In this document: positions 1 to 64,000 of the stretch, piece by piece
How positions within the stretch are numbered: position 1 is the first letter of the stretch
Layout: each line of letters begins with the position of its first letter
Source: Eukaryota sp. GEM-RC1
Lineage: Eukaryota
Direction of reading: 5' to 3'
NCBI GenBank assembly: GCA_040285855.1
Contig: JAUFOQ010000002.1
Coordinates: 3,348,001 to 3,412,000 of the forward strand
DNA: 64,000 nt
Notes under the pieces: model-generated
What the model was told of the DNA's origin: nothing
Seen by the model: the letters and a program-made list of their open reading frames with translations, nothing else
Databases searched by the model: none
Program-made: the position numbers and the translations under genes

Positions 1-866
1 TTATTCTAAATGTAATAGACAATAACACTACAGTGTACATACATCTAGTAATCAATATCCTCAAAGTCCAGATTGCCTAACTGGAAATTTTCACCTACCT
101 TATCTTCATAATGTCTGCCAAGAGAAAATAAAGCGCTAGATACAGAAGTGACCATACCTTTAAAGATAACAAACACGATTCGATTTTTCCAAAATGTAAG
201 ATCAAAAGTCCTAGATGTTTTTTCTTTTACAATTTCATAGTTTGTACGAAGGTTACCTTATTGGGTGCCGAATAAACATGTTTCATCTTCACAAAGATTT
301 CAAGTAATAAGTAATAGTAATCTTCTGTCCATCACCGAACAACTTACCTAAAATTGAATTAAAATATCTGTGAATTAAACAAAAGGTGAGAAAAAGTAAC
401 TACAATGTACTGTAATTGGCCATTCAATATCAGATTCCATCAGATGCCATTTCATACTACCGACATACTTCAGACATTCAAAATGTTTCAAAAGGTGTTT
501 TTGGAGTTTCTTAACAGCAAATTTCAAAGCAGTGATACATCGTTCTGGCATTTCACATATACCAGCTCGGAAACAAGTTTGCCAAAGGTCAGGTGAAATT
601 AACGACAATTCTTTCATGGCATCACTAGTAGCTTAATTTGACCTGATTCATGTTGCATTTTTGATGATCTTTGCTTTTATCGAACAAAACTGGAACTCAA
701 CAACATTAAAGCAAACTCGTCATGCTAAAAAATTGTTATTCAGGAAAAGTAACTCATCTGCTTCACTCTCTCCCCTGTACTTATCTATAACTCATGTGGA
801 AGCTTTACCAATTCGAACTGACTTTCTTGCATTTTTGTTATCAGTGGATCCTGCTGCATTGAACAA

Positions 867-1383
867 CGTTTTGGTAAACGAAGAGCTGATGTTATAGTTC
901 CATCAGTTAATGATGAACTAACTGTTGTTGATGTGATTACTGTGGATGTTTGCAAAAAAAGTGCATTCAAGGATGCTAAAACTGAAGTTTCGCCACTGAA
1001 TTCTTCAGAACAATACAAGAGAAACAAATATGATGAACCACTGACTGCTCTCAAACATATTAGACATGTTGAGTACAAATTATGTCCTTTGCAATTTCAA
1101 TTTATGGTCGACTTGGTAGAGATGCTCTTTGTTTTCTCTCTGATTTTGAGAAAGTGGTCAAAAAGAATGAACAAGAAATTTGATTTCAAATTTTGGTTGA
1201 ATCGTATTGTTTTTACAATATTTAAAACAATTCCTATCATGATTTCAAAAGCTCTATTAGCTCTCAGTGTTTTTATGAAGAAAAAGCTGATGTGAGTTTT
1301 AATGGCAATGATTGTTGCTTTAATGATATTGAATTCTAGTATTTGTGTTTATTTTAATGTTTTTAATAAAGGGGATGTAGAAA
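867..1383 (+). mobile_element. Post-amplification 5'-truncated lineage-A retro-insertion
   Basis: 11-bp TSD gcattgaacaa at 856-866 and 1384-1394. Encodes FGKRRADVIVP..VVDVITVDVCKK through NDIEF*, then AATAAA. Absent from most units. Confidence 0.9.
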
Positions 1384-4300
1384 GCATTGAACAATCACAT
1401 CTTCATCTTGGTGGTATTGGTTTCACTTCGTCTAAATGGTGGACCAAATCTACTTTCATTGGTGGTGGTAAGAATTTTGTCTTTGAGTTCTGTAGACGTT
1501 ACCCAAGTCAAGAAAATCTTCTTGTTTCGACAAGTAGTGTTTTCTTGGTAAATTTGAGATCCTAATTATCGCTAATTTCACCTGGCCTCTGGCAAACTTG
1601 TTTTCCAGCAGATATTTGTGAAATACCGGAACGATGTGTCACTTCTTTAATTTTTGGTCCTAAGAAACTCCAAAAACACCTTCTAAAACATTTTGAATGT
1701 CTGGATTTTCAAATTCGACTTGGCTCGGTTTTGGTTGAATCGTATTATTTTTACAATATTTAAAACAATTCCTATCATGATTTCAAAAGCTCTATTAGCT
1801 CTGAGTGTTTTTTATGAAGAAAAAGCTGATGTGAGTTTTAATGGCAATGATTGTTACTTTAATGATATTGAGTTAAAATCATAAAAAATATATAGGAAAA
1901 AAAACTTGGCTCGGCCAAAGAAAAAAATCCAGCGTTCGCAAATTGTTTAATCGATTTGAAGGACAGTTCTTCAGTTGCTTTGATCAACCAAATTCCACAG
2001 ATTTACGGATTGTTGTTGAACGATCATCATTGAACTGCAACATTTATACTTCGATGTTTCTTGTGGCCCTCTAATTTACCTAATGATCTTCAATGTTAAT
2101 CTCTTGAAATCAAAAATTCACAAAATAGTGATTCTGATAAGACTTTTGGTAAAAGAAGAGCTGATGTAATAGTTCCATCAGTCAATGATGAACTAACGGT
2201 TGTTGTTGTAATTACTGTGGATGTTTGCAAAGAACGTGCATTTAAGGATGCTAAAAATGAAGTGTCTCCACTTGAATTGTCAGAACAATACAAGGGAAAC
2301 AAGTATGATGTACCATTGACTGCTCTCAAACATACTAGACATGTTGAGTACGAATTATGTCCATTTGCAATTTCAATTTATGGTCAACTTGGTAAAAAGC
2401 TCTCTATTTTCTCTCTGATTTTGAGAAAGTTGCCAAAAACAGAATGAACAAGAAATTTGATTTTATGTTTCAGTTTGGTTGAATCGTATCGTTTTTACAA
2501 TATTTACAACAATTCCTATTATGATATCAAAAGCTCTTTTAGCTCTCAGTATTTTTTATGACGAAAAAGCTTATGTGAGTTTTAATGGCATTGACTGTTG
2601 CTTTAATGTTATTGAGTTCTAGTTCTTCTGTATATCTTCTCAAAAAGTTGATAAAGGCTCATCCAGAGATTTAGGACTTGCACATGGCAGGAATTTGATC
2701 TCTGACAGCATCATTAATACAAGTTCCATAAGTAATGAAATTATTGCAACTCAAAAGGTGAGAAAATGTAACTAATTTACCACATTTACATTGAAGATCA
2801 TTAGGTTACTAGTATTTGTGTTTATCTTAGTGTTTTTGTTCCATAAACAAAGAGTTGCTTTAATGATATTGAGTTCTAGTTTTTGTGTTTTTCTTCCTGT
2901 TTTTGTTCCATAAAGTGGATAAAGACTCAGCAAGAGATTTAGGACTTACACATCTGACAGCATTGAGAATGCAAGTTTGAATTGTGGTTACAACTCAAAA
3001 GGAAAAACGGGGTTTATGATCAATCAGTGAAATCAATGCATTTGCAGAAATTGATAACTAACAGACACTAACTAAAGTATCTAAACTATGGTTCTTCTGT
3101 CCATTTTTTTTGAAACGAATGATTTATTCTAAATGTAATAGACAATAACACATCAGTGTAAATACATCTAGTAATCAATATCCTCAAAGTCCAGATTGCC
3201 TAACTGGAAATTTTCACCTACCTTATCTGCCAAGAGAAAATAAAGCGCTAGATACAGAAGTGACCTTTAAAGATAACAAACACGATTCGATTTTTCCAAA
3301 ATGTAAGATCAAAAGTCCTAGATGTTTTTTCTTTTACAATTTCATAGTTTGTACGAAGGTTACCTTATTGGGTGCCGAATAAACATGTTTCATCTTCACA
3401 AAGATTTCAAGTAATAAGTAATAGTAATCTTCTGTCCATCACCGAACAACTTACCTAAAATTGAATTAAAATATCTGTGAATTAAACAAAAGGTGAGAAA
3501 AGTAACTACAATGTACTGTAATTGGCCATTCAATATCAGATTCCATCAGATGCCATTTCATACTACCGACATACTTCAGACATTCAAAATGTTTCAAAAG
3601 GTGTTTTTGGAGTTTCTTAAGAGCAAATTTCAAAGCAGTGATACATCGTTCTGGCATTTCACATATACCAGCTCGGAAACAAGTTTGCCAAAGGTCAGGT
3701 GAAATTAACGACAATTCTTTCATGGCATCACTAGTAGCTTAATTTGACCTGATTCATGTTGCATTTTGATGATCTTTGCTTTTATCGAACAAAACTGGAA
3801 CTCAACAACATTAAAGCAAACTCGTCATGCTAAAAAATTGTTATTCAGGAAAAGTAACTCATCTGCTTCGCTCTCTCCCCCTGTACTTATCTATAACTCC
3901 TGTGGAAGCTTTACCAATTCGAACTGACTTTCTTGCATTTTGTTATCAGTGCATCCTGCTGCATTGAACAATCACATCTTCATCTTGGTGTTATTGGTTT
4001 CACTTCGTCTAAATGGTGGACCAAATCTACTTTCATTGGTGGTGGTAAGAATTTTGTCTTTGAGTTCTGTAGACGTTACCCAAGTCAAGAAAATCTTCTT
4101 GTTTCGACAAGTAGTGTTTTCTTGGTAAATTTGAGATCCTAATTATCGCTAATTTCACCTGGCCTCTGGCAAACTTGTTTCCCAGCAGATATTTGTGAAA
4201 TACCGGAACGATGTGTCACTTCTTTAATTTTTGGTCCTAAGAAACTCCAAAACACCTTCTAAAACATTTTGAATGTCTGGATTTTCAAATTCGACTTGGC

Positions 4301-5560
4301 TCGGTTTTGGTTGAATCGTATTGTTTTTACAATATTTAAAACAATTCCTATCATGATTTCAAAAGTCTGAGTGTTTTTATGAAGAAAAAGCAGATGTGAG
4401 TTTTAATGGCAATGATTGTTGCTTTAATGATATTGAGTTAAAATCATAAAAACATATAGGAAAAAAAAAACTTGGCTCGGCCAAAGAAAAAATCCAGCGT
4501 TCGCAAATTGTTTAATCGATTTGAAGGACAGTTCTTCAGTTGCTTTGATCAACCAAATTCCACAGATTTACGGATTGTTGTTGAACGATCATCATTGAAC
4601 TGCAACATTTATACTTCGATGTTTCTTGTGGCCCTCTAATTTACTTAATGATCTTCAATGTAAATCTCTTGAAATCAAAAATTCACAAAATAGTGATTCT
4701 GATAAGACTTTTGGTAAAAGAAGAGCTGATGTAATAGTTCCATCAGTCAATGATGAACTAACGGTTGTTGTTGTAATTACTGTGGATGTTTGCAAAGAAC
4801 GTGCATTTAAGGATGCTAAAATGAAGTGTCTCCGCTTGAATTGTCAGAACAATACAAGGGAAACAAGTATGATGTACCATTGACTGCTCTCAAACATACT
4901 AGACATGTTGAGTACGAATGTCCTTTGCAATTTCAATTTATGGTCAACTTGGTAAAAAGCTCTCTATTTTCTCTCTGATTTTGAGAAAGTTGCCAAAAAC
5001 AGAATGAACAAGAAATTTGATTTTATGTTTCAGTTTGGTTGAATCGTATCGTTTTTACAATATTTACAACAATTCCTATTATGATATCAAAAGCTCTTTT
5101 AGCTCTCAGTATTTTTATGACGAAAAAGCTTATGTGAGTTTTAATGGCATTGACTGTTGCTTTAATGTTATTGAGTTTTAGTTCTTCTGTATATCTTCTC
5201 AAAAGTTGATAAAGGCTCATCCAGAGATCTAGGACTTGCACATGGCAGGAATTTGATCTCTGACAGCATCATTAATACAAGTTCCATAAGTAATGAAATT
5301 ATTGCAACTCAAAGGTGAGAAAAAGTAACTAATTTACCACATTTACATTGAAGATCATTAGGTTACTAGTATTTGTGTTTATCTTAGTGTTTTTGTTCCA
5401 TAAACAAAGAGTTGCTTTAATGATATTGAGTTCTAGTTTTTGTGTTTTTTCTTCCTGTTTTTGTTCCATAAAGTGGATAAAGACTCAGCAAGAGATTTAG
5501 GACTTACACATCTGACAGCATTGAGAATGCAAGTTTGAATTGTGGTTACAACTCAAAAGG

Positions 5561-6060
5561 AAAAACGGGGTTTATGATCAATCAGTGAAATCAATGCATT
5601 TGCAGAAATTGATAACTAACAGACACTAACTAAAGTATCTAAACTATGGTTCTTCTGTCCATTTTTTTTGAAACGAATTATTTATTCTAAATGTAATAGA
5701 CAATAACACTACAGTGTACATACATCTAGTAATCAATATCCTCAAAGTCCAGATTGCCTAACTGGAAATTTTCACCTACCTTATCTTCATAATGTCTGCC
5801 AAGAGAAAATAAAGCGCTAGATACAGAAGTGACCATACCTTTAAAGATAACAAACACGATTCGATTTTTCCAAAATGTAAGATCAAAAGTCCTAGATGTT
5901 TTTTCTTTTACAATTTCATAGTTTGTACGAAGGTTACCTTATTGGGTGCCGAATAAACATGTTTCATCTTCACAAAGATTTCAAGTAATAAGTAATAGTA
6001 ATCTTCTGTCCATCACCGAACAACTTACCTAAAATTGAATTAAAATATCTGTGAATTAAA
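5561..6060 (-). mobile_element. Lineage-B retrotransposon 3' end in reverse orientation, split by the lineage-C insert (representative copy)
   Basis: The reverse complement matches 63445-63590 (RYFNSILGKLFGDGQ-/-HSLD.LVSVC* plus the 3' UTR ending ccccgttttt). Flanked by caaaagg at 5554-5560 and 6061-6067 (possible 7-bp TSD). Confidence 0.8.
5663..6001 (-). mobile_element. Lineage-C retrotransposon 3' end with poly(A) tail, inserted in the B fragment (representative copy)
   Basis: 12-bp TSD tcttctgtccat at 5651-5662 and 6002-6013. The minus strand reads FDLTFWKNRIVFVIFKGMVTSVSSALFSLGRHYEDKVGENFQLGNLDFEDIDY*, then AATAAA and an A-tail. An empty site exists at 38076-38087. Confidence 0.88.
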
Positions 6061-6150
6061 CAAAAGGTGAGAAAAGTAACTACAATGTACTGTAATTGGC
6101 CATTCAATATCAGATTCCATCAGATGCCATTTCATACTACCGACATACTT

Positions 6151-6291
6151 CAGACATTCAAAATGTTTCAAAAGGTGTTTTTGGAGTTTCTTAACAGCAA
6201 ATTTCAAAGCAGTGATACATCGTTCTGGCATTTCACATATACCAGCTCGGAAACAAGTTTGCCAAAGGTCAGGTGAAATTAACGACAATTC
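6151..6291 (-). repeat. Inverted ~140 bp lineage-A fragment in each unit (partner on + strand at 6717-6855)
   Basis: Minus-strand ELSLISPDLWQTCFRAGICEMPERCITALKFA.KKLQKHLLKHFECL versus plus-strand LSLISPGLWQTCFPADICEIPERCVTSLIFGPKKLQKHLLKHFECL; roughly 85% nucleotide identity by eye. Confidence 0.9.
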
Positions 6292-7759
6292 TTTCATGGC
6301 ATCACTAGTAGCTTAATTTGACCTGATTCATGTTGCATTTTTGATGATCTTTGCTTTTATCGAACAAAAACTGGAACTCAACAACATTAAAGCAAACTCG
6401 TCATGCTAAAAAATTGTTATTCAGGAAAAGTAACTCATCTGCTTCGCTCTCTCCCCCTGTACTTATCTATAACTCCTGTGGAAGCTTTACCAATTCGAAC
6501 TGACTTTCTTGCATTTTTGTTATCAGTGCATCCTGCTGCATTGAACAATCACATCTTCATCTTGGTGTTATTGGTTTCACTTCGTCTAAATGGTGGACCA
6601 AATCTACTTTCATTGGTGGTGGTAAGAATTTTGTCTTTGAGTTCTGTAGACGTTACCCAAGTCAAGAAAATCTTCTTGTTTCGACAAGTAGTGTTTTCTT
6701 GGTAAATTTGAGATCCTAATTATCGCTAATTTCACCTGGCCTCTGGCAAACTTGTTTCCAGCAGATATTTGTGAAATACCGGAACGATGTGTCACTTCTT
6801 TAATTTTTGGTCCTAAGAAACTCCAAAACACCTTCTAAAACATTTTGAATGTCTGGATTTTCAAATTCGACTTGGCTCGGTTTTGGTTGAATCGTATTGT
6901 TTTTACAATATTTAAAACAATTCCTATCATGATTTCAAAAGTCTGAGTGTTTTTATGAAGAAAAAGCAGATGTGAGTTTTAATGGCAATGATTGTTGTTT
7001 TAATGATATTGAGTTAAAATCATAAAAACATATAGGAAAAAAAACTTGGCTCGGCCAAAGAAAAAAATCCAGCGTTCGCAAATTGTTTAATCGATTTGAA
7101 GGACAGTTCTTCAGTTGCTTTGATCAACCAAATTCCACAGATTTATGGATTGTTGTTGAACGATCATCAATGAACTGCAACATTTATACTTCGATGTTTC
7201 TTGTGGCCCTCTAATTTACCTAATGATCTTCAATGTAAATCTCTTGAAATCAAAAATTCACAAAATAGTGATTCTGATAAGACTTTTGGTAAAAGAAGAG
7301 CTGATGTAATAGTTCCATCAGTCAATGATGAACTAACGGTTGTTGTTGTAATTACTGTGGATGTTTGCAAAGAACGTGCATTTAAGGATACTAAAAATGA
7401 AGTGTCTCCGCTTGAATTGTCAGAACAATACAAGGGAAACAAGTATGATGTACCATTGACTGCTCTCAAACATACTAGACATGTTGAGTACGAATGTCCT
7501 TTTGCAATTTCAATTTATGGTCAACTTGGTAAAAGCTCTCTATTTTCTCTCTGATTTTGAGAAAGTTGCCAAAAACAGAATGAACAAGAAATTTGATTTT
7601 ATGTTTCAGTTTGGTTGAATCGTATCGTTTTTACAATATTTACAACAATTCCTATTATGATATCAAAAACTCTTTTAGCTCTCAGTATTTTTTTATGACG
7701 AAAAAGCTTATGTGAGTTTTAATGGCATTGACTGTTGCTTTAATGTTATTGAGTTCTAG
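6290..7759 (+). pseudogene. Lineage-A RLE-type non-LTR retrotransposon 3' fragment (RT thumb to C-terminus); representative copy, present in essentially every unit
   Basis: Frameshifted peptides MLKNCYSGKVTHLLRSLP and HLG(G/V)IGFTSS..FIGG (thumb-like), then FGKRRADVIVP..VVITVDVCK..K (RLE-like), PFAISIYGQLG and WLNRIVFTIF..FN(D/V)IEF*. Colinear with the single-copy relative at 62110-63192. Confidence 0.82.
6881..7043 (+). mobile_element. Very short 5'-truncated lineage-A 3' end nested inside the unit's main A fragment (representative copy)
   Basis: 11-bp TSD acttggctcgg at 6870-6880 and 7044-7054. The insert encodes FWLNRIVFTIFKTIPIMISK..NDIELKS* and ends in an A-tract. Confidence 0.85.
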
Positions 7760-10700
7760 TTCTTCTGTATATCTTCTCAAAAGTTGATAAAGGCTCATCC
7801 AGAGATTCTAGGACTTGCACATGGCAGGAATTTGATCTCTGACAGCATCATTAATACAAGTTCCATAAGTAATGAAATTATTGCAACTCAAAAGGTGAGA
7901 AAAAGTAACTAATTTACCACATTTACATTGAAGATCATTAGGTTACTAGTATTTGTGTTTATCTTAGTGTTTTTGTTCCATAAACAAAGAGTTGCTTTAA
8001 TGATATTGAGTTCTAGTTTTTGTGTTTTTCTTCCTGTTTTTGTTCCATAAAGTGGATAAAGACTCAGCAAGAGATTTAGGACTTACACATCTGACAGCAT
8101 TGAGAATGCAAGTTTGAATTGTGGTTACAACTCAAAAGGAAAAACGGGGTTTATGATCAATCAGTGAAATCAATGCATTTGCAGAAATTGATAACTAACA
8201 GACACTAACTAAAGTATCTAAACTATGGTTCTTCTGTCCATTTTTTGAAACGAATTATTTATTCTAAATGTAATAGACAATAACACTACAGTGTACATAC
8301 ATCTAGTAATCAATATCCTCAAAGTCCAGATTGCCTAACTGGAAATTTTCACCTACCTTATCTTCATAATGTCTGCCAAGAGAAAATAAAGCGCTAGATA
8401 CAGAAGTGACCATACCTTTAAAGATAACAAACACGATTCGATTTTTCCAAAATGTAAGATCAAAAGTCCTAGATGTTTTTTCTTTTACAATTTCATAGTT
8501 TGTACGAAGGTTACCTTATTGGGTGCCGAATAAACATGTTTCATCTTCACAAAGATTTCAAGTAATAAGTAATAGTAATCTTCTGTCCATCACCGAACAA
8601 CTTACCTAAAATTGAATTAAAATATCTGTGAATTAAACAAAAGGTGAGAAAAAGTAACTACAATGTACTGTAATTGGCCATTCAATATCAGATTCCATCA
8701 GATGCCATTTCATACTACCGACATACTTCAGACATTCAAAATGTTTCAAAAGGTGTTTTTGGAGTTTCTTAACAGCAAATTTCAAAGCAGTGATACATCG
8801 TTCTGGCATTTCACATATACCAGCTCGGAAACAAGTTTGCCAAAGGTCAGGTGAAATTAACGACAATTCTTTCATCGCATCACTAGTAGCTTAATTTGAC
8901 CTGATTCATGTTGCATTTTGATGATCTTTGCTTTTATCGAACAAAACTGGAACTCAACAACATTAAAGCAAACTCGTCATGCTAAAAATTGTTATTCAGG
9001 AAAAGTAACTCATCTGCTTCACTCTCTCCCCCTGTACTTATCTATAACTCCTGTGGAAGCTTTACCAATTCGAACTGACTTTCTTGCATTTTTGTTATCA
9101 GTGGATCCTGCTGCATTGAACAATCACATCTTCATCTTGGTGGTATTGGTTTCACTTCGTCTAAATGGTGGACCAAATCTACTTTCATTGGTGGTGGTAA
9201 GAATTTTGTCTTTGAGTTCTGTAGACGTTACCCAAGTCAAGAAAATCTTCTTGTTTCGACAAGTAGTGTTTTCTTGGTAAATTTGAGATCCTAATTATCG
9301 CTAATTTCACCTGGCCTCTGGCAAACTTGTTTTCCAGCAGATATTTGTGAAATACCGGAACGATGTGTCACTTCTTTAATTTTTGGTCCTAAGAAACTCC
9401 AAAAACACCTTCTAAAACATTTTGAATGTCTGGATTTTCAAATTCGACTTGGCTCGGTTTTGGTTGAATCGTATTGTTTTTACAATATTTAAAACAATTC
9501 CTATCATGATTTCAAAAGTCTGAGTGTTTTTATGAAGAAAAAGCAGATGTGAGTTTTAATGGCAATGATTGTTGCTTTAATGATATTGAGTTAAAATCAT
9601 AAAAACATATAGGAAAAAAAACTTGGCTCGGTCAAAGAAAAAAATCCAGCGTTCGCAAATTGTTTAATCGATTTGAAGGACAGTTCTTCAGTTGCTTTGA
9701 TCAACCAAATTCCACAGATTTACGGATTGTTGTTGAACGATCATCAATGAACTGCAACATTTATACTTCGATGTTTCTTGTGGCCCTCTAATTTACCTTA
9801 ATGATCTTCAATGTAAATCTCTTGAAATCAAAAATTCACAAAATAGTGATTCTGATAAGACTTTTGGTAAAAGAAGAGCTGATGTAATAGTTCCATCAGT
9901 CAATGATGAACTAACGGTTGTTGTTGTAATTACTGTGGATGTTTGCAAAGAACGTGCATTTAAGGATACTAAAAATGAAGTGTCTCCGCTTGAATTGTCA
10001 GAACAATACAAGGGAAACAAGTATGATGTACCATTGACTGCTCTCAAACATACTAGACATGTTGAGTACGAATGTCCTTTTGCAATTTCAATTTATGGTC
10101 AACTTGGTAAAAAGCTCTCTATTTTCTCTCTGATTTTGAGAAAGTTGCCAAAAACAGAATGAACAAGAAATTTGATTTTATGTTTCAGTTTGGTTGAATC
10201 GTATCGTTTTTACAATATTTACAACAATTCCTATTATGATATCAAAAGCTCTTTTAGCTCTCAGTATTTTTTATGACGAAAAAGCTTATGTGAGTTTTAA
10301 TGGCATTGACTGTTGCTTTAATGTTATTGAGTTTTAGTTCTTCTGTATATCTTCTCAAAAGTTGATAAAGGCTCATCCAGAGATCTAGGACTTGCACATG
10401 GCAGGAATTTGATCTCTGACAGCATCATTAATACAAGTTCCATAAGTAATGAAATTATTGCAACTCAAAGGTGAGAAAAAGTAACTAATTTACCACATTT
10501 ACATTGAAGATCATTAGGTTACTAGTATTTGTGTTTATCTTAGTGTTTTTGTTCCATAAACAAAGAGTTGCTTTAATGATATTGAGTTCTAGTTTTTGTG
10601 TTTTTCTTCCTGTTTTTGTTCCATAAAGTGGATAAAGACTCAGCAAGAGATTTAGGACTTACACATCTGACAGCATTGAGAATGCAAGTTTGAATTGTGG

Positions 10701-13700
10701 TTACAACTCAAAAGGAAAAACGGGGTTTATGATCAATCAGTGAAATCAATGCATTTGCAGAAATTGATAACTAACAGACACTAACTAAAGTATCTAAACT
10801 ATGGTTCTTCTGTCCATTTTTTGAAACGAATTATTTATTCTAAATGTAATAGACAATAACACTACAGTGTACATACATCTAGTAATCAATATCCTCAAAG
10901 TCCAGATTGCCTAACTGGAAATTTTCACCTACCTTATCTTCATAATGTCTGCCAAGAGAAAATAAAGCGCTAGATACAGAAGTGACCATACCTTTAAAGA
11001 TAACAAACACGATTCGATTTTTCCAAAATGTAAGATCAAAAGTCCTAGATGTTTTTTCTTTTACAATTTCATAGTTTGTACGAAGGTTACCTTATTGGGT
11101 GCCGAATAAACATGTTTCATCTTCACAAAGATTTCAAGTAATAAGTAATAGTAATCTTCTGTCCATCACCGAACAACTTACCTAAAATTGAATTAAAATA
11201 TCTGTGAATTAAACAAAAGGTGAGAAAAAGTAACTACAATGTACTGTAATTGGCCATTCAATATCAGATTCCATCAGATGCCATTTCATACTACCGACAT
11301 ACTTCAGACATTCAAAATGTTTTAAAAGGTGTTTTTGGAGTTTCTTAAGAGCAAATTTCAAAGCAGTGATACATCGTTCTGGCATTTCACATATACCAGC
11401 TCGGAAACAAGTTTGCCAAAGGTCAGGTGAAATTAACGACAATTCTTTCATGGCATCACTAGTAGCTTAATTTGACCTGATTCATGTTGCATTTTGATGA
11501 TCTTTGCTTTTATCGAACAAAACTGGAACTCAACAACATTAAAGCAAACTCGTCATGCTAAAAAATTGTTATTCAGGAAAAGTAACTCATCTGCTTCGCT
11601 CTCTCCCCCCTGTACTTATCTATAACTCCTGTGGAAGCTTTACCAATTCGAACTGACTTTCTTGCATTTTTGTTATCAGTGCATCCTGCTGCATTGAACA
11701 ATCACATCTTCATCTTGGTGTTATTGGTTTCACTTCGTCTAAATGGTGGACCAAATCTACTTTCATTGGTGGTGGTAAGAATTTTGTCTTTGAGTTCTGT
11801 AGACGTTACCCAAGTCAAGAAAATCTTCTTGTTTCGACAAGTAGTGTTTTCTTGGTAAATTTGAGATCCTAATTATCGCTAATTTCACCTGGCCTCTGGC
11901 AAACTTGTTTCCCAGCAGATATTTGTGAAATACCGGAACGATGTGTCACTTCTTTAATTTTTGGTCCTAAGAAACTCCAAAACACCTTCTAAAACATTTT
12001 GAATGTCTGGATTTTCAAATTCGACTTGGCTCGGTTTTGGTTGAATCGTATTGTTTTTACAATATTTAAAACAATTCCTATCATGATTTCAAAAGTCTGA
12101 GTGTTTTTATGAAGAAAAAGCAGATGTGAGTTTTAATGGCAATGATTGTTGTTTTAATGATATTGAGTTAAAATCATAAAAACATATAGGAAAAAAAAAC
12201 TTGGCTCGGCCAAAGAAAAAATCCAGCGTTCGCAAATTGTTTAATCGATTTGAAGGACAGTTCTTCAGTTGCTTTGATCAACCAAATTCCACAGATTTAT
12301 GGATTGTTGTTGAACGATCATCAATGAACTGCAACATTTATACTTCGATGTTTCTTGTGGCCCTCTAATTTACCTAATGATCTTCAATGTAAATCTCTTG
12401 AAATCAAAAATTCACAAAATAGTGATTCTGATAAGACTTTTGGTAAAAGAAGAGCTGATGTAATAGTTCCATCAGTCAATGATGAACTAACGGTTGTTGT
12501 TGTAATTACTGTGGATGTTTGCAAAGAACGTGCATTTAAGGATACTAAAAATGAAGTGTCTCCGCTTGAATTGTCAGAACAATACAAGGGAAACAAGTAT
12601 GATGTACCATTGACTGCTCTCAAACATACTAGACATGTTGAGTACGAATGTCCTTTTGCAATTTCAATTTATGGTCAACTTGGTAAAAGCTCTCTATTTT
12701 CTCTCTGATTTTGAGAAAGTTGCCAAAAACAGAATGAACAAGAAATTTGATTTTATGTTTCAGTTTGGTTGAATCGTATCGTTTTTACAATATTTACAAC
12801 AATTCCTATTATGATATCAAAACTCTTTTAGCTCTCAGTATTTTTTATGACGAAAAAGCTTATGTGAGTTTTAATGGCATTGACTGTTGCTTTAATGTTA
12901 TTGAGTTCTAGTTCTTCTGTATATCTTCTCAAAAAGTTGATAAAGGCTCATCCAGAGATTTAGGACTTGCACATGGCAGGAATTTGATCTCTGACAGCAT
13001 CATTAATACAAGTTCCATAAGTAATGAAATTATTGCAACTCAAAAGGTGAGAAAAATGTAACTAATTTACCACATTTACATTGAAGATCATTAGGTTACT
13101 AGTATTTGTGTTTATCTTAGTGTTTTTGTTCCATAAACAAAGAGTTGCTTTAATGATATTGAGTTCTAGTTTTTGTGTTTTTCTTCCTGTTTTTGTTCCA
13201 TAAAGTGGATAAAGACTCAGCAAGAGATTTAGGACTTACACATCTGACAGCATTGAGAATGCAAGTTTGAATTGTGGTTACAACTCAAAAGGAAAAACGG
13301 GGTTTATGATCAATCAGTGAAATCAATGCATTTGCAGAAATTGATAACTAACAGACACTAACTAAAGTATCTAAACTATGGTTCTTCTGTCCATTTTTTT
13401 TGAAACGAATTATTTATTCTAAATGTAATAGACAATAACACTACAGTGTACATACATCTAGTAATCAATATCCTCAAGGTCCAGATTGCCTAACTGGATA
13501 TTTTCACCTACCTTATCTTCATAATGTCTGCCAAGAGAAAATAAAGCGCTAGATACAGAAGTGACCATACCTTTAAAGATAACAAACACGATTCGATTTT
13601 TCCAAAATGTAAGATCAAAAGTCCTAGATGTTTTTTCTTTTACAATTTCATAGTTTGTACGAAGGTTACCTTATTGGGTGCCGAATAAACATGTTTCATC

Positions 13701-16700
13701 TTCACAAAGATTTCAAGTAATAAGTAATAGTAATCTTCTGTCCATCACCGAACAACTTACCTAAAATTGAATTAAAATATCTGTGAATTAAACAAAAGGT
13801 GAGAAAAAGTAACTACAATGTACTGTAATTGGCCATTCAATATCAGATTCCATCAGATGCCATTTCATACTACCGACATACTTCAGACATTCAAAATGTT
13901 TTAAAAGGTGTTTTTGGAGTTTCTTAAGAGCAAATTTCAAAGCAGTGATACATCGTTCTGGCATTTCACATATACCAGCTCGGAAACAAGTTTGCCAAAG
14001 GTCAGGTGAAATTAACGACAATTCTTTCATGGCATCACTAGTAGCTTAATTTGACCTGATTCATGTTGCATTTTTGATGATCTTTGCTTTTATCGAACAA
14101 AAACTGGAACTCAACAACATTAAAGCAAACTCGTCATGCTAAAAATTGTTATTCAGGAAAAGTAACTCATCTGCTTCACTCTCTCCCCCCTGTACTTATC
14201 TATAACTCCTGTGGAAGCTTTACCAATTCGAACTGACTTTCTTGCATTTTTTGTTATCAGTGGATCCTGCTGCATTGAACAATCACATCTTCATCTTGGT
14301 GGTATTGGTTTCACTTCGTCTAAATGGTGGACCAAATCTACTTTCATTGGTGGTGGTAAGAATTTTGTCTTTGAGTTCTGTAGACGTTACCCAAGTCAAG
14401 AAAATCTTCTTGTTTCGACAAGTAGTGTTTTCTTGGTAAATTTGAGATCCTAATTATCGCTAATTTCACCTGGCCTCTGGCAAACTTTTTTTCCAGCAGA
14501 TATTTGTGAAATACCGGAACGATGTGTCACTTCTTTAATTTTTGGTCCTAAGAAACTCCAAAAACACCTTCTAAAACATTTTGAATGTCTGGATTTTCAA
14601 ATTCGACTTGGCTCGGTTTTGGTTGAATCGTATTGTTTTTACAATATTTAAAACAATTCCTATCATGATTTCAAAAGCTCTATTAGCTCTGAGTGTTTTT
14701 ATGAAGAAAAAGCTGATGTGAGTTTTAATGGCAATGATTGTTACTTTAATGATATTGAGTTAAAATCATAAAAAACATATAGGAAAAAAACTTGGCTCGG
14801 CCAAAGAAAAAAAATCCAGCGTTCTCAAATTGTTTAATCGATTTGAAGGACAGTTCTTCAGTTGCTTTGATCAACCAAATTCCACAGATTTATGGATTTT
14901 TGTTGAACGATCATCAATGAACTGCAACATTCATACTTCGATGTTTCTTGTGGCCCTCTAATTTACCTAATGATCTTCAATGTAAATCTCTTGAAATCAA
15001 AAATTCACAAAATAGTGATTCTGATAAGACTTTTGGTAAAAGAAGAGCTGATGTAATAGTTCCATCAGTCAATGATGAACTAACGGTTGTTGTTGTAATT
15101 ACTGTGGATGTTTGCAAAGAACGTGCATTTAAGGATGCTAAAAATGAAGTGTCTCCGCTTCATTTGTCAGAACAATACAAGGGAAACAAGTATGATGTAC
15201 CATTGACTGCTCTCAAACATACTAGACATGTTGAGTACGAATTATGTCCTTTTGCAATTTCAATTTATGGTCAACTTGGTAAAAATGTTCTCTATTTTCT
15301 CTCTGATTTTGAGAAAGTTGCCAAAAACAGAATGAACAAGAAATTTGATTTTATGTTTCAGTTTGGTTGAATCGTATCGTTTTTACAATATTTACAACAA
15401 TTCCTATTATGATATCAAAAGCTCTTTTAGCTCTCAGTATTTTTTTATGACGAAAAAGCTTATGTGAGTTTTAATGGCATTGACTGTTGCTTTAATGTTA
15501 TTGAGTTCTAGTTCTTCTGTATATCTTCTCAAAAAGTTGATAAAGGCTCATCCAGAGATTTTGGACTTGCACGTGGCAGGAATTTGATCTCTGACAGCAT
15601 CATTAATACAAGTTCCATAAGTAATGAAATTATTGCAACTCAAAAGGTGAGAAAAAGTAACTAATTTACCACATTTACATTGAAGATCATTAGATTAATA
15701 GTATTTGTGTTTATCTTAGTGTTTTTGTTCCATAAACAAAGAGTTGCTTTAATGATATTGAGTTCTAGTTTTTGTGTTTTTCTTCCTGTTTTTGTTCCAT
15801 AAAGTGGATAAAGACTCAGCAAGAGATTTAGGACTTACACATCTGACAGCATTGAGAATGCAAGTTTGAATTGTGGTTACAACTCAAAAGGAAAAACGGG
15901 GTTTATGATCAATCAGTGAAATCAATGCATTTGCAGAAATTGATAACTAACAGACACTAACTAAAGTATCTAAACTATGGTTCTTCTGTCCATTTTTTTT
16001 TGAAACGAATTATTTATTCTAAATGTAATAGACAATAACACTACAGTGTACATACATCTAGTAATCAATATCCTCAAGGTCCAGATTGCCTAACTGGATA
16101 TTTTCACCTACCTTATCTTCATAATGTCTGCCAAGAGAAAATAAAGCGCTAGATACAGAAGTGACCATACCTTTAAAGATAACAAACACGATTCGATTTT
16201 TCCAAAATGTAAGATCAAAAGTCCTAGATGTTTTTTCTTTTACAATTTCATAGTTTGTACGAAGGTTACCTTATTGGGTGCCGAATAAACATGTTTCATC
16301 TTCACAAAGATTTCAAGTAATAAGTAATAGTAATCTTCTGTCCATCACCGAACAACTTACCTAAAATTGAATTAAAATATCTGTGAATTAAACAAAAGGT
16401 GAGAAAAAGTAACTACAATGTACTGTAATTGGCCATTCAATATCAGATTCCATCAGATGCCATTTCATACTACCGACATACTTCAGACATTCAAAATGTT
16501 TTAAAAGGTGTTTTTGGAGTTTCTTAAGAGCAAATTTCAAAGCAGTGATACATCGTTCTGGCATTTCACATATACCAGCTCGGAAACAAGTTTGCCAAAG
16601 GTCAGGTGAAATTAACGACAATTCTTTCATGGCATCACTAGTAGCTTAATTTGACCTGATTCATGTTGCATTTTTGATGATCTTTGCTTTTATCGAACAA

Positions 16701-18320
16701 AACTGGAACTCAACAACATTAAAGCAAACTCGTCATGCTAAAAAATTGTTATTCAGGAAAAGTAACTCATCTGCTTCACTCTCTCCCCCCTGTACTTATC
16801 TATAACTCCTGTGGAAGCTTTACCAATTCGAACTGACTTTCTTGCATTTTTGTTATCAGTGGATCCTGCTGCATTGAACAATCACATCTTCATCTTGGTG
16901 GTATTGGTTTCACTTCGTCTAAATGGTGGACCAAATCTACTTTCATTGGTGGTGGTAAGAATTTTGTCTTTGAGTTCTGTAGACGTTACCCAAGTCAAGA
17001 AAATCTTCTTGTTTCGACAAGTAGTGTTTTCTTGGTAAATTTGAGATCCTAATTATCGCTAATTTCACCTGGCCTCTGGCAAACTTGTTTTCCAGCAGAT
17101 ATTTGTGAAATACCGGAACGATGTGTCACTTCTTTAATTTTTGGTCCTAAGAAACTCCAAAAACACCTTCTAAAACATTTTGAATGTCTGGATTTTCAAA
17201 TTCGACTTGGCTCGGTTTTGGTTGAATCGTATTGTTTTTACAATATTTAAAACAATTCCTATCATGATTTCAAAAGCTCTATTAGCTCTGAGTGTTTTTA
17301 TGAAGAAAAAGCTGATGTGAGTTTTAATGGCAATGATTGTTACTTTAATGATATTGAGTTAAAATCATAAAAACATATAGGAAAAAAACTTGGCTCGGCC
17401 AAAGAAAAAAATCCAGCGTTCTCAAATTGTTTAATCGATTTGAAGGACAGTTCTTCAGTTGCTTTGATCAACCAAATTCCACAGATTTATGGATTTTTGT
17501 TGAACGATCATCAATGAACTGCAACATTCATACTTCGATGTTTCTTGTGGCCCTCTAATTTACCTAATGATCTTCAATGTAAATCTCTTGAAATCAAAAT
17601 TCACAAAATAGTGATTCTGATAAGACTTTTGGTAAAAGAAGAGCTGATGTAATAGTTCCATCAGTCAATGATGAACTAACGGTTGTTGTTGTAATTACTG
17701 TGGATGTTTGCAAAGAACGTGCATTTAAGGATGCTAAAAATGAAGTGTCTCCGCTTCATTTGTCAGAACAATACAAGGGAAACAAGTATGATGTACCATT
17801 GACTGCTCTCAAACATACTAGACATGTTGAGTACGAATTATGTCCTTTTGCAATTTCAATTTATGGTCAACTTGGTAAAATGTTCTCTATTTTCTCTCTG
17901 ATTTTGAGAAAGTTGCCAAAAACAGAATGAACAAGAAATTTGATTTTATGTTTCAGTTTGGTTGAATCGTATCGTTTTTACAATATTTACAACAATTCCT
18001 ATTATGATATCAAAAGCTCTTTTAGCTCTCAGTATTTTTTATGACGAAAAAGCTTATGTGAGTTTTAATGGCATTGACTGTTGCTTTAATGTTATTGAGT
18101 TCTAGTTCTTCTGTATATCTTCTCAAAAAGTTGATAAAGGCTCATCCAGAGATTTTGGACTTGCACGTGGCAGGAATTTGATCTCTGACAGCATCATTAA
18201 TACAAGTTCCATAAGTAATGAAATTATTGCAACTCAAAAGGTGAGAAAAAGTAACTAATTTACCACATTTACATTGAAGATCATTAGGTTACTAGTATTT
18301 GTGTTTATCTTAGTGTTTTT

Positions 18321-18898
18321 CTTTATTAAAAACATTAAAATAAACACAAATACTAGAATTCAATATCATTAAAGCAACAATCATTGCCATTAAAACTCAC
18401 ATCAGCTTTTTCTTCATAAAAACACTGAGAGCTAATAGAGCTTTTGAAATCATGATAGGAATTGTTTTAAATATTGTAAAACAATACGATTCAACCAAAA
18501 TTTGAAATCAAATTTCTTGTTCATTCTTTTTGACCACTTTCTCAAAATCAGAGAGAAAACAAAGAGCATCTCTACCAAGTCGACCATAAATTGAAATTGC
18601 AAAAGGACATAATTTGTACTCAACATGTCTAATATGTTTGAGAGCAGTCAGTGGTTCATCATATTTGTTTCTCTTGTATTGTTCTGAAGAATTCAGTGGA
18701 GAAACTTCATTTTTAGCATCCTTGAATGCACTTTTTGCAAACATCCACAGTAATCACATCAACAACGGTTAGTTCATCATTAACTGATGGAACTATTACA
18801 TCAGCTCTTCGTTTACCAAAAGTCTTATCAGAATCACTATTTTTGAATTATTGGTTTCCAGTGATCTCAACAGGTGCTCAACGAAAGATTCGATTTTA
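18321..18898 (-). mobile_element. Reverse-oriented 5'-truncated lineage-A retro-insertion, single copy
   Basis: The minus strand reads KIESFVEHLLRSLETNNS..FGKRRADVIVP..NDIEF* plus the same 3' UTR and AATAAA as 867-1383. It replaces gttcc of the unit, so there is a small target deletion and no TSD. Confidence 0.87.
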
Positions 18899-20565
18899 AT
18901 AAACAAAGAGTTGCTTTAATGATATTGAGTTCTAGTTTTTGTGTTTTTCTTCCTGTTTTTGTTCCATAAAGTGGATAAAGACTCAGCAAGAGATTTAGGA
19001 CTTACACATCTGACAGCATTGAGAATGCAAGTTTGAATTGTGGTTACAACTCAAAAGGAAAAACGGGGTTTATGATCAATCAGTGAAATCAATGCATTTG
19101 CAGAAATTGATAACTAACAGACACTAACTAAAGTATCTAAACTATGGTTCTTCTGTCCATTTTTTTTGAAACGAATTATTTATTCTAAATGTAATAGACA
19201 ATAACACTACAGTGTACATACATCTAGTAATCAATATCCTCAAGGTCCAGATTGCCTAACTGGATATTTTCACCTACCTTATCTTCATAATGTCTGCCAA
19301 GAGAAAATAAAGCGCTAGATACAGAAGTGACCATACCTTTAAAGATAACAAACACGATTCGATTTTTCCAAAATGTAAGATCAAAAGTCCTAGATGTTTT
19401 TTCTTTTACAATTTCATAGTTTGTACGAAGGTTACCTTATTGGGTGCCGAATAAACATGTTTCATCTTCACAAAGATTTCAAGTAATAAGTAATAGTAAT
19501 CTTCTGTCCATCACCGAACAACTTACCTAAAATTGAATTAAAATATCTGTGAATTAAACAAAAGGTGAGAAAAAGTAACTACAATGTACTGTAATTGGCC
19601 ATTCAATATCAGATTCCATCAGATGCCATTTCATACTACCGACATACTTCAGACATTCAAAATGTTTTAAAAGGTGTTTTTGGAGTTTCTTAAGAGCAAA
19701 TTTCAAAGCAGTGATACATCGTTCTGGCATTTCACATATACCAGCTCGGAAACAAGTTTGCCAAAGGTCAGGTGAAATTAACGACAATTCTTTCATGGCA
19801 TCACTAGTAGCTTAATTTGACCTGATTCATGTTGCATTTTTGATGATCTTTGCTTTTATCGAACAAAAACTGGAACTCAACAACATTAAAGCAAACTCGT
19901 CATGCTAAAAAAATTGTTATTCAGGAAAAGTAACTCATCTGCTTCACTCTCTCCCCCTGTACTTATCTATAACTCCTGTGGAAGCTTTACCAATTCGAAC
20001 TGACTTTCTTGCATTTTTGTTATCAGTGGATCCTGCTGCATTGAACAATCACATCTTCATCTTGGTGGTATTGGTTTCACTTCGTCTAAATGGTGGACCA
20101 AATCTACTTTCATTGGTGGTGGTAAGAATTTTGTCTTTGAGTTCTGTAGACGTTACCCAAGTCAAGAAAATCTTCTTGTTTCGACAAGTAGTGTTTTCTT
20201 GGTAAATTTGAGATCCTAATTATCGCTAATTTCACCTGGCCTCTGGCAAACTTGTTTTCCAGCAGATATTTGTGAAATACCGGAACGATGTGTCACTTCT
20301 TTAATTTTTGGTCCTAAGAAACTCCAAAAACACCTTCTAAAACATTTTGAATGTCTGGATTTTCAAATTCGACTTGGCTCGGTTTTGGTTGAATCGTATT
20401 GTTTTTACAATATTTAAAACAATTCCTATCATGATTTCAAAAGCTCTATTAGCTCTGAGTGTTTTTTATGAAGAAAAAGCTGATGTGAGTTTTAATGGCA
20501 ATGATTGTTACTTTAATGATATTGAGTTAAAATCATAAAAACATATAGGAAAAAAAACTTGGCTC

Positions 20566-21975
20566 GGCCAAAGAAAAAATCCAGCGTTCTCAAATTGTTT
20601 AATCGATTTGAAGGACAGTTCTTCAGTTGCTTTGATCAACCAAATTCCACAGATTTATGGATTTTTGTTGAACGATCATCAATGAACTGCAACATTCATA
20701 CTTCGATGTTTCTTGTGGCCCTCTAATTTACCTAATGATCTTCAATGTAAATCTCTTGAAATCAAAAATTCACAAAATAGTGATTCTGATAAGACTTTTG
20801 GTAAAAGAAGAGCTGATGTAACAGTTCCATCAATCAATGATGAACTAACGGTTGTTGTTGTAATTACTGTGGATGTTTGCAAAGAACGTGCATTTAAGGA
20901 TGCTAAAATGAAGTGTCTCCGCTTGAATTGTCAGAACAATACAAGGGAAACAAGTATGATGTACCATTGACTGCTCTCAAACATACTAGACATGTTGAGT
21001 ACGAGTTATGTCCTTTGCAATTTCAATTTATGGGGCCAAATCACAAAATCCAGCGTTCTCAAATTGTTTAATCGATTTGAAGGACAGTTCTTCAGTTGCT
21101 TTGATCAACCAAATTCCACAGATTTATGGATTTTTGTTGAACGATCATCAATGAACTGCAACATTCATACTTCGATGTTTCTTGTGGCCCTCTAATTTAC
21201 CTAATGATCTTCAATGTAAATCTCTTGAAATCAAAAATTCACAAAATAGTGATTCTGATAAGACTTTTGGTAAAAGAAGAGCTGATGTAACAGTTCCATC
21301 AATCAATGATGAACTAACGGTTGTTGTTGTAATTACTGTGGATGTTTGCAAAGAACGTGCATTTAAGGATGCTAAAATGAAGTGTCTCCGCTTGAATTGT
21401 CAGAACAATACAAGGGAAACAAGTATGATGTATTATTGACTGCTCTCAAACATACTAGACATGTTGAGTACGAATTATGTCCTTTTGCAATTTCAATTTA
21501 TGGGGCCAAATCACAAAATCCAGCGTTCTCAAATTTTTTTAATCGTATTGAAGGACAGTTCTTCAGTTGCTTTGATCAACCAAATTCCACAGATTTATGG
21601 ATTTTTGTTGAACGATCATCAATGAACTGCAACATTCATACTTCGATGTTTCTTGTGGCCCTCTAATTTACCTAATGATCTTCAATGTAAATCTCTTGAA
21701 ATCAAAAATTCACAAAATAGTGATTCTGATAAGACTTTTGGTAAAAGAAGAGCTGATGTAATAGTTCCATCAATCAATGATGAACTAACGGTTGTTGTTG
21801 TACTTACTGTGGATGTTTGCAAAGAACGTGCATTTAAGGATGCTAAAAATGAAGTGTCTCCGCTTCATTTGTCAGAACAATACAAGGGAAACAAGTATGA
21901 TGTACCATTGACTGCTCTCAAACATACTAGACATGTTGAGTACGAATTGTGTCCTTTTGCAATTTCAATTTATGG
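20566..21975 (+). repeat. Three tandem copies of a ~470 bp sub-repeat of the RLE-coding segment
   Basis: Novel junction tttatgg|ggccaaatcacaaaatcc at ~21034 and ~21504. Unit length 3541 is about 2600 + 2x470. Confidence 0.92.
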
Positions 21976-23588
21976 TCAACTTGGTAAAAGCTCTCTATTT
22001 TCTCTCTGATTTTGAGAAAGTTGCCAAAAACAGAATGAACAAGAAATTTGATTTTATGTTTCAGTTTTCAGTTTTGGTTGAATCGTATCGTTTTTACAAT
22101 ATTTACAACAATTCCTATTATGATATCAAAAGCTCTTTTAGCTCTCAGTATTTTTTATGACGAAAAAGCTTATGTGAGTTTTAATGGCATTGACTGTTGC
22201 TTTAATGTTATTGAGTTCTAGTTCTTCTGTATATCTTCTCAAAAAGTTGATAAAGGCTCATCCAGAGATTTTGGACTTGCACGTGGCAGGAATTTGATCT
22301 CTGACAGCATCATTAATACAAGTTCCATAAGTAATGAAATTATTGCAACTCAAAAGGTGAGAAAAAGTAACTAATTTACCACATTTACATTGAAGATCAT
22401 TAGATTAATAGTATTTGTGTTTATCTTAGTGTTTTTGTTCCATAAACAAAGAGTTGCTTTAATGATATTGAGATCTAGTTTTTGTGTTTTTCTTCCTGTT
22501 TTTGTTCCATAAAGTGGATAAAGACTCAGCAAGAGATTTAGGACTTACACATCTGACAGCATTGAGAATGCAAGTTTGAATTGTGGTTACAACTCAAAAG
22601 GAAAAACGGGGTTTATGATCAATCAGTGAAATCAATGCATTTGCAGAAATTCATAACTAACAGACACTAACTAAAGTATCTAAACTATGGTTCTTCTGTC
22701 CATTTTTTGAAACGAATTATTTATTCTAAATGTAATAGACAATAACACTACAGTGTACATACATCTAGTAATCAATATCCTCAAGGTCCAGATTGCCTAA
22801 CTGGATATTTTCACCTACCTTATCTTCATAATGTCTGCCAAGAGAAAATAAAGCGCTAGATACAGAAGTGACCATACCTTTAAAGATAACAAACACGATT
22901 CGATTTTTCCAAAATGTAAGATCAAAAGTCCTAGATGTTTTTTCTTTTACAATTTCATAGTTTGTACGAAGGTTACCTTATTGGGTGCCGAATAAACATG
23001 TTTCATCTTCACAAAGATTTCAAGTAATAAGTAATAGTAATCTTCTGTCCATCACCGAACAACTTACCTAAAATTGAATTAAAATATCTGTGAATTAAAC
23101 AAAAGGTGAGAAAAAGTAACTACAATGTACTGTAATTGGCCATTCAATATCAGATTCCATCAGATGCCATTTCATACTACCGACATACTTCAGACATTCA
23201 AAATGTTTTAAAAGGTGTTTTTGGAGTTTCTTAAGAGCAAATTTCAAAGCAGTGATACATCGTTCTGGCATTTCACATATACCAGCTCGGAAACAAGTTT
23301 GCCAAAGGTCAGGTGAAATTAACGACAATTCTTTCATGGCATCACTAGTAGCTTAATTTGACCTGATTCATGTTGCATTTTTGATGATCTTTGCTTTTAT
23401 CGAACAAAACTGGAACTCAACAACATTAAAGCAAACTCGTCATGCTAAAAAATTGTTATTCAGGAAAAGTAACTCATCTGCTTCACTCTCTCCCCCCTGT
23501 ACTTATCTATAACTCATGTGGAAGCTTTACCAATTCGAACTGACTTTCTTGCATTTTTGTTATCAGTGGATCCTGCTGCATTGAACAA

Positions 23589-24106
23589 CGTTTTGGTAAA
23601 CGAAGAGCTGATGTTATAGTTCCATCAGTTAATGATGAACTAACTGTTGTTGATGTGATTACTGTGGATGTTTGCAAAAAGTGCATTCAAGGATGCTAAA
23701 ACTGAAGTTTCGCCACTGAATTCTTCAGAACAATACAAGAGAAACAAATATGATGAACCACTGACTGCTCTCAAACATATTAGACATGTTGAGTACAAAT
23801 TATGTCCTTTTGCAATTTCAATTTATGGTCGACTTGGTAGAGATGCTCTTTGTTTTCTCTCTGATTTTGAGAAAGTGGTCAAAAAAGAATGAACAAGAAA
23901 TTTGATTTCAAATTTTGGTTGAATCGTATTGTTTTTACAATATTTAAAACAATTCCTATCATGATTTCAAAAGCTCTATTAGCTCTCAGTGTTTTTTATG
24001 AAGAAAAAGCTGATGTGAGTTTTAATGGCAATGATTGTTGCTTTAATGATATTGAATTCTAGTATTTGTGTTTATTTTAATGTTTTTAATAAAGGGGATG
24101 TAGAAA
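23589..24106 (+). mobile_element. Second copy of the 867-1383 insertion (same site, same TSD)
   Basis: Same junctions, gcattgaacaa|cgttttgg ... gatgtagaaa|gcattgaacaa. Confidence 0.9.
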
Positions 24107-24634
24107 GCATTGAACAATCACATCTTCATCTTGGTGGTATTGGTTTCACTTCGTCTAAATGGTGGACCAAATCTACTTTCATTGGTGGTGGTAAGAATTT
24201 TGTCTTTGAGTTCTGTAGACGTTACCCAAGTCAAGAAAATCTTCTTGTTTCGACAAGTAGTGTTTTCTTGGTAAATTTGAGATCCTAATTATCGCTAATT
24301 TCACCTGGCCTCTGGCAAACTTGTTTTCCAGCAGATATTTGTGAAATACCGGAACGATGTGTCACTTCTTTAATTTTTGGTCCTAAGAAACTCCAAAAAC
24401 ACCTTCTAAAACATTTTGAATGTCTGGATTTTCAAATTCGACTTGGCTCGGTTTTGGTTGAATCGTATTATTTTTACAATATTTAAAACAATTCCTATCA
24501 TGATTTCAAAAGCTCTATTAGCTCTGAGTGTTTTTTATGAAGAAAAAGCTGATGTGAGTTTTAATGGCAATGATTGTTACTTTAATGATATTGAGTTAAA
24601 ATCATAAAAAATATATAGGAAAAAAACTTGGCTC

Positions 24635-26517
24635 GGCCAAAGAAAAAAATCCAGCGTTCGCAAATTGTTTAATCGATTTGAAGGACAGTTCTTCAGTTGC
24701 TTTGATCAACCAAATTCCACAGATTTACGGATTGTTGTTGAACGATCATCATTGAACTGCAACATTTATACTTCGATGTTTCTTGTGGCCCTCTAATTTA
24801 CCTAATGATCTTCAATGTTAATCTCTTGAAATCAAAAATTCACAAAATAGTGATTCTGATAAGACTTTTGGTAAAAGAAGAGCTGATGTAATAGTTCCAT
24901 CAGTCAATGATGAACTAACGGTTGTTGTTGTAATTACTGTGGATGTTTGCAAAGAACGTGCATTTAAGGATGCTAAAATGAAGTGTCTCCACTTGAATTG
25001 TCAGAACAATACAAGGGAAACAAGTATGATGTACCATTGACTGCTCTCAAACATACTAGACATGTTGAGTACGAATTATGTCCATTTGCAATTTCAATTT
25101 ATGGGGCCAAATCACAAAATCCAGCATTCTCAAATTGTTTAATCGATTTGAAGGACAGTTCTTCAGTTGCTTTGATCAACCAAATTCCACAGATTTATGG
25201 ATTGTTGTTGAACGATCATCAATGAACTGCAACATTTATACTTCGGTGTTTCTTGTGGCCCTCTAATTTACCTAATGATCTTCAATGTAAATCTCTTGAA
25301 ATCAAAAATTCACAAAACAGTGATTCTGATAAGACTTTTGGTAAAAGAAGAGCTGATGTAATAGTTCCATCAGTCAATGATGAACTAACAGTTGTTGTTG
25401 TTGTAATTACTGTGGATGTTTGCAAAGAACGTGCATTTAAGGATGCTAAAATGAAGTGTCTCCGCTTGAATTGTCAGAACAATACAAGGGAAACAAGTAT
25501 GATGTATTATTGACTGCTCTCAAACATACTAGACATGTTGAGTACGAATTATGTCCTTTTGCAATTTCAATTTATGGGGCCAAATCACAAAATCCAGCGT
25601 TCTCAAATTTTTTAATCGTATTGAAGGACAGTTCTTCAGTTGCTTTGATCAACCAAATTCCACAGATTTATGGATTTTTGTTGAACGATCATCAATGAAC
25701 TGCAACATTCATACTTCGATGTTTCTTGTGGCCCTCTAATTTACCTAATGATCTTCAATGTAAATCTCTTGAAATCAAAAATTCACAAAATAGTGATTCT
25801 GATAAGACTTTTGGTAAAAGAAGAGCTGATGTAACAGTTCCATCAATCAATGATGAACTAACGGTTGTTGTTGTAATTACTGTGGATGTTTGCAAAGAAC
25901 GTGCATTTAAGGATGCTAAAATGAAGTGTCTCCGCTTGAATTGTCAGAACAATACAAGGGAAACAAGTATGATGTATTATTGACTGCTCTCAAACATACT
26001 AGACATGTTGAGTACGAATTATGTCCTTTTGCAATTTCAATTTATGGGGCCAAATCACAAAATCCAGCGTTCTCAAATTTTTTAATCGTATTGAAGGACA
26101 GTTCTTCAGTTGCTTTGATCAACCAAATTCCACAGATTTATGGATTTTTGTTGAACGATCATCAATGAACTGCAACATTCATACTTCGATGTTTCTTGTG
26201 GCCCTCTAATTTACCTAATGATCTTCAATGTAAATCTCTTGAAATCAAAAATTCACAAAATAGTGATTCTGATAAGACTTTTGGTAAAAGAAGAGCTGAT
26301 GTAATAGTTCCATCAATCAATGATGAACTAACGGTTGTTGTTGTACTTACTGTGGATGTTTGCAAAGAACGTGCATTTAAGGATGCTAAAAATGAAGTGT
26401 CTCCGCTTCATTTGTCAGAACAATACAAGGGAAACAAGTATGATGTACCATTGACTGCTCTCAAACATACTAGACATGTTGAGTACGAATTGTGTCCTTT
26501 GCAATTTCAATTTATGG
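24635..26517 (+). repeat. Four tandem copies of the ~470 bp sub-repeat
   Basis: Same junction at ~25105, ~25578 and ~26048. Confidence 0.92.
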
Positions 26518-28131
26518 TCAACTTGGTAAAAAGCTCTCTATTTTCTCTCTGATTTTGAGAAAGTTGCCAAAAACAGAATGAACAAGAAATTTGATTTTAT
26601 GTTTCAGTTTTCAGTTTTGGTTGAATCGTATCGTTTTTACAATATTTACAACAATTCCTATTATGATATCAAAAGCTCTTTTAGCTCTCAGTATTTTTTA
26701 TGACGAAAAAGCTTATGTGAGTTTTAATGGCATTGACTGTTGCTTTAATGTTATTGAGTTCTAGTTCTTCTGTATATCTTCTCAAAAAGTTGATAAAGGC
26801 TCATCCAGAGATTTTGGACTTGCACGTGGCAGGAATTTGATCTCTGACAGCATCATTAATACAAGTTCCATAAGTAATGAAATTATTGCAACTCAAAAGG
26901 TGAGAAAAAGTAACTAATTTACCACATTTACATTGAAGATCATTAGATTAATAGTATTTGTGTTTATCTTAGTGTTTTTGTTCCATAAACAAAGAGTTGC
27001 TTTAATGATATTGAGATCTAGTTTTTGTGTTTTTCTTCCTGTTTTTGTTCCATAAAGTGGATAAAGACTCAGCAAGAGATTTAGGACTTACACATCTGAC
27101 AGCATTGAGAATGCAAGTTTGAATTGTGGTTACAACTCAAAAGGAAAAACGGGGTTTATGATCAATCAGTGAAATCAATGCATTTGCAGAAATTCATAAC
27201 TAACAGACACTAACTAAAGTATCTAAACTATGGTTCTTCTGTCCATTTTTTGAAACGAATTATTTATTCTAAATGTAATAGACAATAACACTACAGTGTA
27301 CATACATCTAGTAATCAATATCCTCAAGGTCCAGATTGCCTAACTGGATATTTTCACCTACCTTATCTTCATAATGTCTGCCAAGAGAAAATAAAGCGCT
27401 AGATACAGAAGTGACCATACCTTTAAAGATAACAAACACGATTCGATTTTTCCAAAATGTAAGATCAAAAGTCCTAGATGTTTTTTCTTTTACAATTTCA
27501 TAGTTTGTACGAAGGTTACCTTATTGGGTGCCGAATAAACATGTTTCATCTTCACAAAGATTTCAAGTAATAAGTAATAGTAATCTTCTGTCCATCACCG
27601 AACAACTTACCTAAAATTGAATTAAAATATCTGTGAATTAAACAAAAGGTGAGAAAAAGTAACTACAATGTACTGTAATTGGCCATTCAATATCAGATTC
27701 CATCAGATGCCATTTCATACTACCGACATACTTCAGACATTCAAAATGTTTTAAAAGGTGTTTTTGGAGTTTCTTAAGAGCAAATTTCAAAGCAGTGATA
27801 CATCGTTCTGGCATTTCACATATACCAGCTCGGAAACAAGTTTGCCAAAGGTCAGGTGAAATTAACGACAATTCTTTCATGGCATCACTAGTAGCTTAAT
27901 TTGACCTGATTCATGTTGCATTTTTGATGATCTTTGCTTTTATCGAACAAAAACTGGAACTCAACAACATTAAAGCAAACTCGTCATGCTAAAAAATTGT
28001 TATTCAGGAAAAGTAACTCATCTGCTTCACTCTCTCCCCCTGTACTTATCTATAACTCATGTGGAAGCTTTACCAATTCGAACTGACTTTCTTGCATTTT
28101 TGTTATCAGTGGATCCTGCTGCATTGAACAA

Positions 28132-28649
28132 CGTTTTGGTAAACGAAGAGCTGATGTTATAGTTCCATCAGTTAATGATGAACTAACTGTTGTTGATGTG
28201 ATTACTGTGGATGTTTGCAAAAAGTGCATTCAAGGATGCTAAAACTGAAGTTTCGCCACTGAATTCTTCAGAACAATACAAGAGAAACAAATATGATGAA
28301 CCACTGACTGCTCTCAAACATATTAGACATGTTGAGTACAAATTATGTCCTTTTGCAATTTCAATTTATGGTCGACTTGGTAGAGATGCTCTTTGTTTTC
28401 TCTCTGATTTTGAGAAAGTGGTCAAAAAAGAATGAACAAGAAATTTGATTTCAAATTTTGGTTGAATCGTATTGTTTTTACAATATTTAAAACAATTCCT
28501 ATCATGATTTCAAAAGCTCTATTAGCTCTCAGTGTTTTTTATGAAGAAAAAGCTGATGTGAGTTTTAATGGCAATGATTGTTGCTTTAATGATATTGAAT
28601 TCTAGTATTTGTGTTTATTTTAATGTTTTTAATAAAGGGGATGTAGAAA
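28132..28649 (+). mobile_element. Third copy of the 867-1383 insertion
   Basis: Same junctions and TSD as 867-1383. Confidence 0.9.
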
Positions 28650-29176
28650 GCATTGAACAATCACATCTTCATCTTGGTGGTATTGGTTTCACTTCGTCTA
28701 AATGGTGGACCAAATCTACTTTCATTGGTGGTGGTAAGAATTTTGTCTTTGAGTTCTGTAGACGTTACCCAAGTCAAGAAAATCTTCTTGTTTCGACAAG
28801 TAGTGTTTTCTTGGTAAATTTGAGATCCTAATTATCGCTAATTTCACCTGGCCTCTGGCAAACTTGTTTTCCAGCAGATATTTGTGAAATACCGGAACGA
28901 TGTGTCACTTCTTTAATTTTTGGTCCTAAGAAACTCCAAAACACCTTCTAAAACATTTTGAATGTCTGGATTTTCAAATTCGACTTGGCTCGGTTTTGGT
29001 TGAATCGTATTATTTTTACAATATTTAAAACAATTCCTATCATGATTTCAAAAGCTCTATTAGCTCTGAGTGTTTTTTATGAAGAAAAAGCTGATGTGAG
29101 TTTTAATGGCAATGATTGTTACTTTAATGATATTGAGTTAAAATCATAAAAAATATATAGGAAAAAAACTTGGCTC

Positions 29177-30590
29177 GGCCAAAGAAAAAAATCCAGCGTT
29201 CGCAAATTGTTTAATCGATTTGAAGGACAGTTCTTCAGTTGCTTTGATCAACCAAATTCCACAGATTTACGGATTGTTGTTGAACGATCATCATTGAACT
29301 GCAACATTTATACTTCGATGTTTCTTGTGGCCCTCTAATTTACCTAATGATCTTCAATGTTAATCTCTTGAAATCAAAAATTCACAAAATAGTGATTCTG
29401 ATAAGACTTTTGGTAAAAGAAGAGCTGATGTAATAGTTCCATCAGTCAATGATGAACTAACGGTTGTTGTTGTAATTACTGTGGATGTTTGCAAAGAACG
29501 TGCATTTAAGGATGCTAAAATGAAGTGTCTCCACTTGAATTGTCAGAACAATACAAGGGAAACAAGTATGATGTACCATTGACTGCTCTCAAACATACTA
29601 GACATGTTGAGTACGAATTATGTCCATTTGCAATTTCAATTTATGGGGCCAAATCACAAAATCCAGCATTCTCAAATTGTTTAATCGATTTGAAGGACAG
29701 TTCTTCAGTTGCTTTGATCAACCAAATTCCACAGATTTATGGATTGTTGTTGAACGATCATCAATGAACTGCAACATTTATACTTCGGTGTTTCTTGTGG
29801 CCCTCTAATTTACCTAATGATCTTCAATGTAAATCTCTTGAAATCAAAAATTCACAAAACAGTGATTCTGATAAGACTTTTGGTAAAAGAAGAGCTGATG
29901 TAATAGTTCCATCAGTCAATGATGAACTAACAGTTGTTGTTGTTGTAATTACTGTGGATGTTTGCAAAGAACGTGCATTTAAGGATGCTAAAATGAAGTG
30001 TCTCCGCTTGAATTGTCAGAACAATACAAGGGAAACAAGTATGATGTATTATTGACTGCTCTCAAACATACTAGACATGTTGAGTACGAATTATGTCCTT
30101 TTGCAATTTCAATTTATGGGGCCAAATCACAAAATCCAGCGTTCTCAAATTTTTTAATCGTATTGAAGGACAGTTCTTCAGTTGCTTTGATCAACCAAAT
30201 TCCACAGATTTATGGATTTTTGTTGAACGATCATCAATGAACTGCAACATTCATACTTCGATGTTTCTTGTGGCCCTCTAATTTACCTAATGATCTTCAA
30301 TGTAAATCTCTTGAAATCAAAAATTCACAAAATAGTGATTCTGATAAGACTTTTGGTAAAAGAAGAGCTGATGTAATAGTTCCATCAATCAATGATGAAC
30401 TAACGGTTGTTGTTGTACTTACTGTGGATGTTTGCAAAGAACGTGCATTTAAGGATGCTAAAAATGAAGTGTCTCCGCTTCATTTGTCAGAACAATACAA
30501 GGGAAACAAGTATGATGTACCATTGACTGCTCTCAAACATACTAGACATGTTGAGTACGAATTGTGTCCTTTTGCAATTTCAATTTATGG
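29177..30590 (+). repeat. Three tandem copies of the ~470 bp sub-repeat
   Basis: Same junction at ~29647 and ~30120. Confidence 0.92.
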
Positions 30591-31002
30591 TCAACTTGGT
30601 AAAAAGCTCTCTATTTTCTCTCTGATTTTGAGAAAGTTGCCAAAAACAGAATGAACAAGAAATTTGATTTTATGTTTCAGTTTTCAGTTTTGGTTGAATC
30701 GTATCGTTTTTACAATATTTACAACAATTCCTATTATGATATCAAAAGCTCTTTTAGCTCTCAGTATTTTTTATGACGAAAAAGCTTATGTGAGTTTTAA
30801 TGGCATTGACTGTTGCTTTAATGTTATTGAGTTCTAGTTCTTCTGTATATCTTCTCAAAAAGTTGATAAAGGCTCATCCAGAGATTTTGGACTTGCACGT
30901 GGCAGGAATTTGATCTCTGACAGCATCATTAATACAAGTTCCATAAGTAATGAAATTATTGCAACTCAAAAGGTGAGAAAAAGTAACTAATTTACCACAT
31001 TT

Positions 31003-31506
31003 CGTGTTTGTTATCTTTAAAGGTATGGTCACTTCTGTATCTAGCGCTTTATTTTCTCTTGGCAGACATTATGAAGATAAGGTAGGTGAAAATTTCCAGT
31101 TAGGCAATCTGGACTTTGAGGATATTGATTACTAGATGTATGTACACTGTAGTGTTATTGTCTATTACATTTAGAATAAATAATTCGTTTCAAAAAAATG
31201 GACAGAAGAACCATAGTTTAGATACTTTAGTTAGTGTCTGTTAGTTATCAATTTCTGCAAATGCATTGATTTCACTGATTGATCATAAACCCCTTTTTTT
31301 CCTTTTGAGTTGTAACCACAATTCAAACTTGCATTCTCAATGCTGTCAGATGTGTAAGTCCTAAATCTCTTGCTGAGTCTTTATCCACTTTATGGAACAA
31401 AAACAGGAAGAAAAACACAAAAACTAGATCTCAATATCATTAAAGCAACTCTTTGTTTATGGAACAAAAACACTAAGATAAACACAAATACTATTAATCT
31501 AATGAT
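31003..31506 (-). other. ~500 bp in-place inversion within one array unit
   Basis: After ...accacattt the sequence is the reverse complement of the unit segment atcattag...caaacacg. A ~12 nt filler follows, then normal orientation resumes at acgattcg (~31519). Confidence 0.9.
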
Positions 31507-32955
31507 TCATTATTTTTAACGATTCGATTTTTCCAAAATGTAAGATCAAAAGTCCTAGATGTTTTTTTCTTTTACAATTTCATAGTTTGTACGAAGGTTA
31601 CCTTATTGGGTGCTGAATAAACATGTTTCATCTTCACAAAGATTTCAAGTAATAAGTAATAGTAATCTTCTGTCCATCACCGAACAACTTACCTAAAATT
31701 GAATTAAAATATCTGTGAATTAAACAAAAGGTGAGAAAAAGTAACTACAATGTACTGTAATTGGCCATTCAATATCAGATTCAATTTCATACTACCGACA
31801 TACTTCAGACATTCAAAATGTTTTAAAAGGTGTTTTTGGAGTTTCTTAAGAGCAAATTTCAAAGCAGTGATACATCGTTCTGGCATTTCACATATACCGG
31901 CTCGGAAACAAGTTTGCCAAAGGTTAGGTGAAATTAACGACAATTCTTTCATGGCATCACTAGTAGCTTAATTTGACCTGATTCATGTTGCATTTTTGAT
32001 GATCTTTGCTTTTATCGAACAAAAACTGGAACTCAACAACATTAAAGCAAACTCGTCATGCTAAAAAATTGTTATTCAGGAAAAGTAACTCATCTGCTTC
32101 GCTCTCTCCCCCTGTACTTATCTATAACTCCTGTGGAAGCTTTACCAATTCGAACTGACTTTCTTGCATTTTTGTTATCAGTGGATCCTGCTGCATTGAA
32201 CAATCACATCTTCATCTTGGTGGTATTGGTTTCACTTCGTCTAAATGGTGGACCAAATCTACTTTCATTGGTGGTGGTAAGAATTTTGTCTTTGAGTTCT
32301 GTAGACGTTACCCAAGTCAAGAAAATCTTCTTGTTTCGACAAGTAGTGTTTTCTTGGTAAATTGAGATCCTAATTATCGCTAATTTCACCTGGCCTCTGG
32401 CAAACTTGTTTTCCAGCAGATATTTGTGAAATACCGGAACGATGTGTCACTTCTTTAATTTTTGGTCCTAAGAAACTCCAAAAACACCTTCTAAAACATT
32501 TTGAATGTCTGGATTTTCAAATTCGGCTTGGCTCGGTTTTGGTTGAATCGTATTGTTTTTACAATATTTAAAACAATTCCTATCATGATTTCAAAAGCTC
32601 TATTAGCTCTGAGTGTTTTTTATGAAGAAAAAGCTGATGTGAGTTTTAATGGCAATGATTGTTACTTTAATGATATTGAGTTAAAATCATAAAAAATATA
32701 TAGGAAAAAAAAACTTGGCTCGGCCAAAGAAAAAAATCCAGCGTTCGCAAATTGTTTAATCGATTTGAAGGACAGTTCTTCAGTTGCTTTGATCAACCAA
32801 ATTCCACAGATTTACGGATTGTTGTTGAACGATCATCATTGAACTGCAACATTTATACTTCGATGTTTCTTGTGGCCCTCTAATTTACCTAATGATCTTC
32901 AATGTTAATCTCTTGAAATCAAAAATTCACAAAATAGTGATTCTGATAAGACTTT

Positions 32956-33330
32956 AGAGAGAGATGTTTATTCGGCACCCAATAAGGTAACCTTTCTACA
33001 AACTATGAAATTGTAAAAACAAACAAATAATACTAAGATTAAATCCAAACGACTTCATCACCACCCGGTAAAAGATTACGTTTATGTACATGAACCTTCA
33101 CACCAAACTTGTACAATTTCTCAATTAATCTAGAGAAATAGAAAGGCATATTCCGATATATGGAAAACACTATACGGTTTTTCCATTCAGCCATTCTAAA
33201 CTTACGCTTCTTTTCTTTACACAATTCTTCGAAATCCTTGAAAAATTGATCACCAGCAGGACTAATAGATCCAAAAGAGAAACAGCAAAAGATTGAAACA
33301 CAAATTTGGAATATGAGTTTCTATTTATTT
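32956..33330 (-). mobile_element. Lineage-D RLE retrotransposon 3' end, single post-amplification insertion with a (TC)n tail
   Basis: 7-bp TSD agacttt at 32949-32955 and 33331-33337. The minus strand reads FQSFAVS-/-GSISPAGDQFFKDFEELCKEKKRKFRMAEWKNRIVFSIY..VVWI*, ending AATAAAcatctctctct. Confidence 0.82.
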
Positions 33331-34184
33331 AGACTTTTGGTAAAAGAAGAGCTGATGTAATAGTTCCATCAGTCAATGATGAACTAACGGTTGTTGTTGT
33401 AATTACTGTGGATGTTTGCAAAGAACGTGCATTTAAGGATGCTAAAAATGAAGTGTCTCCGCTTCATTTGTCAGAACAATACAAGGGAAACAAGTATGAT
33501 GTACCATTGACTGCTCTCAAACATACTGGACATGTTGAGTACGAATTATGTCCTTTTGCGATTTCAATTTAAGGTCAACTTGGTAAAATGCTCTCTATTT
33601 TCTCTCTGATTTTGAGAAAGTTGCCAAAAACAGAATGAACAAGAAATTTGATTTTATGTTTCAGTTTGGTTGAATCGTATCGTTTTTACAATATTTACAA
33701 CAATTCCTATTATGATATCAAAAGCTCTTTTAGCTCTCAGTATTTTTTTATGACGAAAAAGCTTATGTGAGTTTTAATGGCATTGACTGTTGCTTTAATG
33801 TTATTGAGTTCTAGTTCTTGTGTATATCTTCTCAAAAGTTGATAAAGGTTCATCCAGAGATTTAGGACTTGCACATGGCAGGAATTTGATCTCTGACAGC
33901 ATCATTAATACAAGTTCCATAAGTAATGAAATTATTGCAACTCAAAAGGTGAGAAAAAGTAACTAATTTACCCAGTGTTGTACCATGACGGCCATAACTG
34001 CCATGCGCGCCATGCGTTCCATGCGTCCATAGGCGCATGGCATTTTCTGATTATGGCCGTGTTGTTATGGCGTGTTAACACGTGTTGTTATTCCAACAAT
34101 GACACTGTACTACATGAGCATGTACAGTTGTTCTATGATACGTATACTTAAAGAATGTTATTTATTAAACCTATATAAAGAGCT

Positions 34185-34547
34185 CTAATAGTCATAATCG
34201 CTATCCATGCTGTATTCTATCCATCTTTGTTTCATAAGACCAGCTTGTTTCTGGAATTTGGAATTAAAGTGCACATACACTAACTTCTTAGCTCTTTCGG
34301 TGGTGAGCCGGTTCCTTCTGTTTGAGTGAATAAAAGAATAGGAACTCCAAACCCTTTCACATGCTCCTGCTGAACATACTTGTGAGATTAACTTAATGGC
34401 AAGCTTCTTGACTACACAGGCTGTTGTACCATTTGATTTCCAACATGTAACAGGAGTAACAGAATCATCAAAATCAGAACTCGATTCAAATTGATTGTGA
34501 AATGAATTGTATGAGAACAGACTTGCACTTACAAACCAATAATACAT
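34185..34547 (-). pseudogene. hAT transposase C-terminal dimerisation-domain remnant
   Basis: WKS..LAIKLISQVCSAGACERVWSSYSFIHSNRRNRLTTERAKKLVYVHFN matches the hAT C-terminal S..CER.(W/F)S..RNRL motif. Confidence 0.88.
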
Positions 34548-34640
34548 ACTGAGATATATCGATATCAGGGCTGTCTAAAAATTAATTTCCCCGTAAATTA
34601 ATTTTTAATTTTGGTTCCATAAAATACCGTAAATTGAGAA

Positions 34641-34840
34641 TTACGGAAATTAATTTACGGAACTCCAACATTACGGAAATTAATTTACGGTTTCAGATTA
34701 TTACGGAAATTAATTTACGGAACTTGAACATTACGGAAATTAATTTACGGTTTTAGATTGTTACGGAAATTAATTTACGGTTTCAAATTATTACGGAAAT
34801 TAATTTACGGAACTTGAACATTACGGAAATTAATTTACGG
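34641..34840 (+). repeat. Left subterminal array: 7 x ttacggaaattaatttacgg at an exact 30-bp period
   Basis: Copies start at 34641, 34671, 34701, 34731, 34761, 34791 and 34821, with variable 10-nt spacers. Confidence 0.95.
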
Positions 34841-34988
34841 AACGTATTACCAATAAAATCAATACACATCAAAATCAATCTCAATTATTCAAAAATGTAG
34901 ATAAAGGTGTTGTTATCTATTGGCTTTACAGACAATTGTCCAATCCATGAGAGCAGGTAGTAATTGCGAATTTGTATAGTCCTTCTTC

Positions 34989-36639
34989 ATGACTAGAGTA
35001 TCCAAACACCACGCTACTATAGCTCACTTCTTCACCCAACATGATAGGTCTGATATCATTCCTTCAGGAAATCACACACGTGAGGGATCTCTCTTCTACA
35101 CATGCAAGATATGTGACCCTGTCTATGGTTTGTGGATTTTAAAAGGTAAGGGTTATTCTAATTTGACCTATCACTTGAAAGCCAAGCATTCTGAGGAGGT
35201 AGTCATCTTCAATGAGCAATTCACCGATTACTAATTATACTAATGTTGTTGCATCAAAAAGGCACGTAATATATTTGGATGGGTAGAGAAGTACATTGAG
35301 CAGCAACTCCCATTATCTTTTGTTGGACATCCTATGGAAAGAAAATACTCAAAACTTGAACCTATTTCTCGAACCACCTTGTCTAAGTACGTTACTCGTC
35401 TATACACTGAAGTTTTGCAAGAAATGCAATCTTTGTTACCACCTAGCTTTGGTCTTATGTACGACGGTTGGAAACATGGACCTACGTCAACAGAATATGT
35501 TGGAATATTTGCATGGGTTGCCAAAGATCACAGACCTATTCTGTTGGGAATGGTTCCTTTTAAGTATGAAAATGATGAAGAAGAATCTGGAATCTTAGAT
35601 ACTCGCAGAGTATTGCTTGGTGCTGATAATTATGAATGTATTATTTCCACAATCCTATCTGCTTTTGGACGCGAATTTCAAAACATCGATTTCGTTGTAG
35701 CTGACAATGCTGAAGTAAACTCAAGGCTTTCTCGTCAAAATGATGTACCAATGATAGGATGCTACAGCCACAGATTAGCCCTAGAAATTAAGCTCTTTCT
35801 GGAACCTTTTAAACCGCTACTTGAAAAATTGATGCTTTGTTCACCACAATGCGCACTGTTAAATGTGCAATGATCTTAAAGCATCTTACTTCTTTAAAGC
35901 CGGTTAAAAGAAACACTACTAGATGGTCTTCCACTTTTGAAATGCTAAAACGCTACCTCAGATTTCTTGAACTTGATGTATTTGCCAGGTTTGATTCTCA
36001 TATCAGACGTATGTTACCTTCACCTGATGAAGATCGTACTGCTTCATTATTGTTCTTCGATCTACAGAAAATGGAGCTTTTCACTCAAAGACTCCAGACA
36101 CAGGGATTGAATCTGTTATCTGGTCAAAGAATTTTTGATTTATTTCACACAGAATTTCCTGACCTTACACACTACACTGCTCGAACTTCCGAGATAGTGA
36201 ATGCTCCTGTTTTTGAATCAGCTGTAGGAAAAGTTTTGGAAGGAAATGAATTCCTGTTATCAGAACCTGAAAAAACTATTCTTATCCCCTTTTAAAAGAT
36301 GCTGCAGCTGGTGCTAGACGAACTTCTAGATGCTTACAAACTGAGCTTGACAATGTTGATACCATTGCTAACGGGCCTGTATCCGACTATAGAGATTTAA
36401 GTTGGATACCATGTACATCCAATGATGTCGAAAGGCTCTTTTCTCGCTCAAAGAGAACAATTGGTGATTACAGATGCTCCATGTCTTCCGCCACTCTTGA
36501 AAAACAGCTTTTTTTGTTGTACAACCGACATTATTGGGGTGTTGAAACTATCCAAAAGGTACTGGTTTTGCATCAGAATGATGATGATGATTCGGAGGAC
36601 GAACAATCTACATCAGATGTTGATTTGGATTCTGATTAA
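34989..36639 (+). pseudogene. hAT transposase, all domains present but frameshifted at ~35.23-35.27 kb, ~35.84 kb and ~36.29 kb
   Basis: BED finger YTCKIC..GYSNLTYHLKAKH; KARNIFGW..LPLSFV; YDGW (D1); VADNA (D2); GCYSHRL (CxxH); NTTRWSSTFEMLKRY; WIPCTSNDVERLFSRSK (E); stop TAA at 36637-36639. Confidence 0.92.
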
Positions 36640-37351
36640 CATACCAGTATTCTTTGCTTTTTCCTATTTTTAGTCATGTCATAGTCTTTCTCTTTTGTTA
36701 TAATCTTCGCTCTCAATACACTTCATAACATTCTTGTTCTCAATAGTTTCTTCTTAGATCATCTCAAGAGATTGAGTTTGAGTACTGGCTTTGCACTTCA
36801 CAGACGATATAGTTCTTGAACAATCAGAGTTTGACAGGCACATCTTATTCGTAGTCAAACAGTGCAATGAACTTTATTTGCAACAGAAATGGATGTGTTT
36901 TACAATACAAGCAATGCCGTAAAAGCTGAAAGTCTGTCAATCTATCAGATCAGTGGGAAGTCGATTAGTCATAGATTCAGGAGAGAATGAAACATGCGTC
37001 TGACATTGTGTTTGAAGTTTCTAACATGAAACCCGTTGTGCTAAGCAGAAAGATCAAGTTTCAAGCACACGAATGTAATTGCAAATGATGCTGGAAATGG
37101 AAGATCAGAACCTGGAAGACTTAAGTGTGGATAGCTACAAGATAGAAGGACACGTTACAGTGTTTGAGCATATGTATAAGGAAAGTATGGAAATACAAAT
37201 GATTTTTTTTGTGACAAATCACAAGTTCCAATTTTGTCCAGCTCTGTAGACTAGATAATTATTGTTTGATAGTAAGGTGTATTGAAAATTTGGGTATTGA
37301 AATTTCAGTATTCATGCGCCTCCAGGACGTCATTTAGGGCTTTCTGATAAA

Positions 37352-37578
37352 TTACGGAAATTAATTTACGGTTTTGAATTGTTACGGAAATTAATTTACG
37401 GCTAAATCTATTACGGAAATTAATTTACGGTTTTGAATTGTTACGGAAATTAATTTACGGCTAAATCTATTACGGAAATTAATTTACGGTTTTGAATTGT
37501 TACGGAAATTAATTTACGGGTTGGATTGGTTACGGAAATTAATTTATGGTTTAGTGTCATCGCAAAATTAATTTACGG
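37352..37578 (+). repeat. Right subterminal array: ~8 copies of the same 20-mer at a 29-30 bp period
   Basis: Copies at 37352, 37382, 37411, 37441, 37470, 37500, 37530 and a degenerate one at ~37560. Spacers mostly alternate ttttgaattg / ctaaatcta. Confidence 0.93.
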
Positions 37579-39445
37579 TTCAATTTTTAGACAGCCCTGA
37601 TCGATATGTCTTCATTTACGTGATATCTACTAACTTGGTTGGATATCGAAAATATTGCCAATGCGCCATGCGTATTTTCGCGCCATGCGTCCGAAAGCCA
37701 TGACCCATACGCCATAGGCGCATGGCATTTGAAAATTCGGTTATGGTACAACACTGAATTTACCACATTTACATTGAAAATCATTAGGTTAATAGTATTT
37801 GTGTTTATCTTGGTGTTTTTGTTCCATAAACAAAGAGTTGCTTTAATGATATTGAGATCTAGTTTTTGTGTTTTTCTTCCTGTTTTTGTTTCATAAAGTG
37901 GATAAAGACTCAGCAAGAGATTTAGGACTTACACATCTGACAGCATTGAGACTGCAAGTTTGAATTGTGGTTACAACTCAAAAGGAAAAACGGGGTTTAT
38001 GATCAATCAGTGAAATCAATGCATTTGCAGAAATTAATAACTAACATACACTAACTAAAGTATCTAAACTATGGTTCTTCTGTCCATCACCGAACAACTT
38101 ACCTAAAATTGAATCAAAATATCTGTGTATTAAACAAATGGTGAGAAAAAGTAACTACAATGTACTGTAATTGGCCATTCAATATCAGATTCCATCAGAT
38201 GCCATTTCATATTACCGACATACTTCAGACATTCAAAATGTTTTAAAAGGTGTTTTTGGAGTTTCTTAAGAGCAAATTTCAAAGCGGTGATACATCGTTC
38301 TGGCATTTCACATATACCAGCTCGGAAACAAGTTTGCCAAAGGTCAGGTGAAATTGACGACAATTCTTCCATTGCATCACTAGTAGCTTAATTTGACCTG
38401 ATTCGTGTTACATTTTGATGATCTTTGTATTTATCGAACAAAAACTGGAACTCAACAACATTAAAGCAAACTCGTCATGCTAAAAATTTGTTATTAAGGA
38501 AAAGTAACTCATCTGCTTCGCTCTCTCCCCCTGTACTTATCTATAACTCCTGTGGAAGCTTTACCAATTCGAACTGACTTTCTTGCATTTTTTGTTATCA
38601 GTGGATCCTGGTGCATTGAACAATCACATCTTCATCTTGGTGGTATTGGTTTCACTTCGTCTAAATGGTGGACCAAATCTACTTTCATTGGTGGTGGTAA
38701 GAATTTTGTCTTTGAGTTCTGTAGACGTTACCCAAGTCGAGAAAATCTTCTTGTTTCGACAATTAGTTTTTTCTTGGTAAATTTGAGATCCGAATTATCG
38801 CTAATTTCACCTAGCCTCTGACAAACTTGTTTCCCAGCAGATATTTGTGAAATACCAGAACGATGTGTCACTTCTTCAATTTTTGGTCCTAAGAAACTCC
38901 AAAAACACCTTCTAAAACATTTTGAATGTCTGGATTTTCAAATTCGACTTGGCTCGGTTTTGGTTGAATCGTATTGTTTTTACAATATTTAAAACAATTC
39001 CTATCATGATTTCAAAAGCTCTATTAGCTCTCAGTGTTTTTTATGAAGAAAAAAGCTGATGTGAGTTTTAATGGCAATGATTGTTGCTTTAATGATATTG
39101 AGTTCTAGTTCTTCTGTATATCTTCTCAAAAAGTTGACAAAGGCTCATCCAGAGATTTAGGACTTGCACGTGGCAGGAATTTGATCTCTGACAGCATCAT
39201 TAATACAAGTTCCATAAGTAATGAAATTATTGCAACTCAAAAGGTGAGAAAAAGTAACTAATTTACCACATTTACATTGAAGATCATTAGGTTAATAGTA
39301 TTTGTGTTTATCTTGGTGTTTTTGTTCCATAAACAAAGAGTTGCTTTAATGATATTGAGATCTAGTTTTTGTGTTTTTCTTCCTGTTTTTGTTCCATTAA
39401 ATTTAAAAGTGGATAAAGACTCAGCAAGAGATTTAGGACTTACAC

Positions 39446-40703
39446 TAGAGCTGGGCACAGACTGACTAGACTAGACTAAGACTACAACAACTGACTACCG
39501 ACTAGACTACAGACTACACCAATAGACTATAGACTAGACTAAGACTAAAGTAACTGACTACCGACTAGACTACAGACTACAGTATTAGACTACAGACTAG
39601 ACTAAGACTACACCACCAGACTACGGACTAGACTAAGACGAGAGAAATACACTAAATAGTAGACTAAATAGTTTTGTCCGAACATGAATTTATAACAAGA
39701 AATTCTACTGAAATACTAGAAGTCGAATACATCGAAGCCACCATCAGCCCAAGATTTTAAACAAACAAGTGCTCTCAGCGTTTCAGCTTCCATGGAAGCT
39801 CTTCGTGAAACAATTGTCTGACCTGCAAGAGAAAACAGTCGTTCACATGCCACAGATGTTCCTTGGCAACTAAGAAAATCCCTTGCAAGTCTTGCAAGTG
39901 TAGGAAATGTTGATTCATTGCTCTTCCACCACAGCAAAACGTCAGTTTTCCAACAGACATTGGGGTAACTCATATAGGTTTCCAACTCTGCGCTTTGGTT
40001 AGGCCTTTCCGACTGTTCCTGTGTTTCAAGAAATCCTTCACTATTGGATGATACAACAACAACATCAGATTCGGCTTTGTAATAAGTATCAATAACAAGG
40101 TCCAGCATTTCTTTGAATTCCCGCGGAGTATCAAATCGATGTAGGTTGGCTAACCTACATCTTGGATCTAAAACTGCACAGACATATGCAGAAAAGTCAT
40201 AAACATCACCTAGGTACTTAAGCAATACAGTTTCAATTTTGCTACAAGCGAAGGAAATGAGAGCTTCTTAGGGACAGACAATGTGGGTTGAGAGTTCACC
40301 AAGTAGTTCTGCCAGTTTCTGTGGCTGTCAAGGTGCAGCTTAAGAACAGTTTGGGACGTTGACAAAGCAAATACTGTAGTTTTTCCATCCAACGCACAAA
40401 GGAGGCAGTGCTTCTGATTGCCACTTGCTGCTGGCTTATAGAATTGGTGACCGTTCCATCGCTGTTTTGGAGACAATGGTTGTAGAGAAAGTCTGGGCAG
40501 TTTTTCGGGAGGTTCAGACATTATGTTAAAAATAGTAGACTAATGATCACACTAATTTATTATGAACAGACTACAGACTAGACTACTGACTTAATGAACA
40601 GACTACGGACTAGACTAAGACTAAGTGAGTAGACTAAGATTTAGACTAAAAGCTTAGTCTAGTCCGTAGTCAGTAGACTAGTCTAGTCGAATGCCCAGCT
40701 CTA
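39446..40703 (-). mobile_element. Internally deleted hAT transposon (1258 bp)
   Basis: 8-bp TSD acttacac (39438-39445, 40704-40711); 12-bp TIR tagagctgggca; dense GACTA-based subterminal repeats at both ends. Confidence 0.95.
39716..40521 (-). pseudogene. hAT transposase deletion derivative: N-terminal BED-like finger joined to the C-terminal dimerisation domain, central D..D core missing
   Basis: 40521-40210 reads W..F..HCLLC..TSQTVLKLHLDSH. 40225-39716 reads LDPR..ELETYM..DVLLWWKSNESTFPTLARLARDFLSCQGTSVACERLFSLAG. Confidence 0.9.
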
Positions 40704-43700
40704 ACTTACACATCTGACAGCATTGAGAATGCAAGTTTGAATTGTGGTTACAACTCAAAAGGAAAAACGGGGTTTATGATCAATCAGTGAAATCAATGCA
40801 TTTGCAGAAATTGATAACTAACAGACACTAACTAAAGTATCTAAACTATGGTTCTTCTGTCCATTTTTTTTGGAAACGAATTATTTATTCTAAATGTAAT
40901 AGACAATAACACTACAGTGTACATACATCTAGTAATCAATATCCTCAAAGTCCAGATTGCCTAACTGGAAATTTTCACCTACCTTATCTTCATAATGTCT
41001 GCCAAGAGAAAATAAAGCGCTAGATACAGAAGTGACCATACCTTTAAAGATAACAAACACGATTCGATTTTTCCAAAATGTAAGATCAAAAGTCCTAGAT
41101 GTTTTTTCTTTTACAATTTCATAGTTTGTACGAAGGTTACCTTATTGGGTGCCGAATAAACATGTTTCATCTTCACAAAGATTTCAAGTAATAAGTAATA
41201 GTAATCTTCTGTCCATCACCGAACAACTTACCTAAAATTGAATTAAAATATCTGTGAATTAAACAAAAGGTGAGAAAAAGTAACTACAATGTACTGTAAT
41301 TGGCCATTCAATATCAGATTCCATCAGATGCCATTTCATACTACCGACATACTTCAGACATTCAAAATGTTTCCAAAAGGTGTTTTTGGAGTTTCTTAAG
41401 AGCAAATTTCAAAGCAGTGATACATCGTTCTGGCATTTCACATATACCAGCTCGGAAACAAGTTTGCCAAAGGTCAGGTGAAATTAACGACAATTCTTTC
41501 ATGGCATCACTAGTAGCTTAATTTGACCTGATTCATGTTGCATTTTTGATGATCTTTGCTTTTATCGAACAAAAACTGGAACTCAACAACATTAAAGCAA
41601 ACTCGTCATGCTAAAAAATTGTTATTCAGGAAAAGTAACTCATCTGCTTCGCTCTCTCCCCCTGTACTTATCTATAACTCCTGTGGAAGCTTTACCAATT
41701 CGAACTGACTTTCTTGCATTTTTGTTATCAGTGCATCCTGCTGCATTGAACAATCACATCTTCATCTTGGTGTTATTGGTTTCACTTCGTCTAAATGGTG
41801 GACCAAATCTACTTTCATTGGTGGTGGTAAGAATTTTGTCTTTGAGTTCTGTAGACGTTACCCAAGTCAAGAAAATCTTCTTGTTTCGACAAGTAGTGTT
41901 TTCTTGGTAAATTTGAGATCCTAATTATCGCTAATTTCACCTGGCCTCTGGCAAACTTGTTTCCCAGCAGATATTTGTGAAATACCGGAACGATGTGTCA
42001 CTTCTTTAATTTTTGGTCCTAAGAAACTCCAAAAACACCTTCTAAAACATTTTGAATGTCTGGATTTTCAAATTCGACTTGGCTCGGTTTTGGTTGAATC
42101 GTATTGTTTTTACAATATTTAAAACAATTCCTATCATGATTTCAAAAGTCTGAGTGTTTTTATGAAGAAAAAGCAGATGTGAGTTTTAATGGCAATGATT
42201 GTTGCTTTAATGATATTGAGTTAAAATCATAAAAACATATAGGAAAAAAAAAAACTTGGCTCGGCCAAAGAAAAAAATCCAGCGTTCGCAAATTGTTTAA
42301 TCGATTTGAAGGACAGTTCTTCAGTTGCTTTGATCAACCAAATTCCACAGATTTACGGATTGTTGTTGAACGATCATCATTGAACTGCAACATTTATACT
42401 TCGATGTTTCTTGTGGCCCTCTAATTTACTTAATGATCTTCAATGTAAATCTCTTGAAATCAAAAATTCACAAAATAGTGATTCTGATAAGACTTTTGGT
42501 AAAAGAAGAGCTGATGTAATAGTTCCATCAGTCAATGATGAACTAACGGTTGTTGTTGTAATTACTGTGGATGTTTGCAAAGAACGTGCATTTAAGGATG
42601 CTAAAAATGAAGTGTCTCCGCTTGAATTGTCAGAACAATACAAGGGAAACAAGTATGATGTACCATTGACTGCTCTCAAACATACTAGACATGTTGAGTA
42701 CGAATGTCCTTTTGCAATTTCAATTTATGGTCAACTTGGTAAAAAGCTCTCTATTTTCTCTCTGATTTTGAGAAAGTTGCCAAAAAACAGAATGAACAAG
42801 AAATTTGATTTTATGTTTCAGTTTGGTTGAATCGTATCGTTTTTACAATATTTACAACAATTCCTATTATGATATCAAAAGCTCTTTTAGCTCTCAGTAT
42901 TTTTTATGACGAAAAAGCTTATGTGAGTTTTAATGGCATTGACTGTTGCTTTAATGTTATTGAGTTTTAGTTCTTCTGTATATCTTCTCAAAAAGTTGAT
43001 AAAGGCTCATCCAGAGATCTAGGACTTGCACATGGCAGGAATTTGATCTCTGACAGCATCATTAATACAAGTTCCATAAGTAATGAAATTATTGCAACTC
43101 AAAGGTGAGAAAAAGTAACTAATTTACCACATTTACATTGAAGATCATTAGGTTACTAGTATTTGTGTTTATCTTAGTGTTTTTGTTCCATAAACAAAGA
43201 GTTGCTTTAATGATATTGAGTTCTAGTTTTTGTGTTTTTCTTCCTGTTTTTGTTCCATAAAGTGGATAAAGACTCAGCAAGAGATTTAGGACTTACACAT
43301 CTGACAGCATTGAGAATGCAAGTTTGAATTGTGGTTACAACTCAAAAGGAAAAACGGGGTTTATGATCAATCAGTGAAATCAATGCATTTGCAGAAATTG
43401 ATAACTAACAGACACTAACTAAAGTATCTAAACTATGGTTCTTCTGTCCATTTTTTTGAAACGAATTATTTATTCTAAATGTAATAGACAATAACACTAC
43501 AGTGTACATACATCTAGTAATCAATATCCTCAAAGTCCAGATTGCCTAACTGGAAATTTTCACCTACCTTATCTTCATAATGTCTGCCAAGAGAAAATAA
43601 AGCGCTAGATACAGAAGTGACCATACCTTTAAAGATAACAAACACGATTCGATTTTTCCAAAATGTAAGATCAAAAGTCCTAGATGTTTTTTCTTTTACA

Positions 43701-46700
43701 ATTTCATAGTTTGTACGAAGGTTACCTTATTGGGTGCCGAATAAACATGTTTCATCTTCACAAAGATTTCAAGTAATAAGTAATAGTAATCTTCTGTCCA
43801 TCACCGAACAACTTACCTAAAATTGAATTAAAATATCTGTGAATTAAACAAAAGGTGAGAAAAAGTAACTACAATGTACTGTAATTGGCCATTCAATATC
43901 AGATTCCATCAGATGCCATTTCATACTACCGACATACTTCAGACATTCAAAATGTTTCCAAAAGGTGTTTTTGGAGTTTCTTAACAGCAAATTTCAAAGC
44001 AGTGATACATCGTTCTGGCATTTCACATATACCAGCTCGGAAACAAGTTTGCCAAAGGTCAGGTGAAATTAACGACAATTCTTTCATGGCATCACTAGTA
44101 GCTTAATTTGACCTGATTCATGTTGCATTTTTGATGATCTTTGCTTTTATCGAACAAAAACTGGAACTCAACAACATTAAAGCAAACTCGTCATGCTAAA
44201 AAATTGTTATTCAGGAAAAGTAACTCATCTGCTTCGCTCTCTCCCCCTGTACTTATCTATAACTCCTGTGGAAGCTTTACCAATTCGAACTGACTTTCTT
44301 GCATTTTTGTTATCAGTGCATCCTGCTGCATTGAACAATCACATCTTCATCTTGGTGTTATTGGTTTCACTTCGTCTAAATGGTGGACCAAATCTACTTT
44401 CATTGGTGGTGGTAAGAATTTTGTCTTTGAGTTCTGTAGACGTTACCCAAGTCAAGAAAATCTTCTTGTTTCGACAAGTAGTGTTTTCTTGGTAAATTTG
44501 AGATCCTAATTATCGCTAATTTCACCTGGCCTCTGGCAAACTTGTTTCCCAGCAGATATTTGTGAAATACCGGAACGATGTGTCACTTCTTTAATTTTTG
44601 GTCCTAAGAAACTCCAAAAACACCTTCTAAAACATTTTGAATGTCTGGATTTTCAAATTCGACTTGGCTCGGTTTTGGTTGAATCGTATTGTTTTTACAA
44701 TATTTAAAACAATTCCTATCATGATTTCAAAAGTCTGAGTGTTTTTTATGAAGAAAAAGCAGATGTGAGTTTTAATGGCAATGATTGTTGTTTTAATGAT
44801 ATTGAGTTAAAATCATAAAAAACATATAGGAAAAAAAAACTTGGCTCGGCCAAAGAAAAAAATCCAGCGTTCGCAAATTGTTTAATCGATTTGAAGGACA
44901 GTTCTTCAGTTGCTTTGATCAACCAAATTCCACAGATTTATGGATTGTTGTTGAACGATCATCAATGAACTGCAACATTTATACTTCGATGTTTCTTGTG
45001 GCCCTCTAATTTACCTAATGATCTTCAATGTAAATCTCTTGAAATCAAAAATTCACAAAATAGTGATTCTGATAAGACTTTTGGTAAAAGAAGAGCTGAT
45101 GTAATAGTTCCATCAGTCAATGATGAACTAACGGTTGTTGTTGTAATTACTGTGGATGTTTGCAAAGAACGTGCATTTAAGGATACTAAAAATGAAGTGT
45201 CTCCGCTTGAATTGTCAGAACAATACAAGGGAAACAAGTATGATGTACCATTGACTGCTCTCAAACATACTAGACATGTTGAGTACGAATGTCCTTTTGC
45301 AATTTCAATTTATGGTCAACTTGGTAAAAAGCTCTCTATTTTCTCTCTGATTTTGAGAAAGTTGCCAAAAAACAGAATGAACAAGAAATTTGATTTTATG
45401 TTTCAGTTTGGTTGAATCGTATCGTTTTTACAATATTTACAACAATTCCTATTATGATATCAAAAACTCTTTTAGCTCTCAGTATTTTTTATGACGAAAA
45501 AGCTTATGTGAGTTTTAATGGCATTGACTGTTGCTTTAATGTTATTGAGTTCTAGTTCTTCTGTATATCTTCTCAAAAAGTTGATAAAGGCTCATCCAGA
45601 GATTTAGGACTTGCACATGGCAGGAATTTGATCTCTGACAGCATCATTAATACAAGTTCCATAAGTAATGAAATTATTGCAACTCAAAGGTGAGAAAAAG
45701 TAACTAATTTACCACATTTACATTGAAGATCATTAGGTTACTAGTATTTGTGTTTATCTTAGTGTTTTTGTTCCATAAACAAAGAGTTGCTTTAATGATA
45801 TTGAGTTCTAGTTTTTGTGTTTTTCTTCCTGTTTTTGTTCCATAAAGTGGATAAAGACTCAGCAAGAGATTTAGGACTTACACATCTGACAGCATTGAGA
45901 ATGCAAGTTTGAATTGTGGTTACAACTCAAAAGGAAAAACGGGGTTTATGATCAATCAGTGAAATCAATGCATTTGCAGAAATTGATAACTAACAGACAC
46001 TAACTAAAGTATCTAAACTATGGTTCTTCTGTCCATTTTTTTTGGAAACGAATTATTTATTCTAAATGTAATAGACAATAACACTACAGTGTACATACAT
46101 CTAGTAATCAATATCCTCAAAGTCCAGATTGCCTAACTGGAAATTTTCACCTACCTTATCTTCATAATGTCTGCCAAGAGAAAATAAAGCGCTAGATACA
46201 GAAGTGACCATACCTTTAAAGATAACAAACACGATTCGATTTTTCCAAAATGTAAGATCAAAAGTCCTAGATGTTTTTTCTTTTACAATTTCATAGTTTG
46301 TACGAAGGTTACCTTATTGGGTGCCGAATAAACATGTTTCATCTTCACAAAGATTTCAAGTAATAAGTAATAGTAATCTTCTGTCCATCACCGAACAACT
46401 TACCTAAAATTGAATTAAAATATCTGTGAATTAAACAAAAGGTGAGAAAAAGTAACTACAATGTACTGTAATTGGCCATTCAATATCAGATTCCATCAGA
46501 TGCCATTTCATACTACCGACATACTTCAGACATTCAAAATGTTTCAAAAGGTGTTTTTGGAGTTTCTTAACAGCAAATTTCAAAGCAGTGATACATCGTT
46601 CTGGCATTTCACATATACCAGCTCGGAAACAAGTTTGCCAAAGGTCAGGTGAAATTAACGACAATTCTTTCATGGCATCACTAGTAGCTTAATTTGACCT

Positions 46701-49700
46701 GATTCATGTTGCATTTTTGATGATCTTTGCTTTTATCGAACAAAACTGGAACTCAACAACATTAAAGCAAACTCGTCATGCTAAAAAATTGTTAATCAGG
46801 AAAAGTAACTCATCTGCTTCACTCTCTCCCCCCTGTACTTATCTATAACTCCTGTGGAAGCTTTACCAATTCGAACTGACTTTCTTGCATTTTTGTTATC
46901 AGTGGATCCTGCTGCATTGAACAATCACATCTTCATCTTGGTGGTATTGGTTTCACTTCGTCTAAATGGTGGACCAAATCTACTTTCATTGGTGGTGGTA
47001 AGAATTTTGTCTTTGAGTTCTGTAGACGTTACCCAAGTCAAGAAAATCTTCTTGTTTCGACAAGTAGTGTTTTCTTGGTAAATTTGAGATCCTAATTATC
47101 GCTAATTTCACCTGGCCTCTGGCAAACTTGTTTTCCAGCAGATATTTGTGAAATACCGGAACGATGTGTCACTTCTTTAATTTTTGGTCCTAAGAAACTC
47201 CAAAAACACCTTCTAAAACATTTTGAATGTCTGGATTTTCAAATTCGACTTGGCTCGGTTTTGGTTGAATCGTATTGTTTTTACAATATTTAAAACAATT
47301 CCTATCATGATTTCAAAAGTCTGAGTGTTTTTATGAAGAAAAAAGCAGATGTGAGTTTTAATGGCAATGATTGTTGCTTTAATGATATTGAGTTAAAATC
47401 ATAAAAAACATATAGGAAAAAAAAAACTTGGCTCGGCCAAAGAAAAAAAATCCAGCGTTCGCAAATTGTTTAATCGATTTGAAGGACAGTTCTTCAGTTG
47501 CTTTGATCAACCAAATTCCACAGATTTACGGATTGTTGTTGAACGATCATCATTGAACTGCAACATTTATACTTCGATGTTTCTTGTGGCCCTCTAATTT
47601 ACTTAATGATCTTCAATGTAAATCTCTTGAAATCAAAAATTCACAAAATAGTGATTCTGATAAGACTTTTGGTAAAAGAAGAGCTGATGTAATAGTTCCA
47701 TCAGTCAATGATGAACTAACGGTTGTTGTTGTAATTACTGTGGATGTTTGCAAAGAACGTGCATTTAAGGATGCTAAAAATGAAGTGTCTCCGCTTGAAT
47801 TGTCAGAACAATACAAGGGAAACAAGTATGATGTACCATTGACTGCTCTCAAACATACTAGACATGTTGAGTACGAATGTCCTTTTGCAATTTCAATTTA
47901 TGGTCAACTTGGTAAAAAGCTCTCTATTTTCTCTCTGATTTTGAGAAAGTTGCCAAAAACAGAATGAACAAGAAATTTGATTTTTATGTTTCCAGTTTGG
48001 TTGAATCGTATCGTTTTACAATATTTACAACAATTCCTATTATGATATCAAAAGCTCTTTTAGCTCTCAGTATTTTTTATGACGAAAAAGCTTATGTGAG
48101 TTTTAATGGCATTGACTGTTGCTTTAATGTTATTGAGTTTTAGTTCTTCTGTATATCTTCTCAAAAAGTTGATAAAGGCTCATCCAGAGATCTAGGACTT
48201 GCACATGGCAGGAATTTGATCTCTGACAGCATCATTAATACAAGTTCCATAAGTAATGAAATTATTGCAACTCAAAGGTGAGAAAAAGTAACTAATTTAC
48301 CACATTTACATTGAAGATCATTAGGTTACTAGTATTTGTGTTTATCTTAGTGTTTTTGTTCCATAAACAAAGAGTTGCTTTAATGATATTGAGTTCTAGT
48401 TTTTGTGTTTTTCTTCCTGTTTTTGTTCCATAAAGTGGATAAAGACTCAGCAAGAGATTTAGGACTTACACATCTGACAGCATTGAGAATGCAAGTTTGA
48501 ATTGTGGTTACAACTCAAAAGGAAAAACGGGGTTTATGATCAATCAGTGAAATCAATGCATTTGCAGAAATTGATAACTAACAGACACTAACTAAAGTAT
48601 CTAAACTATGGTTCTTCTGTCCATTTTTTTGAAACGAATTATTTATTCTAAATGTAATAGACAATAACACTACAGTGTACATACATCTAGTAATCAATAT
48701 CCTCAAAGTCCAGATTGCCTAACTGGAAATTTTCACCTACCTTATCTTCATAATGTCTGCCAAGAGAAAATAAAGCGCTAGATACAGAAGTGACCATACC
48801 TTTAAAGATAACAAACACGATTCGATTTTTCCAAAATGTAAGATCAAAAGTCCTAGATGTTTTTTCTTTTACAATTTCATAGTTTGTACGAAGGTTACCT
48901 TATTGGGTGCCGAATAAACATGTTTCATCTTCACAAAGATTTCAAGTAATAAGTAATAGTAATCTTCTGTCCATCACCGAACAACTTACCTAAAATTGAA
49001 TTAAAATATCTGTGAATTAAACAAAAGGTGAGAAAAAGTAACTACAATGTACTGTAATTGGCCATTCAATATCAGATTCCATCAGATGCCATTTCATACT
49101 ACCGACATACTTCAGACATTCAAAATGTTTCAAAAGGTGTTTTTGGAGTTTCTTAACAGCAAATTTCAAAGCAGTGATACATCGTTCTGGCATTTCACAT
49201 ATACCAGCTCGGAAACAAGTTTGCCAAAGGTCAGGTGAAATTAACGACAATTCTTTCATGGCATCACTAGTAGCTTAATTTGACCTGATTCATGTTGCAT
49301 TTTTGATGATCTTTGCTTTTATCGAACAAAAACTGGAACTCAACAACATTAAAGCAAACTCGTCATGCTAAAAAATTGTTATTCAGGAAAAGTAACTCAT
49401 CTGCTTCGCTCTCTCCCCCCTGTACTTATCTATAACTCCTGTGGAAGCTTTACCAATTCGAACTGACTTTCTTGCATTTTTGTTATCAGTGCATCCTGCT
49501 GCATTGAACAATCACATCTTCATCTTGGTGTTATTGGTTTCACTTCGTCTAAATGGTGGACCAAATCTACTTTCATTGGTGGTGGTAAGAATTTTGTCTT
49601 TGAGTTCTGTAGACGTTACCCAAGTCAAGAAAATCTTCTTGTTTCGACAAGTAGTGTTTTCTTGGTAAATTTGAGATCCTAATTATCGCTAATTTCACCT

Positions 49701-52700
49701 GGCCTCTGGCAAACTTGTTTCCCAGCAGATATTTGTGAAATACCGGAACGATGTGTCACTTCTTTAATTTTTGGTCCTAAGAAACTCCAAAAACACCTTC
49801 TAAAACATTTTGAATGTCTGGATTTTCAAATTCGACTTGGCTCGGTTTTGGTTGAATCGTATTGTTTTTACAATATTTAAAACAATTCCTATCATGATTT
49901 CAAAAGTCTGAGTGTTTTTATGAAGAAAAAGCAGATGTGAGTTTTAATGGCAATGATTGTTGTTTTAATGATATTGAGTTAAAATCATAAAAAACATATA
50001 GGAAAAAAAAACTTGGCTCGGCCAAAGAAAAAAAATCCAGCGTTCGCAAATTGTTTAATCGATTTGAAGGACAGTTCTTCAGTTGCTTTGATCAACCAAA
50101 TTCCACAGATTTATGGATTGTTGTTGAACGATCATCAATGAACTGCAACATTTATACTTCGATGTTTCTTGTGGCCCTCTAATTTACCTAATGATCTTCA
50201 ATGTAAATCTCTTGAAATCAAAAATTCACAAAATAGTGATTCTGATAAGACTTTTGGTAAAAGAAGAGCTGATGTAATAGTTCCATCAGTCAATGATGAA
50301 CTAACGGTTGTTGTTGTAATTACTGTGGATGTTTGCAAAGAACGTGCATTTAAGGATACTAAAAATGAAGTGTCTCCGCTTGAATTGTCAGAACAATACA
50401 AGGGAAACAAGTATGATGTACCATTGACTGCTCTCAAACATACTAGACATGTTGAGTACGAATGTCCTTTTGCAATTTCAATTTATGGTCAACTTGGTAA
50501 AAAGCTCTCTATTTTCTCTCTGATTTTGAGAAAGTTGCCAAAAACAGAATGAACAAGAAATTTGATTTTATGTTTCAGTTTGGTTGAATCGTATCGTTTT
50601 TACAATATTTACAACAATTCCTATTATGATATCAAAAACTCTTTTTAGCTCTCAGTATTTTTTATGACGAAAAAGCTTATGTGAGTTTTAATGGCATTGA
50701 CTGTTGCTTTAATGTTATTGAGTTCTAGTTCTTCTGTATATCTTCTCAAAAAGTTGATAAAGGCTCATCCAGAGATTTAGGACTTGCACATGGCAGGAAT
50801 TTGATCTCTGACAGCATCATTAATACAAGTTCCATAAGTAATGAAATTATTGCAACTCAAAGGTGAGAAAATGTAACTAATTTACCACATTTACATTGAA
50901 GATCATTAGGTTACTAGTATTTGTGTTTATCTTAGTGTTTTTGTTCCATAAACAAAGAGTTGCTTTAATGATATTGAGTTCTAGTTTTTGTGTTTTTCTT
51001 CCTGTTTTTGTTCCATAAAGTGGATAAAGACTCAGCAAGAGATTTAGGACTTACACATCTGACAGCATTGAGAATGCAAGTTTGAATTGTGGTTACAACT
51101 CAAAAGGAAAAACGGGGTTTATGATCAATCAGTGAAATCAATGCATTTGCAGAAATTGATAACTAACAGACACTAACTAAAGTATCTAAACTATGGTTCT
51201 TCTGTCCATTTTTTTGAAACGAATTATTTATTCTAAATGTAATAGACAATAACACTACAGTGTACATACATCTAGTAATCAATATCCTCAAAGTCCAGAT
51301 TGCCTAACTGGAAATTTTCACCTACCTTATCTTCATAATGTCTGCCAAGAGAAAATAAAGCGCTAGATACAGAAGTGACCATACCTTTAAAGATAACAAA
51401 CACGATTCGATTTTTCCAAAATGTAAGATCAAAAGTCCTAGATGTTTTTTCTTTTACAATTTCATAGTTTGTACGAAGGTTACCTTATTGGGTGCCGAAT
51501 AAACATGTTTCATCTTCACAAAGATTTCAAGTAATAAGTAATAGTAATCTTCTGTCCATCACCGAACAACTTACCTCAAATTGAATTAAAATATCTGTGA
51601 ATTAAACAAAAGGTGAGAAAAAGTAACTACAATGTACTGTAATTGGCCATTCAATATCAGATTCCATCAGATGCCATTTCATACTACCGACATACTTCAG
51701 ACATTCAAAATGTTTCAAAAGGTGTTTTTGGAGTTTCTTAAGAGCAAATTTCAAAGCAGTGATACATCGTTCTGGCATTTCACATATACCAGCTCGGAAA
51801 CAAGTTTGCCAAAGGTCAGGTGAAATTAACGACAATTCTTTCATGGCATCACTAGTAGCTTAATTTGACCTGATTCATGTTGCATTTTTGATGATCTTTG
51901 CTTTTATCGAACAAAAACTGGAACTCAACAACATTAAAGCAAACTCGTCATGCTAAAAAATTGTTATTCAGGAAAAGTAACTCATCTGCTTCGCTCTCTC
52001 CCCCTGTACTTATCTATAACTCCTGTGGAAGCTTTACCAATTCGAACTGACTTTCTTGCATTTTTGTTATCAGTGCATCCTGCTGCATTGAACAATCACA
52101 TCTTCATCTTGGTGTTATTGGTTTCACTTCGTCTAAATGGTGGACCAAATCTACTTTCATTGGTGGTGGTAAGAATTTTGTCTTTGAGTTCTGTAGACGT
52201 TACCCAAGTCAAGAAAATCTTCTTGTTTCGACAAGTAGTGTTTTCTTGGTAAATTTGAGATCCTAATTATCGCTAATTTCACCTGGCCTCTGGCAAACTT
52301 GTTTCCCAGCAGATATTTGTGAAATACCGGAACGATGTGTCACTTCTTTAATTTTTGGTCCTAAGAAACTCCAAAAACACCTTCTAAAACATTTTGAATG
52401 TCTGGATTTTCAAATTCGACTTGGCTCGGTTTTGGTTGAATCGTATTGTTTTTACAATATTTAAAACAATTCCTATCATGATTTCAAAAGTCTGAGTGTT
52501 TTTATGAAGAAAAAAGCAGATGTGAGTTTTAATGGCAATGATTGTTGTTTTAATGATATTGAGTTAAAATCATAAAAAACATATAGGAAAAAAAAACTTG
52601 GCTCGGCCAAAGAAAAAAAATCCAGCGTTCGCAAATTGTTTAATCGATTTGAAGGACAGTTCTTCAGTTGCTTTGATCAACCAAATTCCACAGATTTATG

Positions 52701-55700
52701 GATTGTTGTTGAACGATCATCAATGAACTGCAACATTTATACTTCGATGTTTCTTGTGGCCCTCTAATTTACCTAATGATCTTCAATGTAAATCTCTTGA
52801 AATCAAAAATTCACAAAATAGTGATTCTGATAAGACTTTTGGTAAAAGAAGAGCTGATGTAATAGTTCCATCAGTCAATGATGAACTAACGGTTGTTGTT
52901 GTAATTACTGTGGATGTTTGCAAAGAATGTGCATTTAAGGATACTAAAAATGAAGTGTCTCCGCTTGAATTGTCAGAACAATACAAGGGAAACAAGTATG
53001 ATGTACCATTGACTGCTCTCAAACATACTAGACATGTTGAGTACGAATGTCCTTTTGCAATTTCAATTTATGGTCAACTTGGTAAAAAGCTCTCTATTTT
53101 CTCTCTGATTTTGAGAAAGTTGCCAAAAACAGAATGAACAAGAAATTTGATTTTATGTTTCAGTTTGGTTGAATCGTATCGTTTTTACAATATTTACAAC
53201 AATTCCTATTATGATATCAAAAGCTCTTTTAGCTCTCAGTATTTTTTATGACGAAAAAGCTTATGTGAGTTTTAATGGCATTGACTGTTGCTTTAATGTT
53301 ATTGAGTTCTAGTTCTTCTGTATATCTTCTCAAAAAGTTGATAAAGGCTCATCCAGAGATTTAGGACTTGCACATGGCAGGAATTTGATCTCTGACAGCA
53401 TCATTAATACAAGTTCCATAAGTAATGAAATTATTGCAACTCAAAAGGTGAGAAAATGTAACTAATTTACCACATTTACATTGAAGATCATTAGGTTACT
53501 AGTATTTGTGTTTATCTTAGTGTTTTTGTTCCATAAACAAAGAGTTGCTTTAATGATATTGAGTTCTAGTTTTTGTGTTTTTCTTCCTGTTTTTGTTCCA
53601 TAAAGTGGATAAAGACTCAGCAAGAGATTTAGGACTTACACATCTGACAGCATTGAGAATGCAAGTTTGAATTGTGGTTACAACTCAAAAGGAAAAACGG
53701 GGTTTATGATCAATCAGTGAAATCAATGCATTTGCAGAAATTGATAACTAACAGACACTAACTAAAGTATCTAAACTATGGTTCTTCTGTCCATTTTTTT
53801 GAAACGAATGATTTATTCTAAATGTAATAGACAATAACACATCAGTGTAAATACATCTAGTAATCAATATCCTCAAAGTCCAGATTGCCTAACTGGAAAT
53901 TTTCACCTACCTCATCTGCCAAGAGAAAATAAAGCGCTAGATACAGAAGTGACCTTTAAAGATAACAAACACGATTCGATTTTTCCAAAATGTAAGATCA
54001 AAAGTCCTAGATGTTTTTTCTTTTACAATTTCATAGTTTGTACGAAGGTTACCTTATTGGGTGCCGAATAAACATGTTTCATCTTCACAAAGATTTCAAG
54101 TAATAAGTAATAGTAATCTTCTGTCCATCACCGAACAACTTACCTAAAATTGAATTAAAATATCTGTGAATTAAACAAAAGGTGAGAAAAAGTAACTACA
54201 ATGTACTGTAATTGGCCATTCAATATCAGATTCCATCAGATGCCATTTCATACTACCGACATACTTCAGACATTCAAAATGTTTCAAAAGGTGTTTTTGG
54301 AGTTTCTTAAGAGCAAATTTCAAAGCAGTGATACATCGTTCTGGCATTTCACATATACCAGCTCGGAAACAAGTTTGCCAAAGGTCAGGTGAAATTAACG
54401 ACAATTCTTTCATGGCATCACTAGTAGCTTAATTTGACCTGATTCATGTTGCATTTTTGATGATCTTTGCTTTTATCGAACAAAAACTGGAACTCAACAA
54501 CATTAAAGCAAACTCGTCATGCTAAAAAATTGTTATTCAGGAAAAGTAACTCATCTGCTTCGCTCTCTCCCCCCTGTACTTATCTATAACTCCTGTGGAA
54601 GCTTTACCAATTCGAACTGACTTTCTTGCATTTTTGTTATCAGTGCATCCTGCTGCATTGAACAATCACATCTTCATCTTGGTGGTATTGGTTTCACTTC
54701 GTCTAAATGGTGGACCAAATCTACTTTCATTGGTGGTGGTAAGAATTTTGTCTTTGAGTTCTGTAGACGTTACCCAAGTCAAGAAAAATCTTCTTGTTTC
54801 GACAAGTAGTGTTTTCTTGGTAAATTTGAGATCCTAATTATCGCTAATTTCACCTGGCCTCTGGCAAACTTGTTTCCAAGCAGATATTTGTGAAATACCG
54901 GAACGATGTGTCACTTCTTTAATTTTTGGTCCTAAGAAACTCCAAAAACACCTTCTAAAACATTTTGAATGTCTGGATTTTCAAATTCGACTTGGCTCGG
55001 TTTTGGTTGAATCGTATTGTTTTTACAATATTTAAAACAATTCCTATCATGATTTCAAAAGTCTGAGTGTTTTTTATGAAGAAAAAGCAGATGTGAGTTT
55101 TAATGGCAATGATTGTTGCTTTAATGATATTGAGTTAAAATCATAAAAAACATATAGGAAAAAAAAACTTGGCTCGGCCAAAGAAAAAAATCCAGCGTTC
55201 GCAAATTGTTTAATCGATTTGAAGGACAGTTCTTCAGTTGCTTTGATCAACCAAATTCCACAGATTTACGGATTGTTGTTGAACAATCATCATTGAACTG
55301 CAACATTTATACTTCGATGTTTCTTGTGGCCCTCTAATTTACTTAATGATCTTCAATGTAAATCTCTTGAAATCAAAAATTCACAAAATAGTGATTCTGA
55401 TAAGACTTTTGGTAAAAGAAGAGCTGATGTAATAGTTCCATCAGTCAATGATGAACTAACGGTTGTTGTTGTAATTACTGTGGATGTTTGCAAAGAACGT
55501 GCATTTAAGGATGCTAAAAATGAAGTGTCTCCGCTTGAATTGTCAGAACAATACAAGGGAAACAAGTATGATGTACCATTGACTGCTCTCAAACATACTA
55601 GACATGTTGAGTACGAATGTCCTTTTGCAATTTCAATTTATGGTCAACTTGGTAAAAAGCTCTCTATTTTCTCTCTGATTTTGAGAAAGTTGCCAAAAAC

Positions 55701-57675
55701 AGAATGAACAAGAAATTTGATTTTATGTTTCAGTTTGGTTGAATCGTATCGTTTTTACAATATTTACAACAATTCCTATTATGATATCAAAAGCTCTTTT
55801 AGCTCTCAGTATTTTTTATGACGAAAAAGCTTATGTGAGTTTTAATGACATTGACTGTTGCTTTAATGTTATTGAGTTTTAGTTCTTCTGTATATCTTCT
55901 CAAAAAGTTGATAAAGGCTCATCCAGAGATTTAGGACTTGCACATGGCAGGAATTTGATCTCTGACAGCATCATTAATACAAGTTCCATAAGTAATGAAA
56001 TTATTGCAACTCAAAAGGTGAGAAAAAGTAACTAATTTACCACATTTACATTGAAGATCATTAGGTTACTAGTATTTGTGTTTATCTTAGTGTTTTTGTT
56101 CCATAAACAAAGAGTTGCTTTAATGATATTGAGTTCTAGTTTTTGTGTTTTTCTTCCTGTTTTTGTTCCATAAAGTGGATAAAGACTCAGCAAGAGATTT
56201 AGGACTTACACATCTGACAGCATTGAGAATGCAAGTTTGAATTGTGGTTACAACTCAAAAGGAAAAACGGGGTTTATGATCAATCAGTGAAATCAATGCA
56301 TTTGCAGAAATTGATAACTAACAGACACTAACTAAAGTATCTAAACTATGGTTCTTCTGTCCATTTTTTTGAAACGAATTATTTATTCTAAATGTAATAG
56401 ACAATAACACTACAGTGTACATACATCTAGTAATCAATATCCTCAAAGTCCAGATTGCCTAACTGGAAATTTTCACCTACCTTATCTTCATAATGTCTGC
56501 CAAGAGAAAATAAAGCGCTAGATACAGAAGTGACCATACCTTTAAAGATAACAAACACGATTCGATTTTTCCAAAATGTAAGATCAAAAGTCCTAGATGT
56601 TTTTTCTTTTACAATTTCATAGTTTGTACGAAGGTTACCTTATTGGGTGCCGAATAAACATGTTTCATCTTCACAAAAATTTCAAGTAATAAGTAATAGT
56701 AATCTTCTGTCCATCACCGAACAACTTACCTAAAATTGAATTAAAATATCGAGTGAATTAAACAAAAGGAAAAAGTAACTACAATGTACCGTAATTGGCC
56801 ATTCAATATCAGATTCCATCAGATGCCATTTCATACTACCGACATACTTCAGACATTCAAAATGTGTTAAAAGGTGTTTTTGGAGTTTCTTAAGAGCAAA
56901 TTTCAAAGCAGTGATACATCGTTCTGGCATTTCACATATACCAGCTCGGAAACAAGTTTGCCAAAGGTCAGGTGAAATTAACGACAATTCTTTCATGGCA
57001 TCACTAGTAGCTTAATTTGACCTGATTCATGTTGCATTTTTGATGATCTTTGCTTTTATCGAACAAAAACTGGAACTCAACAACATTAAAGCAAACTCGT
57101 CATGCTAAAAAATTGTTAATCAGGAAAAGTAACTCATCTGCTTCGCTCTCTCCCCCCTGTACTTATCTATAACTCCTGTGGAAGCTTTACCAATTCGAAC
57201 TGACTTTCTTGCATTTTTGTTATCAGTGGATCCTGCTGCATTGAACAATCACATCTTCATCTTGGTGGTATTGGTTTCACTTCGTCTAAATGGTGGACCA
57301 AATCTACTTTCATTGGTGGTGGTAAGAATTTTGTCTTTGAGTTCTGTAGACGTTACCCAAGTCAAGAAAATCTTCTTGTTTCGACAAGTAGTTTTTTCTT
57401 GGTAAGTTTGAGATCCGAATTATCGCTAATTTCACCTAGCCTCTGGCAAACTTGTTTCCCAGCAGATATTTGTGAAATACCAGAACGATGTGTCACTTCT
57501 TCAATTTTTGGTCCTAAGAAACTCCAAAAACACCTTCTAAAACATTTTGAATGTCTGGATTTTCAAATTCGACTTGGCTCGGTTTGGTTGAATCGTATTG
57601 TATTTACAATATTTAAAACAATTCCTATCATGATTTCAAAAGCTCTATTAGCTCTCAGTGTTTTTTATGAAGAAA

Positions 57676-59293
57676 CAGTGGCTGAAGTGATTCTTGCCGC
57701 AATGTGACAAAGGTTTGGGAAATACGACGCCACAGTATCAAGCCACCAATTATGAGGTGCTTGGTATCCTGATTGTCTTTTGAACATGTGATCTTCCCTA
57801 AATTTGCGGAACTCTTTTCTAAAAGAACTTGTTTTCCTGGAAAATTGTTCTCAAGAAAATCCTTCAAGCCCTGGTAGAGACGAGGATTGCTGAGATAAGC
57901 CAAATTTTTAGTCCTGAGCGCTGGATTCAAAATTTGATAATCTCAGAAACTTTGAGCCATGAATTATTTCGAATTCCTGAGATAAACTCTTGTTTGTCGA
58001 CAACTTTTAGCAAACATTTCCTATTCCAAAGAATTGTTTCAACGAGGAGCACAACATAACAAAAGCGGGTAACTGGATAACTTCTCAACACTTTACCTCC
58101 TGCTTCTTTCAACCAAGCAGCTGGTCTACTTTGGTTTTTGAAAACAGACAGAAGAACTTTCACCATGGAAACTATTCTCTGAATCCAAGGTTCTGAATTC
58201 AAATCATTTAAAAGTAGATTTAACGAGTGTGAGAAACAATGAGAAAGAAGGAACAGAGGTTTAAGTGGGGCATCATTCTGAACCTCAGAGTGGAATAAAT
58301 CTTTTGCTGAACTGTTGACACTAGCTCCATCCAATGCTAACATATAAAGATTTGGTGACCCGGTAAGTATCTCAGGACGTAGATGTGGATCAGTAGAGTA
58401 AATTGAGATCATAGTTTGAAGAAGATAAACAGCGCGGTCCAACACTTTTGCAATATGTTCGGCGTTTGCCGTATCACCTTCTAACGGGATAAAACCCAAG
58501 TAGAAAGAATTTCCATTTCTAGATACAATGATATTGTGGATGGGAGAGGTTTTAGTCGAATAACCATCAACGGAAATCTCTGCTCCATATGCCAGCAATG
58601 AAGGTAAGAATTTGTCCCGAACTAGAGCGCTGACCTTATCAGCTATGGCAGGCAAATAATCGGAGGACAATTTACGCCGTGTGGGGCCTAAGTAGTCTTT
58701 AGGTACTTGACGTTGACGATGTGCCGTCGCAAAAGTCTTCAGAGCTTTTCGAAAATACTGATCATCCACTAACTGATGTGGTAAACCATTGGCTGCAACA
58801 GCCGTAGCAAAGTCTTTGCCTATGGTGTCAATGGTGTCAGTTAAGGGGAAGAAGCTGTTAGTGCACTCCTCATCGCTCTCGGAAATAACAACTTCCTCGA
58901 GGATGTTTTTTCGTAAGATGACGAGAGTTCCTTGCTTTTTTTAACTTCCAGCTTATTGTTACAGTATTTGAGAAGTTGAGAAATTTCAACAGTGTTCTGC
59001 CATCCGGAGCATCCAAGAAGATGACGTTTCGAAAAGCGGGTCGTGTTAGAGTTAGGAAAGACACAACGGCAGCCAAAGCAAAAGACATCATATTGGGAGG
59101 TCCCTTTGGGGTTGCTGACAGCAACCATACTCCAAAGAGGATTCCCACCCTTGACGTGACGTAAAGAATAGTTGACAGGGGGGGTTTTACTAGGAGAGGG
59201 TTGTATCATAATTGTTGAGAGAAGTAATTTACCAACTGTATTTGCAGTGGCAGAGATGTTACCGCAACAACTAGAATCAAATTTATGAACCAA
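57676..59293 (-). pseudogene. hAT transposase, 3'-truncated at the array boundary and frameshifted
   Basis: BED-like PLW..VFCFGC..TTRFSKRHLLGC; ANGLPHQLVDDQYF; SVDGYS (D1); LDGASVN (D2); HCFSHSLNLLL; PVTRF. No C-terminal ER.FS motif appears before the array begins. Confidence 0.85.
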
Positions 59294-59389
59294 TGCCGTT
59301 AGTTGATTGATCTACACATACTAACCATGGCTTTCAACGGTTTAGATAGTACAATCAGAGAAATGTTGAAGTCTAGCGAAATTCGTTCA

Positions 59390-59508
59390 AAAAATACAAA
59401 AATACAAAAATACAAAAAAATACACTTTTGAGACACAGTTGTATTTTACAAAAATACAAAAATACACTAAAAATACAAAAATACACAAAAGTGTATTTTT
59501 CAGCTATG
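59390..59508 (-). repeat. aaaatac-type repeats, probable subterminal region and 5' end of the truncated hAT
   Basis: About 8 copies of aaaatac(a) ending in gtgtatttttcagctatg (reverse complement catagctgaaaaatacac), upstream of the transposase. No partner end in the window. Confidence 0.5.
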
Positions 59509-60049
59509 TCTACAAGTAGTTTCTCTCTAGTTCTGACTAACAAATGTAAAACGAATATCATTCTTCACATCATCTTACACGACGTTTCCTTCTAGCCCCG
59601 TTGGAAAACAGATAGCAAAAGCCGACTAGTATCTCCCGGAACTCGATTCAATCAATGTAATTCTGTGATAGTAAATGACGTGAGTAGTGATGATGATGAA
59701 GTTCAAGAAATTGCTGAACGGCCTGGACCTGTTTCCTATGTTCAAGATGTGTTAAGTCCAATACAAAAATTTATTTAAATTTCTTCCCAGCAATATACAA
59801 ATGTTGTAAAACGTTTTTCATTAGAGCTCGATTGGCGCCAGGGTTGTCAAAACACTGCTCATCTAATCGAAGACTTGTCAATCAACTATTTCTCTCTGTA
59901 ACTAGAGAGTTTTGGGACATTAGTTTGGTTCACAAGACGTTTAGTCAGAAACTACTCAACTTAAATATCGCTTAATGATGTTCTTATGGTTTATCGGTGT
60001 AATATAGACAATAAATAATCTCATCAACAATAATTATATTGCTACCAAT

Positions 60050-60136
60050 TATTGCAATATATTGCAGTATTGCAATACTGTATTGCAAATCTTTTTGGCC
60101 CTGCAATATATTGCAATATATTTTTGACAGTCCCTG
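60050..60136 (-). repeat. Orphan hAT-like terminus with tattgca-type subterminal repeats
   Basis: tttttgacagtccctg (reverse complement cagggactgtcaaaaa) resembles the TIR at 34566 and is preceded by several tattgca/tgcaata motifs. Confidence 0.5.
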
Positions 60137-60211
60137 CCTACAGCTAGTCTTTATACAAAAACACCATCATCTATCTTCTGTTTTACTCATTATTGAAACT
60201 TTTCACACCTA

Positions 60212-61161
60212 CAGTCAACCCTGGATATACCGTATATCTGATATAGCGTAAATTCGTGAATTTTCACTGTCCGACATTCTCCTCCACATTTTTTGTTGTG
60301 CAACAATCTGATTCTCGTGTCTTTTCCCTTGTGTGTCTTTTGTAGTTACAATAAACTAAAAAATAAAATTACTATTGTTCTATCGCCACATGGACTTACA
60401 ACTTGCCAATGCAGTGGAAATGTTCTTATCTGCTTTCCAAAGAAGTATCATCAACATTCACACCATATACAACAGGATTGATCTTCATCTCTTAGTGAGT
60501 CATTGGCATCAATGACATGCCTTGAATCACTCCCTACAAGGAGAAAGACTGTCGATGAAGGGGAGAAGGTTTCAGGGAAGATGTTTTCTTATATACGGAT
60601 GTTGCTCAAGAAGAGACTTCGATTACTAACAGCACTAGTGTTGTGTTTGAACTTGTTTTATATCCGGAAAAGGTGTAAATACGGAACTGTGAAGATGTTG
60701 TACATTTGTAGCCTTTTTTGGATGCGTTGTGCTTTGACTTTTGGGAATAAGGCGAAGACCTGTCAGAAAAATGGTTTTGCTCGTCAGCAGGAAGGCTTCA
60801 AACATAGAACTTCTGAGGAGAGGTCTTAACGAGGAGTGAGAAGGTTCTAACTTCTTTTCCACACTTCTTCCACTCAGCCGAACAACAGAATGAAACGGTT
60901 GAGCAATTACACTCGATGGATGTTACTTTGAACTCAGCCTCTTCCAACCACAAAAATATTTTTGGTAGTCATATCTTGTCCCTGTGACGGTTTTAAGGTT
61001 TCCCAGTAGTGTGTGCTGATGACCACCATAGTCTTCTTTCGTCATGTGTTATGTATAAAATGTGTCCTTAGATGTGTTTATGCCCATACATGAAAACTGG
61101 ATATAGCGTAAAACTGGATATAGCGTCGACCATATAATGACGCTATATCCAGGGTTGACTG
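60212..61161. mobile_element. Non-autonomous Tc1/mariner-pogo-type element (950 bp)
   Basis: TA on both flanks; perfect 18-bp TIR cagtcaaccctggatata; extra internal ctggatatagcg motifs near the ends; no recognisable transposase. Confidence 0.88.
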
Positions 61162-61299
61162 TATATGATTAAATCTTTTCTTTTCATCACTCATTTATTG
61201 TTTTTACAAGTGCGGATCTGATTAGGAGCACTAACATGTATGACTTCTCTTTACCGATCTCATAAATTTGTGACTGACTTGTAACACGTTATAAATATT

Positions 61300-63590
61300 A
61301 AAAATTTTAAGGCTCATATTGTGTGGCTTAATTTTTGGAAAGTGTGTAACAGCTCATAGCAGGGATCGAAAAATATATATTGGAATTTAATTCACCTTGT
61401 GCATGCTTAATTAGTCTTCAAAATTTAATTGATAATCTTGACTCCAATTTGTGGTCGTATTTATTTCCTGTTGGGGTAACAGAAATTCAGCAGAGAAGCA
61501 TTTTCTCTTTGCCTTTGTGTGTTCGCAAGTTACAGAAGAAGTTTGTTTTGTTTCACAAATGCTTCGACTTAAAACCGTATTAGCTTGGCTAAGACTAAGA
61601 GTCCCGCTTTTTGTGCTTTTTCGAATGATATTTCTTCAAGATCTGCGTGTTCATTTGTTTCTCGTTTGCCAAGAAAATTTTGTTTTAATATTAAGGATCA
61701 TGAATGGCTTATAAACATGAGACTTAGGTTATTTTTATGGCCTTCAGGTCTTTTGAAGCATTCTCCATGTCTTTGTGGTCGTTCAAAGGCTTAAAATTTT
61801 CATAATTTAGTTAACTGTCGTCAATTTATTCATTTTAGATCAAATATTCACAACAGTATCCGGGATACATGTTTGGATATGTTTATAGCTAATGGTTTCA
61901 TGGATAAATTGAATCTTTACTTGCTGATCTCTCTGATCAGCCAAATGTTGAAAGAAGTCGTGGTGATTTGATTGGACCTTGGTTATCTTGTCAGGAAATT
62001 ATGATGGATTTCACGACTGTTGCTGCTTGTAATTCAAGATCAATTTCCAAAATGTTTGATGGTGATTTTTCAGCTCTTGAAGTGGCTGAAAAAGGAAAAA
62101 TACAAAGTAATCGATATCCATCAAGAACTTCTCTTCTTGAAAGTACTTGCAGCTTTTATCTTAATCTCCGTGGTGAAATAGGAAATCTTTCTCCTGAGTT
62201 ATGGTCGTCTTGATTTCCTGTTGATATCAAAGAAATTCCATGTCGAAACATTTTGTCTTTAAAGTTTGCTTTAAAAAAGCTACAAAATCATTTATTAAAA
62301 TATTTTGAAAGTTTAGACTTTACAGTCCGTCTTAGCTCGGCTAAGGAAAGAAATCCAGTTTTCGCTAATTTTTTAATTGATTTAAAGGAGAGTTCTGCCG
62401 TGGCGTTAATTAATCAAATTCCACAAGTATATGGTTTATTATAAAATGATTATCAATGGACCACTACAATGAGCCTTCGATGTTATTTATGGCCATATAA
62501 TTTGCCAAATGATCTTCAATGTAGGTGTGGAAAACAATTAACGTTTTCTCATCTGTTAAGTTGTAATCGCTACATAACTTATCGAACGTGTATGCATGAT
62601 GCTGTAAGAGATTAAATACATGCTATGTGTAAGTCTTACAAAATTCAGTCATTTGTTGAACCACTTCTAAGATCTTTAGAACCAAGGTATAATTGTAATG
62701 TCGAAAAACAGAACCAATTTTTTGGTAAACAGAGAGCAGATGTTGTTGTCCCTTCTTCTGCAGACAAATTGTTTGTTGTTGATGTTGTGTCAGTGGATGT
62801 TTGTAAAAGACATCTTTAAAGAATGCTTATTCTGAAACTTCCCCTTTAGACATTTCTGAACAAGCCAAACAGGATAAGTACAGAAAACCATTGCTAGCTT
62901 TAAAACATGTAAAACATGTTGAATACGAATTACGCCCCTTTGCCGTTTCAATTTACGGTCGTTTAGGAAAAGTGCAATGAATTTTTTAAACGATTTCGGA
63001 AAAATCGTAAAAAATAGGATGAACAAACGTTTTGATCATATGTTATGGTTGAATCGGATCGTTTTTACTGTTTTTAAAACAGTTCCCCTAATCATCTCCA
63101 AAGCTTTATTAGCAGTGAGTGCCTTTTATGAGGATAAAGCTGTTGTAAGGTTCGATAGCGACGGGTGTTGTTTTAATGATATCAAATTTTAGTTGTTTGA
63201 TCTATTACATTTATAATAAAATAAAAGTAAAGTTAAAAAAGGGATTGCTACTTCATTAACCATTTGAATGTTGACAGGTACATTTCTTTTGTGTTTCAAC
63301 CTTTTGCGATGTCGATATATGGTAATATTGGACCAGCTGCACAAGGTTATATAACTTCCTTTGGTAAATTGTGTTCTGAGTACGGTAAAGTTTTCAATGA
63401 AAATTTTTGGTTGAGTAGGTTACCGTTTGCGTTGTTTCGTTCAATGCGCAGATATTTTAATTCAATTTTAGGTAAGTTGTTCGGTGATGGACAGAACGAT
63501 CATAGTTTAGATGCTTTAGTTAGTGTCTGTTAGTTATTAACTTCTGCAAATGCATTTATTTCACTGATTGATCATAAACCCCGTTTTTTT
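61300..63590 (+). pseudogene. Decayed lineage-B RLE non-LTR retrotransposon 3' region, interrupted at ~62110-63240 by a lineage-A copy (5' boundary approximate)
   Basis: LWSYLFPVGVTEI..RKLQK; WLINMRLRLFLWP; CLCGRSKA*NFHNLVNC..RSNIHNSIRD (CCHC plus R..H); SRGDLIGPW..MMDFTTV..AEKGK (RLE). Resumes after 63240 with FQPFAMSIYGNIGP..FWLSRL..LVSVC*. Confidence 0.83.
62110..63240 (+). mobile_element. 5'-truncated lineage-A-related RLE non-LTR retrotransposon with intact zinc-knuckle region
   Basis: CRCGKQLTFSHLLSC..RTCMHDAVRD; FVEPLL; RADVVVP..VVDVVSVDVCK; WLNRIVF..FNDIKF* (stop 63190-63192); AATAAA and an A-rich tail. Several stops and frameshifts. Confidence 0.88.
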
Positions 63591-64000
63591 AAATATGTAC
63601 AATAAATATATCGGAAAATGTGATCATTGCAATAAATGTACTGGAAAATGTAGTGATTGTAAAAAAATAATTGCAATATATTGGAATATTTCGGGTAAAA
63701 TTTGGTCTGTGAAAATGTAGGAAATTGAGATGTTCTGCTGAAATTTACTGACTGCAAATCAATCACTAGAACATCAGAGCTTTTAGCCGGTTACCCTTTC
63801 AGATACTATGAGCCTCATAGTTCAATTCTAACGTATTTTCTCTCTCTCTTGAACGACGGATCAAGTCAGAGAGGTCACACATCGAATCCTATCCTTAAAT
63901 TGACCATAGTATCAGTTTCCATTGATCTCAGAACTTGCAATACACTGTTCTGTAAGTGTACCTTGCTTGAAGGGTTGACAAACCCACTTAAAGTCTTGCT

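Follow-up and report, generated by a model that had tools for sequence, protein, structure and literature searches.

What is the tandem array that fills most of this 64-kb stretch of DNA (the window), how did it arise, and does it do anything for its host? In our reading it is probably a transposon-mosaic satellite, amplified by recombination within a transposon graveyard. It likely has no function of its own, which is the default assumption.

The array and its repeat unit

Self-BLAST and tiling give a head-to-tail period of 2,570–2,600 bp in a single orientation, bar one 505-bp inversion, and with such a kb-sized unit the array is a macrosatellite. The unit contributes 50,130 of the 57,675 bp, or 19.4 unit-equivalents, and contains pieces of several families. 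The tandem multiplication of a retrotransposon pile-up that an earlier note on this DNA had proposed is upheld. The same note described the array as homogenised, which does not apply to its whole span, since the region at 18.3–40.7 kb is rearranged and interrupted. It has sub-repeats of about 470 bp, 4.5-kb variant units, the inversion and one shortened unit. Of the later insertions, 7,545 bp in all, most fall here too, three hAT DNA transposons among them.

1..57675, no strand: tandem array, about 19 unit-equivalents of about 2.58 kb (self-BLAST and tiling), left end outside the window
21045..30130, plus: sub-repeat zone with extra copies of about 470 bp, two in U08, three in U09 and two in U10; variant units of 4,543 bp
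31002..31506, minus: inversion of about 505 bp of unit sequence (self-BLAST, tiling)

By manual segmentation, 2,486 of the 2,588 bases of the reference unit, U15, could be traced to degenerate 3' portions of families A, B and C, all of them RLE-type non-LTR elements. The 5'-truncated A copy in the forward orientation that an A stub splits is denoted A(+).

45876..48463, plus: reference unit U15, 2,588 bp, the basis of all unit coordinates
45935..46036, minus: 3' end of family B with its UTR (the right half, read in the sense of B), 93% protein identity to the P0015 C-terminus, 93% DNA identity to the B copy in the flank
46037..46376, minus: 3' end of family C inside B, comprising RLE C-terminus, UTR and A-tract, 59% to P0037 over 61 aa, with TSD and empty sites
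46377..46436, minus: 5' half of B, 86% to P0015 over 21 aa
46521..46670, minus: inverted family A thumb piece, pairing with A(+) as an inverted repeat of about 140 bp, 84–85% identity
46728..46770, minus: inverted family A 3' tip (unit self-BLAST, 3'-end comparison)
46771..47258, plus: 5'-truncated start of A(+), RT end and thumb with frameshifts and stops, tblastn E 1e-52 to P0006
47259..47425, plus: 3' stub of a young A subfamily with A-tract, splitting A(+)
47426..48167, plus: A(+) continued, linker, RLE, C-terminus and UTR; CCHC deleted, second acidic RLE residue changed to Val
48168..48326, minus: inverted family A CCHC segment behind the A(+) 3' end, nearly equal to the piece missing from A(+)
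48327..48434, plus: two short A-family 3' stubs, confirmed as 3'-UTR stubs

The nest that the note had parsed (C in B, an inverted A piece, an A stub in A(+), and 3'-UTR stubs) is recovered in U15 with exact target-site duplications (TSDs). The C insertion into B, both on the minus strand, has a 12-bp TSD at 46025-46036 and 46377-46388 and an A-tract of 7–8 nt; the A stub in A(+) has an 11-bp TSD at 47248-47258 and 47426-47436 and an A-tract of 9 nt. Moreover, B of U15, which has no tail, is itself nested, flanked by a TSD of 7 bp, in the inverted CCHC piece of A, a nesting missing from the earlier list. Tails are thus present, but as short A-tracts of 7–9 nt in U15 and not as long poly-A. Likewise, the unit contains nested inserts with TSDs but is not a pure nest, as DNA-level deletion, inversion and an older duplication also contributed. 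The duplication, internal to the unit, is seen in the second stub of 48327..48434, which together with the following sequence forms a 70–82% paralog of the junction between the A(+) end and the inverted CCHC segment.

Among 300 random position pairs none had a repeat of at least 10 bp and 27 had one of at least 7 bp; hence the TSDs of 11–12 bp are beyond chance, and those of 7 bp are not on their own. Empty B sites, without C, are seen in unit U12 at 38076-38087 and in the flank near 63490.

The unit does not carry the CCHC-plus-RLE arrangement that the note had named as a hallmark: A(+) has lost its CCHC, a CCHC segment lies inverted behind its 3' end, and none of the 114 unit reading frames matches the CCHC+RLE (REL) pattern. 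The longest stop-free stretch is 126–149 aa in five of 19 units checked, and the RT core is missing from the array itself. No unit is capable of encoding a functional RT or endonuclease, and because there is no RT core, intact knuckle or intact RLE, the unit cannot mobilise itself. No Rfam families or tRNAs were found in the window.

Source families, flank and candidate functions

Similarity to RLE non-LTR elements, on which the earlier note had made its reading depend, was found by homology search, with 19 matches, eight of them having RVT_1 (PF00078) above the Pfam cut-off. With eight homologs as queries, three of which have RVT_1 (P0003, P0007, P0012), tblastn covers 2,104 of the 2,588 unit bases at E<0.01. 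Together with the exact TSDs and the null search, this homology sustains the identification of the unit pieces as 3' ends of such elements. RT-bearing relatives of the source families are abundant in skoliomonad metamonads. The best PDB matches of the source proteins are R2 proteins (E 2e-11), and the RT motifs presumably resemble those of CRE.

A relaxed version of the published pattern (CCHC, then HD..E..[RK]xD..D) matches 54 of the 128 proteins and the copy in the flank. As in the CRE group described in PMC12857005 and PMC4640811 (CRE1/2, SLACS, MoTeR, FoTeR), the source families have RT (PF00078), then C-x-C-x7-H-x3-C, HD, E, RAD/RGD and D; the order is the published one and the spacing close to it. 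None of the 128 proteins fits the strict REL consensus that PMC12857005 gives for SLACS/CRE: the source families lack the R before HD and have RAD, as in MoTeR, instead of R/KPD. The hallmarks seen in them are 5' truncation, a 3' tail and a TSD of variable length. The CRE clade is described as typically sequence-specific in its target (PMC4640811). Such targeting by the source families is contradicted by seven distinct target sites, which by inspection share no motif and none of which is telomeric or SL-RNA. These data point to a large radiation of RLE retrotransposons in skoliomonads, apparently non-site-specific.

Among 14 frames scanned in the window, the only matches were to transposon families, and the window is gene-free as far as it was covered. 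The flank beyond the array contains the following.

57676..59311, minus: 3'-truncated hAT-like transposase (DUF659 E 3e-5, below the curated cut-off), against which the array ends at a short microhomology
61350..63590, plus: unamplified nest, in which family B is interrupted by an A-related element (62110-63230) with the CCHC+RLE pattern retained

The 64-kb window contains no double telomere hexamers and 2+2 single ones. A telomere-associated retrotransposon array fits poorly, given the lack of a telomere tract in the window and junctions identical between units; the left edge of the array lies beyond the window.

Could the array nevertheless serve the cell? A broad functional reading, in which it would be a centromere of a free-living metamonad, or an insertion trap and small-RNA source that takes up active RLE families in either orientation and multiplies what it has captured, seems to us unlikely. 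A structural role near a centromere, in it or below a telomere, as (peri)centromeric or subtelomeric DNA to which CENH3 binds or which buffers the end of a chromosome, is quite unlikely. It is consistent with the finding of transposon families only among the scanned frames, and has precedents in the Rosa arrays with 1.6–2.2 kb transposon-derived monomers that bind CENH3 and in the transposon-mosaic tandems of centromeres, both described in bioRxiv 10.64898/2026.09.17.752431. However, this is a short array with many interruptions, the window has no telomere tract, and since skoliomonad genomes are 28–55% repetitive (PMC11316075, Table 1), 64 kb free of genes is weak evidence.

A silencing locus, whose read-through RNA (sense and antisense A, antisense B and C, a hairpin) would feed small RNAs against the families, is very unlikely. 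Each unit does carry about 1,505 bp of sense and 479 bp of antisense A, and the segment 46515-47245 is predicted to fold into a stable hairpin at −253 kcal/mol (z=−12.5; none of 20 shuffles as stable). Yet any inverted pair of related fragments would fold in this way, the arms are just 84–85% identical, and Dicer, Argonaute and RNAi go unmentioned in the main text of the paper on this lineage.

Later insertions, recombination and growth of the array

The earlier note called the nest frozen, which the comparison of units contradicts: there are sub-repeats, a unit without C, one insert re-amplified to three units, and five further single-copy inserts. The re-amplified A-family insert, identical at 515 of 515 aligned bases, landed in one unit before being copied to the others. 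The three hAT inserts all have TIRs, 8-bp TSDs and the hAT dimerisation domain. The minus-strand A insert has no clear TSD, and the antisense-C tail of the D insert is likely a 3' transduction.

867..1383, plus: later A-family insert in U01, 11-bp TSD, identical copies at 23589-24106 and 28132-28649
18324..18898, minus: another later A-family insert, present once, matching the insert at 867 at 493 of 497 bases
32956..33330, minus: 3' end of family D with a TSD of 7 bp; the 55 nt after it are antisense to C
33973..37756, no strand: first hAT DNA transposon, in U11, TIRs and 8-bp TSD, PF05699 E 9.5e-9
34566..37599, plus: second hAT, lying within the first, with a perfect TIR of 18 bp and a TSD of 8 bp, its transposase spread over three frames, PF05699 E 1.4e-4
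37927..39437, plus: short, divergent unit U12, which lacks C (exact empty site) and unit positions about 1520-2264
39446..40703, minus: third hAT, internally deleted, TIRs and 8-bp TSD, PF05699 E 3.6e-24

Unit U12 diverges from the others by 2.3–2.8%. The segment absent from it is the interval between two A 3' ends that are 91% identical, and thus direct repeats recombine within the array. Because this one divergent unit lacks C exactly, C likely arrived after tandem growth had begun, and we lean towards C having entered the array as a later insertion that then spread. The basis is the exact empty site and one linked ancestral base (unit position 110). Against it, most differences of U12 are derived: of the 35, 22 have an outgroup, 14 being derived, six ancestral and two ambiguous. 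Alternatively, C may have been precisely excised from U12.

Divergence between units ranges from 0 to 2.8%. Two or more units share the variant in 50 of the 99 variable columns, the 16 near-full units make up 15 haplotypes, and there are at least eight structural unit types, including private TSD-flanked insertions and an inversion. When the shared SNP columns are compared two by two, 243 of 1,225 comparisons fail the four-gamete test, and failure rises with distance, from two of 57 pairs closer than 50 bp to 136 of 622 pairs more than 600 bp apart, which indicates concerted evolution by recombination among units. Further, U02–U05 match U13–U16 in order, with 0.8–1.9 substitutions per kb at a distance of 37.8 kb, which argues for copying of multi-unit blocks. 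The nested junctions are at identical places in every unit spanning them, hence the copying was at the DNA level, and the unit boundaries show no tail or variable 5' truncation.

The history we favour has four steps. Elements of families A, B and C would have inserted into one another, presumably by target-primed reverse transcription, leaving the observed 5' truncations, A-tracts and TSDs of 7–12 bp. The deletions, the inversion or displacement of the CCHC piece and the older local duplication, seen in the structure of the unit, scrambled this pile. Unequal exchange or gene conversion, probably seeded by short direct repeats from A 3' ends, would then have duplicated the block and later copied blocks of several units. 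Finally, new A, D and hAT elements went into single units, and one of them was re-amplified.

The seeding event is out of sight: the array runs past the window on the left, and on the right it meets a hAT element at a junction of secondary origin. Therefore unequal exchange and rolling circle are not directly separated at the first step. That the unit was excised as a circle and multiplied by rolling-circle replication, or that a composite RNA was retrotransposed again and again, is nonetheless highly improbable. Rolling circle would likewise give identical junctions and has been discussed for Bari1 arrays (PMC5932611), and the D insert suggests that neighbouring sequence can be transduced here. 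Against a single burst stand the range of divergence, the shared recombining haplotypes, the ordered block copies and the stepwise structural variants, while no unit boundary has the tail, TSD or variable truncation of a retrotransposed copy.

That the assembler expanded one or two real copies is the least credible option and is effectively ruled out by the 50 shared SNP columns, the 15 haplotypes among 16 units and the structurally different units with their private insertions and inversion, even though U09/U10 and U14/U16 differ by only 0 and 0.4 substitutions per kb and all but two of the 199 small indels (197) are found in or next to homopolymer runs, as long-read error predicts (a test without a null that AT-rich DNA makes lenient). 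The copies thus appear real and distinct; their exact number may be off by a few units. As a separate observation, assembly polishing across near-identical copies could be responsible for part of the mosaic SNP patterns.

Related arrays and significance

The route from transposon nest to satellite is known, and transposon-mosaic structure has been described in flies and plants. The alpha-beta repeat at Hsp70B of Drosophila melanogaster is a tandem nested-transposon unit, invader1 in Dm88, and duplication is reported in 13 of 23 transposon-dense regions (Bergman et al. 2006, PMC1794594). It resembles our array in its later interrupting insertions, but consists of LTR elements beside heat-shock genes and gives non-coding RNA, whereas here RLE non-LTR 3' ends form about 19 units in a protist, with no gene seen. 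The class (iii) transposon-mosaic arrays of Linaria vulgaris and the Athila-derived ones of Rosa canina share kb-sized monomers of transposon pieces in one orientation, credited to host recombination (10.64898/2026.09.17.752431). They are described as lying in centromeric satellite arrays, with CENH3 data for Rosa, unlike our array, which has no surrounding short satellite. The Drosophila R1 array is also non-LTR-derived, its later deletions and transposon insertions gained copies, and unequal exchange was invoked (McGurk and Barbash 2018, PMC5932611). According to that account, however, its unit is one R1 from a double insertion with a junction TSD, and the array extends over 0.5–1.3 Mb; our unit is scrambled from pieces of three families, and no TSD can be identified where its copies join head to tail.

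Telomeric arrays (Giardia GilM/GilT, Drosophila HeT-A/TART, Cryptococcus Cnl1) consist of head-to-tail 5'-truncated non-LTR copies and grow by repeated retrotransposition, which makes their truncation points variable, in contrast to the same junctions in every unit here. Giardia belongs to the sister lineage of the named homology matches.

Our literature search found no repeat description for this protist group, and the main text of PMC11316075 has no matches for satellite, centromer or retro. The array would matter much more as a centromere or small-RNA locus; a centromere, or an insertion trap and small-RNA source, would give a first access at sequence level to the DNA of centromeres or of transposon silencing in the lineage. 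For now, it shows clearly and at base resolution how a transposon nest became a satellite, in a case in which the order of nesting, scrambling, tandem growth, later insertion and re-amplification is partly readable, and it extends the pattern of flies and plants to a protist group.

Array layout and the reality of its copies

Self-comparison of the window confirmed the tandem array claimed in an earlier note on this DNA, with a period of 2,570–2,600 bp. Tiling against the reference unit U15 (2,588 bp, 45876–48463) yields 19 units or part-units, U01 to U19, from base 1 to 57675. The unit-derived sequence amounts to 50,130 bp, that is, 19.4 unit-equivalents, and later insertions to 7,545 bp. Two regular blocks (about 1.4–18.3 kb and 40.7–57.7 kb) flank a rearranged middle, which features extra sub-repeats of about 470 bp, two variant units of 4.5 kb, an inversion of about 505 bp and a shortened unit. 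It also contains three DNA transposons of the hAT type, bounded by terminal inverted repeats (TIRs) and 8-bp target-site duplications (TSDs). The GC content is 32–39% across the whole window.

Across the 19 units there are 99 substitution-variable columns (48 singletons, 50 common to at least two units, and one other). The pairwise distance between units is 0–16.5 per kb, the exception being U12 (22.7–27.7 per kb). With its rearranged middle, the array is not homogenised over its whole span, contrary to the earlier description. Fifteen haplotypes are seen among 16 near-full units, and at least eight structural unit types, several of them bearing private TSD-flanked inserts. Since the variable columns, the haplotypes and the structural types differ among units, expansion of one or two real copies by the assembler is ruled out at the sequence level, although the copy number of about 19 is approximate, as some units are nearly identical. 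Almost all small indels (197 of 199) are located at homopolymers and resemble long-read error, as judged by a permissive criterion that had no null for comparison.

The flank, from 57676 onward, contains hAT sequence, a TIR element, and an unamplified nest of B and A-like elements, families A to D being the retrotransposon families of the array.

Features of the right flank (window coordinates)
59370–59500: AAAATAC-type short repeats, 5' end of a truncated hAT
59839–60135: element of about 300 bp with hAT-like ends
60210–61163: TIR-bounded, TA-flanked element of about 950 bp
61350–63590: unamplified nest, B (76–86% to the database protein P0015) split by an A-related element retaining the CCHC zinc knuckle and the RLE (restriction-like endonuclease) pattern

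Judging by its ends, the element at 60210–61163 is presumably Tc1/mariner- or pogo-like.

Source families

Pfam yielded no family at a meaningful E-value for six retrotransposon-derived frames of the window, and the hATs were the sole families it raised on window pieces; the retrotransposon homology was established via database relatives. The decayed flank element (61908–62816, stop codons as X), used as a query, matched 19 longer proteins. Each of them bears the label Eukaryota sp. TZLM1-RC or GEM-RC1, and RVT_1 exceeds the Pfam cut-off in eight. Isolates with the same labels are treated as skoliomonad metamonads in passages of PMC11316075, whose Table 1 gives repeats as 28–55% of three Skoliomonas genomes. 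The matched proteins likely come from the skoliomonad metamonads, nothing finer being assigned.

The RT region of one relative, P0007, matched at least 150 proteins; among the 120 matches listed, most are of the same skoliomonad-labelled lineage and the remaining ones show about 26–34% identity. A full HMMER scan with this region gave 10,599 matches at E≤0.001, and the top matches with solved structures were R2 proteins (E 2e-11), L1 being next. The relatives have the motif order C-x-C-x7-H-x3-C, HD, E, RAD/RGD, D. The endonuclease pattern published in PMC12857005 matched none of the 128 proteins in its strict form, and 54 of them, as well as the flank copy, when relaxed. Hence RVT_1, the R2-like structure matches, and the CCHC motif with the relaxed pattern identify the source families, judged from sequence, as RLE-type non-LTR elements, the similarity that the earlier note had expected. 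From the likeness of RT motifs, they may plausibly belong to CRE. The CRE, R2, R4 and NeSL clades are described as mostly site-specific in passages of PMC4640811, whereas here seven target sites show no common motif by inspection.

A coagulase match on P0001 was judged incidental, as were kinase matches on P0018, a gene model with an A-family fragment as its N-terminus. In the set P0001–P0099, three proteomes with skoliomonad labels list many RLE non-LTR ORFs and fragments as hypothetical genes.

Anatomy of the unit

By tblastn with eight relatives (E<0.01), 2,104 of the 2,588 unit bases are covered. With UTRs and internal paralogs added, manual segmentation assigns 2,486 bases and leaves 102. 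Three nested insertions bear TSDs. C lies within B, with a TSD of 12 bp; a short A-subfamily 3' end, the stub, interrupts the sense copy A(+), with one of 11 bp; and B itself has landed in an inverted CCHC piece of A, with one of 7 bp. When 300 random pairs were searched in the same way, none reached 10 bp and 27 reached 7 bp. Empty B sites, lacking C, are found in U12 and in the flank. The nesting proposed earlier, with its 12- and 11-bp TSDs, is retained for the C and stub insertions; the structure beyond the three insertions is not nesting and comprises a CCHC deletion, an inversion and an older duplication.

The CCHC segment is missing from A(+), and a piece that corresponds to it almost exactly sits inverted directly behind the 3' end of A(+). 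In terms of element coordinates, the deletion at 47600–47640 and the inverted piece at 48168–48326 nearly complement each other in each unit. One reading is that a single element was scrambled; the other is that a sense and an antisense copy shared long inverted repeats, which complementary deletions removed. Twin priming is rejected, as the piece lies 3' of the tail and not 5' of the forward part. Each unit has two copies of the joint between the A 3' end and the inverted CCHC piece, at 70–82% identity and with a lesion common to both, the mark of an older duplication. Two A 3' ends thereby abut the CCHC region at one base; site-specific targeting of this region is ruled out, since the shared lesion makes both copies one duplicated junction.

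The RT core is absent from the unit, the second acidic RLE residue is Val in all 17 units spanning that position, and none of 114 unit reading frames has the endonuclease pattern. Hence the unit is dead. Six of nine junction-peptide motifs, the array-specific ones, are absent from 263 database proteins, and the other three are general A-family motifs. The inverted thumb pair is predicted to fold strongly (z=−12.5, 0 of 20 shuffles), a property of any such inverted pair and uninformative on expression.

Growth, later insertions and status of the array

The unit junctions are identical in every unit, and the boundaries have no tail, TSD or variable truncation; hence the units were copied at the DNA level. 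Among 1,225 pairs of sites shared between units, 243 are incompatible by the four-gamete criterion (2 of 57 at less than 50 bp, 15 of 134 below 200 bp, 90 of 412 below 600 bp, and 136 of 622 beyond). The run U02–U05 is repeated in the same order as U13–U16, with 0.8–1.9 substitutions per kb. Growth by unequal exchange and conversion fits these data, with the reservation that near-identical copies can be mixed by polishing. The first duplication is out of sight, because the left end of the array lies beyond the window and, at the right end, the array joins a truncated hAT transposase at a microhomology. At this joint (57660–57705) the microhomology is short, and partial similarity extends about 25 nt further.

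An A-subfamily 3' end with an 11-bp TSD, originally inserted into one unit, is now present in U01, U09 and U10 (515 of 515 bases identical), and the family D end and the three hATs landed in single units. Thus the nest is not frozen, contrary to what had been supposed. A second A-subfamily copy, alone in U07, is identical at 493 of 497 bases. The U12 stub differs from this young subfamily by one base of about 146, leaving aside two homopolymer gaps; hence the same A subfamily supplied copies both before amplification and after it. The stub and the young inserts carry dissimilar UTRs, despite about 99% identity in the coding part. More generally, A-family copies with near-identical coding ends bear several different 3' UTRs.

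1320–1400, 18324–18380, 47380–47425, 48120–48170, 48327–48434: A-family 3' ends with differing UTRs

U12, the most divergent unit, lacks exactly C. It alone retains the flank-B base at position 110, and shares retained outgroup bases with U19 at positions 1218, 1283 and 1448. On the other side, an outgroup is available for 22 of the differences of U12, and 14 of them are derived and two ambiguous; the unit also carries a deletion mediated by homology. We lean towards C having entered after tandem growth had begun.

At 32956–33330, the D 3' end leads, in the D sense, into 55 nt that are antisense to C and match the unit at 53 of 55 positions; AATAAA and a short CT run come next, with no A-tail. 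The extra 55 nt were probably carried along by 3' transduction, the source copy lying elsewhere. One hAT (34566–37599) is nested in another (33973–37756); the inner one combines perfect TIRs of 18 bp with subterminal repeats, and its transposase is spread over three overlapping frames. It may be recent, and its frameshifts could be sequencing error.

Neither Rfam families, nor tRNA, nor a telomere tract were found in the 64-kb window, and a host repeat of the rDNA, SL-RNA or tRNA type is excluded to the extent covered by the Rfam and tRNA libraries. Tandem arrays derived from retrotransposons are also reported from plants. In passages of Bergman et al. (PMC1794594), duplications are reported in 13 of 23 TE-dense regions, and tandem arrays of an invader1-in-Dm88 nest are broken by later insertions, as is the present array. 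In the R1 array, as excerpted from McGurk and Barbash (PMC5932611), later insertions gained copy number, like the A insert in U01, U09 and U10. The centromere atlas (10.64898/2026.09.17.752431), in the portion cited, lists transposon-mosaic tandem arrays as a class and has CENH3 on Athila-derived arrays. Hence this kind of structure is already known. No account of such an array in skoliomonads or other metamonads was found in our literature searches, including the main text of PMC11316075, whose supplements may hold repeat tables.

The earlier observation of a nest, and its interpretation as an amplified pile-up, thus stand in part, without the frozen and homogenised state. It is improbable that the array is a centromeric or silencing locus. 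We consider it, with good confidence, a genuine transposon-mosaic satellite that probably expanded by unequal recombination, continues to gain insertions, and is probably a by-product. Beyond any description found in our literature searches, the skoliomonad-labelled proteomes contain a large radiation of RLE retrotransposons.
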